Source: an uncultured virus (IMG/VR IMGVR_UViG_3300037504_000366) (taxonomy: Duplodnaviria; Heunggongvirae; Uroviricota; Caudoviricetes). From it: a stretch of 64,000 bases of DNA. Both the position numbers and the translations under genes were made by a program. The notes beneath the pieces were generated by a model, which saw only the letters and a list, made by a program, of their open reading frames with translations, did no database searches and was not told the origin of the DNA. Positions 1 through 64,000 of this stretch are shown here, one piece after another (position 1 is the stretch's first letter; each line of letters starts with the position of its first letter). Location of the stretch: the IMG/VR virus record IMGVR_UViG_3300037504_000366; one strand, written 5' to 3'.

Positions 1-23
1 TGTGCTCCAGTTAATGTCTTCAT
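1..23 (-). CDS. 5' end of a leftward gene running off the window
   Basis: Minus strand reads GGAAAGGA-acgtacg-ATG AAG ACA TTA ACT GGA GCA (SD-like motif plus ATG at 23). Confidence 0.5.
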
Positions 24-38
24 CGTACGTTCCTTTCC

Positions 39-181
39 GGGGGGGGTACCCCCCCCTACCCCGACCCCCCTCCCCCCCCCTGCCGGGGGTGGTGGATGGG
101 TCGGGGCTAAACAATTTTTGTAGAAGGTGTGAATAGGACCCCCTATTCACTTATAGTACCTTCTACTATCTATTCCGACCC
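39..181. repeat. G/C-tract palindrome and nested inverted repeats in a divergent intergenic region
   Basis: G8-TA-C8 perfect palindrome 39-56; CCCCGACCC 59-67 / GGGTCGGGG 98-106; GTAGAAGGT 120-128 / ACCTTCTAC 158-166 enclosing GTGAATAGG 129-137 / CCTATTCAC 142-150; CCGACCC again at 175-181. Confidence 0.9.
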
Positions 182-216
182 TCGATAAACTGCGGGGCTA
201 GAATCCCCCAAAAAAC

Positions 217-246
217 TTGACACCCGCATGCGTATCGCGGTATAAT
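217..246 (+). promoter_or_regulatory. Consensus sigma70/sigmaA promoter
   Basis: TTGACA (217-222), 18-nt spacer, TATAAT (241-246), A-tract upstream. Confidence 0.85.
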
Positions 247-252
247 GGTGTC

Positions 253-816
253 ATGAGACAAGATATGCAGGTCCTCACCAGTAGCTCCACGTACGAATGG
301 TACACGCCGCAGCAATACACGGATGCTGCTCGCAGCGTGATGGGGTCTATCGACCTGGACCCGGCATCCACACGTATTGCTAACCTGTGGATACGCGCTG
401 ATGAGATATACACGATCTCTGATGATGGTCTCTCGCAGCCCTGGTATGGGAATGTCTTTCTTAACCCGCCCTACGGCAAGACTGGTAACAGATCGAACCA
501 ACAGATATGGCTAGACTACGCTATAGACCAATATGCGTCCGGTGATGTGCAGCAGATCATTGCCTTGACCAAGGCCGCTCCTGGATACATATGGTGGGAC
601 GAGCTTTTCAATGGTGGTTGGCCTGGTCCTGTGTGCATCACCACTGGGCGCATCGGGTTTATCAACATCGACTGGGTTATGGCAGACGGGACGATAGATT
701 ACCCGGACCAGCACTCATCTAAAGCGGCCTCGTGTTTTTGGTATGCAGGTCCGAACTTACAGAACTTTCACAGAATCTTTGAGGACTTTGGCCGCGTGAT
801 TCTAAGACAGAGGTAG
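253..816 (+). CDS. Phage DNA N6-adenine methyltransferase
   Basis: EWYTP, IDLDPAS, DGLSQPW and catalytic NPPY motifs; start moved to ATG 253 because TTG 217 is the -35 box. Confidence 0.9.
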   Translation: MRQDMQVLTSSSTYEWYTPQQYTDAARSVMGSIDLDPASTRIANLWIRADEIYTISDDGLSQPWYGNVFLNPPYGKTGNRSNQQIWLDYAIDQYASGDVQQIIALTKAAPGYIWWDELFNGGWPGPVCITTGRIGFINIDWVMADGTIDYPDQHSSKAASCFWYAGPNLQNFHRIFEDFGRVILRQR

Positions 817-819
817 ACT

Positions 820-1227
820 ATGGACTATGTATCCGTTAAGGACACTGATAAACTTTTAGCAAGGTTCAAGGCCCCCATAAAGGATGACCTGTATGCCCAC
901 GCATACATTTGGGGCGACAAGATCAGTATGCTGGACGCTGTGGCCGAGACTGACTCCAGGGCCTTTGCCCTCTGCCTAGTTCTGCCGCAGAAGGTAGATC
1001 CCGACACAGGCGAGCGAGCCCCAGGCCAGAACAAATACGCCGAGCTACATTTCATTCAGGGCAACTATGGAGTTGGCAGAGTTACTCACGAGCTGATGCA
1101 CTTGGTTTTGTTCCTCAGAGAGGACAATCTAATTGAGGATGACGAGGAAATGTGCACCATTGCAGGCTCGATGGCTATATCATTTTGGGAGCAATGTTTC
1201 GAATGGATGAGCGAAAACGAGTCGTAG
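820..1227 (+). CDS. Hypothetical protein with HExxH motif (possible zincin-like)
   Basis: VTHELMH followed by acidic DEE; tightly packed ORF. Confidence 0.55.
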   Translation: MDYVSVKDTDKLLARFKAPIKDDLYAHAYIWGDKISMLDAVAETDSRAFALCLVLPQKVDPDTGERAPGQNKYAELHFIQGNYGVGRVTHELMHLVLFLREDNLIEDDEEMCTIAGSMAISFWEQCFEWMSENES

Positions 1228-1970
1228 TAGCGGTTCCGTTCTTTGACAGCAAAGAGAACAGGCGTCATTATAGAGCTACGTACCCTACCCTCAATATACT
1301 CAAGGATGTGTTGGACCCCAGGCACATCATCTTTCCGGTAGACAATGGCTCTACTGACGATAGAACCTGGCAGTGGCTGAATGACACCCGGCCATTTGAA
1401 CACTTTACCAGAATAGATGAGCCGCAGTCCATTGCTTATGGTGTCAACGCTGCCTGGCATCCATTCCACGATGACCTGATGGCTGGCAGTATTCTGGCCC
1501 TCAAATACGACAGCGACATTTGGATCAATCCCAGTATACACGATGCCATTGAGATGCTGGCCAAGCTCGATGAGATAGATCCCAGCGTTGGGCTGGCTGG
1601 GATTGCATACAATACCCACGACTACAGCGACAAGAATCCTGCCGATGTGAGAAAAAAGTATTTCTACTACAGGTTCATCTATGGTGCTGTGTCACTAAGA
1701 ACATCGGCTGGGTTCAGAGCTATTGGGTATTGCAAGAATCCTCATGGCAGGTGGGGATATCAAGATTTGTGGGACAGTTTCAGAACCAGCAAGGCCGGTC
1801 TCAAGAAAGCGGTGCTTAGAGGGTATGCGTTCAGGCAGATCACCGGCACTGGCTCTCTGTTGGCCCATGAGAAAGACGAGATCAAGGATGCTGGCCATAA
1901 GGCCCTAATACAATTACAAAGAGAGGTTAACAAGGGGAAGCGCCCTATATTTCAGGAGGCATTCGAATGA
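1203..1970 (+). CDS. Glycosyltransferase, GT2/GT-A fold
   Basis: VVVAVPFF, VDNGSTD, DxD (YDSD), WGYQD motifs; ATG 1203 preferred. Confidence 0.85.
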   Translation: MDERKRVVVAVPFFDSKENRRHYRATYPTLNILKDVLDPRHIIFPVDNGSTDDRTWQWLNDTRPFEHFTRIDEPQSIAYGVNAAWHPFHDDLMAGSILALKYDSDIWINPSIHDAIEMLAKLDEIDPSVGLAGIAYNTHDYSDKNPADVRKKYFYYRFIYGAVSLRTSAGFRAIGYCKNPHGRWGYQDLWDSFRTSKAGLKKAVLRGYAFRQITGTGSLLAHEKDEIKDAGHKALIQLQREVNKGKRPIFQEAFE

Positions 1971-2206
1971 GATTTGAGCTGGACAGGAACGAGATCGACA
2001 CGGTACAGGCTCACACGTGCCGTGCTGAATCGTTACCGAGTGGGCCGATGGTGTCGACTGGGTACATCAGCCTGCCATTAGTTAGAGCTACGAAAGATGG
2101 CGTGTGGGTCCTAACTGGCAATACCTACATGCCCACGGCTCAGGTAGCTATCGAGATAAGATTCTGCCCATACTGTGGAGAGGAGTTGAGCAATGAACAG
2201 ACGTGA
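1967..2206 (+). CDS. Small protein with C-terminal CPYCG motif
   Basis: IRFCPYCGEEL; ATGA overlap with the upstream gene. Confidence 0.65.
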   Translation: MRFELDRNEIDTVQAHTCRAESLPSGPMVSTGYISLPLVRATKDGVWVLTGNTYMPTAQVAIEIRFCPYCGEELSNEQT

Positions 2207-2405
2207 TTTTCTTAAAAGGGCTTCCTTGTTGCCCGCTGCTCCCCTCGCGGTAAGGGAGCTTCTGCGGCAGATGGAGGAGACCAGGCGCATTGCTCAGGGC
2301 GAAAGCTTTTCCTGGCTACAGCATGCTGGCCCTGGCTCTACATCAGAGGTTCCCTGGAATTACGGAGAGGTGATTGGTGATACTAGAGACATATCCAGAG
2401 ATTGA
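2193..2405 (+). CDS. Small protein with twin-arginine-like N-terminus
   Basis: MNRRDFLK; SD GAGGAG upstream. Confidence 0.55.
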   Translation: MNRRDFLKRASLLPAAPLAVRELLRQMEETRRIAQGESFSWLQHAGPGSTSEVPWNYGEVIGDTRDISRD

Positions 2406-2519
2406 TTTCTCGATCATAGACACGTTCTATAGCAACATATGGCACATGACACATACAGATAGGCGGCCTCGATGGGACTCTCTACGATGGATTAGAGACA
2501 CCTGGATGCTGGGACTGGA

Positions 2520-3203
2520 GTGGAAATCGTGGTTATAAGCGTATCTGTTCTGCCAAGCAGACTGCCACACACAGAGCCACTGATCCGCAGTCTCAAGGAC
2601 CAAGACTTGCCGATCTATGTGTGGGTACCAAGGTATGTGAAGCGTCTGGACGCCACGTTCTCCGGACAGATTCCGTCCTGGATGGACTTTGTGAACTTTG
2701 AGGTTGTGGACGACATCGGCCCCGCATCAAAGCTATTGTACGGCTTTGATGTTAGCGAGACAGTTATCACAGCAGACGATGACAATGTATATGGCGATGG
2801 TTGGGCGCAAGACCTGATCGATGGATACGAGCGCAACCCAGGTTGTGCAGTGGCTTACAGAGGCAGAGTATTTACAGACAAACACTATAACCATACCGAG
2901 TGCTTGTGGAATGTGAAAGAGGATACGCCTGTTGACATCATCACAGGGACGCACGGCGCTCTGTATAGTGTGGAGATGTTCGATGACTCTATCTTTGACG
3001 AGTGGGAGATCTGGCCCCTTAATGATGACCTGGTATTCAGTACACATTTAAAGAGAAGAGACATAAAGAGACTCGTCATCCCAAGGAATTGCAGGATCAG
3101 GTCTCCCAAAGAGCTGCACTCCACAGACGCATTATTCGATATCAACAGAGCCAAGAATGATGAGGGGCTCGGCAAGCTGGGATGGTGGGATTTATATGGT
3201 TAG
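2520..3203 (+). CDS. Glycosyltransferase-like protein (GT-A)
   Basis: SVLPSRL, DIGPASKL, ITADDDNVY, NDDLVFS motifs. Confidence 0.75.
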   Translation: MEIVVISVSVLPSRLPHTEPLIRSLKDQDLPIYVWVPRYVKRLDATFSGQIPSWMDFVNFEVVDDIGPASKLLYGFDVSETVITADDDNVYGDGWAQDLIDGYERNPGCAVAYRGRVFTDKHYNHTECLWNVKEDTPVDIITGTHGALYSVEMFDDSIFDEWEIWPLNDDLVFSTHLKRRDIKRLVIPRNCRIRSPKELHSTDALFDINRAKNDEGLGKLGWWDLYG

Positions 3204-3846
3204 AGTATACGGATTTCAAAGGTCGGGCACTCACTTTTTGGCCCAATTGCTCAAGGATAACTTTTATCCCAATATCAATATATCTGGTTTGATTGCAGGA
3301 TATGGACACTACACCAATAGAAAAAAGGACAGAAGGGTCTTGCCGTACAAGGCCTTGTTCCGCAATCCCCATAATCCACCACCGACAGACACAGCCAGAG
3401 CGCTATACATATTTAGGGATGGCAGGGCCGTGGCCAGGTCCTTGTGGATGTCTGATGGTTATAGAGGGAAAAGGTGGAAGGATGGACAGTTCTCAAAGTG
3501 GCTCAGAACTCCACTTGACTGGCGCTTCCACAACATTAATGCAGCACCGCACAACACCCTTACGTTTGCTGAGCACTGGATGGAGATGCTTGAAATGTGG
3601 AAAGACCAAGCGTTTCTTGTCCGTTACGAGAACCTGGTTGCTGATACCAGGAAGTGGTTGGGGATTATAGCTGACCACTTTGGGCTTGATAAGCCAGATA
3701 AGTGGGTTCTGCCGCAGAAGCTAGTTGGAACTGCCCCCTCTGGTGGAGGACTCCACGGGTGGCGCGAGCTATTCTCTGAGGACGACATAGAGTATTTCCA
3801 CTCCATTGTACCTAGAGATTACTGGGGGCTATACAATGCCGGGTAG
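3196..3846 (+). CDS. Sulfotransferase
   Basis: 5'-PSB-like GFQRSGTHFL, 3'-PB-like FRDGRAVARS, LVRYENL. Confidence 0.85.
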   Translation: MVRVYGFQRSGTHFLAQLLKDNFYPNINISGLIAGYGHYTNRKKDRRVLPYKALFRNPHNPPPTDTARALYIFRDGRAVARSLWMSDGYRGKRWKDGQFSKWLRTPLDWRFHNINAAPHNTLTFAEHWMEMLEMWKDQAFLVRYENLVADTRKWLGIIADHFGLDKPDKWVLPQKLVGTAPSGGGLHGWRELFSEDDIEYFHSIVPRDYWGLYNAG

Positions 3847-4354
3847 ACCAACTGGACCGCTACCGAGAAAACCCCCGCTGCCTAAAGAGGCTACTGCCAA
3901 GCTGGAAACTATTGCGGGAGGAACGGAGGTGCTCGAGTATGGATCTGGCGGATCCACACTGTTCTTTTCGGATATTGGGGCAATAGTAATCTCCATCGAG
4001 CATCACGAGATGTGGGCTGACCAGGTGCGCAGCCAGGTCAAGGACAACAGCTTTGTTGAGATCAAAGTGGTGCCAAGGGGCGAGATTGGCACCACTGTTC
4101 CAGATGGCGAGTTTGATGTGGTGTTTGTAGATTGTGCCCAGGAGCAGCGCGCGCCTGCCATAAAGTTATCCAAAAATAGCGTCCGTGTTGGCGGCTGGAT
4201 GGTTGTCGACGACTACAACTTTCCAGAGGTGAGACAGGCTGTGTGCAGCCTTTCGGATAAGGCGTGGGACAAGACCATAGTTACCGGACACAAGATGCAC
4301 CCTATCAGGAAAGAGATGGTGCAATCACAGGTAGCATTTTGCAGGAGGAGATAA
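3836..4354 (+). CDS. Class I SAM-dependent methyltransferase
   Basis: VLEYGSGGST, ISIEH, FDVVFVD, GGWMVVDD motifs. Confidence 0.85.
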   Translation: MPGRPTGPLPRKPPLPKEATAKLETIAGGTEVLEYGSGGSTLFFSDIGAIVISIEHHEMWADQVRSQVKDNSFVEIKVVPRGEIGTTVPDGEFDVVFVDCAQEQRAPAIKLSKNSVRVGGWMVVDDYNFPEVRQAVCSLSDKAWDKTIVTGHKMHPIRKEMVQSQVAFCRRR

Positions 4355-4355
4355 A

Positions 4356-4967
4356 TTGTTTCTTATTACTGGGTGTGGCCGCTCTGGCACCAAATACATT
4401 AGCAGAGTTCTTAATCAATGTGGCCTCGATGTAGGCCACGAGGTCCCTGGGAAAGACGGGACCGTTAGTTCGATCTGGGCAGTGCGGGATGACCGGGAGA
4501 GGTATCCTGTATGGCACCACCAGGGGCCGAGGCCCAAGTTCGATGTTACGCTATTCCAGATACGTAATCCAGTACACAGTATACCGTCTCTTACCACCGG
4601 GTCTATTGTAAGCTGGCGATGGAATCAAAGGCATATCCCGCTGGACTTACCAGACCCGGACGATGAGGAGGCAAGGCTATTGACCGCAGCTCAATACTGG
4701 ACGCGGTGGAATATGCTCTGCTTGAAAAAGTATGGTCAGCCATATCAGATCGAGAATCTAGAGGCCGAGTGGCCAAGGATATGCGGCCTACTGGATATAC
4801 GTGTACCATATACAACAGCCGTTCGTGGAATATCTAGGCAGACCAACACTCGCAAGCACCCAGTGTATTCTGCGGCAGAAATAAGATCGGTGTGTTCCAA
4901 AGAGCTATGGAGAAATATGACAGAGATGGCCAGAGTAGCTGGCTATGAGGGAGTTTTAGATGCTTAG
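4356..4967 (+). CDS. Sulfotransferase-like protein (second copy)
   Basis: ITGCGRSGTKY, VGHE, QIRNP...S, YWTRWN, YQIENL. Confidence 0.75.
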   Translation: MFLITGCGRSGTKYISRVLNQCGLDVGHEVPGKDGTVSSIWAVRDDRERYPVWHHQGPRPKFDVTLFQIRNPVHSIPSLTTGSIVSWRWNQRHIPLDLPDPDDEEARLLTAAQYWTRWNMLCLKKYGQPYQIENLEAEWPRICGLLDIRVPYTTAVRGISRQTNTRKHPVYSAAEIRSVCSKELWRNMTEMARVAGYEGVLDA

Positions 4968-7230
4968 AAACGGATCGTTCGAGGGCGGATGGTATCACCC
5001 ACAGTCCATACCGGAGCTACAGATCCCAAACGAGTGGGTGTTTAGCTGGAAAGGCCCGAGTACACCAAACCCATTTGACAGTAATCCCTGGGCCGAGTTC
5101 CACAGACCCGAGGTGAGAGTGTTGCCCAAAGCCCAATTGCCGCCAGAGGAGCACGATCTGTTTATCTTAGATGGCGATCATTGCCTCAAGGTATTCGGGT
5201 CGTCTTGGTGGGGCACATTTGTGCAGCAGGTAGAGCTAGAATCTGGACAGTACGAACTGTCTCTAAATGTATTCGCCGATCTGGTTAAAGAGTACGTGGA
5301 TGGACAAAAAGTGTGGGCCGATGATCCAGAGGGCAGAGACGGCCTAGTGAGGGTGACGGTAAGGTCTGGCTTTGCTGATCAGTCTGACTGGATGAGCCTA
5401 GAGCCAGGAAGTTGGAATACTGTTTCTAGAACCATTGTGGTACCAGACAAAACGACCGTGTGGATTGAGATAGAGTTTATGTGCCCATTCCCGCTCAAGA
5501 GTAACGGCATCTTTGCCGACTCGTGGTCTCTCACTCGCACCTCCGACACTCCAGACGATGAGTGCCCCAGAGCAAGAGAGCCATACAATCGCACGTATGT
5601 ACTTCTGCCGCAGGAACTCAAAGAATCCGATGCGCGCAGAGCATTCGAGCTAGCTTACCCCTGGCGGTTAACGGTTGGCTCAAGCGCAGACGATGCGGGC
5701 ATTTCGACAGTCGGCCTTATGAACAGAGACGTTATCGCCCTGAGGCCAGACGACTGGGCGGGAGCTGGCGAGCTGGAGGAATTCTTTGCAAAGCATTACC
5801 CAGGCGTCGCTATGCATCGTGTGGGCTGGGACAACTCTGTAAGACTATCTGGTCGGCTGGTTGCATCTATCCTGAAGACCAGGGGGTTGTCTCTTGCTTA
5901 TCCTGCCGCACTTGTTCCACACTACGTAACTGGCGAGTTTGGCGAGCCCAGGCATACGTATATCCACAAGGGGCTAGATCTCAGGGCATCGTACGATCCA
6001 GTGAAAGCTATGCTGACCGGCGTCGTGATCAGAGAGGAGATGGACGAGTCTGCTAGCCCATACGGCATTCATGTCATTGTGGAGTCAGACTTTAATGGTG
6101 AAAAGATCCAGTGTCGCTATGCACACCTGGATACCATAGATCCGTCTGTTGTATTGGGCCAGGTGATCGAGAGAGGGCAAGTCTTGGGAGTGTCCGGAAA
6201 CACAGGAAACTCCACAGCGGCGCACTTACATGTAGACGTTAGGTACGTTGGCAAGGGCCTGGATTTATTCATTGACCCAGATCTGCTAATTGATTACCCT
6301 TCTGCCGCAGAACCTCCGCCGCCCCAGATACCGTCTGTATCAGCGAAAAAGCTACTTGGCCTGCACATCCAGACTACGGTACCAGAGTGGCTAGACTACG
6401 TTGCCGATGTTCAGCCCAGGGTAGTTAAGCTAGTGGGGAATATCGAGTTATCCAGGGCTATCAAGGACAGGAGCCCCAACACTCTCGTTGTTTACAGGCA
6501 TCATGTATCCCATCAAGAGCCATACTACAATACAGACAATCCACTCAGAACGGCGAATCAGTTTCTGGATACACACCGCGATGCTCTAGCAAGGAATCAG
6601 GCCTGGATCGACGCGGACGAGTCCCTAAACGAGGAGGTTCCTACACACAACAATCACAAGCTATCTCAGGCTGTTGCTTTCGATGTAGCATTTGCCCAAG
6701 CCCTTTCCGATTCTGGTATTGACGTTGCTCCTGTGTTGCTATGCGGGGCGGTTGGAAATCCCGATCACGGCACCGAGACAGAGCTACTCATTCCGGCAGC
6801 CAGGGCTGCCGTCCAGCACAACGGATTCCTTGGCTATCACGCATACTTTTGGGCAAACACAAACGAGTCTGGGCTCGACTCCTGGTGGAGACATCACGCA
6901 GGGCGAGCACTGGAGTCCTGGGACCCCGTGTTCCGCAGAGCTGGCCTATATCCCAGATACATCTTTGGCGAGTTTGGCGCCGTTGGCTCCAATGATGGGT
7001 ATGCGCTATTCGAGGGTCAGGGCTGGAAGCATCCCGGCTGCATGAACGAGAATGCAGAGCGCTACCTGCAACACCTGAAATCCTGGGCGGACCGTGTGAA
7101 CGCCTGGAATGCTGATCATAACGACCGGGCGTTGGGCGGCACGATCTTTACAACAGGCATTGGAATCGGATGGGAATACTTTCAATTCCATACCTATATG
7201 ATGGACCGTGTGAGGAAAGCGTGGCTGTAA
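4960..7230 (+). CDS. Multidomain lysin: CBM-like + M23 peptidase + glycoside-hydrolase-like domain
   Basis: N-terminal LRNGSFEGG beta-sandwich; M23 motifs HKGLD, YAHL, GNTGNST, HLH; Pro linker; C-terminal NE...GYHAY...GEFG pattern. Confidence 0.75.
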   Translation: MLRNGSFEGGWYHPQSIPELQIPNEWVFSWKGPSTPNPFDSNPWAEFHRPEVRVLPKAQLPPEEHDLFILDGDHCLKVFGSSWWGTFVQQVELESGQYELSLNVFADLVKEYVDGQKVWADDPEGRDGLVRVTVRSGFADQSDWMSLEPGSWNTVSRTIVVPDKTTVWIEIEFMCPFPLKSNGIFADSWSLTRTSDTPDDECPRAREPYNRTYVLLPQELKESDARRAFELAYPWRLTVGSSADDAGISTVGLMNRDVIALRPDDWAGAGELEEFFAKHYPGVAMHRVGWDNSVRLSGRLVASILKTRGLSLAYPAALVPHYVTGEFGEPRHTYIHKGLDLRASYDPVKAMLTGVVIREEMDESASPYGIHVIVESDFNGEKIQCRYAHLDTIDPSVVLGQVIERGQVLGVSGNTGNSTAAHLHVDVRYVGKGLDLFIDPDLLIDYPSAAEPPPPQIPSVSAKKLLGLHIQTTVPEWLDYVADVQPRVVKLVGNIELSRAIKDRSPNTLVVYRHHVSHQEPYYNTDNPLRTANQFLDTHRDALARNQAWIDADESLNEEVPTHNNHKLSQAVAFDVAFAQALSDSGIDVAPVLLCGAVGNPDHGTETELLIPAARAAVQHNGFLGYHAYFWANTNESGLDSWWRHHAGRALESWDPVFRRAGLYPRYIFGEFGAVGSNDGYALFEGQGWKHPGCMNENAERYLQHLKSWADRVNAWNADHNDRALGGTIFTTGIGIGWEYFQFHTYMMDRVRKAWL

Positions 7231-8990
7231 GACTTACATCCTACGAAGAGCAACTGTTCTCAGAGGCCAGGAAAGGCAACTGGGACCCTTTCACTGAGTA
7301 TTATTTCCAGTTGCCGTTCTCTGGCACGATGTACACTACCGAGGACCGAGCCGATAGGTACGAGATGATCTATGACGCCTGGCTGGCTTTAGACAAGCCT
7401 GAGAACGAGTTCTTTATAGAGATAGATCGTCAACCAGCAAAGTTTGTGGTGATGCGCGACAATTACTACGAACCCTATCCGATATTTTTGCTCCCCCACG
7501 GCTTCAGGCTCTTGGATTGGATCAAGCCCTTGATCGATCCTGTGTGCTCCAGAGGCCTTGCTGAGACGGGCGCTGGCACTGGTAAGACAGCAAATGTAGC
7601 GATTGCCGCACTCTCTTGCTGTGCTGTATATCCCGGATTCAGATTCCTTAACGCGGCACCTACAAGCAAGCAAGCTGGACTGATGCTGGCCGAGATAGAG
7701 AAATGGTGCCTGAACACAAAGTTCAGGGAGCTAATTGTGCCATCTAGAGGCGCTAATCCATTGTGGACATACAAGAGCGGACACCCCATTATTAGTATCG
7801 AGGTTGTTGGGGGGTATGCATCGACATTTGTGTGCCAGACAACAGGCAGAGAGGGCAAGGGGATCCTGGGCGACGAGCAGGACTGGATCAATGTAGACGA
7901 GGCGGTTCTCATCGAGCAAATTCAATCTATGAGGCCCATTCTCACGACTCGTCTCAGAGGCACGAGGTCGACAGGGCACTTACGTTGGGGTAAGAATACC
8001 TGGATTACCAACCCAGGCCGCAACGTCGAGTTCGATCTGATGAAAGAGGAGTATGAGAAGTTAGAGAAAGAGGACTCCAGAGACACGGTGGTCTTGACTG
8101 GAATAGACTCATCTGTGAACATCTACGTAACAAGACGCCAGCTAGATAAGCAGCGCGCCGTTATGGATAGCAGAACACAGGGTCGGTGGATCGGAGGAGA
8201 CGCATCATATGTATCAGAGTTCTCAGACCTTGGCGATGAGGTCATAGAACAGTGCCTCGATATGGAGCTCGATCAGATGGTCAGGCAAGACCCCAAGGCA
8301 GAGATAGACGACCTATTTGGGATCACAAGATATGAGATCCCGTATATCCCTGGACATCAATACCTGATCGTCGGTGACGTCGGGCGCTCAAACCTGGAAA
8401 CAATGACATCAATGAACGTGCCCTGCATTATGGTATTTGATGTTACTCATTTCCTTGAGAGGCCTAGCCCTCTGGTTGCATTCCACTGGTGGTCCGGCAA
8501 CGGCTCGTACAGATCGTTCGCAAGCACAATCCGCCGCCTTGTGGTAAAATACAGGGCGATGGCCTACTATGATGCCACACATGTACAATCAATGATGGAG
8601 GACTTCGACGACATCTTTGGTGATCTGCCTATGACCGAGCCTGTGTTCTTTAGTGGGACAATAAAGCCAAAGAGATGGGCTCTGGCAGTAACCATTAAGA
8701 TGTGCCAGGATGGAATGTTCTCCTGGCCAAGAATCAAGGGTTTGTGGCACCAGGCCCGCATCTTTGATGTGAGTACAAAGAAGCAGTCGGACGACATAAT
8801 CGCTACGTTGTTAGTGTTCGCACTAGCCCTACAGTATGAGGGCGCGCTATACCACAAGCTAGTAGACAAATACAGATTGTACGAGGAGCAAGAGAGAGAT
8901 GAGATCACGATTGACGAGGTTTTATTGGCGGGCGAGTCAGAGGGTGTATCTGCTATGTCTTCTGATCGCTACTCGCGTACGATCATTTAG
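7221..8990 (+). CDS. terL: Terminase large subunit
   Basis: Walker A GAGTGKT, APTSKQA, Walker B INVDEA, ITNP, nuclease GDVGR...YDAT...DDII; lies upstream of the portal; GTG 7221 likely start. Confidence 0.85.
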   Translation: MAVRLTSYEEQLFSEARKGNWDPFTEYYFQLPFSGTMYTTEDRADRYEMIYDAWLALDKPENEFFIEIDRQPAKFVVMRDNYYEPYPIFLLPHGFRLLDWIKPLIDPVCSRGLAETGAGTGKTANVAIAALSCCAVYPGFRFLNAAPTSKQAGLMLAEIEKWCLNTKFRELIVPSRGANPLWTYKSGHPIISIEVVGGYASTFVCQTTGREGKGILGDEQDWINVDEAVLIEQIQSMRPILTTRLRGTRSTGHLRWGKNTWITNPGRNVEFDLMKEEYEKLEKEDSRDTVVLTGIDSSVNIYVTRRQLDKQRAVMDSRTQGRWIGGDASYVSEFSDLGDEVIEQCLDMELDQMVRQDPKAEIDDLFGITRYEIPYIPGHQYLIVGDVGRSNLETMTSMNVPCIMVFDVTHFLERPSPLVAFHWWSGNGSYRSFASTIRRLVVKYRAMAYYDATHVQSMMEDFDDIFGDLPMTEPVFFSGTIKPKRWALAVTIKMCQDGMFSWPRIKGLWHQARIFDVSTKKQSDDIIATLLVFALALQYEGALYHKLVDKYRLYEEQERDEITIDEVLLAGESEGVSAMSSDRYSRTII

Positions 8991-9147
8991 CCAGCGTGCG
9001 TGGATTGCGATTTGCAGAGCGGTCTTGTTCGTTATAGAGAACCCAAGGGCCAGGCTGATCGCATACCTGCACAAGCAGGTAGACAGGCCCCAAGATAGAT
9101 ACATCCCTATCATACAGGGAGATAGGTACGACAGGAGATAGCAACTT

Positions 9148-10743
9148 ATGACAACGACTAGAGAGATCTACAATAATCCTGATTGGCTTCAGAGACGGAT
9201 GTACTACAAGAGGCTGTCAGATCAGTATGGTGGCAAAACCTACCTGGCCGAGACGTTAAACAAACGCGACCACGACTCTGGAGGTAAGGAGTACAAGTTC
9301 CCCCTCAGACTCAATCTCGATCGCCTGGTGGCCGACATCCATAGGGACCTATCTAGGGGTATGCCCTCCAACGATGACCCTCTCATTGTAAAGGCTGTTG
9401 TGGAGAGAGAGGGGGATTCAGAATACGCAGAGCAAATAGAGCGCTTAATTAACAAGATCTGGCAATTCGCCCACGGCCTGGTTCTGCATCAGGAGATCTT
9501 GCTAGATATGAATATCTTTGGTGGTGCCGCTCTAAGAATACTGTGGGAGCCTTTCAACAGCGATTTACCGTTCAGGGTGGCACCTAGAAAGCTGGGCAAC
9601 CCCGGATGGATTAAGCCAGTGTTCGACCCGGTGGACTCATACAGAATGCTTAGTTGCTATATGGGCTATGAGATTAGCCCAGAGGTGGCCAGGGCAAAGT
9701 ACGGCATATCAGTGGCAGACAGTGGAATGAAACCTCTGTATATGGAGCATTGGACAAAGCACTCGTACAGGATCACGATTGACGATCAGGTCCCCGAGCT
9801 AGTTGGCAGCGATGGTGAGAGATACAGACTGGAGGGGGAGAATCCGTATGGGTTCGTGCCGTTCTACTACATCCCCCATACAAAGTCCGTGGAGATGTGG
9901 GGAGACTCACAGATTGACGGCGCAGAGGGTCTCTCAAAGGAGATCAACTCCAGGGTAACCACCTATGCAGACATTGTCAGATCCACAAACCCCGGCATCT
10001 TGTGGGGTAGGGATCTTGGCGCAATGCGCTTGCGCCCGGCCAAGTTACCTAACGGCACTACGCTTGCTATGATCCTGGATGCCGGTAGCACAAAGGGAAT
10101 CAGCAACAGCAATCCGCCCAACCTGGACAGTCTACCGGCCCCGGATACGCCGAAGGCTGTTTTAGATCTTCCTCAATTGCTGATCAATCTCTGGATGATG
10201 GACAATAGATTGAGTCCAGCCATATTTGGTTTGGACGACACGCAGTCCGGTCGCATCACTGGACCCGCTATCGCCCAGAGGATGTGGACATCGGTAGCAC
10301 ATACAGTTACAGAAAGATCGTACGTGTCTACGGTAAAGACCCTGATGGACAGGGACCTTCTTAGAGTCCTTTCTGTTAGAGAGCAGGAACTTGATGGTCT
10401 CGGAGTGTCTATGCCAATCAGTCTGGACAGAGATGTCATAGACTCTATTACCGTCAAGCAAGTATGGCCGCCGAGTATACCGATCGATCGTGCCGACAAG
10501 CATGTCGAGATGCTGGAAAGACTAAAGGAGGGCGGTGTTGGCCCGGAGACATACCTCACAGAGATGGGTATCGAGGATGTCAAGGGAGAGATGGAGCGCA
10601 TTTTGGAGTGGCTAGAAAAGCGCGCCGAGATCAAGTCAAAGGAGACGCCAGTCAATGAGTTTGAGAACGATAGTCAAGGTGGACCAACTGCCAGGCAGCG
10701 GCCAACCGAGGATCAGCAGAGCCAGGATAGAGTGGCTTCGTAG
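9148..10743 (+). CDS. Portal protein
   Basis: 531 aa after terminase; ENPYGFVPFYYIPH and WGDSQI resemble SPP1 gp6-type portals; TGPAI motif. Confidence 0.85.
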   Translation: MTTTREIYNNPDWLQRRMYYKRLSDQYGGKTYLAETLNKRDHDSGGKEYKFPLRLNLDRLVADIHRDLSRGMPSNDDPLIVKAVVEREGDSEYAEQIERLINKIWQFAHGLVLHQEILLDMNIFGGAALRILWEPFNSDLPFRVAPRKLGNPGWIKPVFDPVDSYRMLSCYMGYEISPEVARAKYGISVADSGMKPLYMEHWTKHSYRITIDDQVPELVGSDGERYRLEGENPYGFVPFYYIPHTKSVEMWGDSQIDGAEGLSKEINSRVTTYADIVRSTNPGILWGRDLGAMRLRPAKLPNGTTLAMILDAGSTKGISNSNPPNLDSLPAPDTPKAVLDLPQLLINLWMMDNRLSPAIFGLDDTQSGRITGPAIAQRMWTSVAHTVTERSYVSTVKTLMDRDLLRVLSVREQELDGLGVSMPISLDRDVIDSITVKQVWPPSIPIDRADKHVEMLERLKEGGVGPETYLTEMGIEDVKGEMERILEWLEKRAEIKSKETPVNEFENDSQGGPTARQRPTEDQQSQDRVAS

Positions 10744-11002
10744 AGACTACGGCAGAGTAGAGGAGCACACTCTAGAGCTAACCACTACAAAAACGGATGT
10801 TGATACATCCATAGCAGACATCAAGTTTCTATACATCGAGCCGCTAACAGACGACGTTACTGTCGAGCTTTACAAAAACTTGTCGCCTGAAAGCTGGACA
10901 GTTGGAGACTTTGTTCTAATAGCAGGAGTAGATGAATGCACAAAGATAGCGATGAAAGCATCGGCGGCGGCCACCGCAAAGGTCTTGATAGCGGGAAATT
11001 AA
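10655..11002 (+). CDS. Hypothetical (probable virion) protein overlapping the portal 3' end
   Basis: SD AAGGAG upstream; beta-rich C-half resembles the 12568 and 12948 proteins. Confidence 0.55.
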   Translation: MSLRTIVKVDQLPGSGQPRISRARIEWLRRDYGRVEEHTLELTTTKTDVDTSIADIKFLYIEPLTDDVTVELYKNLSPESWTVGDFVLIAGVDECTKIAMKASAAATAKVLIAGN

Positions 11003-12063
11003 TAGACATACTGGGATTTGTCCTAGAGCGTGGCGGCTACGTAAGACCAGTCCCGTACTATCGAGTGGCGGGACCGCTAGCGGCAATAGATAGAAATAGT
11101 AATAGCCTGAACGTAAAGGTCTTGACCGACTCCGAGTTCAAGAAGGCCTATGTATCTGGGACGGCTGCGGATGTCATATCTAGCACCAGGGTACTATTCA
11201 TGTCCAGGCTGCACTATCAGGGCCAGGGCAAGGACCTAGATGATTTTGTAGATGCTTGTAAAAAGTATAATATAACATTGGTATTCGACACAGACGACGA
11301 CCTGACTCACAGGTATCGGGATCTGGGCCAGTCCGGTGGCCAAGCGTTCTTGGACACAATGTCGAGGATGGACTATGTTACTGTATCAACGCCCTATCTA
11401 AAGACCAGGGTGGAGGAAGAGACCGGCCAGAACGCTACCGTTATAGAGAACCACGTGCATTATGATTGGTTCTCCGAGATGAGTCTGAAAACCGACAAAA
11501 TGGCCGGTGGAGTGACAGTTGGTTTCATTGGCACCCACACCCACAAGGACGACTGGATCTATCCAGTTAAAGCACTGGAGAGACTAGCTAGCAAGTATGA
11601 TGATGTTGTTATCTTATGCGCTGGCTTTGTGCCAGCGTACTTGAGAGATATGGACAATATCATCAAGCTGGACTCGGTCCCATATCCAATGTACCCGACA
11701 CTGATAAGGCAATTTGATATCGTGTGTTGCTCTCTGGACCCGGATGATAAGTTCAACTGGAGCAAGAGCGGTATCAAGGCTCTGGAGGCTATGGCATCGT
11801 CTAGGGAATTAAAGAACGGGCGCATCGGCGGTGCCGTTCCGGTATGCACAGATATGAAGCTATATAGGCGGGTGGTAAATAACAACAATAACGGGTTACT
11901 TGTTGACAACGATAGCTGGTTCGATGCGCTGGAACTTTTGATCAGAGATGGACGAAAGAGAGACTCTCTGGCTATTGCTGGCAACAAGTGGGTTAAGAAA
12001 CATAGGGATTTCGATAGAGGGTATAGAAAATGGCTAAGGTTTTTTAAGGAGGTAGTATTATGA
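10936..12063 (+). CDS. Glycosyltransferase, GT-B (GT4-like)
   Basis: YYRV..PL, VFDTDDDL, VTVSTPYL, VGFIGT, FNWSKSGIKALE motifs; start uncertain. Confidence 0.8.
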   Translation: MHKDSDESIGGGHRKGLDSGKLIDILGFVLERGGYVRPVPYYRVAGPLAAIDRNSNSLNVKVLTDSEFKKAYVSGTAADVISSTRVLFMSRLHYQGQGKDLDDFVDACKKYNITLVFDTDDDLTHRYRDLGQSGGQAFLDTMSRMDYVTVSTPYLKTRVEEETGQNATVIENHVHYDWFSEMSLKTDKMAGGVTVGFIGTHTHKDDWIYPVKALERLASKYDDVVILCAGFVPAYLRDMDNIIKLDSVPYPMYPTLIRQFDIVCCSLDPDDKFNWSKSGIKALEAMASSRELKNGRIGGAVPVCTDMKLYRRVVNNNNNGLLVDNDSWFDALELLIRDGRKRDSLAIAGNKWVKKHRDFDRGYRKWLRFFKEVVL

Positions 12064-12350
12064 AGGGGCTAGCTACTCTATCGTACAACGTAACCACGGG
12101 GGCCGTTGTGTCCATTGATGACTTCGGCTTCGATCAGGAGGACTTGGACCGGTGTAACGCCGCAGTCCTCTCTTGCCACACCAACAACAGTGCTGTTACA
12201 TTCACAGGTGAGGACCCCACAGCTAATCTCGGGCACCGCTTGGTTGCTGGTAACAAGTGGCAAACCATCACGCGCAGGGCTAATGTGCAGAGACTAAAGT
12301 TCCTGGGTGTCAGTGGTAACTCGAGAGTTACAGTCACGTTGATGTTGTGA
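12060..12350 (+). CDS. Hypothetical protein
   Basis: Strong SD AAGGAGGT; ATGA overlap. Confidence 0.7.
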   Translation: MKGLATLSYNVTTGAVVSIDDFGFDQEDLDRCNAAVLSCHTNNSAVTFTGEDPTANLGHRLVAGNKWQTITRRANVQRLKFLGVSGNSRVTVTLML

Positions 12351-12351
12351 G

Positions 12352-12489
12352 ATGACTAGCGTAAGATTCTGGCAAATTATGAGACAGGCCTTGCTGCTGA
12401 TGGTAGACGCCATTGAAAAAGAGATTCTCAAGATGGACTGTACCACGGCAGACTTGCGCAAAATTCGCAAATCTGATAAGATAAGGTAA
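12352..12489 (+). CDS. Small 45-aa protein (below the ORF-track cutoff)
   Basis: MTSVRFWQIMRQALLLMVDAIEKEILKMDCTTADLRKIRKSDKIR*; starts immediately after the previous stop. Confidence 0.6.
   Translation: MTSVRFWQIMRQALLLMVDAIEKEILKMDCTTADLRKIRKSDKIR
12454..12482 (+). promoter_or_regulatory. Putative sigma70-type promoter for the head operon
   Basis: TTGCGC, 17-nt spacer, TAAGAT with extended -10 TG. Confidence 0.5.
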
Positions 12490-12567
12490 TTAAACTACAG
12501 GCAGTCCGCAACGGAACGCCGTTGACCTTTCGGTCGCGGCGTTCTCTTGCTTTAGGAGAATTTATAT

Positions 12568-12939
12568 ATGGCAGATGTTGATGGCTACAGCATTCAATTA
12601 ATCACGACGCTCCTGGATGGGAGCGCAACTGCTATGTCAAGCCCTGGAACAGCCCAGACCGGCACGGTCTTGGAGGCCACCGGTGGGCTCCCCCACAAGA
12701 TCCCTGGCGGCACCAGTGATCTGAACATTAAGCTAGGCACCCTTACGGATGTTAAGTGGCTGGCTATTTGGGCCGATGGAGAAGGTGTCACATTTAGGGT
12801 GAGTAATGGCGGAGACGCGCTCGATGCTAACCCATTTGCCTTCCTGGCCAATGTTGAGGACGGTATGGGAATCAGCGAGATTTGGGTAAGCAACACTGAT
12901 ACGGCAGAGCGCAAGGTAACAGTCCTAGCGGCTGAATAG
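12568..12939 (+). CDS. Probable small virion protein (paralog of 12948-13271)
   Basis: SD AGGAG; LGTLTD, ANP and C-terminal VLAAE shared with the next gene. Confidence 0.7.
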   Translation: MADVDGYSIQLITTLLDGSATAMSSPGTAQTGTVLEATGGLPHKIPGGTSDLNIKLGTLTDVKWLAIWADGEGVTFRVSNGGDALDANPFAFLANVEDGMGISEIWVSNTDTAERKVTVLAAE

Positions 12940-12947
12940 GAGAAAAA

Positions 12948-13271
12948 ATGTCTTACAGTCTAAGTGTTACAATTGATGACGAAACAGCTACGGGGTCTGG
13001 AGAAACTACGGAAACTTTTAAGAGTGTGATAGCTCTACCAGCAGGAGCGTCAGATACGTCTCTAACTCTGGGTACCATCACTGACCCGCTCTACATCGCT
13101 GTGTTCGGAGGCGAGGGCATCTCCTTTAAGTTAGGAGCGGCTGGCACCGACGAGATTGGAGCTAACCCGGTTGGTGTTGTGTCCGACGAGCAGGGCCTTG
13201 GCGAGACTGTAGTCTTGCTTAGCAATGACTCTGGCGTAGAGGTAGAAGTGGCCGTCCTGGCGGCTGAGTGA
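12948..13271 (+). CDS. Probable small virion protein (paralog of 12568-12939)
   Basis: SD AGGAG; LGTITD, ANP, C-terminal VLAAE. Confidence 0.7.
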   Translation: MSYSLSVTIDDETATGSGETTETFKSVIALPAGASDTSLTLGTITDPLYIAVFGGEGISFKLGAAGTDEIGANPVGVVSDEQGLGETVVLLSNDSGVEVEVAVLAAE

Positions 13272-13606
13272 TGCTACCAAATATCACAAAGCCCGAGGAT
13301 ATCTCTACTGTTCTTGACAAACCGGATCAGTGGAAGGGGCAGGAAAAAGTCAGGGTGTTTGAGATGGTGGTCAAGCTGATCAATGAGTACGAGAGGTTCA
13401 ACAGACTGCCAAAGACACCAGCGACCCTGATGAGATCCAGGGCGCTTCAAGAGCTTGGGAGAGCCAAATGGCAACTACGAGAGTTAACCCCGACGACGAC
13501 CGCTACGACCCCATCAAAGAAGAATGGGTCGAAAACGGATCGCCGTTCCAGTTCAACTACGAAGAAGAAGGTTGGGGTGGAGCAATCGTCCAAGCAAGAA
13601 CAATAG
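13268..13606 (+). CDS. Hypothetical protein
   Basis: GTGA overlap with the previous stop; 3' part overlaps the next ORF. Confidence 0.5.
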   Translation: MMLPNITKPEDISTVLDKPDQWKGQEKVRVFEMVVKLINEYERFNRLPKTPATLMRSRALQELGRAKWQLRELTPTTTATTPSKKNGSKTDRRSSSTTKKKVGVEQSSKQEQ

Positions 13607-13788
13607 ACAACGTGACCTACTTCTGGATCACGGCAAGCCAGAAACCGACAGAGATTGACAACGAAGGAGAGGTGACAGTTGGGTGGCCTTTTATGAATCT
13701 TGAATCTGGATACCAAAAGCTCTGGTTCGATAAAGAGTCCAGAATCAAGACAGAGATCAAGCCGTACCCAAACGAGCTGGAGAAATGA
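13468..13788 (+). CDS. Hypothetical protein
   Basis: SD GGGAG; ATGA coupling to the downstream gene. Confidence 0.6.
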   Translation: MATTRVNPDDDRYDPIKEEWVENGSPFQFNYEEEGWGGAIVQARTIDNVTYFWITASQKPTEIDNEGEVTVGWPFMNLESGYQKLWFDKESRIKTEIKPYPNELEK

Positions 13789-14006
13789 TATACGACTACA
13801 GATGCAAGGAATGCGGGGAAGTATTTGAGATTGATGCGCCTATGGGCAACAGGCCGGACACGGTCATATGCCCAATATGCGATAAAGAAGCAAAGAGATT
13901 CATAATCAGCGCCGGTGCTTTGGTGTTTGACTGGGGTGCAAGAGCGGCGAGTGAGGCAGGGGTTTCCGGAAGGTACCACGCCCCAACCCGCTCTAAACGG
14001 CGATAG
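13785..14006 (+). CDS. FmdB-type zinc-ribbon protein
   Basis: YDYRCKECGEVFE...CPIC. Confidence 0.8.
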   Translation: MIYDYRCKECGEVFEIDAPMGNRPDTVICPICDKEAKRFIISAGALVFDWGARAASEAGVSGRYHAPTRSKRR

Positions 14007-14014
14007 GAGGAGAT

Positions 14015-14395
14015 ATGGCTACTACCACAGATCTGAGTAAACAACGCAATGTGAGAGAGCTGACGTTCACGTTGACGTACTCAGACACGACCACAGCCAA
14101 AATGCTCACGCTCCCAAGTGGAGCCAGAATAATCGCCTGGTTCCTGAATGTAAAGACCGCCTTTTCCGGTGGCACAGCCGAGCTAGATGTCGGAACGTCC
14201 GACGACGCCGACTCGATCATGGACGGGGAATCAATCTCCGCTGTTGGTCAGTTAGCGCCGGGGGCAGAACTGCTACAGCCCGGCTATGAAACAACCGACC
14301 AGGTTGGGATTTACGCCAACGTTGGGGTAGGCAATACGGCTGGCGAAATCGATGTGACGGTCCTGTTTTCGATGGATGTAGACAGGGCCTTTTAG
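14015..14395 (+). CDS. Putative capsid decoration/cement protein
   Basis: LPSGARII...V.TAF...LDVGT beta-sandwich pattern in the head operon. Confidence 0.55.
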   Translation: MATTTDLSKQRNVRELTFTLTYSDTTTAKMLTLPSGARIIAWFLNVKTAFSGGTAELDVGTSDDADSIMDGESISAVGQLAPGAELLQPGYETTDQVGIYANVGVGNTAGEIDVTVLFSMDVDRAF

Positions 14396-14409
14396 GAGGA
14401 TAGGATAAG

Positions 14410-14958
14410 ATGGCTGCTTCAGATGTGAGAAAGAGTAAGAAAGACCCAACCCAGTATGCCGCGTTTGAGATTAAGCGCGAGCAGGTCGAGGGACTGACTG
14501 GCGAGGGCACAAAGAGCGCATATACGGGTCGCTCGCCTCTCACTCGGTGGATTGCTCGCGCTTTCGACTACGATGACTTCGTGTCGAACGTGGATGCTAC
14601 TGGGTGGGTTGTTAAAAACCCGTTGCCGCCCAACTCCCTGGTCCTGCGTGCGATTATGCGCGTTGAGACTGCCTTTGAGGCCTCTGGCCCAGCGGCAGAT
14701 GTGGATGTTGGACACGGCGGGACGCCGGGCGCGAATCCTGGCGATGGTTGGGGAGATGGTCTGGACTTAACGTCCACGGGTGCTGTTTGCGATCCTGATT
14801 CCGACTTTAACCCCGCTGGTGCGAATGGTCCTCGGTTCTATGACGAGGACACCGTGGATGTGTACTGGCAAAACGCCACAGCGCCCACGGCTGGTGAAGC
14901 AATTCTGTTCCTAGAGGTGATCAGTTACCACGAGGACCTCGGGGAAGAGGTAACCTAG
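14410..14958 (+). CDS. Putative capsid decoration protein (paralog of 14015-14395)
   Basis: LPPNSLVL...VETAF...VDVG...TAGE shared pattern. Confidence 0.55.
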   Translation: MAASDVRKSKKDPTQYAAFEIKREQVEGLTGEGTKSAYTGRSPLTRWIARAFDYDDFVSNVDATGWVVKNPLPPNSLVLRAIMRVETAFEASGPAADVDVGHGGTPGANPGDGWGDGLDLTSTGAVCDPDSDFNPAGANGPRFYDEDTVDVYWQNATAPTAGEAILFLEVISYHEDLGEEVT

Positions 14959-14974
14959 TTAATAGGAGATTACG

Positions 14975-15751
14975 ATGGACAGACTCAAGTACCGACTGAT
15001 CAAAGCTAGGGCCGCAGCCGATGATGATGATTCGGATGCCGACCCAAAGCCGCCTCAGCCGCCAAAGAGCCAGTCACCAACTGCCAACATCGACCCGTCT
15101 ATGGTATGGGACGACGAAGGCAAAATGTGGAGAGACAAGTTTAACGGGCAGAAAGGGGCAGTTCAGGACCTCTCGACAAAATTGGCCGAGGCGCGTAGAG
15201 AAATCGATAGCCTGAAACAAAAGATGACCGATTCATTGTCGAGCCGTGACCAAGACGAGACTCAGCTCAGAGAAGAGCTGGAGTCCCTGAGAGAGAATGC
15301 TGGAGTGATCCCGGATCTGCACGAGAAGATTAAAGAATTGACCGCCAAGGTCAAGGCTGGAGAGCGCTATAAAGCACTAGCTAGAAGGCCAGAGTTGCTT
15401 TCGATGGTTGTTGAGGAAGAAGAGGAGACAGAGGACGGAGAGACGGTTACCAAAAGGACCAACCCTATCCTTGATCTCGTAGCTTCATCCAACCTGGAGG
15501 GCGAGGACTTAGATGCCCTTCTGGACAAGTTGTCTGTCGCAGTACCTACAACTTCTGCGGCAGAAGATAGCGCAAAGCCCCCAGCGCCCCCGGCGCCCCC
15601 GGCACCTGATGGGGACGATCTGGAGAGCCTGTACAACGCGGCTATCGCAGCAGATGATGCTCTAAGAGAGCACGGCTGGAGCAAGAGCTTAAACGACAAA
15701 TCTATGCAGGCCTGGGCAGCGTACAGAGAGGCTTTGGCGGAACAAAGTTAA
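14975..15751 (+). CDS. Capsid scaffolding protein
   Basis: Acidic coiled coil with Pro-rich segments, directly upstream of the presumed capsid gene. Confidence 0.7.
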   Translation: MDRLKYRLIKARAAADDDDSDADPKPPQPPKSQSPTANIDPSMVWDDEGKMWRDKFNGQKGAVQDLSTKLAEARREIDSLKQKMTDSLSSRDQDETQLREELESLRENAGVIPDLHEKIKELTAKVKAGERYKALARRPELLSMVVEEEEETEDGETVTKRTNPILDLVASSNLEGEDLDALLDKLSVAVPTTSAAEDSAKPPAPPAPPAPDGDDLESLYNAAIAADDALREHGWSKSLNDKSMQAWAAYREALAEQS

Positions 15752-15762
15752 GGAGAACGAAG

Positions 15763-17238
15763 ATGGATGTTTCGGCTTATTTGGACCTTCATCCCTTTCG
15801 GGATTGGACAGTCGATAGATGGGACGAGAGATCTGCTATCATAGACACCAGATTCCACGAGACCGACATTTACTTTACACCACTAGTCGGCAACTCTATG
15901 GTCATGCCCGAGGGCGTTGGCTGGAACAACTACTGGTACATTGATAGCGAGATCGTACGTGCCCACACGAACCACAATCCCATAGGGAGATACCAAAGAA
16001 TGATGGGGCCACTCTACATTGACACTCGTCAGCGAAGAGTTCAGTCCCGCAAGCGCTACGGATCAAAGATCCAGTATGACGCTAAAGACCAGATGGTCAC
16101 GAGATTCGGCGATGATACGGCAGGGTTTATCTCTGCTGTGCTGCGTGACCAGATGGCAGACGATATTGTCGGCCAGCAGGAGAAGATCTCCCGCGATGGC
16201 CTGATCAATAACGCTACCCACAGGTTTTTGTACAACGGTACGTCTTTTTCCAATGGCACGGCTGACTTCAGTGATATTCCGGCGACCGAGGCCGGTGAGT
16301 TCGATGTCAAGCTGCTGGAGGACACAGCTTTGAGAATGTCCACACGCTCCGAGTATACGCTCAAGGCGTGGGGCGATTACTCGCAACCAGTGCCCGGTCG
16401 TAATTTCAGGGGATCGTCCCTGGTTATGATGACCACGGGCACGTGGCACGGTCTCTGGAACAGTGAGGCCAACACGTGGATGGTTGACCTGCGACAGCTA
16501 CAGGACGAGAGAGTCATCAATGGTGGACAGGTTCAGTACAGACGCTTTGCTACTTTACAGGATACTGGCGCTGGCGCGCTAGTCCTGTTTAACGCTGGCA
16601 CGATCACCACTCAGGTTGCGGTCACCGACCCGATCAAGTGGGGCGATGGTGCACCCGATCCCGGCTCGGAAGATCCGGTACACGGTATGTACCTGGCTGG
16701 CCAGGATGGCACTGACACTACACACTACATCCAGTGCAGCGATTTCGATGCTGGCGACTTTGTGGCTGGGGACTTTGTCTCTATCCACACCAAGCGCACC
16801 AGCAGTTGGGGCATCACGAACGGAAACGACTGGCAGGATGGCGAGACGATGGTTGCAGAGGTATACGAAGTCGACGCTGACAACAACCGCCTGAAGGTCG
16901 TAGATCCGATCACTTACGCCTACGAGAGCCTGATGCCCTACGAGGGCCTGGATGACGATACAACAGTGTCTGGCGAGTGCTACGCCTTTGTTACAAAAGC
17001 ACAGCACATCCACCCGGTTATCGTGGTAGGTGCTCGAGAGAGTGTTCAGTTTGTTCGCAGACGCTACAAGGGCAATCTCATCACTTTCCACAGACCAGTG
17101 GACACCAACGTTGACTTCCCGAGCATTGAACGCGCGACCGCCGAATGGCACGGTGAGATCAACCAATGGAACCCGGATGTCATTGAGATCTACTTCTGCA
17201 GCGCGAAGTGGGCCAATCGAGGACAACCGGCATACTAG
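15763..17238 (+). CDS. Major capsid protein (probable)
   Basis: 491 aa, strong SD, between scaffold and adaptor; call rests mainly on position and size. Confidence 0.7.
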   Translation: MDVSAYLDLHPFRDWTVDRWDERSAIIDTRFHETDIYFTPLVGNSMVMPEGVGWNNYWYIDSEIVRAHTNHNPIGRYQRMMGPLYIDTRQRRVQSRKRYGSKIQYDAKDQMVTRFGDDTAGFISAVLRDQMADDIVGQQEKISRDGLINNATHRFLYNGTSFSNGTADFSDIPATEAGEFDVKLLEDTALRMSTRSEYTLKAWGDYSQPVPGRNFRGSSLVMMTTGTWHGLWNSEANTWMVDLRQLQDERVINGGQVQYRRFATLQDTGAGALVLFNAGTITTQVAVTDPIKWGDGAPDPGSEDPVHGMYLAGQDGTDTTHYIQCSDFDAGDFVAGDFVSIHTKRTSSWGITNGNDWQDGETMVAEVYEVDADNNRLKVVDPITYAYESLMPYEGLDDDTTVSGECYAFVTKAQHIHPVIVVGARESVQFVRRRYKGNLITFHRPVDTNVDFPSIERATAEWHGEINQWNPDVIEIYFCSAKWANRGQPAY

Positions 17239-17241
17239 ACA

Positions 17242-17898
17242 ATGACGACTTTTACCGAGATCAACGATAAATGGTCGCGGTTCACCGGCCAGGAGGGGGC
17301 GGGAGCTTTGTTCCCGATCCCCCTTCGGGTCGATGCTTGGAACTGGTGCCAGCGGGTGTTTGCTAGATCGCACACACCTATGCAGCTATCAGTCAGGCCG
17401 GCGTTTGATACCGGTGGTAGATCGATACTTCTGCCGCAGAACTTTATACGGCCTATGGGCTTGTATGACAGTGACGACGATAGATGGTGGTGGAGGTACA
17501 ACCCGACTCAGGGCGACATCATGTTCAATGATGGCGACACGTCTGAGTTTTGGCTCTGGGGCGATAGAATCTACCTGATGGACAAAAGGTCGTACTCAGA
17601 CGACGACCTTACCTTGTACTATTATGGATACTACCCTGATATCACCATCCAGGAGGATGGTGATGGCTATACCTTCCCCGAGGAAGACGTACTTACGCCT
17701 GACTGGGCAGAGGTAGCTTTGTTACATCTCGGCACTGCGTTTTGTTGGCAACCTGCCGCAATCGAGGCAGCCGAGCTAAACGAGTACAAACTTGCAGTTG
17801 AGGCAGGCACGCCTGTCCACAACCCAAGATCGTTACAGGCCAGGGAGCATCTTTATTGGTACGACCAGATCGTTAACAGAGTTGAGACTACAGTATGA
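17242..17898 (+). CDS. Head-tail adaptor/connector (probable)
   Basis: Follows the capsid gene; LPQNF...LYYYGY.P pattern of adaptor proteins. Confidence 0.55.
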   Translation: MTTFTEINDKWSRFTGQEGAGALFPIPLRVDAWNWCQRVFARSHTPMQLSVRPAFDTGGRSILLPQNFIRPMGLYDSDDDRWWWRYNPTQGDIMFNDGDTSEFWLWGDRIYLMDKRSYSDDDLTLYYYGYYPDITIQEDGDGYTFPEEDVLTPDWAEVALLHLGTAFCWQPAAIEAAELNEYKLAVEAGTPVHNPRSLQAREHLYWYDQIVNRVETTV

Positions 17899-18452
17899 CA
17901 GAGCCACCTGTTGGCATCGAGTATCTCATAGGATCCACACTCAGAGACGTTGTTGAGAAGTGGACAATCACAGATGTTCCGGAGGATGATCCCTCTAGAG
18001 CGGCTGTGGTTATCTTGGGAAAAGCCACCAGCGAGCGCTCCAATGAGGGCGCTGTAATCTCTATAACAACAGATCACCCACTGGGTCAAAGTGAGGACAG
18101 GGACGGATCAGCAGAGGGGACACCAAAGGCCAGAAACGAGCGGCCCTGGAGTTTCCCGGCAGAGATCGGGACTCGGTTCGAAAAGATAACCGGTGTAGTT
18201 CAGATCTTTTATAGAGAGGGCAGAGATGCCACAAATGCTCTGAAGATGCTTAGCGCAGTTACGATGCGTGTCAAGAACGCCATCAACTCTGATCCAGATC
18301 TAAGGAGCCTAAAAGACGATTTCGGTAATTTTCTAATTGTGATTAAAACAGCAGATAATTTCGGGTATCAGGGTGGTGGCGGAAACACCACCACGGCCAT
18401 ACGCTACATTAACTGGATCGCTTTTATAAAAAGCACTGCTACCCGTTTCTAA
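17895..18452 (+). CDS. Tail terminator/neck protein (probable)
   Basis: Position before the tail tube; AINSDPDL motif. Confidence 0.5.
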   Translation: MTEPPVGIEYLIGSTLRDVVEKWTITDVPEDDPSRAAVVILGKATSERSNEGAVISITTDHPLGQSEDRDGSAEGTPKARNERPWSFPAEIGTRFEKITGVVQIFYREGRDATNALKMLSAVTMRVKNAINSDPDLRSLKDDFGNFLIVIKTADNFGYQGGGGNTTTAIRYINWIAFIKSTATRF

Positions 18453-18461
18453 GGAGGAAAG

Positions 18462-19619
18462 ATGGGATTACAACTGCCCATGAACTCCCTGTTTGGGATG
18501 GCTATCCAACAGGGCGCAGGGGCTAATGATCACGCGAAGATGGCGGCTGGGTATGAGCAATTAAACTCGACCGACAACCAATTTCGCTGGTTTATCCTGA
18601 CAGATTACGCTTTGGCCCCTGTAAAGAACCAGGCCAACCTCCCGCCAGAGATTAACCCTCGCGCTCTGAGCGCCGGTACCTATGTGACCGGTGTGTGGGC
18701 GCAAGGTCCCGTGAGTATGATTCCGAGGCTCAGCGACCAGTTCGGTTGGCTGATGCTGGCTGCCATGGGACACGTTAGCACAGTGTCTGATACGACTGCT
18801 GCCAATGTGTTTGGTGTGCAGGGCGGTGATGCTGGGATCAACTCTCATCTCTTTACGTTCTACGACGATGATCAATACTTCCAGCCCTGGTTGACGTTGC
18901 GGCGTTTGTTGCCGCACACGACTGCTGCCGAGGTTCTGGGGGCTATATTCCAAGATGGACGTATCGCAAGTATGACGCTTAATGCTGCTGCTGCATCACC
19001 AGTTACAGCAGACATTAACTTCCTGGCGAGAGTTAACCAATCCAACTATGTGTTCAACCCAGCGCCGGGTTGGACCGAGAGCTATGACGATCTGTACGAC
19101 TTTGGCGTCACAAGCTGCGATGGGTACTTCAGGGTCGGCGGTGTTAACTTCCCGGTGACCACGATGAGCCTCACGCTGGCAAACTCGCTGCTTCAACCGC
19201 AGCAGAGTATCACTATCGGCACTGTGCATCCAGAGGACTTCCCGAATTTGGGCAGAACCGCCCAGTTCACGGCTACGTTCCTGGTTGAGGACTACGACCT
19301 GTACGCCAGCATCTTTGCTGGTACTGCTGTCGACTTTGATGGCAGTTCTGGAGAAAACGTTGCGTGCCAGGTGTATGACGCTGACCTAGATGTTATGCTA
19401 GCGTCTCAAACCTACATCAGTGGCACAGAGCCGTACAAGCTCAGAATCGTATCCAACACGACTGGTGATGATAACGTAACCTGGTCTGTCGCGCCGATTC
19501 GTATTCAGCCCAACCAGCCGATTGTGATGCAGGTTACGGGCGATATCAAGGCCGTGGGCAGCGGGTTCCCGCTGTACGCGATCTTGCAGAACGCCCAGAC
19601 CAACTACGAACTACCGTAG
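18462..19619 (+). CDS. Major tail tube protein
   Basis: Strong SD AAGGAGG; beta-rich with SHLFT, IASMTLNA, SLTLANSL; upstream of chaperones and tape measure. Confidence 0.75.
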   Translation: MGLQLPMNSLFGMAIQQGAGANDHAKMAAGYEQLNSTDNQFRWFILTDYALAPVKNQANLPPEINPRALSAGTYVTGVWAQGPVSMIPRLSDQFGWLMLAAMGHVSTVSDTTAANVFGVQGGDAGINSHLFTFYDDDQYFQPWLTLRRLLPHTTAAEVLGAIFQDGRIASMTLNAAAASPVTADINFLARVNQSNYVFNPAPGWTESYDDLYDFGVTSCDGYFRVGGVNFPVTTMSLTLANSLLQPQQSITIGTVHPEDFPNLGRTAQFTATFLVEDYDLYASIFAGTAVDFDGSSGENVACQVYDADLDVMLASQTYISGTEPYKLRIVSNTTGDDNVTWSVAPIRIQPNQPIVMQVTGDIKAVGSGFPLYAILQNAQTNYELP

Positions 19620-19621
19620 GT

Positions 19622-19891
19622 ATGACTATGAAGCTAACCATCAATCAAATGGTGGGCTTGGCTACTAGAAGTATCCAGAGTGAGCCAAGATCCTTGCTGG
19701 CCAACTCGGTTCTCAAGGATCTTGGCAAGCTCTCAAGAGGGCTAGGCCACCTGGGAGAAATAGAGGTGGAGCTTGAAGAGAGAGTAGAGCCATCCGAGGA
19801 TTTTGGGAAGCCCTCGCACGCGCAGAGCGAGAGCGAGGGCGCGACAAACGATGCAAGCATTACAATGATTAAGGACTTGCTACTCAAGTAA
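19622..19891 (+). CDS. Hypothetical protein
   Basis: ORF fills the gap between tail tube and chaperone. Confidence 0.55.
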   Translation: MTMKLTINQMVGLATRSIQSEPRSLLANSVLKDLGKLSRGLGHLGEIEVELEERVEPSEDFGKPSHAQSESEGATNDASITMIKDLLLK

Positions 19892-19905
19892 AAGGAGTAA
19901 TAGCT

Positions 19906-20370
19906 GTGGGAATCAAGATTACACCAGTGGTAAAGAGCAGGATCGTTCTGGCAGAGGTCCACGAGACGTTCGCAAATAAGGAAGGCGAGTGCCCTGATGA
20001 CGAAAGGGCATGGGTCTCCGTGAAGCAGGCAGCCGAGATGGACAACATAGACGTTGAGGAACAACGCAAGAACGTTCGCTTTAGCTATGATGAGGAAGGC
20101 CGACCGGTAGAACAGTACAGTACCAACGTGCGCAAGCTATGGGCAATGCAGGCCTATAGAACCCTGACAGACTCGGGCAACATTAGCGGGTTCGATGGCA
20201 AGCCCCTATTCGAGTTTGAGGACACGGCTTTTGGGCATGGCAAGGTCAAAGGTGGATACCAGGACTTTCTCGATCGATGGGGGCAACTCCCGTCTTATGT
20301 CACCGGGGCTATCATGAGCGCCATCTATGAACTAAACCCGGACTGGAAATGGTGGGAATCGGGGGAATAG
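19906..20370 (+). CDS. Tail assembly chaperone (gpG-like)
   Basis: SD AAGGAG; between tail tube and tape measure; ends in slippery GGGGGAA-TAG. Confidence 0.7.
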   Translation: MGIKITPVVKSRIVLAEVHETFANKEGECPDDERAWVSVKQAAEMDNIDVEEQRKNVRFSYDEEGRPVEQYSTNVRKLWAMQAYRTLTDSGNISGFDGKPLFEFEDTAFGHGKVKGGYQDFLDRWGQLPSYVTGAIMSAIYELNPDWKWWESGE

Positions 20371-20690
20371 GAAAGCGTCTGGATGATGTGACAGATGCGG
20401 TAAGGGATTACCTTCTGTATGAATGGTACTCATCCTCTGATCATCAAAGGCAACTTAAGATCAGGCAAATGGCCCTGCGGCCACCAGACGCAGAGTACCC
20501 AGAAATCTTAACAGAGCTAAGACGATACGAAAACGGTCACCTTTACTGGCCAGGCGGAATAGGCAATCAGCCGCATTTTCTCTTACTCGAGTTCGGTGCG
20601 TGCAAGCGAGGGCGGGGCCAAGCGCTAGAGGAAATAGCGAATATGGAGAATCTCATTAATGGCTCTAAACCTCAAACAGCTAGCACGTAA
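20349..20690 (+). CDS. Tail assembly chaperone extension (gpT-like)
   Basis: Open -1 frame overlapping the chaperone end; WPGGIGNQP motif. Confidence 0.65.
   Translation: MVGIGGIGKRLDDVTDAVRDYLLYEWYSSSDHQRQLKIRQMALRPPDAEYPEILTELRRYENGHLYWPGGIGNQPHFLLLEFGACKRGRGQALEEIANMENLINGSKPQTAST
20361..20367 (+). other. Putative programmed -1 ribosomal frameshift site GGGGGAA
   Basis: G GGG GAA TAG at the end of the chaperone; the overlapping ORF to 20690 is in the -1 frame. Confidence 0.7.
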
Positions 20691-23600
20691 GGCATACGAA
20701 GAGCAATTAGAGAGCACGGGCTCTGGTGTCGAAAGATATACCGACCCAGAGACTGGTGTCACGCATCTGGTAGACCCGGACGGCAGTCCGTTTTTGTCAG
20801 ACGATCCGTCCGCTGCCGCCTGGGCATACAGCGAGGGCGGTCCTGACCGGTTCGCTACACCGAGCGGTGAAACCAGGGAGCAAAAAGAGGCAAGGGCTCA
20901 ACTTGGGTTCGAGAATCTCCCATCACAAGAGAGGGTCAACCTGATCCAGCAGGGACATCTCATCCCCGCACATGCTATTCCTCAAAGTCAGGAAGACGTT
21001 ACAAGAAAAGATCTGTACGAGCTTGCCAAGAGGATCAACATTACTGGCAGGGGCGGGCAGGTCGGATCCAGATCTACAAAGGCCGAACTGTTTGAGGCAG
21101 TTCAATCTACACTATCCAACTGGGTACCGGTAAGACCCAAGTCACAGCCTTTCCAGGCGACCGAGTCTATAAAGACTGGTACGTCTGATCCAGCGGCGGC
21201 GAGAGAAACCTACAAAAAGTGGGGCTATGCTGGTCCTGGGCAGCCAGTAGATATGAGCAACCGCAATGCCCAGATCATTCTGTCTCAAGCAGCCCAGATG
21301 GGTATTACCAGAGAGCAGGCAGTGGCGGAGCTGGGCGCAGCTAGGGATGCTGGTATTATAGAGAATAATGTCGGCGCTGCAATATCCCACCTACAACAAA
21401 AGTTTGTGCCTGGCTACGAGCAGACTAGATCCAAGTGGCTATCGTCAGGTCCATCCAACCGGGAGGCCGCAGAGGGCGGGTTCCCGGGACCCGATATGTT
21501 CAGGACACTGCCAGAGCATAGGCAAGTGAGGATGGCTGGCTCTGTCCACGTTAACGACCTCGATCAAGATGATTACGGCCAGCCCATTGTTCCCAAGGGT
21601 TACATTCGCAGGGGGCAGCACGTATTCCCAATCGAGGCCATTACTGAGGCCTCTCCGCTGGCCAGGACCCCAGAGGGAAAGAACATATCCACATTCGAGC
21701 CAAGCAAGCTGGAGAAGCGCGTTCAGATGCTTGGCGCACACGAGACCGTGCAAATGACCGGTCTCAAGAGCGCGCCAGAGTTTCTCAAAGAGGGCGTTTC
21801 TAGTCCAAGACCAGAGACTCGTAGACAGATATGGCGCGGTGCTGTTGTGTTGGGTGGTGATGTAGCCGGTGGACCAGGCGCGGCGTACATAGATCCCTCT
21901 GTTGGTAGGGCATCGCAGACTGTGTACAGACACATTCCCCCGGCACCTGGGGATGTGCAGAACTGGGTAGCTATGAGGGGGGCCACGTTCGATCCAGAGA
22001 GCCAAATGCAGCTAGCGGGCGGGATGTCGCCACAGCAGACCGGCAAGTGGCGGTACACCGTAATGGATGCCGGTCCTGAGTTTACGCCTGTTAGGAATGA
22101 GGAAGGAGAGATCATAGACTACGCCGAAAGCGGTGTTGGTCTAACAATGCAGCGCTCGGCAGATATCGACAGGGCACGCATTGCTCTCAAGACTGGCACT
22201 AAGGCACAGGGTATAAGTAGGGACCTGAGTAGTGTTACTGGTGCTGAGGGGCTGCACTTTATGGCTGCGAACAAGGACTTGCAGCTATTGATATATGAGA
22301 ACTATGCAGCTAGGGGCAAGGAGGCATTAAGGGAGGACATCGCACAGTATAGGACAGAGGTCCTGGAGCAACCAACTTCTGCCGCAGATGTGCAGCTTCC
22401 AGAAAGCTGGCAGGAAATTGGCCAGGAGGCAATAAAGGCTTGGGAACATGTCCAGATGCCTAAGATGCTCAGGACAGTTACTGTGCCAGAAACTCTGACG
22501 CCCGAACACTACCAGAGATATAAAGATGCCGGTAGCATTGTTGAGGGGTCAGAGAGATTTAACGAAGAGACAGGACTGTACGATGTGAGGATCCAGTATC
22601 AGGCGCTGGTGGGCGACTTTGCAAAGCTGGCCTCGCACGAGTACCCGTTCAAGCGTCCGTTCCTCTCTAGGTCCGAGCTCGAGAGCATGAAGGCCGTCAA
22701 TCCTGACGAGTACAACCGCATTATGGAGCTCAGTCGCCCGATCAGAGAGTCATACCGCGACGTAATGCGCGCCCAGTTAGCCACCACCGGCAAGTTTGAC
22801 TACCCAGAGGGTACAATGGCTCCAGGCAGGCGTGGGCTAGAGCAGTTCTTTATGTCGGCCCAGATGAGTGCCGAGGCCAAGTCATCAAACCCATCCAGGG
22901 CGCTGCTGGGCAGGGAGTTGCTCACATCGCTACAAAGCGAGACATTGGGAGATCCGGATGCTACTGTGGGTCCAGAGGGACCTGGCCAGTTCCTGATGAA
23001 GTCATCCCAGATCAAGCCAACAGTGAACCCGCTACGCGAATCCCCTATGCTGTTCAAGCACGGCGACCAAGAGTTGGTGATTCCATCGCCCGCCGCATTG
23101 CAGAGATTCAGCACAATGGGCAGGTTCGAGGGCGAGGAAGGATCGGAGTACATTAACGCGATACATGACCTATTGCTTAATAGGGTGGAGGAGCAGGAGG
23201 AAGGGGATTATGGCAAGGCGTTCGCAACAGTTGCTCGATTGCAACGCGAGCTCGTTGCAGGGCCAAAGTTCCAGAGGGCGCTAGAGGGTGCATACTTGCC
23301 GCACAGCCAGTCCAGAGGTGATGTGCTCCACCAAAGTATGGCTCTGCATCCAAACGAGGTGTACATACCCGGTATGGAGGGTGAGCTCATAAGAGCGGTC
23401 CGGTTCCCGTCTGGCAGGAGTGAGTCGTACGAGAAAGATATGGTGTTGCGAGGGCTCACAAAGGAACAGGCACGCGAGCGTAACCTCAATACTGGTGTAG
23501 CCCAGTTCAGTCCCGAGATGGTGCAAGCCCTGCGGGGCGACGTAGATGGTGACAAGTTCCTTGCCCTAGCAGCCGGTGATGCGTATGTGGCCTACGATGG

Positions 23601-26600
23601 TCAGGTCAGGTCCAAGTCAGACAATTCCATACTCGGGAACTACGACTCCATTGTGGAGAGCGCAAGCCGGGCTGTTGCAAGGGGTGCTGGTGCGTTTGAG
23701 GATGAACTTGCTGGCTACAAAGAGGATGCGCTGGATTACACCGGCGCGGAAGATATGCTTAGGGGCATTCTCGGCAATATGCACGAGATGGATGCTGAGG
23801 AGATGCAGCGCCAGATTGATGCAGGGACAGAGCTTAGAGGCAGGATCGGCTCTTACTATAATGTATTCGAGAGACAGAGAGGTATTTTCAGAACACAAAC
23901 TGGCGAGCTGGACCAGGAACGGTTGCAGGCATACGAAGCTCTATTTGAGGCATCCCACGGTCGTGCCCAGAGACCGGCAGAGCAGGTTCCTGGAATGGCT
24001 GCGTTCCAATCCCTAGCCAAGAGCGCGATCGCTCACAAGAAACCTGGTGGCGGATACACGTCCGCCAGAGGGTCTTGGTCAGACAAGCTACAGGGTTGGC
24101 GTGGCTTTAAATACGCTGGTCCAAGAAAGGGGCTCGCCGGGATTCAAAGAGAAACCATCGGTGCACTAACTGACCCTGCTGGTGAGGTCCCAATGTCTCC
24201 GAGGCAAATGGCCATCACTATGGCTCAACCAGGCAGAGAGGAGGAGTTCGAGGAGGCGCTCAGGGAGTATCAGCCCCTCAGGCAAAGATTTAACGAGGGG
24301 GATGAGAGCGCACAAACTACTCTTGGCATTGCTAGAGCATTCCAGAAAATGCTGGATGCCGCAGGCACCCCATACGAGTGGGCCACTGGAACAATGACCG
24401 GACAGATCATTGCGCCGAGGGCCACTGTTAAAGGCATAGAGCATCTAAAAAGCCAAGGCCTAACAGAGGAGGAAATCCAGAAAGAGACTGGCCTTACTGC
24501 ACAGCAGCAGCAGGATCTTGCTGATATGTGGGAAACTCAGCAGCAATACATCGAGTCAGTTGGCAAGAAGGTCGATCCCACTGATGAATCCATACTGGAG
24601 ACTATGGCCGCGTTGCAGGAGGTCGGATACGGCGAGTGGGTTCAGCCCAGATCGGCCACTCCCAGAACCGCCGCGGAGAGCCACGATCCAAACATGCGTG
24701 CCACTAGGGCGGCAGTTGCCGCTGGGCCGCCAGCCCCGATGGTGGACGAGAGTCTGCTGGCATACGCAGAAGCCAATCCGTTTGCTGGCCCTCCGCGGCC
24801 CGGCGCAGGTGAACCTGGCGCAGGCCCACCGCCACCACCACCACCACCACCCGGAGTGGGTGGACCTGGAAATACTCCACCACCACCGCCCAGAGCGGGC
24901 GGATCTGGAACTCCACCGCCGCCGCCACCTCCCGGAGCGCGTCGACCTAGTGCTGGGCACCAGCGTCGGGAGAGTGAGGGTGCGGGACAGACGCCGTCGC
25001 CGGAACCTGCCACGGGTGGATCTGGAGCTATTCCACCACCTCCACCTCCACCTGCACCACCAGGTTTTCCTGATCCAGAGGATGAAGGTCCAGAGAGGCG
25101 GCCTTTCAAGATAGATCCATCAACTGGTATGCCAGTTGGTATGACCCAGGAGGAATTTTTTGAGGCAGTCTCCAAAGGCGAAATAAGAGGGCCTTCATCC
25201 GGTGCAGAAAGCAGAGGGTTCAGAGGCGTAGGGTTCTCCACATCGGAAAGCACTGGCGCTGATGCATTCCTTGGAGATCAACCTTCTGCGGCAGAAGGGT
25301 TGCCCACGCAAATGTCTCTAGGTTCGGATGTAGAGCCGGAGAATGCTGATATAAGCTCGAGACGTGCACGCCAGGGCGAATCGGTCTCCGAGATGAGGCA
25401 GAGGTTCGAGAAAAACAAGGCGCGCACGGTCGGAATGTCACCCTCCGAGAGCCGCAAGATTCTACAATCCGCTAGACCGGCATCCGCGACCCCAGGCCAG
25501 GCTGTTGATAGAGCACATGCAGAGGCCAAGGCGCAAAGGGCTGAGGGTGGCGGCAGAGGAGACCGCCAGGCAGTCCAGCGCTACGAGAGTCTGGTATCAA
25601 GTATATTTGGCGTGACAGGAGATGAGTTCAAGGAAGCCACAAAGCTGATGTCCGAGAACCTTGGTAGATGGGCCAAGGAGATGGAGCCGGTTATTGATGG
25701 CACCAAAGAGATGGACAAGAATCTATCCGGTGCCTCAAAGATGATATTGAAGTGGCAAAAGACAATGACTCGCGGATTAAGAATGGCCGAGGGTCAACCA
25801 GAACTTGCTGCTGCCTCACGACAAGCCGAAGAGGTGCTGGGCAGACCGGAGGCCGCAATCCTTGGTAGCGTATCCCGAATGATGGAGCAATCCAAATTTG
25901 AGGAATACTTGCCAGAGGATCAGCAGCCGACATTTAGAGAAAGACTAGCTGGCACAGGCCGAGTTGGCCGGTTCCTGGCCGAAGGTCCTGGTGGTGGCGC
26001 GCTCGACAAGGCAAGCCGGGACATTTTCTCTGGATGGGAGCTAATGAGACTCCAGAGAATGTGGGGGATGACTGGCGGCAGGGCATTCGCCAACATCCCG
26101 GTTGCGGCACAAGACGAGCAGCTAACAATGCAGGCCGCGATGGCCAACATGCCAATGGGCCAGGGCAGGATAGGTGGTATGGGGCTCGACTTGCTTGCCA
26201 ACCAAGCTCGCGAGCAGAGAATGAATATCGGTATAGGCCGTGCTGCATATCAGGCCTACGGACCTCTGATGGGCCTTGCGGCTCAACCAGGTATGTCTGA
26301 GGCAATCGGGGTTGGTGGACCGGCGATTGGTGCCGGTTTGATGGCCGGTGGTGTTGCGCAGATGCTCGGCTTGGGATCAATGCTTGGTGTTGGCCTACCC
26401 GCCACTGCCCTGGCCGCCCTTGTTGGCGGAGGGCTCTATATGGCCAACGCCGGGTCTACGCAGACTAAGCAGGCCGAAACACTAGCCAGGTACCGGCAGG
26501 GCAGTGGCACTTTGGGCATTCTTGGGTCTGGCGCTGGTCGGAAGCACGTCTTTAATGTAAAAGATGCCAAAGGCAGTAGATGGGGCGCTATGACCGAGCA

Positions 26601-28740
26601 GGAGCGCGAGACCTGGATGTTGTCCAGCAGGATCAGATCTGGCGACATCGGGGGTCTTACCGCCGATCAGAGAATGGCATCGATCAGATACGCAACAGAA
26701 TACTATGCCCCTGAGTGGATGGAGCCAGAGGCAGCCAAGCAACAACTGGCCCAATGGGTCAAGTACAGCCCGGACGCTGATAACTACCAGGATATTTACA
26801 GAGACCCGATGTTCGAGCAGTTGGCCGCTGCCGGGATGAGCCCCGAAGAATTTGTGAAGAAGGCTCAGGGCATGGGTGCCGGTACAGCCGATTGGCAGAG
26901 GCTGGCACGGATGTACATGCGCCGCGGACCTGCCGAGTCTATGGAGCTGGAGAGGACATCTAGTCGATGGGGCGGCTTGCAGGGGTTCGGCTTGAGCCAG
27001 ATAGATATTATGGAAGGCGCTTTCTCGGCAAGAGCTCCTGGAACAGACGAAGAGGACATAAGGAGTGCGCTATCCATTACAGCAGATCTGCTGGGTGGCA
27101 TCGCTGGTGGCCAGCTATCAGACTTTAACGATAGGCTGGTCGAGATGTCTGGCGCACTAGACATCCCGACCGAGCAGCTTGGGGAGATCAGTAAACTATC
27201 GTCGCAGAGGCTAGAAGAGGTAGGCGGTATAATGCAGCGCTACCGGCTGGCTGGATTCAATACGCTTACGCGGGAGCAGTTTGCCTCTCGCGCCGCCCAA
27301 GGCGGCGCGCAGTTCATAGACGAGCAGTACGCCAGAATGCCCACGCTACAGGCTCAGCTTGGCATGCGACAGAGCTTGATCGGTATGGGTGCTAGAGGGG
27401 ATATCGCCACACAGACTGCGCAACTGTTCGAGTCTACCTCTGATATGCAACGGTTCTCAGGACTGTTAAGTGGGGATCAGCGGACATACAATCTCCTGGC
27501 CCAGGGGTTCCAGGGCGGTATGATGGGATCGATGGGACCTGTCAACATTGGCGGGACCATAATCGATGCTGGCCAGATGACCTCTATGCGCTCGATGATG
27601 AGCTCGGGACTAAGAACCCTGATAGGCCCAGAGGCCGCCGACAATGCTATGGGGATGATCTCTGAACTGGCCCCGACAATGGAGATGGATACAGGGCTCA
27701 GGCAGGGTACAACGGGACTTGACTGGCGGCGTGACCAGTGGTTAGACAGCGCTGTGGTGCCAGAGAACGTAAGGTCTGATCTGGTTGATACCTTTGCCAC
27801 CATTATGGAAGAAGGTGGACAGAGGGCATTGCAGGCCAGCCAGAGCGACCTCAGATATGCGTACCAGGATTTTGGGTTCAGCCAGCAAGCCAGGCGACAG
27901 AACTGGCAAGAGGTATCCCAATTCGGTGGTGACTTTGAGGGTAGGTTCCAAACCAGAGGCCGGTTCGCCATCCAGCGTGAGATGCGCGATCTATCCAGAA
28001 TGTTCCAGGACTGGCAGCAAGATTACAATGAGGCAAATCGCCAGGTGCAGTACAACCAGTTTATGGAAAACTGGAATGTCAGATCACAGAGATTGCCTGT
28101 TCAGTTCGAGAGACGTAGAGAGGATCTGGCATTCAGCGGCGCTCAGCAATCCCTTAACTTTGGTTGGGGGATGGAGGACATGCAAGAGCAGCTAAGGTTT
28201 GCTACTGGCCGTGATCGCCGCAGACTTCTGCGGCAGATGGAGCGATCCACCATCCGGTTTGGGATGGGTATGGGCAGGCTAGACACGCAGGGCGAACGCC
28301 TTGATCAAGATGAACAATGGGCCAGAGAGGATCTTGATAGACAACGCCGACAGTTCGAGGAACGCTTTAGACTGCAGGACGAGTATCAAGAGCGCTACAG
28401 AATGTACATCGAGCAACGCAGAGAGCTCGAGGATGAAATGCAAGACATCCAGGAGTTTGGGGCCAGGCTACAGATCGATATGGCAAACGAGCAACTCGAG
28501 AAACAGCGCGAGCTTGAGGAGCAAATGAGAGCCATCAATGCCGTTATGACCGCACGCAACCAGGCTATGGAGGACTACACGGCCAAGATCACAGTGATTA
28601 CACAGTATATAGGCTGGATGATCGAGCAATACAGTGCAGGTGGAGCCTTGAGAACATCCACAGCCAGCTTCTTTGCAGACTTTGAGGCTCATCTGATAGA
28701 CTTGCAGGGCAACCTGCCGGTTTACTTGGGGGGTGACTAA
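20659..28740 (+). CDS. Tape measure protein with N-terminal two-barrel RNA polymerase-like region (putative virion RNAP fusion)
   Basis: 2693 aa in the TMP position; beta'-like DPBB FQRALEG...LHPNEVYIP...VRFP...QFSPEMVQALRGDVDGDKF (D961/D963/D965); Pro-rich linker; Gly/Ala hydrophobic segment and C-terminal coiled coil. Confidence 0.8.
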   Translation: MALNLKQLARKAYEEQLESTGSGVERYTDPETGVTHLVDPDGSPFLSDDPSAAAWAYSEGGPDRFATPSGETREQKEARAQLGFENLPSQERVNLIQQGHLIPAHAIPQSQEDVTRKDLYELAKRINITGRGGQVGSRSTKAELFEAVQSTLSNWVPVRPKSQPFQATESIKTGTSDPAAARETYKKWGYAGPGQPVDMSNRNAQIILSQAAQMGITREQAVAELGAARDAGIIENNVGAAISHLQQKFVPGYEQTRSKWLSSGPSNREAAEGGFPGPDMFRTLPEHRQVRMAGSVHVNDLDQDDYGQPIVPKGYIRRGQHVFPIEAITEASPLARTPEGKNISTFEPSKLEKRVQMLGAHETVQMTGLKSAPEFLKEGVSSPRPETRRQIWRGAVVLGGDVAGGPGAAYIDPSVGRASQTVYRHIPPAPGDVQNWVAMRGATFDPESQMQLAGGMSPQQTGKWRYTVMDAGPEFTPVRNEEGEIIDYAESGVGLTMQRSADIDRARIALKTGTKAQGISRDLSSVTGAEGLHFMAANKDLQLLIYENYAARGKEALREDIAQYRTEVLEQPTSAADVQLPESWQEIGQEAIKAWEHVQMPKMLRTVTVPETLTPEHYQRYKDAGSIVEGSERFNEETGLYDVRIQYQALVGDFAKLASHEYPFKRPFLSRSELESMKAVNPDEYNRIMELSRPIRESYRDVMRAQLATTGKFDYPEGTMAPGRRGLEQFFMSAQMSAEAKSSNPSRALLGRELLTSLQSETLGDPDATVGPEGPGQFLMKSSQIKPTVNPLRESPMLFKHGDQELVIPSPAALQRFSTMGRFEGEEGSEYINAIHDLLLNRVEEQEEGDYGKAFATVARLQRELVAGPKFQRALEGAYLPHSQSRGDVLHQSMALHPNEVYIPGMEGELIRAVRFPSGRSESYEKDMVLRGLTKEQARERNLNTGVAQFSPEMVQALRGDVDGDKFLALAAGDAYVAYDGQVRSKSDNSILGNYDSIVESASRAVARGAGAFEDELAGYKEDALDYTGAEDMLRGILGNMHEMDAEEMQRQIDAGTELRGRIGSYYNVFERQRGIFRTQTGELDQERLQAYEALFEASHGRAQRPAEQVPGMAAFQSLAKSAIAHKKPGGGYTSARGSWSDKLQGWRGFKYAGPRKGLAGIQRETIGALTDPAGEVPMSPRQMAITMAQPGREEEFEEALREYQPLRQRFNEGDESAQTTLGIARAFQKMLDAAGTPYEWATGTMTGQIIAPRATVKGIEHLKSQGLTEEEIQKETGLTAQQQQDLADMWETQQQYIESVGKKVDPTDESILETMAALQEVGYGEWVQPRSATPRTAAESHDPNMRATRAAVAAGPPAPMVDESLLAYAEANPFAGPPRPGAGEPGAGPPPPPPPPPGVGGPGNTPPPPPRAGGSGTPPPPPPPGARRPSAGHQRRESEGAGQTPSPEPATGGSGAIPPPPPPPAPPGFPDPEDEGPERRPFKIDPSTGMPVGMTQEEFFEAVSKGEIRGPSSGAESRGFRGVGFSTSESTGADAFLGDQPSAAEGLPTQMSLGSDVEPENADISSRRARQGESVSEMRQRFEKNKARTVGMSPSESRKILQSARPASATPGQAVDRAHAEAKAQRAEGGGRGDRQAVQRYESLVSSIFGVTGDEFKEATKLMSENLGRWAKEMEPVIDGTKEMDKNLSGASKMILKWQKTMTRGLRMAEGQPELAAASRQAEEVLGRPEAAILGSVSRMMEQSKFEEYLPEDQQPTFRERLAGTGRVGRFLAEGPGGGALDKASRDIFSGWELMRLQRMWGMTGGRAFANIPVAAQDEQLTMQAAMANMPMGQGRIGGMGLDLLANQAREQRMNIGIGRAAYQAYGPLMGLAAQPGMSEAIGVGGPAIGAGLMAGGVAQMLGLGSMLGVGLPATALAALVGGGLYMANAGSTQTKQAETLARYRQGSGTLGILGSGAGRKHVFNVKDAKGSRWGAMTEQERETWMLSSRIRSGDIGGLTADQRMASIRYATEYYAPEWMEPEAAKQQLAQWVKYSPDADNYQDIYRDPMFEQLAAAGMSPEEFVKKAQGMGAGTADWQRLARMYMRRGPAESMELERTSSRWGGLQGFGLSQIDIMEGAFSARAPGTDEEDIRSALSITADLLGGIAGGQLSDFNDRLVEMSGALDIPTEQLGEISKLSSQRLEEVGGIMQRYRLAGFNTLTREQFASRAAQGGAQFIDEQYARMPTLQAQLGMRQSLIGMGARGDIATQTAQLFESTSDMQRFSGLLSGDQRTYNLLAQGFQGGMMGSMGPVNIGGTIIDAGQMTSMRSMMSSGLRTLIGPEAADNAMGMISELAPTMEMDTGLRQGTTGLDWRRDQWLDSAVVPENVRSDLVDTFATIMEEGGQRALQASQSDLRYAYQDFGFSQQARRQNWQEVSQFGGDFEGRFQTRGRFAIQREMRDLSRMFQDWQQDYNEANRQVQYNQFMENWNVRSQRLPVQFERRREDLAFSGAQQSLNFGWGMEDMQEQLRFATGRDRRRLLRQMERSTIRFGMGMGRLDTQGERLDQDEQWAREDLDRQRRQFEERFRLQDEYQERYRMYIEQRRELEDEMQDIQEFGARLQIDMANEQLEKQRELEEQMRAINAVMTARNQAMEDYTAKITVITQYIGWMIEQYSAGGALRTSTASFFADFEAHLIDLQGNLPVYLGGD

Positions 28741-29167
28741 AATGGCGGCTACAGTGCAGGGAACTATCAGGCTGGATTCAGACTTAACCGGGCAATTGCC
28801 CACAAACACATACCGGGTGCTTGCATCTGGGTTAGACAGAAAACCAAAGGTTGCCCTCTCGACAGAGCGCTCCTTAAATGGTACACTACACGTGCACAGA
28901 ATAATGGATGGCTCGGTCCCGCTACAGCACGATGATAGAATATACACATTGCTGCTAGGCCAGTCAGAGGTATCGCAGCTATTGGCGGATCTTGGCAAGA
29001 CAATGTACTTTATGCCTCATATACGAGACGAGGCCGTGCCATTGACATACAGAAAGGTAGTTGTGTTTAAGGCGATCTTGGAGCTGAGAAACCTTGAGGA
29101 TGATCCAATGTTGACATATTTTAGATGCACGATTGAGCTAGAGGAATACGAGGGCGGTACACCGTGA
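28733..29167 (+). CDS. Distal tail protein-like
   Basis: Directly after TMP; TERSLNGTLHV motif. Confidence 0.55.
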   Translation: MTKMAATVQGTIRLDSDLTGQLPTNTYRVLASGLDRKPKVALSTERSLNGTLHVHRIMDGSVPLQHDDRIYTLLLGQSEVSQLLADLGKTMYFMPHIRDEAVPLTYRKVVVFKAILELRNLEDDPMLTYFRCTIELEEYEGGTP

Positions 29168-32100
29168 TACAATCGAGTGAAGTTGCGCTGACCCTTAGTC
29201 AGTACGCCGATCTAATATCGCTCACTAACGATCCTGCTTATCAGGTCATTCTTGAGCAATACTCCCTATCCCCGACTGCAAAGGGGGCTGGGGGCGCGGG
29301 GGTTGTCTACGATAACTTTGACGCTGAGGTATGCAACGACGTTGTGATCAGGGCCTGGGCCACCACTAATACTATTACGGTCGAGACCCTTGCTAGCGAG
29401 GACTCTGTCGATCAGTCTTGGTCACAACAATCGCTCACTGCCGCTAGCATTGGGCCAGTCCCAATAAGCATAGGCGTGTCCGGGGATACGGTGCGCATAT
29501 TCTGGAACGATGGTTCGACCATATACTATTTTGAGTCTACAGACAAAGGCTCTACTTGGGGATCGGCCCAGACTGTGGCCTCCCTGGATGGTGTTAGGTT
29601 TCTTGGTGCTGTCAACACAACCAGATTGCATGTGGCATACGAGAATAGCAGGGCTAATATTGTATTTGCTGTTATAGAGTATGATGCAGGCTGGTCGACA
29701 ACACACAGCGATATTAGATGGCCATACACACCGCAGAGTTTCGATGCTGCACTGGGAACATCTGTGGATGACGCTTCTGCCGCAGAAAATGATGTAGTTG
29801 TAATGGCTACCGACCTACCGCCCATTATAGCAGTGGGCGTCGAGGGCACAGAGCTAACGTACAATTACGAGAGAGTGCAGGGCATCGTTGTGCTGAGGTA
29901 CCAGAATGGCAGGTGGAGCGACCACGAATCAATCGACGTTCTTGACAATGCATCTACGGTCCCGTCAAGAACTCATGTGCGCCTGACTAGATATGACGAC
30001 GGCCTGTTTATGTCCTACCGGCGCATAGACGGTACAGAGAATTACTCGCACGCATCTACAGCAGTATCCAGATCCAAGGATGGGATGAGTTGGGAGATAC
30101 CATACCTGCTCGGCAGTCTGTCCGCTGGACCTATGCCCCTACTCAAGCGTGGGGACCATGTATACTTGGTAGACTCTAGCTCAACATACAGAAGCGGGTC
30201 TACGAGCTACACTCTTGACCCAGAGATAGTATCGGATGTTACAGATTATGTCCTTAACATATCTATATCGCAAGGGGACATCGCTGAATTTCAGATAACG
30301 CTGTCCAATCCATCCGAGGTTGTAGAGGCGCTAACGCCAATCTCGGCCAACTCGGTCTTGCAGTGTAGGATCCATCTTGGGTACATGATCAATGGAGAAT
30401 CGCTGACTGCACAAGTTATCCTCGGAGATGTAGATGTCATCAGCGGCTCGGAGGCATATGCTGCTGACAACTTGGTTATATCCGGCAGAGACATGATGGC
30501 CAGGCTCACCTCTATCCAGTCAGATGTTCCACAAGAGTGGGCATCTCAGCAGATAGGATATGACAACTTTCAGGGCACCAACGAGACAAAGTACAGTGGC
30601 CTGCGACACACAGCTCCACTACAGGGCCGTTGGGAAACAGAGGATAACGAGTTGGTACTAGCGCAATCTGAGTCGGTCGGTGTTGCCTACAATACATTTG
30701 TTGTAGATGCCTGGAACGGCATTGCAAAGTCTGGCATCCAAGTATTCTCGTCGGCTTACCAGGATTATGCCGGGCTCGTATTTAGGGCATACGATATAGA
30801 GAATATGTCGATGGTATGGTATGACGCAGATAGCGATGCTATCTCATTGGTACAACGCACTCAGGGATCAGACACGGTTCTAGACTCAATATCGAGTCTG
30901 GGCTGGCGTCCTGGCACCTGGTATAACTTAATGGTCAGATACCGCTATAACAAGGTCTATGTGTACGGATCAACCGATGGCGTTACTTGGACACTCTATC
31001 TCGAGTACGAGATCCAGGGCCAAGCATCTGGAGCTACTTGGGGCTTTGGAGATCAGCCCGTGATGACAGGCAGAATGGGTTACATTGGGTTTGGATACAC
31101 CCCCACTCCGAGCACGCCGCCACCACCGCCTGTCTCGTTCCCAGAGTTTCCAGAAGATCCAATAGAGGACGAGGAAGAGCCCGGCTGGCCCACCAAGGTA
31201 TATGTATTCACCGCCGATCTCGGGGTATATTACACTGAGAACTTTGGCGGACCTACGGACCCGCAGCCTGACTGGTCGGAGGTCAACAGTGGTCTACCGG
31301 CACTGGACGTCCGGATCGGGTTGCTGGATCCGTTCAATAAAGCAGGCCGTCAATACTTGCTGCTTGAAACCGACAGGGAAATATATCGCCGCGCCGGTGG
31401 GGGTGCGTGGACGTGCATCTTGAGCGACACAGACGCTGAAGATTTGGCAGATACAGGCGCGGACTCCGGCTATCTCTCGTGGATTGCCGTGGACCCGCAA
31501 AATGATGGCCAGCTATATGCTTTGTTTCGCTTTCGCGATGACGTTGGCCTAGACCATAATTACTATGTGTTCAAAAGCACTGACTACGGCGACAGATGGG
31601 TGAACCTGGGACCCATACGGGCTAGCGACTACTCATTTGCATACGCGGACGGCACCTTGGTAGTAGACGGTGCCAATCTCTACGTAGGATTTAATGCATT
31701 CATTGGCGGATACGGCCTCTTCGCATCCAGCAACGACGACGGTTCTAGCTGGACGAGCAGCTCGTCCCTGGGAGGATCCGCCTGGCAGCCCTACGTGATT
31801 CTCAACCGCCTGACACCGAACTCCTGCTACGTTCAAGGCAACGGTACTAATGGTCCCGATCTGTGTGTTTTCGATGTGGGTGGAGCGACATTCACCATAC
31901 TCCAAGATTCACTAGATCTAGGGGATGGCAATAGACCAGATAATATGTGGTTCGATGATGATGACGCGAGCTATCAGAGAGTGTTATTAGATAGCTCCAT
32001 TTACATCACGAATGACGCGTGGACCAGTGTGGAGGACAGCACACCGTCGACTATCACACCTAATATGGACACTATATACCCTGAGATTTGGCCGGGTGGG

Positions 32101-32295
32101 ACCGAGGACTTTATCATTTTTGGCAAGCTAACCCTGGGTGGGGAAACCCCCCACGCGATCTGGGTCATGGAGGATGAGACCAGTATAGCGCCAGTCGGGC
32201 GCGCTGGGACAAACTGTGCGACCTCGCCTTATACAGACGCAATTCCCAACACGTGCGGCGGGGTAGCCTTCTGCGGCATACAGGTGGTCGAATGA
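29164..32295 (+). CDS. Tail tip/hub protein with beta-propeller-like repeats
   Basis: Asp-box-like STDKGSTW, SKDGMSW, STDYGDRW, SNDDGSSW; hub-like ISGRDMMARL. Confidence 0.7.
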   Translation: MIQSSEVALTLSQYADLISLTNDPAYQVILEQYSLSPTAKGAGGAGVVYDNFDAEVCNDVVIRAWATTNTITVETLASEDSVDQSWSQQSLTAASIGPVPISIGVSGDTVRIFWNDGSTIYYFESTDKGSTWGSAQTVASLDGVRFLGAVNTTRLHVAYENSRANIVFAVIEYDAGWSTTHSDIRWPYTPQSFDAALGTSVDDASAAENDVVVMATDLPPIIAVGVEGTELTYNYERVQGIVVLRYQNGRWSDHESIDVLDNASTVPSRTHVRLTRYDDGLFMSYRRIDGTENYSHASTAVSRSKDGMSWEIPYLLGSLSAGPMPLLKRGDHVYLVDSSSTYRSGSTSYTLDPEIVSDVTDYVLNISISQGDIAEFQITLSNPSEVVEALTPISANSVLQCRIHLGYMINGESLTAQVILGDVDVISGSEAYAADNLVISGRDMMARLTSIQSDVPQEWASQQIGYDNFQGTNETKYSGLRHTAPLQGRWETEDNELVLAQSESVGVAYNTFVVDAWNGIAKSGIQVFSSAYQDYAGLVFRAYDIENMSMVWYDADSDAISLVQRTQGSDTVLDSISSLGWRPGTWYNLMVRYRYNKVYVYGSTDGVTWTLYLEYEIQGQASGATWGFGDQPVMTGRMGYIGFGYTPTPSTPPPPPVSFPEFPEDPIEDEEEPGWPTKVYVFTADLGVYYTENFGGPTDPQPDWSEVNSGLPALDVRIGLLDPFNKAGRQYLLLETDREIYRRAGGGAWTCILSDTDAEDLADTGADSGYLSWIAVDPQNDGQLYALFRFRDDVGLDHNYYVFKSTDYGDRWVNLGPIRASDYSFAYADGTLVVDGANLYVGFNAFIGGYGLFASSNDDGSSWTSSSSLGGSAWQPYVILNRLTPNSCYVQGNGTNGPDLCVFDVGGATFTILQDSLDLGDGNRPDNMWFDDDDASYQRVLLDSSIYITNDAWTSVEDSTPSTITPNMDTIYPEIWPGGTEDFIIFGKLTLGGETPHAIWVMEDETSIAPVGRAGTNCATSPYTDAIPNTCGGVAFCGIQVVE

Positions 32296-33524
32296 CTGAC
32301 GCAGTTAAGTTCAGGGACGCCTTATTCTTGGACAGTGCACAACCTATCGTCCTGGAGGACTCCATACGCAAGACCGCCGCGTATGCGGGGGTGCACGACT
32401 TTGATTTCCTCGCAGCAGTTAGAGAGAACTTTTCTGACACAGTATCTGACTGGACGGATTATGACTCCCTTGGATGGAGCATATCGTCTGGATACCTCAC
32501 TGCCACAGGTGGAGGCGGCAGTTGGTACAGAATAATGCATCCTATACAGGTCTCGCCCTCGTTTGTCGCATCGTTTGACACGCACTCCGGCTACCCAGGA
32601 GCATTCCTGTTCAGAGGCAAAGACTCAGTTGGCGACTGTTATATTGCAAGGTGGTCATCCGACTACGTTGGGTTCTCTAGGCTGGATGACTCTGGCGACG
32701 AGACTCAGCTAATGCACGAGCCCGTAGGCGTTTCTGGCAATGCCAGGATACAGGTTGCTGTAAGATTTAGCCTAGACAGCATCTTTGATGACCGCAAGTT
32801 CCTACTTATGAGCATGTTTGTAGATGGTAACTGCGTGGTCGGATACGGTGAGGATATTGGTGGTACGGCATACGACTGGGACGGCAATCAGGTAGGGTTT
32901 GCCATTAATAGCTCGAACACGATCCAGGTAGACAATTTCAGAATAGCAGATATGCACAGGATCGTCGAGTGGACCTCGATAGATCCAGGCGAGACCGCTG
33001 CTACTGGCATGATGAGGGCAATTGCCAATTCCAGAATTGGCAAGATGTGCCGTTATGATGGTACATTGAGGATCTGGCGGCCCGGTGATAGATCGGCGGA
33101 CTTTGCTATCCCTGATGGTAGGCCGACCAAGGTGATGGACCGCCAGAACATGACAGAAACAGCAACGCACATCCGCATGTTGGGGGCTATATACCAGGCC
33201 GATGCATTCGATGACACTGAGGGCGTGGCGCATATGCATAGATTCAAGTCTGGCAATGACCCCAATCTTATGAGCGAGGGAGACACATACACAGAGGCCT
33301 GGCGTGCTCTCCACGATGAACGAGAGGGGCAGACTGTAGCCAAGATCCATATGCCACCCAATCCTTGCTTGGAGACGCACGACCGCGTCTCGTTCGATGG
33401 CAGCGACTGGAGGATTCTGGGTATCAACACAGTGCTGGCCAGAAGCAGCGTAGAAGTCAGATATGTATCTGTAATAGATGCTAGAAAATATCTAGCTCTA
33501 GGTACACCACCAGACAGGAGTTAG
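32292..33524 (+). CDS. Minor tail protein
   Basis: ATGA overlap; C-terminal PNPCLETHDRV pattern of tail-tip proteins. Confidence 0.6.
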   Translation: MTDAVKFRDALFLDSAQPIVLEDSIRKTAAYAGVHDFDFLAAVRENFSDTVSDWTDYDSLGWSISSGYLTATGGGGSWYRIMHPIQVSPSFVASFDTHSGYPGAFLFRGKDSVGDCYIARWSSDYVGFSRLDDSGDETQLMHEPVGVSGNARIQVAVRFSLDSIFDDRKFLLMSMFVDGNCVVGYGEDIGGTAYDWDGNQVGFAINSSNTIQVDNFRIADMHRIVEWTSIDPGETAATGMMRAIANSRIGKMCRYDGTLRIWRPGDRSADFAIPDGRPTKVMDRQNMTETATHIRMLGAIYQADAFDDTEGVAHMHRFKSGNDPNLMSEGDTYTEAWRALHDEREGQTVAKIHMPPNPCLETHDRVSFDGSDWRILGINTVLARSSVEVRYVSVIDARKYLALGTPPDRS

Positions 33525-33526
33525 CC

Positions 33527-34174
33527 GTGCGAAAACCAAAGACGCCCAATATTCCCAACAGGACCGCCACAACCAGGGATGAAAAGACCGAGTTAATGAT
33601 TGGCACCGTGGTTGGCGTGTTGCCGGGTAGTAATTACATTAAAGTGAGACTGACTGGATATGAGGAAAAGTCCATCAATAATGTGATATCTGTTGAGGGC
33701 TTGGGCCTATCAGCAGGCGATAGTATTGTGATTGCCAGGATTCCGAACAGTCGCTCCCTAGTTGCTCTTTCAAAGGTGGCACCTACCACCGGGACCGGTG
33801 ACACGTCCCTAGCCGGGATGGTATATCCACCTACAGATTTTGCTGTAGTTGGAATGAACGATGGGATCTTGTGCACCTGGACGGCCTGGTCCGGGGTGTC
33901 ATACTGCTATCAGGTACAACACAATGCTTCTGCGGCAGAAACCGGCGCGGACTCGTTTTATACCTATGGCTCCCATTTTGTATACAACGACGCGCCCAAT
34001 ACATACAGATACTTTAGAGCCAGGAGTGTTCACTACGATGTCAGGTCTGGTAAGGTGTATTACAGCGGCTGGACATCGTGGGCTGGCGTGAAGGTTAGGA
34101 GAGATATTGTGATGCTAAACAAGATGATAGACAAATACATGAAGAACCACATTGTTGACGGGACCGGGAGCTGA
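33527..34174 (+). CDS. Minor tail protein (OB-fold-like + FN3-like)
   Basis: GTVVGV...LSAGDSIVI; CTW...YQVQ...RYFRARSV...SGWTSW. Confidence 0.55.
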   Translation: MRKPKTPNIPNRTATTRDEKTELMIGTVVGVLPGSNYIKVRLTGYEEKSINNVISVEGLGLSAGDSIVIARIPNSRSLVALSKVAPTTGTGDTSLAGMVYPPTDFAVVGMNDGILCTWTAWSGVSYCYQVQHNASAAETGADSFYTYGSHFVYNDAPNTYRYFRARSVHYDVRSGKVYYSGWTSWAGVKVRRDIVMLNKMIDKYMKNHIVDGTGS

Positions 34175-34178
34175 ATAA

Positions 34179-34805
34179 ATGTTAAATAATACTGACAAAC
34201 GCGGTAATGGCGTTGACTACCACAACCTTGGTAACAGAGACGGGATGCAGGTTGTTGAGGTTCGCTCGCTGGAGTGGCTATACCTGAGCGCTATAGCACA
34301 AGACGATATGGCCGATGCGAGCGAGCCGTTGATGCTAGTTGATCTGAGCGATGCTGCCAATTTCCCGCATGACTCTGACTATGTGGCTAGCGTGTGGCTA
34401 AAGCGGGTCATTCTTGACGCCGACTTGCAAGGTGATTGGGCTGGAACCATCAAGCTCGGCGTGGTTAAGGAAAGCGATGGTACTGACGGTTCAGTTGACT
34501 GGATCTACAAGTTCCAGCTAGAGAGCGTAGACAACCCCACGGACTCAACCAGGGGCATTCATCAGGTAGCTGACTTTACAGTAGACCCGAGAGGATTATC
34601 CTTGCTCGTAGCAAGCAGTGCTCTTAGCTATGTGGTAACCAATGAGTCAACGGACGATAGTGCCCTGTGGAACACGGGGGTTTCCATTACATCGCCTGTC
34701 GGGACTGCTGCACCAGGTGCAGGAGACTTGGTGGCTCTACTTGAAAGAACCAGCGGTTCTGGTACAATCACATACAGGTTAAATGTTCTGTACTCGACGG
34801 ATTAA
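34179..34805 (+). CDS. Probable virion protein
   Basis: Beta-rich ORF in the tail module. Confidence 0.55.
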   Translation: MLNNTDKRGNGVDYHNLGNRDGMQVVEVRSLEWLYLSAIAQDDMADASEPLMLVDLSDAANFPHDSDYVASVWLKRVILDADLQGDWAGTIKLGVVKESDGTDGSVDWIYKFQLESVDNPTDSTRGIHQVADFTVDPRGLSLLVASSALSYVVTNESTDDSALWNTGVSITSPVGTAAPGAGDLVALLERTSGSGTITYRLNVLYSTD

Positions 34806-34808
34806 CAT

Positions 34809-37583
34809 ATGAGAGTAATACACTCTAAGTGGATATCCGGCACCCTGGCCGAGAGGCTAGCTCTGGATACATCCACACTAGAAGTCCCAACATTCTTTCA
34901 CCAGTCTGGGTCCCTGTACTACTGGGACGGATCGTCCTGGGGAGAGATAAGCTCCGCCACTGGCACCAATCTTGCGTATGTGCTGACAGTGGCCGATAGC
35001 GGTGGAGACTACACCTCCATCCAGGCAGCCGTGAATGCACTGGCCAATTCCTACGAAGTAATCCACATTGCCCCTCGCCCTCTTCCGTACTCCGAGAACG
35101 TCCGTATAGAAACGTCGCTCAACAATCTTAGCATACTCGGCTTGAGCGAGTGGCCGCTGCTTACTAGCACGCCAGGGGGCAGCAATCACGCTCTTGTGTT
35201 CGGCGGATCGATAATGCTTGGCACAAGCGGGGGCACGAGAGCGGTCGAAAACATGCACATTACCGGTCACGGCGATGGAGGCGACGCAGTTCAGGTCAAG
35301 ATGGAAACCGGGTCAGTTTACCTATACGACTGCGTTATGTCGTCAGTATCTGGGTTTTATGCCATCAACACTGCCTCAACGGGAGCATATGTGCATATTG
35401 AGAGATGTCTAGCATTTTCTGACGTGTTACTGGGTGGCACGGCCCGCCTTGTCAACACTACGATCACCGGTGATCTGTCTTGCGTGGCTGGAACCGATAT
35501 TATGATCGAAGGATCGCGTATTACTGGCGATCTAGATGTCTCATCCGCTAATTCATGCACGATGGACGGTGCGTCATATGTAGATGGAACAATAACTGGG
35601 ACAGTTACATATAAGAGTGCCGCGCTCGATGCCCACGAGCTGGCGTCAGATCCACACACTGTTTATGCTCTCCTGGCCGGACGATCTGGTGGCCAGGTTA
35701 TCTACGGTGGCGTAGACTCCGGGGATGACTTAACCCTGGAGAGTACGTCGCACGCCACGAAAGGCCATGTGTTACTTAACCCAAACGGTGGGCCTGTATC
35801 TGTTGGGACATCGCTTGGCACTTACGCGTTAAATGTAAACTCTGGAGCAGAGGATGTAATAGCGCAGTTTGAAAGCACAGATTCAAAAGCTCAGATTTAT
35901 ATTAAAGATAGCGGAACAAGTGGCTCCTCCCTGGCCATAGAGAGACAGGGAGATAAGCTAAAGTTTTTTAGCAATGGCATCGAGACGCTAAGGCTCGATA
36001 ACGGCAACCTGGGTATAAACGTTGGCGCAACCGGCACAGATCCATCTTACATTCTACATGCCGAGAGTGCGGCGAGCCAGAGATTCTTGCTAGAAACAAC
36101 CGGCGTTGATACTATACCCCAGTTCAACCTAAAAAACGATGCACAAGAGTGGGCAATTAGAATTGACGGCTCGTCTGCTGACTTGATAGATATACGAAAC
36201 GTTACAGATGGCAGAAGCCCATTTGAGATACTAGTTTCTGCCCCGGATGGACTTATGTCGTTGGATGCAGACGGTGTGAATCTGACAGACGACATTGTAA
36301 TGGCTGACGGAACCGGTATCGGCAATAGCGCCGGCCCAAAGATTACGTTTGATGACTCGGGCAACTACTTTGAGTTCTCTAGCGGGGACATAGGAGTTAA
36401 TACATCATCACCAGACACAGCCTTGCATGTGAGAGACAGTAGTATCGTAACTAAATTTGAGCGAACAGTAACCAGCACAAACGTAGATATATCCACAATG
36501 CAGATACAAGCCACGTCATCGAATGACATGACCGATGGATTTGGACCTGCTATTATTTTTGTGGTTAATGACGACACAGAAACCGGATTGAATATCATAG
36601 GCCGCCTAGCGGCAACTCGGCAAGGTGCCGACAACACAGGTAGGCTTGAGTTCTATTCCGGCGCGGACGCATTGAACATGGTACTAGACGAGGATGGCAA
36701 AGTAGGTATTGGGGACACGCCATCCTGGGGCGCTTTTTCAGTAAGCGCTGACGAGAACCATATATCGCTGATAGAGACTGATGTTGCGGATTATCGTTGG
36801 GATATTGAGGTAAGTGGCGCTCACTTTGTAATTTCCGAATCTGGCACCACAGAGCATTTTTCAATCAGTGACGTTAATGGAAATGTGGGAATTGGTGTCA
36901 ATCCGGCAACGCAGGCTCTGCATGTACAGCGTATCAATAACGCACAGATGTTATTTGAAACGACTGGGCCTAACACTACTCCACAAGTTAATTTAAAAAA
37001 CGACGCGCAAGAATGGGCGATTAGAGTTTACGGTTCGGAGGCAGACCTGCTCGACATTAGGAACGTTACGGACGGTAGAAGTCCATTTGAAATATTGACC
37101 TCTGCGCCGGACGGCCTTATGTCTCTAGATGCAAACGGTGTCAATCTGGCGGACGATATTTTAATGGTCGACGGGGCCAGCATCGGCAACAGCGGCGGGC
37201 CGACGATTGAGTTCGACGATACGAATGATCAATTTGAGTTTACGGATGGGTATATCGGGGTCAGGGAGGACAACTCAATTTTGATTGAGCTTGACCGAAC
37301 AGATAATGCCAATGTGAGCAGCACTTTTGCTGTGGGAGTTTCTTACAATGCCACACAGGACTACATGTATTTAAAAGGTGGTAGCAATTTTGCACTTTTC
37401 GTAACTGACCTGGGTAGAGTTGGTGTCGGTGCGTCGAATCCAGGTTCCTTGATGGAATGGGATTTCGCAACCGAGAATTTGGGATTCGTAGACGCTGGCT
37501 CTGCCGGCGCGACTGCGCAAGACTGGATTGAAGTGCAAGTTGGCGGCGTTACTGGCTACATTCGTGTATATGCAAGCAAGTAG
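34809..37583 (+). CDS. Tail fibre / receptor-binding protein
   Basis: GDYTSIQAAV beta-helix entry motif; repeated G[NK]VGIG...P...LHV units; internal duplication. Confidence 0.85.
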   Translation: MRVIHSKWISGTLAERLALDTSTLEVPTFFHQSGSLYYWDGSSWGEISSATGTNLAYVLTVADSGGDYTSIQAAVNALANSYEVIHIAPRPLPYSENVRIETSLNNLSILGLSEWPLLTSTPGGSNHALVFGGSIMLGTSGGTRAVENMHITGHGDGGDAVQVKMETGSVYLYDCVMSSVSGFYAINTASTGAYVHIERCLAFSDVLLGGTARLVNTTITGDLSCVAGTDIMIEGSRITGDLDVSSANSCTMDGASYVDGTITGTVTYKSAALDAHELASDPHTVYALLAGRSGGQVIYGGVDSGDDLTLESTSHATKGHVLLNPNGGPVSVGTSLGTYALNVNSGAEDVIAQFESTDSKAQIYIKDSGTSGSSLAIERQGDKLKFFSNGIETLRLDNGNLGINVGATGTDPSYILHAESAASQRFLLETTGVDTIPQFNLKNDAQEWAIRIDGSSADLIDIRNVTDGRSPFEILVSAPDGLMSLDADGVNLTDDIVMADGTGIGNSAGPKITFDDSGNYFEFSSGDIGVNTSSPDTALHVRDSSIVTKFERTVTSTNVDISTMQIQATSSNDMTDGFGPAIIFVVNDDTETGLNIIGRLAATRQGADNTGRLEFYSGADALNMVLDEDGKVGIGDTPSWGAFSVSADENHISLIETDVADYRWDIEVSGAHFVISESGTTEHFSISDVNGNVGIGVNPATQALHVQRINNAQMLFETTGPNTTPQVNLKNDAQEWAIRVYGSEADLLDIRNVTDGRSPFEILTSAPDGLMSLDANGVNLADDILMVDGASIGNSGGPTIEFDDTNDQFEFTDGYIGVREDNSILIELDRTDNANVSSTFAVGVSYNATQDYMYLKGGSNFALFVTDLGRVGVGASNPGSLMEWDFATENLGFVDAGSAGATAQDWIEVQVGGVTGYIRVYASK
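36093..37241 (+). repeat. Internal 95-codon duplication in the tail fibre (36093-36377 and 36957-37241)
   Basis: NLKNDAQEWAIR...DIRNVTDGRSPFEIL.SAPDGLMSLDA.GVNL occurs twice at a constant 864-nt offset. Confidence 0.9.
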
Positions 37584-37591
37584 GAGGAACT

Positions 37592-37852
37592 GTGGCAACG
37601 TCTAAAAGCTGGACAGCAGTGGATATCGAGCAAGGTAAATTTACTGTGTTGAACGTAGACGGAGTGCTACTTGTTGAGCGGCGCTACCAGTTTACAGATA
37701 AAAACGGCGATGTACTGACCAACATTGCCGGTGGCAGGCTGACGCGAGAGGTTGCGGCATCGTCTGTGCCGGCTGATGTATTGGCAGCGCTGACTACAAT
37801 CAATAACTGGACATATAATCAGATACTCGCACAGGAAGGAATGGAGGATTGA
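37592..37852 (+). CDS. Hypothetical protein (tail fibre-associated)
   Basis: SD AGGAGG, GTG start. Confidence 0.65.
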   Translation: MATSKSWTAVDIEQGKFTVLNVDGVLLVERRYQFTDKNGDVLTNIAGGRLTREVAASSVPADVLAALTTINNWTYNQILAQEGMED

Positions 37853-37853
37853 A

Positions 37854-38222
37854 TTGAAGCTGAGAAGAGTAGTTGAATCTGTACCAGCCCTGAATGAATT
37901 AGCTGGTAATAGCGGAGTTAAAACGGGGGCGGCCTGGAGAGTGGCGTTGTACCTAAAGAAGTGCAACGAACTCCTGGAGTTGTACCAGGAACAGGTTCTC
38001 CCGATATTCGAGGAACACGGTGAACCTCTGCCGGATGGCGGGGGGTACAGGAGGCACACGAAAGACCCAGAGAAGCAACGCATATTCGACGAGGTTCACG
38101 AGGAGTTGTTGGATCAAGAGGTAGATATCGATCCACCGACAATAAAGCTGTCTGAGTTAGGGGAAACAACTCGGCCAAGTTTGTTGATGGTGCTAGACTA
38201 TATGATAGAGAGTGACCTATGA
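37854..38222 (+). CDS. Hypothetical protein, possible tail fibre chaperone
   Basis: EELLDQEVDI...IKLSEL pattern common downstream of fibre genes. Confidence 0.55.
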   Translation: MKLRRVVESVPALNELAGNSGVKTGAAWRVALYLKKCNELLELYQEQVLPIFEEHGEPLPDGGGYRRHTKDPEKQRIFDEVHEELLDQEVDIDPPTIKLSELGETTRPSLLMVLDYMIESDL

Positions 38223-38395
38223 GAAAACTTGTATTAGTGTTGTTTCTTGCACTATCGGGCTGTTGCAAGAAGGACCCGGTTTGTACCAGCAGGTGCAGGA
38301 CAGCCAAGAGTAACTGCATCGAGGTTTCCGCGGCAGAAGTCAGTTGTGGTGTGCTGTATGATGAGTGCATCACCAACTGCCCCTGCTTGGAGTAA
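38219..38395 (+). CDS. Small Cys-rich lipoprotein (58 aa, not in the ORF track)
   Basis: MRKLVLVLFLALSG-CCKKDPVCTSRCRTAKSNCIEVSAAEVSCGVLYDECITNCPCLE*; lipobox LSGC; ATGA overlap. Confidence 0.65.
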   Translation: MRKLVLVLFLALSGCCKKDPVCTSRCRTAKSNCIEVSAAEVSCGVLYDECITNCPCLE

Positions 38396-38400
38396 CTATA

Positions 38401-38952
38401 ATGGAGCTGATCCTTTCGTTAGGGGGATGGCTAGTCAGCCTCATCACCGTAGTAATATCGTACCTGAAATATAGAAGCGACACCGGCTTCAAGAAAGCCG
38501 AGCTATCCACTTCCGAGAAGGATTTCGAGCTCAATGTGAGGAGAGACGAGTTTGAGAAGTGGCGGGAGATCGTCGAGGAGTTACAGGAGGAGAGGAAATA
38601 TCACAGGGCCGAGAGAACGGGGTGGAGTGAGGCAAGAGAGAGATTGGAGAAAAGAATACAGGAGCTCGAGGAGAAAGAAAGGACACAGTCCCACGAGCTG
38701 AAGGAACTGCGTCACTTTTACACAGTTCACACGCAGGAGATAGCCAAACTGCGAGAGGAGAACGAGCAGCTCAGGAATATACTGAGTGGGTATCTCCCGC
38801 CAAGCGTTAATAGGATGCGAATGATGAAACGCATCCCTGTTATAGCGGAAAGGATGGGTGAGTTGTCCGAGGAAAACTCTCTCTCGCCAGAGATGCACAA
38901 TCTGATAGCACAGTTGGGTAAGATCATAAACTATATTGCGGAGGAGGATTAA
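38401..38952 (+). CDS. Membrane-anchored coiled-coil protein
   Basis: N-terminal TM helix then long charged coiled coil; SD GGAG. Confidence 0.7.
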   Translation: MELILSLGGWLVSLITVVISYLKYRSDTGFKKAELSTSEKDFELNVRRDEFEKWREIVEELQEERKYHRAERTGWSEARERLEKRIQELEEKERTQSHELKELRHFYTVHTQEIAKLREENEQLRNILSGYLPPSVNRMRMMKRIPVIAERMGELSEENSLSPEMHNLIAQLGKIINYIAEED

Positions 38953-38955
38953 CCC

Positions 38956-39744
38956 TTGTTAACTGTTTTTCTCAATGACTTTCACTGCGGCCATATGTGT
39001 GGCGTGATGCCAGAGGGATTCTTGCTCTCGACTGGGCAGATAGCACCTCTAAATGATGGCCAAAAATACCTAAACGAGATAATAGCATACGCCCTGGATG
39101 GTTTACCAGACGAGATCGACCATCTTATACTGGATGGGGATATGGTCGAGGGGCCTCAAAAGAAAGACAGGGGCCTGGAGTTAATGGAGACTAACCTCAA
39201 TAACCAGGCACGTGCGGCTGTGGCTGCTGTTAAGCCGTTCGCAGACCGGGCAAAGGAGATAACCGTAGTTTCCGGCACGGCATACCACACCGGCCTCGGA
39301 GGCACCTACGAGGATATGATGGGAGAGAGACTAGGTGCAAAGGCGTTTGGTGCGGGCTTTGTGACACCCTGGTACAAAGAGGCTCACAGCAGCGGCGTAT
39401 ACTATGACGTGGCCCACAAGCAATCTTACACCAAGGCCAGGAAAGGCTCCCCCCTGGAACGTGAGCTTTCTTACATGTACGAGAGACTGGCAAGAAAGGG
39501 GGCAGAGATACCAAAGTACATTATAATGGCTAGAGCGCACGTTCACTTTGGTCTTAAGATCCATCAAGAGTGGAGGGCGATCAGCGTCTCGCTGCCGCCT
39601 ATGAAACTATCGGATTCGTACGGCAAGTCGGGTGTAAGCCCGAACCGTACCGAGCCCGAGAATCTTGGGATCTATGGCGTGCATTTTGATGAGGGAAAAT
39701 TCGAACATTTGATGTTCCTTGCGGAACACCCAGAGGAGTTCTAA
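38956..39744 (+). CDS. Calcineurin-like metallophosphoesterase
   Basis: DFHCG, GDMVEG, GTAYH, AHVH motifs. Confidence 0.8.
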   Translation: MLTVFLNDFHCGHMCGVMPEGFLLSTGQIAPLNDGQKYLNEIIAYALDGLPDEIDHLILDGDMVEGPQKKDRGLELMETNLNNQARAAVAAVKPFADRAKEITVVSGTAYHTGLGGTYEDMMGERLGAKAFGAGFVTPWYKEAHSSGVYYDVAHKQSYTKARKGSPLERELSYMYERLARKGAEIPKYIIMARAHVHFGLKIHQEWRAISVSLPPMKLSDSYGKSGVSPNRTEPENLGIYGVHFDEGKFEHLMFLAEHPEEF

Positions 39745-39745
39745 G

Positions 39746-40003
39746 ATGGCGGGACAACCTACACCAGATTTTACAATGAATGAGTTGCGCTCACAGTTTG
39801 ATCTACCTGAGGTCGTCGAGCCAGAAGCTGCTTTCACAAAGACGGAGTGGGCTGCGCGTATTGGCGTTAGCAGAGACAAAGCCAGAAGGCTCATCGATGA
39901 AAAGATGAAATCCGGCGAGATGGTAAAGGTGTCTGTGTACCGCGAGTCTGTCGGCGGTTATGCAGACGCATATCAATTAGTGGAGGTGAAAGATGGAGAT
40001 TAG
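39746..40003 (+). CDS. Small HTH-like DNA-binding protein
   Basis: TKTEWAARIGVSRDKARRLI; SD GAGGAG. Confidence 0.55.
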   Translation: MAGQPTPDFTMNELRSQFDLPEVVEPEAAFTKTEWAARIGVSRDKARRLIDEKMKSGEMVKVSVYRESVGGYADAYQLVEVKDGD

Positions 40004-40281
40004 TGTTCTTTTAACGGTTCTGTTTGGAGTTGTTCAGCCCCGTCTGGTGCAGCTAATGAGACGGTATCTAGGTGAGAATCTTAACCGTAATGACCTTGTG
40101 GTTCAGGCTGTAGTCCTGGTTTCGTCTGCTGCGTTGGCCGTGTTGGCTTTGGCATTGTCTGGCGATCTTGCCTGGAATGGCGATATCGTTGCATTCGCAG
40201 GTGTGATATACACCCTGTCGAATGTTGTCTACAAGAAATGGCAAGACTACTGGGATTCCCTTCTGCCGCAGAAGGTGCGCT
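39994..40281 (+). CDS. Holin-like membrane protein (ORF track 39993..40283)
   Basis: Three hydrophobic segments, basic C-terminus, strong SD GGAGGTG, last gene of the + arm. Confidence 0.6.
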
Positions 40282-40302
40282 AGTCACGCACTATCCCACA
40301 GC

Positions 40303-40338
40303 AAAAACGGGGTAGGCTTGGGCAGCCTACCCCGTCTT
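40303..40338. terminator. Intrinsic terminator at the convergence of both arms
   Basis: 12-bp stem ACGGGGTAGGCT (40307-40318) / AGCCTACCCCGT (40324-40335); the left A-run gives a U-tract on the - strand. Confidence 0.85.
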
Positions 40339-40377
40339 GACTACCTCTACACACCACTGGTCACGTCGAGCGATAGA

Positions 40378-40605
40378 TCATCGCAAATTCTCAATAGCCA
40401 CCCCTGTCATTGAGCCCCTCACTGTGTGCGCCGACTGGCTCACTTGTAGATCCCCCCTCAGCAAAGAGATAAGCCCGTCTACAACCTCGTTTGGTACGGT
40501 TAGTGTACCGCACGTGGTTAGCACATCCCCCTTGTATAGTACGTTCATAGTTGTGTGATGGTCATTACATTTGATGACCTGTGTCTTGAAACTGCTACTC
40601 ATCAT
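40378..40605 (-). CDS. Hypothetical protein
   Basis: Overlaps the recA stop; ends before the terminator. Confidence 0.5.
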   Translation of the reverse strand: MMSSSFKTQVIKCNDHHTTMNVLYKGDVLTTCGTLTVPNEVVDGLISLLRGDLQVSQSAHTVRGSMTGVAIENLR

Positions 40606-41647
40606 CTACCCTCTCTGCACCGCCCACGTCTGTGGCAGTGCGCTCGTAATATTCGTTGCGCTGCTTTGTGATTTGCTCTATGATCCTTATTGAGATCCTG
40701 TCTCGTATATCCTTGTCGTATCTCATAGCCTCGTACAGGGCCTTTTTGCCCTGCCAGGCCAGCTCTTCCTCTTCCCACTTGTACCACGCACCAGCGCTCT
40801 CGAGAACACCGGTTGCCAGCCCGGCAAACCGGATATCCTCGCCTGGGTCAGGACCATAGCCCCAGAACAAGTTGATTTCCCCACTTTCGGACGGTGGGCT
40901 GATAGAGCTCTTCTTAGTTCTGGCCCTTACCACGATACCTACCTCTCTACCATTCAACTTTAAGGTGGCACCCCTTTTAACGTGTACCATCAGTGAGGCA
41001 CTGTGTCTGGCAGATCGGCCACCTGGCGGCTTTGTTGGCGTCCCTCTTGGCGCCCAACCGCCAATATCCTCTCTGACCTGATTGATGAAAACCAGCGCCG
41101 TCTCTGACCCGGACAGTATCGGGGTAATGGTCTTGATGTTCTGGCTCAAAAACCGCGCCAGTGCACCAACGAACATATCACCAGGGCTAGAGGCGTCCAG
41201 CTCGGCCTCGGTCGGCAATGCTGCAACGCTATCAAGAACCACCAGCCCTGCGCCGCCATCTATCGATTCGCGCACCGCCCTAATTGCCTCGGTGGCACCT
41301 GTGGGCTTTAACAAAGTAACGTTGTCAGAGTTGCCGCCACCGGCCTTGACAAATCTCTCAAAGTATGGCGGTAAGATCTTTTGCTCAACATCTATGTAGA
41401 CGACCTCTTCTTGCTTGGAAGCAGCAGCAGCGGCTACCATCGCTAAGCTGCTCTTTCCGCCTGCCTCGGGGCCGTACAAGTGTGTGTACAGCCCCCTTGG
41501 GAACCCTGGTGTCATCGTGACACAGTTGAGCGTCAGACACCCAGTTGGCACCCATCCCACATCAGGCGGCTTTTGCCCGAGATTGACAAATTGCCGCTCC
41601 CCCCACTCTTTGGATAGCTTCCTCAGTCTATCTTGTAGGCTCGACAT
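40595..41647 (-). CDS. recA: RecA/UvsX-family recombinase
   Basis: GPEAGGKS, YIDVE, VVLDSVAAL, FINQVRE, PGG, AGAWY motifs. Confidence 0.92.
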   Translation of the reverse strand: MSSLQDRLRKLSKEWGERQFVNLGQKPPDVGWVPTGCLTLNCVTMTPGFPRGLYTHLYGPEAGGKSSLAMVAAAAASKQEEVVYIDVEQKILPPYFERFVKAGGGNSDNVTLLKPTGATEAIRAVRESIDGGAGLVVLDSVAALPTEAELDASSPGDMFVGALARFLSQNIKTITPILSGSETALVFINQVREDIGGWAPRGTPTKPPGGRSARHSASLMVHVKRGATLKLNGREVGIVVRARTKKSSISPPSESGEINLFWGYGPDPGEDIRFAGLATGVLESAGAWYKWEEEELAWQGKKALYEAMRYDKDIRDRISIRIIEQITKQRNEYYERTATDVGGAERVDDE

Positions 41648-42409
41648 CTACTCGCGCTCCGCCACAAAGCTCTCGACTGCCTCGGCGATCTTGCGACTTG
41701 GCCACCCATCATCACGCAGGTCAACTGGGACCGTACCATACTTGTCATCAGCCAGAGATCTAAATATCTCGTGCTTGTCCTTGGCCGTGAACTTGACCGT
41801 GGTCTTCCCTCTCCTGAGCGTCATCGGCTGGGTCAGCACCGTGCGCCTCCCTTTCTCGCCACTCTTGACGTGGAGAATCCAGGCGAACTGCCTGGGTAGC
41901 ATAGCGCTCAGGCTGCCCTGTACGCTGTACGTTGCCTCGGCCACTGGTGAATCATCGCTCTGCTTTGTGCGCACGTGTGCGTTTATTATTACTGTAGTGG
42001 GTACATTGAACCACTTGTACATCAATGGTTGCATATATGTTAGCAGATCCCCCCAGTCGCTCTGTTGCATCTTTGTGCGAGACCCAGTGAGAATCTTGAA
42101 TATCTTAATCCCATCCTGGACGGGGTCGATCGTGTCTAACACGACAGTGGCAACATCGACCTCTCCAACCTGATCGTGGCTAAATCTGACTGTTCTGGTT
42201 TTCTCGTCGTATGGGGACCTGATGATCTGGTCAAAGATCTTTTCTACATCCTTGAGTATGTTTGCTGTTACTGGGACTTTGATCCTATTGACTTGACCTG
42301 GGTGAGCACTTGCCGCACCGTCCTCGGTGTCAATAAAAAGGGGTTTGCGGAACGTTCCTGCCAACCGGGTTTTGCCGGTGCCCGGATCACCGATGAATGA
42401 TCCTATCAC
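41648..42409 (-). CDS. Phage AAA ATPase (Sak4/AAA_24-like)
   Basis: GDPGTGKT, LFIDTEDG, VVLDTI, DWG, INAH; GTG 42409 after AAGGAG. Confidence 0.8.
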   Translation of the reverse strand: MIGSFIGDPGTGKTRLAGTFRKPLFIDTEDGAASAHPGQVNRIKVPVTANILKDVEKIFDQIIRSPYDEKTRTVRFSHDQVGEVDVATVVLDTIDPVQDGIKIFKILTGSRTKMQQSDWGDLLTYMQPLMYKWFNVPTTVIINAHVRTKQSDDSPVAEATYSVQGSLSAMLPRQFAWILHVKSGEKGRRTVLTQPMTLRRGKTTVKFTAKDKHEIFRSLADDKYGTVPVDLRDDGWPSRKIAEAVESFVAERE

Positions 42410-42458
42410 TTGTATATACTCCTTACCCAATGCGGGTTTAATTTTATACAGTGGCAGG

Positions 42459-42487
42459 ATTATACCATCATCTCATGACTGAGTCAA
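42459..42487 (-). promoter_or_regulatory. sigma70-type promoter for the ATPase-recA genes
   Basis: Minus strand TTGACT, 17 nt, TATAAT with extended -10 TG. Confidence 0.8.
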
Positions 42488-42695
42488 GTTGTCCATTGCG
42501 GTAAATGGACAAATGTGGTCAATTGCGCGATGACAACAGTAAGTGAGCAAGTGCATCCCATATGGATCGGTGTCGTAACCCAGTCTGTATGCCACCACAA
42601 CCCGCGCGTTGCCCATCCCCTCACCCAGTAGCTCTTCAGACGAGATAACTCTTTACGGAGAGATAGATTTAACGCCGGTATCAGTATCCCTGTCA

Positions 42696-43607
42696 TTACC
42701 AGTACCTCCTTATCAACATATCGAGATTGAGCTCGATCAGAAACGATTCTGCGGCAGATCTGTCTGGTTTGTGTGGCAACGATGTGGGCAGAGACATCAA
42801 GTAATCCTTGAGCCCCTCTGCTGTTGCCACAACCTCATCGAACTCTAAATGGCCATTGAGAATACGCAGAAACTCGGACCTCTGCCTTAATGGTAAAGTA
42901 AGATGCCCCGTAGACAGGAGTTCCTCGGCCTCCCACTTGAGCCTGTATAGATGAGCCGCGTGCTTGGTATCATAGCCGTGCTTGCGCTCAAGCTCTGCTC
43001 TAGCGGGGTTGCGGTTCTCGCGCCAAACTCTGTAGTTACTCCACTCTCTGCGCCGGTTATCGTATGCGTTCTTTAACTGGCTGTTGGTCCACTTGGATGA
43101 ACCGTCGCTCCCATCCACGAGTCCATAGTCGTACGGATCTGGCTCTGTCGGCGGATCATCCAGCCATCTCTTGTGCCGCAAGATGCGGCTCAATTGCGAG
43201 TACGCATACCCGGCATATGTGTGGATGATCTTTTGAGACAAGAAAATATCTTTGGCCTCCAGAATCTTGCGCCATATATTTGACTCGTACAAGATCGCCT
43301 CGTCGGGCGCAAATAGGAGCTCTATGATATTAGGGTTAGCATCCAAGCATAGCTTGAAAAACTTGTTTATCCCGTACACCTGCACATCGTCTGAATCAAC
43401 GCCAAACTCTTGTTTCGACCATATTCTGGCACCCCGTGGGCCTGGGTGAAACTGATCGAATCCTGTGAGGCCCAACATAGCCTTGACTGGCATTAGGCAG
43501 ACGCCACGAATATCAATGTCCGATTGTGCGCGGGTCGTACCATACATGTGGCTACCGGCCAGAGTGGCGAATATCAATCCCTGCTTTCTATTCCATATCT
43601 CTTTCAT
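42696..43607 (-). CDS. Pol-beta-superfamily nucleotidyltransferase
   Basis: AGSHMYGT...SDIDIRGV, NPNIIELL, YDTKHAAHLYRL; ATG 43607 overlaps the upstream stop. Confidence 0.85.
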   Translation of the reverse strand: MKEIWNRKQGLIFATLAGSHMYGTTRAQSDIDIRGVCLMPVKAMLGLTGFDQFHPGPRGARIWSKQEFGVDSDDVQVYGINKFFKLCLDANPNIIELLFAPDEAILYESNIWRKILEAKDIFLSQKIIHTYAGYAYSQLSRILRHKRWLDDPPTEPDPYDYGLVDGSDGSSKWTNSQLKNAYDNRRREWSNYRVWRENRNPARAELERKHGYDTKHAAHLYRLKWEAEELLSTGHLTLPLRQRSEFLRILNGHLEFDEVVATAEGLKDYLMSLPTSLPHKPDRSAAESFLIELNLDMLIRRYW

Positions 43608-43765
43608 TTCGTTATACTCAACCCCGCATTTGCAAGAGCCATCACGATGTACAGCGGCCATAGCTTGAGGAACAACTGCGTCATAGTAAGCTCCGGGTTG
43701 CTTAGGGCATACCCTATGCAGTACAGACCGACAGCCAGCGCTCCCAGCGCTACGATAGTCCTCAT
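43604..43765 (-). CDS. Small membrane protein
   Basis: Two hydrophobic helices from MRTIVALG; ATGA overlaps at both ends. Confidence 0.6.
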   Translation of the reverse strand: MRTIVALGALAVGLYCIGYALSNPELTMTQLFLKLWPLYIVMALANAGLSITK

Positions 43766-43916
43766 CTCTTTATCCTCCCGTGCTCGTCTAGATCCACGTG
43801 CTCCCATCTTTCGACGGTATCGCCTAGTTTCAGTTCCCTCTCGCAACCCGGACAGCTTCTGGACGAGAACATCATCTCGTTCTCTGTTGTCCCGCAATGA
43901 ATGCAGGTAACCATCT

Positions 43917-44609
43917 TTACTCTAGCCATTCCTTTAACTCCCACTTATCGAATACATCGAGCAGTCCCTCTGTTCTTATGCGGTTGAATATTCTTGGGGG
44001 GATATCAGTAACATAGGTGCAGTAATCAGTTACTAACCCCCTGTCGTTGAAAGCATGATCTATTCCCAATGCCTTAAGTAGCTCTACGGCTTTATCTTGC
44101 CCGTAGGCGCTTTTCATTCCCTCGATTGCCTCACGCACCTCGTCCTCTATCGCGCACGTGTGTGCTGATACCCAGTCTCTGTAGACCGGGAACACTCCCT
44201 CGATCAGGCCCTTAATCACATCATCCGGCTCTGGCTCGACTTGCATACTCTTGTAGTACCGCGCCAGTTCATCCAAATCTGTGACGTATTCATCCTCTGC
44301 CATATCATCGCGGCGCTCGTCGTGACGGCACTCCTCTGTGCAGTGATAGATACACCCACACTCTCTGCACTTTGCCATCTCTCCTATCCACCGTTCTGCT
44401 ACTGCCTTGTATGTCCCGTCTATTACCTGCGTGGTTAGGTTGACCCCGCCCCAAGATAGCCAGCTACCATCAGTCACTCTCTCCCAATACTGCTCTGGGA
44501 ATAACGACGATAAAAGATCCTCAGCCCAAGTCTCTGCGTCTGTGTGTAGATCTAGCCACCATTGCAGAGTCTCTAGCGTGGCATCGTAAACCTCTTCTGG
44601 AGTGATCAT
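43917..44609 (-). CDS. Hypothetical protein
   Basis: 230-aa ORF with CRECGC...C; ATGA overlap. Confidence 0.6.
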   Translation of the reverse strand: MITPEEVYDATLETLQWWLDLHTDAETWAEDLLSSLFPEQYWERVTDGSWLSWGGVNLTTQVIDGTYKAVAERWIGEMAKCRECGCIYHCTEECRHDERRDDMAEDEYVTDLDELARYYKSMQVEPEPDDVIKGLIEGVFPVYRDWVSAHTCAIEDEVREAIEGMKSAYGQDKAVELLKALGIDHAFNDRGLVTDYCTYVTDIPPRIFNRIRTEGLLDVFDKWELKEWLE

Positions 44610-45238
44610 ACAAGCTCCCCTAGCTCCATCGTGGGCAGATCAACAGTGATACCATTGTACATTCTTGTAAACGCTGCCGGATGTGATCTCTGCCACCTCT
44701 CGACTGTCTCCTCTGTTGGCATTAGATCGCTGCCGGTGACGATCTGTAGATACTGGAATGGGTCTTGTTCCATTGACCCTCTGATCGAGATGAATCTGTT
44801 AGATATCTCTTTGTGCCACTCGACCACAGCCTCTAGTCCTATTGTAACTTTCTTTAACATGACCGTTGCCGTCAAGAACCCCTCTGTTTGCCCGTACCAC
44901 ATGTGGCAAGAGTGGTGACTGGCCACGCAGTTCTCGACTGTGAAAATGTGATCCTGTCTGTCCTTAGGAATTACGCCCCTTTTGATTATAGCCTCGTGGA
45001 CATCCCAGGCTCCAGTGAACTTTATTTCTCCGAGGCACCACGGGCATCGTGGTCTAGGCTCTCTATTGAACCTGTGCGAGGCGTAGACCCTCGCCCTTGT
45101 CTGACTTGTGGCCATCGTATTTGGCCCCCTTTCACCTTGAACATCATTTTTATTAGCACCACCTGTGCCCCACAGTCTGGGCAAATAGATATACTCGCCG
45201 TCTCGATTATTGGTAGCCCGGTCGGATCGCATTTGCAC
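44606..45238 (-). CDS. HNH-like nuclease-fold protein (start uncertain)
   Basis: CPWC...DVHEAIIKRG...ENCVASHHSCH. Confidence 0.55.
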   Translation of the reverse strand: MQMRSDRATNNRDGEYIYLPRLWGTGGANKNDVQGERGPNTMATSQTRARVYASHRFNREPRPRCPWCLGEIKFTGAWDVHEAIIKRGVIPKDRQDHIFTVENCVASHHSCHMWYGQTEGFLTATVMLKKVTIGLEAVVEWHKEISNRFISIRGSMEQDPFQYLQIVTGSDLMPTEETVERWQRSHPAAFTRMYNGITVDLPTMELGELV

Positions 45239-45403
45239 ACACCAATGTATACGCTCCCATCCCAGTCTGACCTAGCTACTACCGCTACCGCACTAGCTAG
45301 ACTGGGCGGGACTAGATGTGGCCACTTGGTGCCAAGCCGCATAGCTTGCATCAAGATATCTATGTACCTCGATGCAAGCCCGTCTTTCGACTCTCTAAAT
45401 CTT

Positions 45404-46225
45404 TCAATCATACTCCAGTCCCTCAGTAAAGGGACCGTCCCCCAATTGAGATTCCCAACAAAGATTCCAGTATTCACAGTTTGGGACGCGGTGGTTGCGT
45501 CCAGCCTTTTTGGTACACTGCCACCCGCTGAACGGGTCTTTTAATTTCTGCGGCAGAAGCGGACTGTGCAGCTCCTCCTGTAACGGTGCCATATAGTCGA
45601 CCAGATGCTCGCCGGGACGACCGCCGTTTTTCATCTCTCTGTCTATATATCCCTCGTAGTGCAGGCCTTTATCCGACTCCCACACCCGAAACTCCGCATC
45701 GTGGTGCCAGGATCTATAAAAGATATACGTAGGAACCTCAAGCCCCCACGCCTCCTTCATCATTCTGCCGTAGGCAATTGCTTGTAGCATATGAGACGTG
45801 TATGGCAGAGCTCCACGACGAAAGTTGTACGTGTGGGTGGACTTGTGCTCCACGATAGCCCCGCTGGGGAACTCGCCGCAGTACCCTATCAAGATATCAA
45901 TTTCTGCCGCCCAGTTACCGAACCATATTGGCACACCGTGGAATACAACCGGGAATCTGCTCTTTAGAGCTAGGTACGTGTCGTGCTCATTTAGGACGCC
46001 AGTCCTCATCCTGAGGAGCGCTTCTTTATCAAAGCGCTCCATCTCGCTGGGCTTGAATGCCCGTGGATCATCAGTTCCCTCAAGCACATTGAGGATCTGG
46101 CGGCGTTTGCAGTATGTCATGCCAGAAGCCGATAGTCTCGGTCTGACAAAGTGGTGTCTGTCGTACCAGTCGCTGAGTTCCTGCTCTTCTCTAAGCCACG
46201 ATTCGACCGCATTGGAAAATATCAT
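45404..46225 (-). CDS. Cas4/AddB-like PD-(D/E)xK exonuclease
   Basis: LSAS...CKRR, G...H, EIDIL, IVEHKS, QAIAY, C-terminal C...CEYWNLC. Confidence 0.8.
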   Translation of the reverse strand: MIFSNAVESWLREEQELSDWYDRHHFVRPRLSASGMTYCKRRQILNVLEGTDDPRAFKPSEMERFDKEALLRMRTGVLNEHDTYLALKSRFPVVFHGVPIWFGNWAAEIDILIGYCGEFPSGAIVEHKSTHTYNFRRGALPYTSHMLQAIAYGRMMKEAWGLEVPTYIFYRSWHHDAEFRVWESDKGLHYEGYIDREMKNGGRPGEHLVDYMAPLQEELHSPLLPQKLKDPFSGWQCTKKAGRNHRVPNCEYWNLCWESQLGDGPFTEGLEYD

Positions 46226-46653
46226 TAAGCCCTCCTTATTGTGCTACTAGTAGCTGCTGTTTCCAGATAGCCCACCTGGCCCTCCAGATCGGATCTCCAG
46301 AACACGTAAGTGTCTGTTACAAATGCGTAGCTAGAGGCACTATTTACCTCTAGAGATGTCTGCCTGGTGTCTAGCAATTCCTTGTATCTCTCCTCGCTGA
46401 TTGGCACAACCGGGCTAGCCCCCAGCTTTTCAAGCTCGGCGTCACTAATGCCCTTGACCCAGTTAACATCAGCGTACATTTGCACAGCATACACATCACC
46501 ACACTCTGCTTTCAGGTTGTGCATCTGCCCCATTACATTCTTGTATTTGAGCGCGTCCTGGGCGCTCACCTCAACGATGGCTGCGTCCGGTTCATTGAAC
46601 TGGCATCCGTGCATATAACAGCGCACAAGAAAGAAATTACTCATCGCTGTCAC
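46225..46653 (-). CDS. Hypothetical protein
   Basis: Packed ORF in the - arm. Confidence 0.55.
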   Translation of the reverse strand: MTAMSNFFLVRCYMHGCQFNEPDAAIVEVSAQDALKYKNVMGQMHNLKAECGDVYAVQMYADVNWVKGISDAELEKLGASPVVPISEERYKELLDTRQTSLEVNSASSYAFVTDTYVFWRSDLEGQVGYLETAATSSTIRRA

Positions 46654-46805
46654 TCTCGTTTAGTGCTGCCTGGTAGCGCCAGGTATCTGCTATCGTTTGT
46701 GCTTCTGCGGCAGAAGCCATATCGCCCTCCTCGACTGCCTCCTCGGCAGCCGTTTGGGCAGCATCGCTTGCCGCTCTTGCGAAATCACTGTAGTTGTTGT
46801 TCTCC

Positions 46806-47102
46806 TCACTCACTTGATCCCTCCGTAAGTATATCCCCTGACTCAAGGTTTTGCCATTCGTCAATGATCCTATTGTGCGCTGACCTCATTACTGGGTCAT
46901 TCCACTTGTGTGGATTGTAATTCACGGTCACCTCGTGCCCGAGGTGGACAAGAAATACAAAGTCGCCTGCAAAGCCAGAGTCCTGTAGTGCCTCACAATG
47001 GCCCCGGACTCTCAGGGCCATCACATTCATCTTGCTACCGTAAGCATAAACCTCAAAGAACTTTAGGCCTATTCTTTGCGCTGGTTCAGATGACAGTTTC
47101 AC
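46806..47102 (-). CDS. Hypothetical protein
   Basis: GTGA overlap with the DUF932 gene. Confidence 0.55.
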   Translation of the reverse strand: MKLSSEPAQRIGLKFFEVYAYGSKMNVMALRVRGHCEALQDSGFAGDFVFLVHLGHEVTVNYNPHKWNDPVMRSAHNRIIDEWQNLESGDILTEGSSE

Positions 47103-48067
47103 TTGTCTCTGACCTCCCGTAGCAGAATGTTGATCGCCTTTTGCTTTGCATCAGCGCCGGAGCCAAACCAAGTCCGGTTGAGCCGGTCTGTGCCACCACG
47201 TGTGGGCCACTCGTGATCGACATACTCGATGTACGAGTTAAGCAATCCCCACGCTGTCCCTCTCATGCCGGGCAAGTTGTTGGTATCGGACCCAAGCCAC
47301 AGCATCTCAACTCGCTCTCTCTTCTTCTTGGTTTGGGCACTTGTCTTGTCACCACGCTTCTCTGGCCCGCTAGGCAGTACCTTGCGCAGGAACCGCTTGA
47401 GCAAAGCGCTGTCTACTTGCACAGATGCTAGCTTGCCAGCGATTCCCCTTAGTGCATTGACCCTCTTTGTGGCAAGCCCCAATGCCTTGTGAGCCATCTT
47501 GAGCTCGTACTGAATGCTAGGCCTGTGGTACAGCCTAACCTCAGTACCAAGACCCAGCAAGCTCATACCAAGCGTATTCCAGCACACAACCCTAATGGGT
47601 GTGGACTTGATCACGATCGGCAAGCTGCCATCGTGCGAGCTTGCCAGCAGGACATAGTTGTCCACCCGGTCATCTTTGACGCCCTCGACCCAGAACCCAG
47701 AGCCGAGCTTTGCTAGAACCCACACAACCCGGCCACCCAATAGGGCGCCAGCGGTATGATAAATGGCCTCGCCCTCTTCGACCACAGGGTCAAAGAACGT
47801 GAATAGCTCCTTGTTCTCCACAATGCTGTACCGATCAGACACAATACCCAGGACGTCGCGGGTATCATCTCTAACTGTCGCCATATAGCCCGGTAGCGGC
47901 ACCCCACCAACCTCCACATCTGCCCCATATACACCCCAATCTAGGCCAGCGGCTACGATAGCCTCACTGGCCGTTAGGGTCTTGTTGACAACCACGCCCT
48001 TGCCGTGCCAGGGCGGGTTCCTGAACGAAAACATCGATTGAACCTCGTCACTCATGTTGCCCTCCAT
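47099..48067 (-). CDS. DUF932-family phage/plasmid protein
   Basis: PWHGKG, AGLDW, VLGIVSDRYSIVEN, SHDGS, TPIRVVCWNTL, GTAWGLLN. Confidence 0.85.
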   Translation of the reverse strand: MEGNMSDEVQSMFSFRNPPWHGKGVVVNKTLTASEAIVAAGLDWGVYGADVEVGGVPLPGYMATVRDDTRDVLGIVSDRYSIVENKELFTFFDPVVEEGEAIYHTAGALLGGRVVWVLAKLGSGFWVEGVKDDRVDNYVLLASSHDGSLPIVIKSTPIRVVCWNTLGMSLLGLGTEVRLYHRPSIQYELKMAHKALGLATKRVNALRGIAGKLASVQVDSALLKRFLRKVLPSGPEKRGDKTSAQTKKKRERVEMLWLGSDTNNLPGMRGTAWGLLNSYIEYVDHEWPTRGGTDRLNRTWFGSGADAKQKAINILLREVRDK

Positions 48068-48427
48068 TCCATATCTGGAACTTTGTGTTTAGACCTGTAT
48101 ACTCTAATCGCCCCATCCGCCGTAGGCGACCATATTTTATCGATGGGATACAAGCGTAGTCTGGGCGTGTGGTTGGTTTCACTGAACGCCTCGCGCACAT
48201 CAATGTACTCTTTGTCCTCTGGCCAGGGTTCGTGTACCACCTGAACAGTCCATATCCTGGCGTGCCTAAAGTACCCGTCGGCAAAGGCCTGCATCATACC
48301 CTTAACGTTGCTGGTAGGCGATGGTATCTTGTATATTATATGTCTGTGGTGCATCAGCCAGTGCTCTCTGTTGTTCATCGAGTACACAATCTTTAGTCCT
48401 GCGACAGACTTTCCCTCCACCTCTATC

Positions 48428-48790
48428 CTACGAGCCATTCTGGCCACCATCCCAAAATGGTATATCGGTCCCTTTCCAGAAATGTCGGCCCGGCTCTACA
48501 AGGCACCAGTCGCCATCCGGGATCTGGTCCGAAGTGACATAAAGCTCTTTGTAATTGACACGCCACTCGCAGTGGAAGGCGATGATCAGCTCACGGGCCA
48601 TATCGAACCAGGCATTGATCTCGCGCCTGATCCAGTTTGGAGCCCGGTCCAATAGCGGGTCGTCCAAGACCCGGCCTTGCTGGCCCAACATCCAGGAGTA
48701 GTCCTTTTTCTCATTGATCATCCTGGCAACGACGCCAAGCACTTGGGCTCTCTTTGCATTTTTGATTCTGATAGATCGCTCCAGTCTCAT
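48428..48790 (-). CDS. Hypothetical protein
   Basis: ATGA overlap with the upstream gene. Confidence 0.55.
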   Translation of the reverse strand: MRLERSIRIKNAKRAQVLGVVARMINEKKDYSWMLGQQGRVLDDPLLDRAPNWIRREINAWFDMARELIIAFHCEWRVNYKELYVTSDQIPDGDWCLVEPGRHFWKGTDIPFWDGGQNGS

Positions 48791-49176
48791 ATATCACCTA
48801 CCCTCTCTGTCAGTTTAACGCCGGTCACGAGTATGGTTCCGGCTGGCATTGGATAGTCATCTGGCTGATGTACATTGCGCTTCCAAACACTCCACCAGTC
48901 CTCTAGCTCTTCTCGCGTACCGTTGATAACGTTAAAGCCGCCCACGTATGGAAATGGATCGTCGACTATGCCTTGGACATCACACTCCCATATCTCCAGA
49001 CCCCTGGTCTGCGCAAATGCATCAATGGCGTGGGCAATGCTGTCGAAAACGAACAAATATCCAATATCAGGATATTCCCATTCCCCAACCCTGTATGATA
49101 TCCGGTGATTTGTAACGCCTGCTGCTGATCTCAACACATCGTCATAACAGACTGTCACAACTTTATAATATTTCAC
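48787..49176 (-). CDS. Hypothetical protein (paralog of 49163-49555)
   Basis: YYKVV...GYLFVFD...IWECDV.G...P.GT.LV..VKL. Confidence 0.65.
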   Translation of the reverse strand: MKYYKVVTVCYDDVLRSAAGVTNHRISYRVGEWEYPDIGYLFVFDSIAHAIDAFAQTRGLEIWECDVQGIVDDPFPYVGGFNVINGTREELEDWWSVWKRNVHQPDDYPMPAGTILVTGVKLTERVGDI

Positions 49177-49555
49177 AATGCACCTTCCTCACTAGCTTGA
49201 CCTTTTCAACCAGCACAGATCCCTTTGGTATCGGGAACGGAAGGATTCCATCCAAGCTCTCGCCCTCCCAGAATCTTTTGAGTCCCTCGATACTTGTGGC
49301 TGTGTGGAAATCAGCGATCCAGGCATGTGAGCTATCCTGCACGCCTCTAACATAGCACTCCCAGAGTTCTGTTCCGCACTGATTCAACAGAGACGGATAC
49401 AGATCACGGGCGTCTTGCTCGTTGTCGAACACAAAAAGATACCCTACTGGCGCGGTGGCCCAGTGGTCAGTGCTATACACCACCTCTGTCTCTTTACCGA
49501 AGACGCCCGAACTGACTAATTTCTCGCCATTATTGAACACTACTTTGTAGTGCAT
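49163..49555 (-). CDS. Hypothetical protein (paralog of 48787-49176)
   Basis: HYKVV...GYLFVFD...LWECYV.G...P.GS.LV..VKL. Confidence 0.65.
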   Translation of the reverse strand: MHYKVVFNNGEKLVSSGVFGKETEVVYSTDHWATAPVGYLFVFDNEQDARDLYPSLLNQCGTELWECYVRGVQDSSHAWIADFHTATSIEGLKRFWEGESLDGILPFPIPKGSVLVEKVKLVRKVHCEIL

Positions 49556-49940
49556 GCTCTCTCCTCTCTATTATGCTGCTCATTTTGCCTGGCTGTGGCT
49601 GTGTCAGGAACTTTCTCACTGCATCATCGTGCCTTTCGTTTAGCCACTCGAAATAGTGAGAAGGTTCACGGCTACACAGCCATACTGGTCTACCGCCATC
49701 CGTGGTGCTGTCGCATATCGGGCACTTGTGCCACGACTTCTGCGGCAGAAGGTCTTCCGCTCTCGACCCTCCCATCTTAATATGCAATGCCACTGCCTGA
49801 ACGTGATCACAGTTGGCTTTACCACAGCTACAGGTCTTGTCCTTGAATACCTGATAGCGCTTGTTCCCGTGGCTATTGGTAACGGTCACCAGGTAGTGCC
49901 CCCTTACTGTGTTCACTCTCATAGATGCGCCTCTAGACAC
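49530..49940 (-). CDS. SWIM-type zinc-finger protein
   Basis: CSCGKANCDH plus CPIC...C...H. Confidence 0.65.
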   Translation of the reverse strand: MSRGASMRVNTVRGHYLVTVTNSHGNKRYQVFKDKTCSCGKANCDHVQAVALHIKMGGSRAEDLLPQKSWHKCPICDSTTDGGRPVWLCSREPSHYFEWLNERHDDAVRKFLTQPQPGKMSSIIERREHALQSSVQ

Positions 49941-49984
49941 TCAATGGAATAAGTCATAGTGTTTCCCTTTTGCCGAAGGCACTT

Positions 49985-50317
49985 TTAGCAGAAATCATCC
50001 ATATCGATGTTGATCCCCCATTGATGGCACCATTCTATCAGCTCGTCAAAGAACAGGTGTAAATCGCCTTCCAGGTACCATCCGACCACCTTGTGCATGA
50101 TGTCGTACACATCGTCAGCAGGGATGCAAGTCACGGTCGGGGACGTGATAGCCACCTTGTGCTTACACATAGGGCAGTTCACAGCCTCGCTTATTTGATC
50201 GACGTAGGTGGAATCAATGCCGAACACTCCATCGCACTCAGGGCACTGATGCCACTCACCGGCAATTTCATCCTTGATTATGGACTCGCCCAGGTACTCA
50301 GTCGTTTTCATTCTCAA
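49985..50317 (-). CDS. Zinc-ribbon protein
   Basis: CPEC...CPMC. Confidence 0.6.
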   Translation of the reverse strand: MRMKTTEYLGESIIKDEIAGEWHQCPECDGVFGIDSTYVDQISEAVNCPMCKHKVAITSPTVTCIPADDVYDIMHKVVGWYLEGDLHLFFDELIEWCHQWGINIDMDDFC

Positions 50318-50807
50318 TCCTTCTGATGGCCGTGATACATATATTCCACAACATCATAGCCAGATTGGCTACGTCTCTGCATTCTCTGGCAGCCGCTGCC
50401 AAGTAGCTCATCCTGCTAGCATCGCTGTGTGACCACACCAGTCTATAGAGCTTTTCCCCGATCTCGCCAAACTCCTCGCCCATCTTCGCGTACATGTAGG
50501 CGGGATCACTTGTCTCCCAACCGCTCTTGTGGGAGTTCTGCCGCAGAACCTCTTTCATCTGCTCCGCAAAGTCATCTACGAGCGCCTCTTCCTCACTTAC
50601 CTCGCTATCGTATGAGTGCAACAGTTGCTTGTAAAGCCTCGGTAAGTCCTTTCTCAGAACATATACCATCTCACTGCCCTCATAGTTCCTGACCGTGATC
50701 CTGGCGCCGACCAACGACACTCTCTCGACTGTCTCTACCTTGAGAGAGACATCATCGTCGAATGCATCTGCATACTCTCTTTTTGTCATTATTACCTCTC
50801 CACCCAA
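50298..50807 (-). CDS. Protein with MazG-like NTP pyrophosphatase C-terminal region
   Basis: NSHKSGW...EEFGE...ECRDVANLAMM. Confidence 0.65.
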   Translation of the reverse strand: MGGEVIMTKREYADAFDDDVSLKVETVERVSLVGARITVRNYEGSEMVYVLRKDLPRLYKQLLHSYDSEVSEEEALVDDFAEQMKEVLRQNSHKSGWETSDPAYMYAKMGEEFGEIGEKLYRLVWSHSDASRMSYLAAAARECRDVANLAMMLWNICITAIRRIENEND

Positions 50808-52111
50808 GTCATAAAGCTCGGGTAAAATCTAACATTAACCGATCCTGTCCTACCCATATTGGCCTTGGTCACCACAACATCTCCGTTGGTGTCAAGGGAT
50901 CCGTTATCTAGCCACTCTCTCTTGACACTGAGAGCCACCTGGCTCTGCCTCCTCGAGTTGGTGGTTTCATATGGCGATCCATCGTCGTTCTCCTGCTGTA
51001 GCAGGACCACAACGCATTCATTCTCCTCAGCGAATGTCTTGGCCTGCTGAGCATCCTGCCCTCTAGCCCAGAACACCCCGCCGCTTCTGAGTAAGCTGTC
51101 TGGTATCCTGGTCTTGTTAAGATAGTCCAGGAAAACTACATCCAGGCCCCTATTGTCCTGCATTCTTAACTTTAGGTTTAGGTTCGTGAGAGCGCTCAGC
51201 GCCTCACCCATTGTCCAGTCCAGACAGTACAGATCGTGTCCATCTCTGGCCGATAGCTTTTCTTGAACTGTACTGATCAGTTCCAGCTTATCACTGTTCG
51301 TGATGACATCTCTTAGCATACTGTCGGCAGAGATGCCTATCTGTCTGCCGTAGGCATCTTTTTCATACGCCATCTCCTGAGCGATCAACCTGGTGGTGAA
51401 TGTTACATCGTCATCCTCAAACCTGGCATATGCACATCTTAGCCCCCTGGCCAGGTTGTCCATATAGATCTGGATAGAGAGGGTTGACTTGCCTACCCCG
51501 GTACCACCGGTAATCAATATCATATTACCAGGTAGTACCATTGGCACCAGATCGTCTAGCCCAGATAGGTTGCCGCCAAACGAGAATCTGGGCTCACCGG
51601 ACGCCATCTTTTCCTGGATGGCATCCCATTTCATACGCCAAATAGCCACACTATCCGCTAGCGATCTTGTATTCCGTTCGTACCTGGCGGATCTTGCCTC
51701 CGACACAGCCTTGGCCATCTCCGCCATAGCCTCCTCTAGGCCGAGGTCCTCTCTGTCCAGGATAGATCTAAGATCGCTTTTGGCCTTGCCGGATAGCCTG
51801 GCTTCGTACTGCTCCATTACCATCCGGCCATAGACTGCGTGGCTAGCGGGATCCACCCTGGCCATTCTGTCCAGCAGCCACTTCTTGTCTACACCCAACA
51901 CCTCAGAGGCTAGAATTGGATGCATTGCGGTGCCGCTTCTTAGGAGCTGCACCTGCAATTCTCTTAGCTGTCTGAGATTGGGGTTCTCTATCGCTTCTGG
52001 CGGAACCGCAACAGAGGAAAATACCCTGGATGTAGCATCCTTGATGTCCTCGCCGGGGTACCTTATTTGACTTAGCACAAAGCCGGTCTCGAAGTCTTTG
52101 GAGCTGGCCAC
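50792..52111 (-). CDS. DnaB-like replicative helicase
   Basis: LDDLV...PGNMILITGGTGVGKST, VFLDYL, LLQQ, KANMGRTGSV. Confidence 0.85.
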   Translation of the reverse strand: MASSKDFETGFVLSQIRYPGEDIKDATSRVFSSVAVPPEAIENPNLRQLRELQVQLLRSGTAMHPILASEVLGVDKKWLLDRMARVDPASHAVYGRMVMEQYEARLSGKAKSDLRSILDREDLGLEEAMAEMAKAVSEARSARYERNTRSLADSVAIWRMKWDAIQEKMASGEPRFSFGGNLSGLDDLVPMVLPGNMILITGGTGVGKSTLSIQIYMDNLARGLRCAYARFEDDDVTFTTRLIAQEMAYEKDAYGRQIGISADSMLRDVITNSDKLELISTVQEKLSARDGHDLYCLDWTMGEALSALTNLNLKLRMQDNRGLDVVFLDYLNKTRIPDSLLRSGGVFWARGQDAQQAKTFAEENECVVVLLQQENDDGSPYETTNSRRQSQVALSVKREWLDNGSLDTNGDVVVTKANMGRTGSVNVRFYPSFMTWVER

Positions 52112-52200
52112 TATTCCTCATCCTCCTTGGTGTTCCTTAGCATCATTCCGTAGCCGATGAACACTAGCGCAATCAACCCAATAATTGCCAGAGCGCCCAT
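52111..52200 (-). CDS. 29-aa membrane peptide
   Basis: MGALAIIGLIALVFIGYGMMLRNTKEDEE*; exactly fills the gap between neighbours. Confidence 0.5.
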   Translation of the reverse strand: MGALAIIGLIALVFIGYGMMLRNTKEDEE

Positions 52201-52752
52201 CTACCTCTCACCTTTAACAGGAACGTCGCCAAGGTTACGGCTTTCTGCCGCAGATCTACGCTTGCTCTCCACCTTTTTGGATCTAACCACATACGCTACG
52301 GAGTTGAGGACATGCACAATTAGCCCTCTCCCCCGACTATCTTTCTTGTAACAGCGATCCACGGTGCTTCTCAGGTGCCCTATGCTCATATAGCGTCTTG
52401 CATCATCCCAACGGCGCTTCTCCGTCTTGTTTGCAAAACCATCCACGCCAGACACTTGCATTAGGTACCATCCCACACCATCGTCGTCATCTGGGGGCAC
52501 AGTCTCGTATGTGCGCCGGTATGACGCTGGTGTTCCGAACTCCCGCTTCCATATCCTGGAATTTGTCCATATGATACGTGCATTACATCCAGGACATATG
52601 TCCTGGTCCTGCGCGATCATTTCGATTTCGCAGGACGGGCATTGCGCCTTGTACCACTCCTCCTTCGGTATGTCTTTGATTTCAAAAATCTCCACTTGCT
52701 CCCCCTTACGTGCCTTGTCCCAACGATTCCAGCGGCAACATCGAGGGTCCAT
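52201..52752 (-). CDS. Zinc-binding hypothetical protein upstream of the helicase
   Basis: CPSC...CPGC; start probably internal. Confidence 0.55.
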   Translation of the reverse strand: MDPRCCRWNRWDKARKGEQVEIFEIKDIPKEEWYKAQCPSCEIEMIAQDQDICPGCNARIIWTNSRIWKREFGTPASYRRTYETVPPDDDDGVGWYLMQVSGVDGFANKTEKRRWDDARRYMSIGHLRSTVDRCYKKDSRGRGLIVHVLNSVAYVVRSKKVESKRRSAAESRNLGDVPVKGER

Positions 52753-52964
52753 TCTCTATCGATCTCAAAACCCTCGCCACACCCTAAGCATTTAACTACA
52801 ATTCTCACGTTTCTTTAACGCCTCTAGTTTCTTCTTCGCCCACTCAAGATCCTCGTCTGTCAGGTTCTGCTCGTGCACGAGCAACGAGATTGCTGCCATT
52901 GCCGTGTGGGCACTCATTGTTCCGGACGACCACTCGTCCACGATCTCGGTGATCCTCTCTGTAT

Positions 52965-53744
52965 TCATAGCACAATCCTTGTGTTGTTCTTGGTGTCTTG
53001 GACGCCGATAGACAGATTCCATTCAATGTTACCGTTCAGAGAACTGAGTACAGTTTGCACATCGCCCTCGTCTGGGACAAGCAGAATAATCGCCTTGCCC
53101 TTTTTAGTGGACGCGGTAGTGCCCTTACCCACTTTGCTTTTCACCTGCGTGCGGTACTTTCTGCGCATCGCGTCCCGTGTTGGAACCTTGTTTGAGTCCT
53201 CAATGATATCTCGGATTGCCTGTCGGTTATCTAGCTCAACCGCTGCACGCAGTGCCGGGATAGCCTCTCTTAGCTTGGGCCACGCAGACTCTGTAATACC
53301 ATCGTCGATGTCAAGCCCATTGTCATCGCAATAGGGGACTATTATTGTCCCGATCGCATCCATATCGGACAGTGTGCTGCCATCCAACCCTGATGCGCGC
53401 AGGAAGTCTCTGAGGTTTTCGAATCCATCGGGGTGCTCGTCATCAGGCGGGTAGTAGAGATACAGATCCTCTCGCGCTATCTTGGCTACAAGCATTGCGC
53501 TGAGGGAGCGTAGCCCTCCCCGCAGTTCCTCAATGTACTTTATGCTCTCCATACCAAGCACTGACTGCATCTGAATGTCGGATAATTCGTACGGACGCTT
53601 CTGCCGCAGAACTGCTGCTTGTGCGCCCGTATATACAAACTCCAACAATTGCTGCCTATCCACTAATTTGTTGTCGGCCATAGTCCCTCTCCACTTGGTT
53701 GCCATATACTGTTCGCTCTCACCCATTCCCACTGCCGTAGGCAA
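52965..53744 (-). CDS. Hypothetical protein (start probably at MADNK, 53680)
   Basis: Long ORF on the coding strand; SD GGAGAGG before the internal ATG. Confidence 0.6.
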   Translation of the reverse strand: MPTAVGMGESEQYMATKWRGTMADNKLVDRQQLLEFVYTGAQAAVLRQKRPYELSDIQMQSVLGMESIKYIEELRGGLRSLSAMLVAKIAREDLYLYYPPDDEHPDGFENLRDFLRASGLDGSTLSDMDAIGTIIVPYCDDNGLDIDDGITESAWPKLREAIPALRAAVELDNRQAIRDIIEDSNKVPTRDAMRRKYRTQVKSKVGKGTTASTKKGKAIILLVPDEGDVQTVLSSLNGNIEWNLSIGVQDTKNNTRIVL

Positions 53745-54205
53745 TTTACTGCCTCAAGACCGCGTAGCGCAACTCGATGGGCGTTCTCCAGGGGCAGGGA
53801 CTCTTGGTGCTTAGACACAGTTTTCTCTACAGACAGCCATTCGTGCCAGGGCACCATCCACAAATGATCGAGGTACTCTCTGGTGCCGTGGGGACGGATG
53901 GCTCCAAGTGCCAATACGCTCAGCCCACCATCCTGGACCCAGTCCGATAACCAGGATCTCTGACTATCCTCGATTCTGGAGAATGGGAATGATGTCTCAC
54001 TGGCCCTGTACACCTTGACCTCCATCTGAAACGCTCGTAACAGACCTGTTGGGTCTACCACCATCACATCTGGTTTCCCGCTCGGGGGGAATCCACCTGC
54101 CCTGCCGCAGTTCGTGCAATAAGTCACATCTCTTTGTGTGACAGCCCAGTATCCCATTGTCTTTAGGGATCGGTTTACCTGCGCTCTAACATCTGCCTCT
54201 TTCAT
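53663..54205 (-). CDS. PD-(D/E)xK nuclease, Holliday-junction resolvase-like
   Basis: MKEAD...GKPDVMV...MEVK...SQRSWL...GGLS. Confidence 0.75.
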   Translation of the reverse strand: MKEADVRAQVNRSLKTMGYWAVTQRDVTYCTNCGRAGGFPPSGKPDVMVVDPTGLLRAFQMEVKVYRASETSFPFSRIEDSQRSWLSDWVQDGGLSVLALGAIRPHGTREYLDHLWMVPWHEWLSVEKTVSKHQESLPLENAHRVALRGLEAVNCLRQWEWVRANSIWQPSGEGLWPTTN

Positions 54206-54636
54206 CCCAAGGCCTCCAGTGCTTTTTCGGCAACATCTGGCGGCAGTTCCATTTTGTGGTTATATTTCAGATCGGCATAGAATCTCAATGCCTCCCTGGC
54301 CTGCTCGATCCCGGCACTATTGTCCACGTCAGGCCATAGATCGTGCCAGCACAGATATCCGATAGCACCGTAGTTCAGGATATCCAGGAACGTGTCGTCG
54401 ATACCCTCTCCCGAGATGGTCTCTAGTCCACCCTTAAAGAACACATTCATCAGCCTCTGTAGCTTGTCATTGGTTCTCAGTACAACACCTGGTGCCCCGG
54501 ACGCCGCGATATTGCCGGGTCCATAGGACCGCTGCTTCTCGCACCACAGATGATATGCCTCCTCGAATACATCAAGGAGCTCCTCCTCTAGTTCCTTGTA
54601 GCCGGACTCCCCGGTGGCAAGCTCTCTAAATCTCAT
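54202..54636 (-). CDS. DUF1599 / nucleotide-modification-associated domain protein
   Basis: KQRSYG..N, RTNDKLQRL, EGIDDTFLDILNY. Confidence 0.8.
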   Translation of the reverse strand: MRFRELATGESGYKELEEELLDVFEEAYHLWCEKQRSYGPGNIAASGAPGVVLRTNDKLQRLMNVFFKGGLETISGEGIDDTFLDILNYGAIGYLCWHDLWPDVDNSAGIEQAREALRFYADLKYNHKMELPPDVAEKALEALG

Positions 54637-54841
54637 TTGACTTCCTCGTTGAGTATCTCCTGGCGTGGCCCTCGGGCTTGATCTCGTGGATCTTGCCCAT
54701 CGTGACCAATCCCTGCAATGCATAGCGAACAGAGGACCCGTAACCCAGGTTGGGGAACTGGTCCTTAATCTCACGCAGTGTGGGTGGTTGGTCGTACTGA
54801 TCCTCGTAGTGCTGAATAAAATCCACTAGCGGTTCCATCAT
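54626..54841 (-). CDS. Stand-alone LexA-type winged-HTH DNA-binding protein
   Basis: LVDFIQHY...QPPTLREI...SSVRYALQGL...GKI; SD AAGGAG; no peptidase domain. Confidence 0.75.
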   Translation of the reverse strand: MMEPLVDFIQHYEDQYDQPPTLREIKDQFPNLGYGSSVRYALQGLVTMGKIHEIKPEGHARRYSTRKSNEI

Positions 54842-54878
54842 GCGCTCCTTTTGTTTTGTTTTGTACAGTAGAGATTCT

Positions 54879-54907
54879 ATTCTAACACCACGAGGACATT
54901 GCGTCAA
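54879..54907 (-). promoter_or_regulatory. sigma70-type promoter for the wHTH-to-helicase gene run
   Basis: Minus strand TTGACG, 17 nt, TAGAAT with extended -10 TG. Confidence 0.75.
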
Positions 54908-55039
54908 GACCTTTTGCGCTCGAAGTACCCGCACCGTGGGCACTGGTAATTGACCACTGTCTTTCCGTTCCTTGTTTCTCTATACTCAGTCATCTGCGTC
55001 TTGCACTTAGGACATCTCATCATCTTATCCTTTCTAAAC

Positions 55040-55603
55040 TCACTTTGGAGTGGCTGGCAGATACGTTAATGCCTCTGCCATATGTGCCGCTTTCACCTCG
55101 GTAACACCAGCCATTCTAGCGATCGTCTTAGATACTCTCATAGCGCTCTCTACTTGCCACCAGGCGAGTCGGTATGACTTGATGCAGGCTTTCAGCAAAG
55201 TCATCGCCATATCAGTGATATTGCACACGCGCTCGTTCTCTCTAGCATCCTTGATTCTTGCATCGAGCTTATGGAAAGGCTCTACAAATGGTTTTCCCTC
55301 GATGTGCTTGATGATATCCAGTGGCTCCGGGTCATAGATTCTTATGTACATATCGTACCTATCCCATTCCAATATGTTTCTCGGGGAAAGGCAGTTGCAC
55401 TCTCTGATCTCACTGCCCCAGTTTCCACAATCGCAGGGCGAGATTGACATAGCAAGAACGCCGTGGGAGTTGCAAAACTCGCCCAGGTCCTTTGCTTGTG
55501 TAAGGTTGCCTCCTATAAACATAATGGAAAGGTCGCCCACGGCGGCGATCTCGTAGGCTCGTAGGCCAACTTGCATTCCGATGAAGTCACTGTACTCTGT
55601 CAT
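55040..55603 (-). CDS. Miniaturised ComM/YifB (Mg-chelatase-like) homolog lacking the ATPase core
   Basis: SDFIG...RAYEIAAVG, SPCDCG...C.C, DRYDM, RVSKTIA.MAG...HMAEALTY match YifB segments; no Walker A/B. Confidence 0.7.
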   Translation of the reverse strand: MTEYSDFIGMQVGLRAYEIAAVGDLSIMFIGGNLTQAKDLGEFCNSHGVLAMSISPCDCGNWGSEIRECNCLSPRNILEWDRYDMYIRIYDPEPLDIIKHIEGKPFVEPFHKLDARIKDARENERVCNITDMAMTLLKACIKSYRLAWWQVESAMRVSKTIARMAGVTEVKAAHMAEALTYLPATPK

Positions 55604-56742
55604 TCTACCTCCTCGTTAATGTAGTGATCGATCAGTTCCCGGTACTCACTAGCCAGCCATTCGGCTAGCTTTTCGGTTCTCAGCTCTTGAGAGAACGGTC
55701 GCCAGGGCTGCCACGCCAGACTTACAGCGTGATCCACAAACTCTCTTACCTCTGGGTCGTCCTCAAGGTCACGCCAGTCTGATCTATGGCCTTCACCGAG
55801 GGCCTCAAAGTCATCCAGAACCTGAGCCTCAAAGTGTTCCTTTACCTCTTTGAGTCTTTCTAGTCTTTGAGTCAGATTTCGTAGGGATTCGTTCCCCTCT
55901 ACGACAAGCTCTAGGACTTTCCTTGCGGCCTCTCGGTGATCGGCCTGGCATTCGTCTCTCAGCTTTCCAATAATGCACTCGAAGGGGATTGCCTCGAGTA
56001 CACTCAGTGCTAATGGCTTATGGTAGGCCTGGGTTGGCAATGCCTCAACCTCAAGCCCGTGGGCGTCGTAGTCAACCAGTGTGACCGTGATGGGATCGCC
56101 GCACGCCTCGCATGTCGCACAGCCGGTGCCCTGCATAGTTGTTCTTCTGCCGCAGAAGCACCCGTGTACAAACAGGCCGTTATTGTCCGCCCAAGTGATG
56201 TACCCGCGGTTGCTGGTCTTGACATCATACCAGCTCCCTTCCCAGTTGTCCTCGCCTACCTGTAGCGGCCTAATCCCCACACGCACCTCTTGTGCCCAGG
56301 GAGTATACCGCTTGCACTGCTCTGCGAATGTAGGGGAGATAACAGCCTCGCCATCCATATCCCAGTCAGTAATTGTCAGTATCACAAGCGGATCTCTAAT
56401 GCTGAATGGGTCGTTGTAAGGTGCCCAGCCAAAGTGCTCCCTCAACATCAACTCAGTAGCGGCCTTAGACTGTTTGCCCTTTCCGGAAATAAGCACCGGT
56501 GCTCCAATCGACTTGGCAATACGCTCGAAATCCAGGAAAAGACTGTCTTTCTCAACAGCTATCACCACGTTAAAGGTCCGGTACAGCTTTTCCCAGATGC
56601 GCTTCATCATCCGGGATGCATCCTTGGCCCACAGATCGTGGTATGTAACGCCCTCTTCGTCCACCAGGCTAGCGAACGTCTGGCTTAGGCGAGCTGCCCA
56701 TCCTGTCCCGTCAAATCCCTTTTGCTCGTGCTTGTCATCCAT
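55600..56742 (-). CDS. TOPRIM-domain protein (Topo VI-A/JetD-like)
   Basis: IAVEKDS, SGKGKQS, TDWDMDG, LEVEAL motifs; Cys-rich insertion. Confidence 0.65.
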   Translation of the reverse strand: MDDKHEQKGFDGTGWAARLSQTFASLVDEEGVTYHDLWAKDASRMMKRIWEKLYRTFNVVIAVEKDSLFLDFERIAKSIGAPVLISGKGKQSKAATELMLREHFGWAPYNDPFSIRDPLVILTITDWDMDGEAVISPTFAEQCKRYTPWAQEVRVGIRPLQVGEDNWEGSWYDVKTSNRGYITWADNNGLFVHGCFCGRRTTMQGTGCATCEACGDPITVTLVDYDAHGLEVEALPTQAYHKPLALSVLEAIPFECIIGKLRDECQADHREAARKVLELVVEGNESLRNLTQRLERLKEVKEHFEAQVLDDFEALGEGHRSDWRDLEDDPEVREFVDHAVSLAWQPWRPFSQELRTEKLAEWLASEYRELIDHYINEEVE

Positions 56743-56757
56743 CTCAGATGCCAGCCA

Positions 56758-56988
56758 TCACTCCTCCACTTCTACATCAAGAATCTCGAAAAACTCGTGT
56801 GGGTGCTTGTCAAAGTACAGCTCTATAGCTTTCTCTGGATCTTCTGGCATCTCCCCAGCGACACTCTCCACCTCGCCCCACCAGAATTCTACCCACCTCC
56901 AGAGCCCTTCCCAGGCCCCATCTTTCGTCTTGTAACCAGTTAGATCACGCCCGTGCTTGTGCGTGATCTCTAAAATGTGTGTTACCAT
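56758..56988 (-). CDS. Hypothetical protein
   Basis: Packed ORF overlapping the upstream stop. Confidence 0.55.
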   Translation of the reverse strand: MVTHILEITHKHGRDLTGYKTKDGAWEGLWRWVEFWWGEVESVAGEMPEDPEKAIELYFDKHPHEFFEILDVEVEE

Positions 56989-57281
56989 TCTTTGGACTCC
57001 TCTCTGGCCTGCGACTCTGCCTCTTTCTGGCTATCAAGCTTGTCTTGCAGGTCGTCTATCTCCTCGTCGGACAGGTCTTGATCCGATAGCACCCTGGTTC
57101 CATCGTGCTCTTGATACTCGTCTGGCATATCTCCCGCCTCTAAATAGTACACATCTTTGTGTACGTACACATCTGTCCACGTTGCACCGCAACGGGTGCA
57201 CCAGCACTCCTGGTGGGCTTGGTTATCATCGATCTCGACCGCGCCTCCCTCCTCTAGCCCTCCACAAATGGGACAAGCCAT
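56982..57281 (-). CDS. Zinc-ribbon protein with acidic tail
   Basis: CPICG...CTRCGATW. Confidence 0.6.
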   Translation of the reverse strand: MACPICGGLEEGGAVEIDDNQAHQECWCTRCGATWTDVYVHKDVYYLEAGDMPDEYQEHDGTRVLSDQDLSDEEIDDLQDKLDSQKEAESQAREESKEW

Positions 57282-57729
57282 AGCACTCTCTCTCCCTTGC
57301 TATTAAATAGCGTCGGTTCCGTTTTACCCAACACGCCACTGCCGTAGGCAGCAATAAACGCTGTTCTTGATCGTGGGAGTTGAGCGGAAATTTCGCCAAT
57401 GTATCGCGTGCCGATGCCTAGCGTGCCGGCCACCTCGACCAGACCTATGCAGTCCAGATATACTCCATCAAACTTGGCATCGATCAGGAACACCCGATCG
57501 TTCTCTAGAGCAACCACCATAGACGCAGTTCCTGGCAGTGTCAAGATGGTATCCTCGACTATTTCGTTTCTTGGACTGACTCTGACGCCGAATCCGCCGG
57601 CGCTGGCCTGTCCATCGTGGCTAACACTGTACCACTGGTCCATTGGCGGCACACGGTATAGGTGCCACACCCGGACCACGTTAAACTCTGGCGATGCAAT
57701 CTCGCATCCGCCTCCCGTGTACAGGGTTT

Positions 57730-58575
57730 TCATCTCCCCCACTCCTCTGGTAACTGCTTGTAATCCATCGATGGCGGCACGGGTGTTTCCTTGTTGATCT
57801 GCTTCACAAACACCGGTATATCGTATAGCTTGCATTCTATCACTAATGGGTGGATCGCATTGATCATCCCGCTGGGCGTCATCGTGGGTTTGCCTTGTCC
57901 ACTCTGACCGCCAATCATAATAGCCAGAGAGCTATCGTGCCTGTGCAGAAAGTCCATATACTCCTCCGGCGTCGTGTCCATTGCGTCTTGGAACAGGTTC
58001 TTTAAGCTGATGTGCTCAAGTATCGGCTCGATCGAGAGCCATAAGTTGATGTCGGGAACGTACATACCCAGCGTCAAGAGCTGTCTTAGCCTGTAATGTT
58101 GGTTCTGCCGCAGAACACTGGTGCCATAGATAAAGCTGCGTGGGGCAGGCTCCTGCTCCAGCACAAATCTTTTCATCCTGCTAGGCCACTTGGTGAGCAG
58201 GAGCCACTTGTGTCCGGAGGCCTCCATTCCACTGATGTAGGGTTTGAGCCACCTGTTAGGGTCTATATCAGGCGCGAACCCATCGCTCAGATCGTTTACA
58301 AAGATGATCCTTGGCATAAACTTGAGCCAGGGCTTGTCGGTCACCTCTTTGGATTTGGGTTCCCGCCATCTGATTGCCTTCTCCAGCCGTTGTGGATAAT
58401 ACTGCGGGTCTGTAAAGTTGTCCGGCCATCCCTTTCGACCACTATACCTATCCACCAATACCTTGGCATAACAGATGTTTTTATTTGGATCATCGCTATA
58501 CAGCTCACAGCCAGTGCATCCCACTACTGGGTTGACCGTGCTATGACAGTATTCTATGTTTGTGTACCTGGCCAT
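57730..58575 (-). CDS. DUF5131 (phage Gp37/Gp68) family protein
   Basis: TNIEY...NPVVGCTGC...CYA, IFVNDLSD, LLTKWP, LSIEPIL, IGGQSG, PVFVKQ. Confidence 0.88.
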   Translation of the reverse strand: MARYTNIEYCHSTVNPVVGCTGCELYSDDPNKNICYAKVLVDRYSGRKGWPDNFTDPQYYPQRLEKAIRWREPKSKEVTDKPWLKFMPRIIFVNDLSDGFAPDIDPNRWLKPYISGMEASGHKWLLLTKWPSRMKRFVLEQEPAPRSFIYGTSVLRQNQHYRLRQLLTLGMYVPDINLWLSIEPILEHISLKNLFQDAMDTTPEEYMDFLHRHDSSLAIMIGGQSGQGKPTMTPSGMINAIHPLVIECKLYDIPVFVKQINKETPVPPSMDYKQLPEEWGR

Positions 58576-58634
58576 CTCTTCTCCTTGATAGATATGCTTC
58601 TTTCATAGTCGATACTGCTATTACAACTTTGTAG

Positions 58635-58662
58635 GGAGGGCGGGCCTCTCGACCCACCCTCC
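58635..58662 (-). terminator. Stable intergenic hairpin without a U-tract
   Basis: Minus strand GGAGGGUGGGUC-GAGA-GGCCCGCCCUCC (GNRA loop, two G-U pairs) just after the 58670 stop. Confidence 0.55.
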
Positions 58663-58669
58663 GTCTCGA

Positions 58670-59041
58670 CTATAGCTCTTTCAGCTTGGCCAGCAGCTCT
58701 TCCTCAGACAAATCTCGCAGAGAGTTCATCCTCTTCTCCGCCAAGAGCTGTTGCAACTGGCGACGGAGCTGAGCAGTCTCGGCCAGGTCCTGCGCTTCCT
58801 TGCGCGCCTGCTGCCTGGTTCCGAATACATCCTCAATAATCCCGATCTTTAGATCGAGGACGCCGGTCGCGGACGGTTTGAGAAGAGAGTGCCCGGACTT
58901 TTCTTTCTCACTCATCAACTGTGAGTAGATCTCGGACAACTCCTCGTCGCTTAAGTCCCACAGGTACTCGACAGGTAACTGTCCCTTGGGAGTAGAGAAA
59001 CGCAACTTCATCTGTGCTGCTTGCTTGTATGGGTTGGTCAT
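58670..59041 (-). CDS. Phage coiled-coil protein
   Basis: KLRFSTPKGQL.VE.LWDL; SD AGGAGG. Confidence 0.7.
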   Translation of the reverse strand: MTNPYKQAAQMKLRFSTPKGQLPVEYLWDLSDEELSEIYSQLMSEKEKSGHSLLKPSATGVLDLKIGIIEDVFGTRQQARKEAQDLAETAQLRRQLQQLLAEKRMNSLRDLSEEELLAKLKEL

Positions 59042-59054
59042 TTTTTAAATCCTC

Positions 59055-61058
59055 CTAGAATACGACCTTAACAGGTCTGCCATCTACTTTCAGCACAAGA
59101 GAGTTCCTCTCAGTTGTGCTAAATCCAATACCGGACAGTTGGTTCTCGTCCGGTGCCACTTTCATTCGGTTCACAAGAGCCTCGAACACGCGCCTGTGTG
59201 GCCTTAGAGACTCTGGTAGATACTCGTTAAAGAACCCAGATGGTTCCTCGTCGGCCTGGGCACCCTGCAAGAAAAAGAATAGGTGGCGATGCCCGCTCTG
59301 AGCAGCGTTTGACCAGTAGTTGGGGGACCAGGTAACCGCACTCACGGGCACGAATGTGCCGCTCTTGAGACCCCACATCTCTCTCTGAGAAACGGATGAC
59401 TCCAGGATGCCGTCGATGGAAATTTCATTGCCGACAACGATCTTGGCAACTTGCACATCCTCTTTCGTTCTCATTGCTTTGTTGTACTCGAACTCGTGGA
59501 TCTGGCCATCGATCTCCACCTCTGCCCGGAACCCGCTGGTACCGCCCCGATAGGTGTAACATCTGACAAACAGCTTGTATACGCCATCCACCATCCTGTG
59601 CAGGACTGGGTACGTAATGTTTTCCACCGCCATCTGGCCATCTGGTAGGAGATCCGGGTGAATGATGTCGATATCCAGATTGCCCAATGTAATGCCAGAT
59701 CGCATTCTCTGCCAATATATGTGGGTTCCGCCTGGCTCGATAACGTGCGCATCCAGATCGTCATTGTGGTCCCAGGCCAACGAGAACCTAAGGACGCCAA
59801 TCTTTCCGCCCAGCTCCTTGACTCTGTTACGTATACTGGATGTAACGTTCCCGTTGTATGCCCACCCAAACGGATTCTCCCACTTGAACAAGGTCGGTGC
59901 ATCCAGGTTGACTGGCGCAGTGAGAGAGACAAGATTGCGCTCGTGTCGGTTTTCGAGCAGGGCCTCGATTGAGGTAGCCCCCGGCAACACTCTGTCAACA
60001 AAGAACTCCACGCTAATACCGGGTAAGTGCTCGAACTTGTCTGTACTCACAGGCGCATCGCTCGCCAACTGCTTAAACGGACTCAGGTCACCATCTGCTG
60101 TTACAGCATCCGGGTTGGCCCAAATGACATCCTTTATGTGGATGTCGTCGATTCGCGCATATCGTCTCTCAAGCGACCCAAGGATGCCGAGATCCTCTGC
60201 GGCCCTCTCTGCCCTCTTGACCATTGCGCGTGTGTGAACCGGCTTGGGGCGTTTGTAGTTTCTTGGAGCTACTATCGACTCGTAGCGCTTCACTGCCTCC
60301 ACCACGTCCCCGCCTTCAATATCAGTGAGCAGAACGCCCATAGAGTGATTTCTCAGACGGCTCGCGGCACCGCTAATCCGATACGACTTTAGCCATAGGT
60401 AAGCATCCTTGTTCTCAACGGTGCTATACTCTTGTTGGGCCTGCCGGAAAGCAGTCAGCGCCGGTTTCCATTCGTCGCCACGATACAAACTCTTTTCAGC
60501 AATCAGGTCTAAGACTGTGTCAACAGCCTCGGGACTAATCTCATTCAAGGACCGCTCAAACACCTCCTTGTCGGCCCTGGCCTCGTTTGCCGCACGGCCA
60601 AGGTGGCCGCGAGTTAAGAACCTGCTTGGCACATCAAGTTGGAAGTGGTACCAGGTCAAGGTTCCATCGCCATCGAGCAGTTCCACGTTCTTGTCTACCC
60701 CGAACGCAGACTGCTTGGTAATGAGCTGGTTCTCAATAGCGGCAGTGTGTACCGCTTTGCTCAGCGCATCTACAACTGGTTGGTACTTTGCACCAGCGTC
60801 GAAATCCCAGATACTCACAATCTGGTAATTATCGTTGATAGCCACCACGCCTCCGAACTGGCGGACAAATTGTTTACACCCTTCGCAGTCGTGCTCTGTG
60901 CGTTCGCGGAATTGCGGGTTGTCCCCAGGTGCGAACGAGTTCAGGTAGAGATCCCACAGCTCATCTCCTGGGATTTCTACGATGAACAGACGGTCTTTTC
61001 CCTCTACCATCTTTCTGAAATGCTCCCTCATTTTATCTCTGAAACTCTCAAAGTCCAT
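59055..61058 (-). CDS. Large phage protein with YfaP/DUF2135-like domain
   Basis: HDCEGCKQF; LRFSLAW..DDLDAHVIEPGG.HIY...LDIDI...VENITY. Confidence 0.7.
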   Translation of the reverse strand: MDFESFRDKMREHFRKMVEGKDRLFIVEIPGDELWDLYLNSFAPGDNPQFRERTEHDCEGCKQFVRQFGGVVAINDNYQIVSIWDFDAGAKYQPVVDALSKAVHTAAIENQLITKQSAFGVDKNVELLDGDGTLTWYHFQLDVPSRFLTRGHLGRAANEARADKEVFERSLNEISPEAVDTVLDLIAEKSLYRGDEWKPALTAFRQAQQEYSTVENKDAYLWLKSYRISGAASRLRNHSMGVLLTDIEGGDVVEAVKRYESIVAPRNYKRPKPVHTRAMVKRAERAAEDLGILGSLERRYARIDDIHIKDVIWANPDAVTADGDLSPFKQLASDAPVSTDKFEHLPGISVEFFVDRVLPGATSIEALLENRHERNLVSLTAPVNLDAPTLFKWENPFGWAYNGNVTSSIRNRVKELGGKIGVLRFSLAWDHNDDLDAHVIEPGGTHIYWQRMRSGITLGNLDIDIIHPDLLPDGQMAVENITYPVLHRMVDGVYKLFVRCYTYRGGTSGFRAEVEIDGQIHEFEYNKAMRTKEDVQVAKIVVGNEISIDGILESSVSQREMWGLKSGTFVPVSAVTWSPNYWSNAAQSGHRHLFFFLQGAQADEEPSGFFNEYLPESLRPHRRVFEALVNRMKVAPDENQLSGIGFSTTERNSLVLKVDGRPVKVVF

Positions 61059-61104
61059 TACCCTCTCCTTTCAGTTGTTTAATATCCACTCGCCAGCGGC
61101 GTTT

Positions 61105-61446
61105 TTAACCACTTATCTTTTCTGCCAGGAGGGCTACCTCATCACTGTTTGGAAAGTTCACATGTACACCTGTGGTTAACACAGTGATGTGTGCCTCAAC
61201 TCCCTGCGTCTCCAGTGCGGAAAGCAACTCTTCTGCCGCAGAAGCCTTCTCTTCCATCCGAGGGTCAGTAGCAGGATAGTGGAGTCTGTCGGGAGACACG
61301 TTTCTTGTGCTCCCGTCTTGCATCTCGATCTCAACATCTCCGCTCCCGTCCACGTTGGTAATCTCGCACCACCGTGGAACGGGCAGGCGATTGTTGATGT
61401 AGATGACCCTGTCCCCAACGCTTGCTCTAGCATCTTTCTCGTTCAA
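61105..61446 (-). CDS. Hypothetical protein (SH3/Tudor-like N-terminus)
   Basis: VGDRVIY...VEIEMQDGSTRNV. Confidence 0.55.
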   Translation of the reverse strand: MNEKDARASVGDRVIYINNRLPVPRWCEITNVDGSGDVEIEMQDGSTRNVSPDRLHYPATDPRMEEKASAAEELLSALETQGVEAHITVLTTGVHVNFPNSDEVALLAEKISG

Positions 61447-61524
61447 GAGCTGCCTCCAATCGGTGAACGATGAGTCCGAACACTATCATATCGCGACCCT
61501 CTAGATCTCTCACCACGATGTATT

Positions 61525-62178
61525 TCATTTCAACAGCCCCTCATAGAGTCTGTCCAGAACATCCCACTCTCGGTCGCCCAGGCCGAGATCGAATGCGTCC
61601 ATCTGGTTTTTGAAATCATCGCGGTCGCATACGCCACGATCCACGATATCCGCCAAGATAGTTAGCACGTCGCTAAGATGGCTACTGTCTCCGTACACCC
61701 CTCTGCCGTGGTACTTGATACACCTTATTAGGGCGCTGATAGGGTACTCGGATCCACAGTACCAAGTGGTGTAGGATTTGGTAGCGGCCCACCAGTCCGC
61801 CGTCCACTCAATATCTATCACGTCCAGGCTGTGCTCTGTTACCCTTATATGAGCGCCCACCTGAACGTGCGCAAAGTCAAATTGCTCGATGAGGGGTGCC
61901 AGGCCCCCAAAGTAAAAGCTACAGAGCTGCACTGGTACCAGCTCTTCCGAGAATCTCAGTGTGGTAGCGTTGGGTGTTGTGGATTCTTTTATATCATCTT
62001 GGATATTTAGCAACACTTCAGCAAACGATCCATCTGTCGGGTAAACATCCAGATCGTTTAGCGGTGCGTTGTTTAGGCTATTGCCTGCCAAGTAGAACCC
62101 CAGCAGGCCGATACTAACAAAGCATCGCCGATATGGGAGCAGCCTGTCTATAACCCTCTTTTTAATCTCGCCTTTCAT
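61525..62178 (-). CDS. Nucleotidyltransferase-like protein
   Basis: YLAGNSL...NDLDVY, IEQFDFAHVQ, RCIKY..RG. Confidence 0.6.
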   Translation of the reverse strand: MKGEIKKRVIDRLLPYRRCFVSIGLLGFYLAGNSLNNAPLNDLDVYPTDGSFAEVLLNIQDDIKESTTPNATTLRFSEELVPVQLCSFYFGGLAPLIEQFDFAHVQVGAHIRVTEHSLDVIDIEWTADWWAATKSYTTWYCGSEYPISALIRCIKYHGRGVYGDSSHLSDVLTILADIVDRGVCDRDDFKNQMDAFDLGLGDREWDVLDRLYEGLLK

Positions 62179-62564
62179 AGTGAAACCCTCTCCATAATAC
62201 CCCTGCCGAGTACGTCGATCCACTCACAGACGTTGGCCTCTACGTAGATCGTCTCTACTCCGTCTTTTACCAAGCTGTTTCTGGGAATGGTAATCTGTAC
62301 GCCCTTGGGCAAGACATAGCCAACCACATGATCACTGGACAAGGTCAGCATCTGGAATGTGGCATCCTCCCTAGACATTCCAGTGAGGCCCTCCCACATC
62401 GTCCAGGCATCGCGAATGGACACTGCGATTATTACCGTCTCGTTTTTGTCCCAGTATGCACTCAGGCCCCCCATCGCTATCTCTGAAATAGCAATCATCG
62501 CGTTGGACGAGTCGATTTTGCATCGTCTCCAGTCACGTAGAATATCGTATATGCTCTTGGTCAC
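62175..62564 (-). CDS. Hypothetical protein
   Basis: Coupled overlaps on both sides. Confidence 0.55.
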   Translation of the reverse strand: MTKSIYDILRDWRRCKIDSSNAMIAISEIAMGGLSAYWDKNETVIIAVSIRDAWTMWEGLTGMSREDATFQMLTLSSDHVVGYVLPKGVQITIPRNSLVKDGVETIYVEANVCEWIDVLGRGIMERVSL

Positions 62565-62971
62565 AATAACCTCCCTTGCCTGGCCACCGGTTGTGGATCG
62601 GTCGCCAGCTTAATTAGCTCGCTAGTACCCGCCTCTTGATGCTGTATGATTTCTGCCGCAGAAATTATAAACACTCCCTTGCCTGGCACCTCAACCCTTA
62701 TCTGCCGCAGGCACTCTTTTGTCCAGCCCTCAAGGCACCCCTGGATCAGATCGGCCTCTGTGTTAAAACATAGCTCGATCTGATCCCCGGACTCGCTCAC
62801 GTACGCAATCCCGTTTGGACGATCCTTAGACAGGAACGATTGCGCCGCGCCTACAAGCCGAACTCTGCACGGGTAGAACCCGGTGTGATCGATGAACATC
62901 CTTAACATTTTTCCGCTCCTACGTGGTATACGTAGGAGTATATCACAAGTGCAGCTTTTTGTACAGCTCAC
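62561..62971 (-). CDS. Hypothetical protein
   Basis: ORF on the coding strand; start uncertain. Confidence 0.5.
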   Translation of the reverse strand: MSCTKSCTCDILLRIPRRSGKMLRMFIDHTGFYPCRVRLVGAAQSFLSKDRPNGIAYVSESGDQIELCFNTEADLIQGCLEGWTKECLRQIRVEVPGKGVFIISAAEIIQHQEAGTSELIKLATDPQPVARQGRLL

Positions 62972-63437
62972 TCCAGCTTTTGGATGTCCTCCCTTCCGTA
63001 ATGCGCTGTAGTCGATATAGCACCCGGTCTGCTGGATTGTCGCATATAAGGTAGAGCCTCTCTATGGCGAGCAAGAGATGATACGACCTACTTCGAGGGT
63101 TAATGTATCCATTTATGATCGATTTTATGATCGTGATCACGTTGTCGGTGTTGGGATTGTATGCTCCATAAACAGCGCTGGCACCATCGAGGGTCTCATC
63201 CATTCCCTTGATGCTAAACAACATCATTAGGGTATCACCTACCTCGTCTTGCAGTGTGTCTTTTTCTCTTGCCCTCACATCGTTCTGCCTCAGAAGGCGC
63301 AACAGCGCATCCAACAGCTCAGATGCCTCTGTAATGGCATACAGAATACAGTCTGCCTCTCCAGGCCAGGCGAACTCATCCTTGATCCAAGCTCGCCAGG
63401 TTTGCACCGCTGCATACAGCTCTTTAGGTGTGTTCAT
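62943..63437 (-). CDS. MazG-like NTP pyrophosphohydrolase
   Basis: YAITEASELLD...QDEVGDTLMML (ExxE...ExxD). Confidence 0.65.
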   Translation of the reverse strand: MNTPKELYAAVQTWRAWIKDEFAWPGEADCILYAITEASELLDALLRLLRQNDVRAREKDTLQDEVGDTLMMLFSIKGMDETLDGASAVYGAYNPNTDNVITIIKSIINGYINPRSRSYHLLLAIERLYLICDNPADRVLYRLQRITEGRTSKSWSELYKKLHL

Positions 63438-63726
63438 TCTTTAACTCCCCTAGCGTCTTGGGCTTGAAATGCAGATCCCGTTCAACTGGTAACCCAAACG
63501 GCCCACGAATGCTCTTTAACTCGGACAGGGTAAAGTACCCCAGTTCGGGATAGTGGCCTACGACCAACCCAAAGAACAAGTCCTCCCCATCAAACTCGCT
63601 AGCATACCAGGTCCAACCGCTATCCGGCGTAAAGAACTTGACCTGCGCTATGGCCTCTAGTCCCTTTTCCTCTTGCGAGTATAAGGGCGGCAGGTTTCCC
63701 ATAATCTTTTTGGTCAGTAGTTTCAT
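63424..63726 (-). CDS. DUF2958 family protein
   Basis: LPPLYSQE, VKFFTPDSGWTWYASE, ELGYFTLSEL, VERDLHF. Confidence 0.88.
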   Translation of the reverse strand: MKLLTKKIMGNLPPLYSQEEKGLEAIAQVKFFTPDSGWTWYASEFDGEDLFFGLVVGHYPELGYFTLSELKSIRGPFGLPVERDLHFKPKTLGELKNEHT

Positions 63727-63965
63727 CGTCTGCTCCCAAATAGTGTGGATATAGCATCTAGGGCCATCTCACGCATCCGCTCCCGCCCTGCCTCGGTGGG
63801 CGTGAGTCGTAGCGTCCATTGTTCACCGTCATCCAGAACAGTCATCTTTGTCCAATCCAGGCGGCTGATGCGGATTGCCTCTTCCTCGTCACAAGATAGG
63901 GCATATAAAACCCTGATCTGCCTCTCGCGACGCTGCTGCTCCGGTGTGAGGTTAGACATATCCAC
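63723..63965 (-). CDS. Hypothetical protein
   Basis: SD GGGGAGG; ATGA overlap. Confidence 0.55.
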   Translation of the reverse strand: MDMSNLTPEQQRRERQIRVLYALSCDEEEAIRISRLDWTKMTVLDDGEQWTLRLTPTEAGRERMREMALDAISTLFGSRR

Positions 63966-64000
63966 ACCTCCCCATTCATCTTTCAGCGATCCATTCCCCG

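Follow-up and report, generated by a model that had tools for sequence, protein, structure and literature searches.

The 64-kb window (the whole stretch of phage DNA analysed here, 64,000 nucleotides) carries 19 exact copies of the 13-bp palindrome TTCTGCSGCAGAA, about one every 3 kb, whereas 0 copies were found in 100 of 100 dinucleotide-preserving shuffles. Allowing up to one mismatch raised the count to 27, against a shuffle mean of 0.15 and a largest value of 1. A preliminary description of this DNA had given 19 exact copies and 8 with one mismatch; every one was recovered at its position, and a recount confirmed that five of the 8 end in GAT. The word is under selection as DNA and recurs in other phages, two of which are essentially unlinked to the window. 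We infer that a dimeric DNA-binding protein, probably supplied in trans, reads the scattered copies of the word as sites comparable to the operators of KorB, a tentative interpretation whose chances we put somewhat below even. The sites are as follows, exact copies having no strand assigned.

980..992, exact copy with centre C, in weak ORF 820-1227 (VLPQK)
2260..2272, + strand, one mismatch, right end GAT
3707..3719, exact copy in ORF 3157-3846 (VLPQK), followed 15 nt downstream by the start of a promoter-like site (at least 10/12)
4868..4880, exact copy in ORF 4356-4967 (YSAAE)
5603..5615, + strand, one mismatch (..CAGGA)
6300..6312, exact copy in the M23-peptidase protein gene 4960-7230 (PSAAE)
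15553..15565, exact copy in ORF 14975-15751 (TSAAE)
17429..17441, exact copy in ORF 17242-17898 (LLPQN)
22377..22389, + strand, one mismatch, right end GAT, in the tape-measure gene
25284..25296, exact copy in the 2693-aa tape-measure gene (PSAAE); palindrome of 17 bp with its flanks
28226..28238, + strand, one mismatch, right end GAT, in the tape-measure gene
29775..29787, exact copy in ORF 29164-32295 (ASAAE)
33928..33940, exact copy in ORF 33527-34174 (ASAAE); G003 has TTCTGCTGCAGAA at the aligned position
38326..38338, + strand, one mismatch (TTCC...)
40261..40273, exact copy at the end of the last + strand ORF, 39993-40283
42747..42759, + strand, one mismatch, right end GAT, within a - strand gene
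45546..45558, exact copy in ORF 45404-46225 (LLPQK)
46703..46715, exact copy in ORF 46637-46864 (ASAAE); 17-bp palindrome
49738..49750, exact copy in ORF 49530-49940 (LLPQK)
50536..50548, exact copy in ORF 50298-50807 (VLRQN)
52243..52255, + strand, one mismatch, right end GAT, in a - strand gene upstream of the DnaB-like gene
53599..53611, exact copy in ORF 52965-53744 (VLRQK)
56145..56157, exact copy in ORF 55600-56742 (FCGRR)
58103..58115, exact copy in the DUF5131 gene 57730-58575 (VLRQN)
61231..61243, exact copy in ORF 61105-61446 (ASAAE)
62651..62663, exact copy in ORF 62561-62971 (ISAAE); 17-bp palindrome
63283..63295, + strand, one mismatch (..GCCTCAG..)

Synonymous shuffling within genes (1000 shuffles, 20,129 codons) gave a mean of 1.19 exact copies and a maximum of 4, against the 19 observed; with up to one mismatch the mean was 2.7 and the maximum 8, against 27. 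The exact window sites are read as SAAE nine times, as [V/L]L[P/R]Q[K/N] nine times (including site 980 in ORF 820-1227) and as FCGR once, confirming that all three frames are used. Compatible peptides are nearly saturated with the motif, which encodes SAAE in 9/12 cases in the window, 8/11 in phage G001, 4/4 in G005 and 2/2 in G002, and [VLIF]L[PR]Q[KN] in 9/10, 5/6, 1/1 and 2/2 cases, respectively. The peptides are themselves in excess (18-70 times), SAAE occurring 12 times versus 0.68 expected and [VLIF]L[PR]Q[KN] 10 times versus 0.14. Shuffle excess, near saturation and peptide enrichment bear out the proposal that selection targets the DNA word and not the proteins. This selection is felt at the protein level, the motif driving peptide choice too.

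The word is symmetric beyond its 13 bp. The centre base of exact copies is always C or G, never A or T. Over 49 sites in four genomes, the flanks prefer R at -2 (41/49) and C at -1 (27/49) on the left, mirrored by G at +13 (26/49) and Y at +14 (36/49) on the right. The extended palindromes reported earlier are therefore real, and the word becomes a 17-bp palindrome with the wider consensus R-C-TTCTGCSGCAGAA-G-Y. Pooling the window with the carriers G001, G002, G003 and G005 gave 57 exact, 15 one-mismatch and 6 two-mismatch copies, and a search for isolated half-sites found none. The commonest one-mismatch variant has A changed to T at position 13, and such end variants keep a constant orientation relative to the genome map, not to transcription.

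The claim that every copy lies inside an ORF held for 18 of the 19 exact window sites, which fall in well-supported ORFs; site 980 lies only in ORF 820-1227, which is weakly supported and overlaps the next gene. Such placement is expected by default from a coding density of 96-97%. Of the 24 sites in G001, 11 fall outside every ORF of at least 70 aa, in a record whose non-coding share is only 11.9%. The G001 early region, with 8 sites in 4.3 kb, would suit a hairpin formed in single-stranded DNA or RNA and acting as a promoter, priming, processing or stabilising signal, like N4 hairpin promoters or early-gene stem-loops: many of these early sites lie 15-25 nt upstream of a Shine-Dalgarno sequence and ATG, or just after a stop codon, and one G001 site caps the tip of a longer inverted repeat. 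The change at positions 4/10 in a relative's variant (below) also preserves base pairing. However, as single-stranded DNA the 17-mers are predicted to form stems of low stability (-2.9 to -5.2 kcal/mol), and the A-to-T change at position 13 breaks a pair; only 1 of the 15 one-mismatch variants is a wobble change and only 1 of the 6 two-mismatch variants is compensatory. The sense strand shows no bias at the centre of the window sites (9 C versus 10 G, hand count), most of these sites are deep in ORFs, no Rfam family matched the window, and no virion or phage RNA polymerase gene of the N4 type was found in it. The hairpin signal that the preliminary description offered as an alternative is thus weak, its stem energy being low and its common variant breaking a pair rather than wobbling, and we consider it very unlikely.

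The identical 13-mer was found in four other IMG/VR phages, with 24 copies in G001, 4 in G002, 2 in G003 (which is among the matches listed in an earlier IMG/VR scan) and 8 in G005; the reversed word, used as a control, gave 0 copies. The complete IMG/VR scan returned 82 loci, and the only multi-copy records were G001/G004, G002 and G005. Two of the four carriers are distant kin of the window, and two (G002 and G005) are essentially unlinked to it. Orthologues of the window and G001 are only 23-37% identical. Between G002 and G005 on one side and the window on the other, BLASTP gave a single marginal match in each direction (the G002 portal, 25% over 194 aa, E ~1e-5; an 81-aa ORF, E ~2e-4), and neither BLASTP nor phmmer, Pfam or PHROG tied these two phages in any other way to the window or to G001. 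Having the same 13-mer in phages unrelated in gene content save for one marginal portal match does not fit a system private to one phage.

Identity of the 13-mer in unrelated phages is also predicted by a host-wide sequence drive. The word could be the genome signature of an unsampled host, an iterated palindrome or uptake-like word of the HIP1, DUS or USS kind that is driven into all replicating DNA, phages included. Its all-or-none specificity and its use in three frames agree with this, as does the close relative with a variant, which recalls the variants of DUS among relatives. Carriers are also rare among the 82 loci, so that the host may be rare too. Like the word described here, HIP1 (GCGATCGC, cyanobacteria) and uptake sequences are exact, occur in all frames and reshape codon and amino-acid use, as two reports describe (PMC4390886, PMC2817400). 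Theirs, however, is shorter than the 13-17 bp seen here and fills the cellular chromosome, whereas ours is enriched in phages and was found in no cell at such levels. Among GTDB representatives, two copies 20-50 bp apart occurred at 18 loci, each of them a local repeat in tandem or paired form, and scattered pairs were seen in no genome; we estimate that ~10 such pairs would be found in a 4-Mb genome that carried the word as densely as the phages do. A metagenome collection scanned for pairs separated by 100-130 bp yielded 8 loci, likewise local repeats. Of 401 Chloroflexota genomes 41 had a copy, with at most 3 each, and a control word was equally frequent. Among 401 Anaerolineae genomes, the highest count of the S variants was 21 copies versus 23 for the control (the set includes the unpublished genome G772, on which no result alone depends), and five Anaerolineae genomes with G005-like terminase genes held 1 copy in total. 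Equal abundance on a host chromosome, which the preliminary description had named as evidence against a phage system, was thus seen in no genome of the GTDB, metagenome, Chloroflexota or Anaerolineae scans, and the hundreds to thousands of chromosomal copies typical of HIP1, DUS and USS were absent from all cellular genomes searched. A host signature accordingly appears decidedly unlikely.

Close relatives of G005 carry no copies of the word. Its closest complete relative, G783, has nine matches to TTCNGCNGCNGAA (expected 0.01-0.04), 8 of the nine being TTCCGCNGCGGAA, and the symmetric pair 4/10 covaries between the word and this variant. One terminase position reads TTCTGCGGCAGAA in G005, TTCGGCGGCCGAA in L249 and L251, and TTCCGCCGCGGAA in G783, where it is one of the nine variant copies. 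The 17-bp dyad, the C/G centre and the symmetric 4/10 change all fit the earlier suggestion of a site for a dimeric protein.

Each phage might encode such a protein itself, either an immunity repressor or a protein that binds a partition centromere, with sites and protein co-evolving to give variants; the sites would then be dispersed centromeres or operators as in N15 or the Cluster A mycobacteriophages. G005 and G783 are of temperate type, with an integrase, a cI-like HTH protein, ParA (in G005 an AAA_31/ParA match, E 3e-31) and, as its partner, a 123-aa protein that weakly matches RHH_9 (E 0.005, under Pfam's cut-off). The RHH-like proteins of the two phages, at 50% identity, have different putative DNA-reading strands, and the cI-like protein is only 40% identical, where most shared proteins are 50-85%, in parallel with the change of variant; about 3/8 of the site positions are common to both (coordinates by hand). 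ParA with the small RHH-like protein, or the cI-like repressor, could be a candidate reader in G005 and G783, and a phage-encoded reader there would count against supply by the host. Yet the 13-mer is identical in the window, G001, G002 and G005, and no homologue of the G005 RHH-like, cI-like or 310-aa proteins was seen in the window, G001 or G002: phmmer matches at E up to 5 were no more than noise (18% identity in a pairwise check), and neither ParA nor an integrase was seen in the window or G001. The orthologues of the window and G001 are also too diverged for a 13-bp specificity to be expected to persist. A binder encoded by each phage therefore seems unlikely, though credible.

Systems with known readers offer partial parallels. 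Stoperators of Cluster A mycobacteriophages are 13-bp sites present in many copies genome-wide, as in the window, and their sequence tracks repressor specificity group; they are asymmetric, oriented with transcription and mostly intergenic, whereas the window site is a perfect palindrome, mostly intragenic, and searches of the window turned up no repressor. The dispersed centromeres of the plasmid-prophage N15, matS, the Noc sites NBS and the SlmA sites SBS are scattered palindromes, often intragenic, each set with one dimeric reader. Ours are likewise isolated palindromes spread through the replicon, often within genes. Those sites are sparser than the 1 per 2.4-4.7 kb found among our carriers, and their readers are known and belong to the same replicon or host, whereas here ParA was found only in G005 and G783.

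The two variants bear also on methylation. With S at the centre of one and N at the centre of the other, the core GCSGC becomes GCNGC, and these are two known restriction specificities. The core might be a methyltransferase or restriction target whose word is multiplied by biased repair or modification-dependent selection, a model that has been proposed for HIP1. G005 encodes a C5-cytosine methyltransferase that G783 does not, G783 having a D12 N6-adenine methyltransferase at that place, and CTGCAG occurs only 2 times in the 64 kb. However, the window and G001 share the G005 variant with no C5 methyltransferase seen (a Dam-family enzyme is present in the window), the word should then abound in host chromosomes too, which the GTDB and Chloroflexota scans did not show, and twelve fixed positions far exceed the specificities known for methyltransferases. 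This explanation is highly improbable.

We return to a dimeric protein supplied in trans. An origin outside the phage is suggested by the identical word in lineages with no detected common DNA-binding gene, and by close relatives of one carrier having none or another variant. Searches of the window revealed no gene for ParB, KorB, Noc or a repressor-type protein (Pfam and PHROG including HTH, E up to 0.001; genes run off both window ends), nor any ParBc/KorB Pfam or PHROG match in the 90 window, 83 G001 and 64 G005 plus G002 ORFs, those of the window and G001 being incomplete sets. The window has no plausible G[ED][RK]R (GERR-type CTP) box, and a ParA/IncC partner ATPase was found neither there nor in G001. 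Nor did the scans point to a host protein with just a few sites on the chromosome: in the 401 Chloroflexota genomes the motif stayed at control level.

The closest parallel in build is KorB, a CTP-dependent clamp of the ParB family. The IncP-1 plasmid RK2 carries 12 copies of its operator OB, about 1 per 5 kb, and thus resembles the window in having near-identical copies over a ~60-kb replicon. The OB core is TTTAGCGGCTAAA, and promoters follow OB at a distance of 4-10 bp or of 45 bp to >1 kb (PMC11790492). Both words are 13-bp perfect palindromes with the build TT-NN-GC-S-GC-NN-AA, differing in 4/13 letters at positions 3-4 and 10-11, and both have some sites close upstream of promoters and others kilobases off or intragenic. 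In G001 and G005, three promoters that agree with the consensus at 11, 11 and 12 of 12 positions have the motif ending 5, 8 and 25 bp upstream of their -35 element. Strong promoter-like sites are near 4/57 sites, versus ~0.5% of random positions, and 53/57 sites have none nearby. Unlike in the KorB system, neither a ParB/KorB gene and its CTP-binding box nor an IncC/ParA gene was detected in the window, the carrier is a phage and not a plasmid, and the word is common to unrelated elements.

Read in this way, TTCTGCSGCAGAA would be the putative recognition site, on the double-stranded phage genome, of a highly specific, two-fold symmetric (homodimeric) protein. The putative binder would come from the host cell or from an element resident in it, and its binding may serve silencing or regulation, segregation, or protection. 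Phage genomes exposed to it may be selected for as many sites as their proteins tolerate, ~1 per 2.4-3.4 kb, and the outcome would be a dispersed operator- or centromere-type set like that of KorB OB on RK2.

A bolder and unlikely form of this idea is that the 13-17-bp palindrome, with its variants, is a phage-only word of viral identity in one host group, read by a protein of the host or of a resident element. We know of no example of such a cross-lineage, phage-only sequence code. If true, unrelated phage genomes would be saturated with a word that cellular chromosomes are spared, and that would label phage DNA as a class to be silenced, partitioned, protected or sorted into self and non-self; paired symmetric substitutions would retune the word whenever a lineage took on a new partner.

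We recovered each of the 19 exact and 8 one-mismatch copies of the 13-bp palindrome TTCTGC(C/G)GCAGAA at the position where the preliminary description had placed it in the window. The motif exceeds an order-2 model 90- to 150-fold, and no other 10-mer of the window comes close. Selection on the DNA itself, as first proposed, was upheld by shuffling synonymous codons within genes (1000 runs, 20,129 codons), which averaged 1.19 exact copies per run and never exceeded 4, compared with the 19 observed. This comparison understates the effect, because the proteins of the window are themselves bent to fit the word. The peptide SAAE occurs 12 times, compared with 0.68 in residue shuffles, and [VLIF]L[PR]Q[KN] 10 times, compared with 0.14; the exact word spells 9 of the 12 and 9 of the 10, respectively. 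Saturation of this kind, in compatible peptides (SAAE, LPQK), gives a sensitive means of detecting DNA-level words concealed in coding sequence. The copies do lie inside ORFs, as described, but the window is 96-97% coding and this location is therefore not a preference. Their spacing, 2396 bp on average with a coefficient of variation of 0.74, is somewhat more regular than random.

The sites are spread over a two-armed phage genome, in which ORFs were called simply as the longest ORFs:

Gene content of the two arms of the window
~200-40,300, + strand: Dam-family methyltransferase, large terminase, portal, tail tube, 2693-aa tape measure, tail proteins
40,300-64,000, - strand: RecA, Sak4-like ATPase, DnaB-like helicase, DUF932, DUF5131

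Genes run off both ends, so the complete genome exceeds the window. Among deposited phages, the window has no megablast match and its terminase no tblastn match; the terminase has no close relative in IMG/VR either. A search for relatives of the tail protein at 29164-32295 gave no match, and the window holds no detectable tRNA gene or Rfam family. Among sequencing runs, one DNA data set, assembled into contigs and labelled tidal flat metagenome, matched the window and may be its source; no RNA data set was listed. At its left end (25-110), a divergent intergenic region between a - strand gene starting at ~23 and the Dam-like gene at 217 is rich in G and C runs (G8, C8, C6, C9, G5). A 667-aa protein without an assigned function (59055-61058, - strand) has a match to phrog_1735 (E 1e-220). 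Large Bacillus phages encode hypothetical proteins with 44-45% identity to it along its entire length, and a tblastn search retrieved 560 phage records, with Salmonella, Klebsiella and Caulobacter phages among them. CTGCAG occurs only twice in the 64 kb and GATC 405 times, which may reflect avoidance of a PstI-type site plus GATC richness; these counts coexist with the phage's own Dam-family methyltransferase.

Other phages carry the same word. Two IMG/VR motif scans, the first with at least 120 matches and the second complete with 82 loci, made visible only sites with particular flanks, and among the matches listed few records held multiple copies:

IMG/VR records with multiple copies
G001: 69.1 kb, 81% complete, 24 exact copies; G004 represents a fragment of it
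G002: 18 kb, 4 exact copies and 2 variants
G003: 26 kb, 2 exact copies and 3 variants
G005: 37.5 kb, 98% complete, 8 exact copies

The reversed word, used as a control, was absent from G001, G002, G003 and G005. G001 and G003 are distantly related to the window: the terminase, portal, tail tube, tape measure, RecA and DnaB proteins show 23-37% identity. G002 and G005 are phages of other kinds, the latter of temperate type (Mu-like head genes, integrase, cI-like HTH, ParA, primase). A single marginal BLASTP match connects these two to the window, through the G002 portal (25% over 194 aa, E about 1e-5), besides an 81-aa ORF (E about 2e-4); BLASTP, phmmer, Pfam and PHROG gave no further link of either to the window or G001. 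Tail genes are all that G002 and G005 have in common, and apart from the motif we found no DNA common to the carriers. G001 (L139-L142) also contains a second repeated word, GAATCACCA(GGG), with 10 copies on one strand (10217, 17307, 28874, 31963, 32455, 33033, 45782, 46862, 51236, 61479) and 2 on the other. Several lie directly upstream of the palindrome, and at 61479/61524 two GAATCACCA copies make up a long inverted repeat that has the palindrome at the tip.

Together, the window, G001, G002, G003 and G005 provide 57 exact, 15 one-mismatch and 6 two-mismatch copies. The centre is C or G in all exact copies, never A or T, and isolated half-sites, which were sought, do not occur. Extension of the palindrome, noted at first for several copies, proved general: the flanks favour R-C to the left and G-Y to the right, which lengthens the dyad to 17 bp (49 exact sites in four genomes). 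The outermost base is altered in 10 of the 15 one-mismatch copies:

Positions of outermost-base variants
window: 2260, 22377, 28226, 42747, 52243
G001: 57221, 67204
G002: 1928, 6940
G003: 9935

With the structural genes of each genome set on the top strand, all ten carry the altered base at the same end. Three of them lie in oppositely transcribed genes of the other arm, which indicates that polarity tracks the genome map and not transcription. It may relate to the direction of packaging, ejection or replication.

Of the 24 sites of G001, 11 fall outside ORFs of at least 70 aa, compared with 11.9% non-coding DNA. The early region of G001 holds 8 sites within 4.3 kb, many of them 15-25 nt ahead of a Shine-Dalgarno sequence and ATG or immediately after a stop codon. 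Three sites end 5, 8 and 25 bp ahead of the -35 element of promoters that match 11 or 12 of 12 consensus positions, and the motif-adjacent promoters of G005 are 2 of only 4 such promoters in that genome. Overall, 4 of 57 sites are promoter-adjacent, versus about 0.5% of random positions.

A word this frequent could instead be the signature of a host chromosome, the host HIP1-like repeat considered in the preliminary description, a reading that found no support in what was searched. When all of GTDB was scanned for pairs of copies 20-50 bp apart, the 18 loci obtained were without exception local tandem or paired repeats, in unrelated taxa; in metagenomes, pairs separated by 100-130 bp gave 8 loci of this type. 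Named relatives of the G005 terminase belong to Anaerolineae bacterium MAGs (61-66% identity). In five Anaerolineae genomes whose prophages have related terminases, 1 copy was counted in total. Across 401 Chloroflexota genomes no more than 3 copies were found in any, 41 had at least one, and a control word was equally frequent; the S variants of the word (S, C or G) showed no excess in 401 Anaerolineae genomes, a set that includes one unpublished genome. RecA look-alikes, all viral clusters, and the G005 portal yielded no host. Since carriers are rare, an unsampled host may carry the same signature.

The tandem arrays, in Acidobacteria, Bacteroidaceae and other genomes, have no partition genes nearby; since only TIR, Uma2 and unrelated genes adjoin them, we took them for chance occurrences amplified by tandem repetition. 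One array family, with a period of ~42-43 bp and a unit containing CTTCTGCSGCAGAAG, adjoins TIR-domain and Uma2 genes and recurs on several contigs of acidobacterial DNA with 62-71% GC (L121 and L130 in a Thermoanaerobaculia MAG; L231, L235 and L236 in soil contigs). A two-copy contig of a Chloroflexota MAG (L237, G337:C117, 13.3 kb) was discarded as a false match, because the contig is an artefact of assembly that consists of a perfect inverted duplication.

Relatives of G005 revealed that the word can change. At up to one mismatch it is absent from 26 IMG/VR loci with terminases 31-93% identical to that of G005, only G005's own locus having it, and from five whole related records. One of the five, G783, is 100% complete; its terminase and tail fibre show 82% and 65-67% identity, respectively, to the G005 proteins. 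The skeleton TTCNGCNGCNGAA has 9 matches in G783, against 0.01-0.04 expected, and none in more distant relatives. Eight of the nine read TTCCGCNGCGGAA, with any base at the centre, and differ from the word of G005 by one symmetric base pair. SAAE is also enriched in G783 (L276, L277; 6 versus 0.34 in shuffles); none of these peptides is spelled with the word of the window, and they fit the variant TTCCGCNGCGGAA. One position in the terminase gene, which encodes the peptide SSAAE, shows three perfect palindromes in place of one another:

Palindromes at the SSAAE position
G005: TTCTGCGGCAGAA, pair 4/10 T:A
L249 and L251 (related terminase loci): TTCGGCGGCCGAA, pair 4/10 G:C
G783: TTCCGCCGCGGAA, pair 4/10 C:G

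Another shared position is found upstream of a consensus promoter that is itself conserved; in all, about three sites stand at positions common to G005 and G783, and most others differ. As for whether orthologous genes keep or move their sites, those of the window align to ordinary residues in G001 and G003 and move, except that window 33928 corresponds to G003 1776. An origin by in-frame insertion was rejected, as the sites align to residues in orthologues and are made by synonymous changes. Together with the terminase swap, these alignments indicate that sites arise by substitution, turn over and are retunable.

G005 and G783 also differ by a methyltransferase module swapped at the same genomic position:

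G005 19522-20490 (L185:3326-4294, - strand): C5-cytosine DNA methyltransferase and, next to it downstream, an acidic-tailed protein of 136 aa
G783 14775-15752 (L276): D12 N6-adenine methyltransferase

We found no methyltransferase type that tracks the variant, and little support for the word as a methylation target.

Exactness, dyad symmetry, the G:C-only centre and the symmetric change of the variant, together with sites both close to and far from promoters at one per 3-5 kb, all fit the site of a putative homodimeric DNA-binding protein, one of the readings first put forward; the hairpin offered beside it received little support. Neither 13-mer was found in a literature search, and papers matching the 11-mer core were, by title, unrelated to phage genomics. 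On palindromes over-represented in phage genomes, a keyword search returned nothing nearer than HIP1 and uptake-sequence work. General background for comparison comes from stoperators, N15, matS, Noc, SlmA, DUS variants, RK2 copy number and the TauI/Fnu4HI specificities.

By analogy, the nearest model for such a dimer site would be the KorB operator set of RK2. PMC11790492 gives TTTAGCGGCTAAA as the operator core and places operators 4-10 bp, or up to >1 kb, from promoters. Unlike in KorB/ParB systems, neither a ParB-family gene nor a CTP box nor a ParA gene was found in the window, and membership in the KorB family therefore fails. Since the same word serves unrelated phages, we favour a reader supplied in trans. 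In G005 and G783, candidate readers are the phage's own ParA partner, which has a weak RHH match, is 50% identical between the two and differs in its putative DNA-reading strand, and the cI-like repressor (40% identical).

An exact word with a natural variant in a close relative, G783 versus G005, makes the system open to experiment. If one protein reads the sites, ~25 sites per genome kept at the cost of amino-acid changes would represent a strong, hitherto undescribed interaction, on which several unrelated phages would depend.
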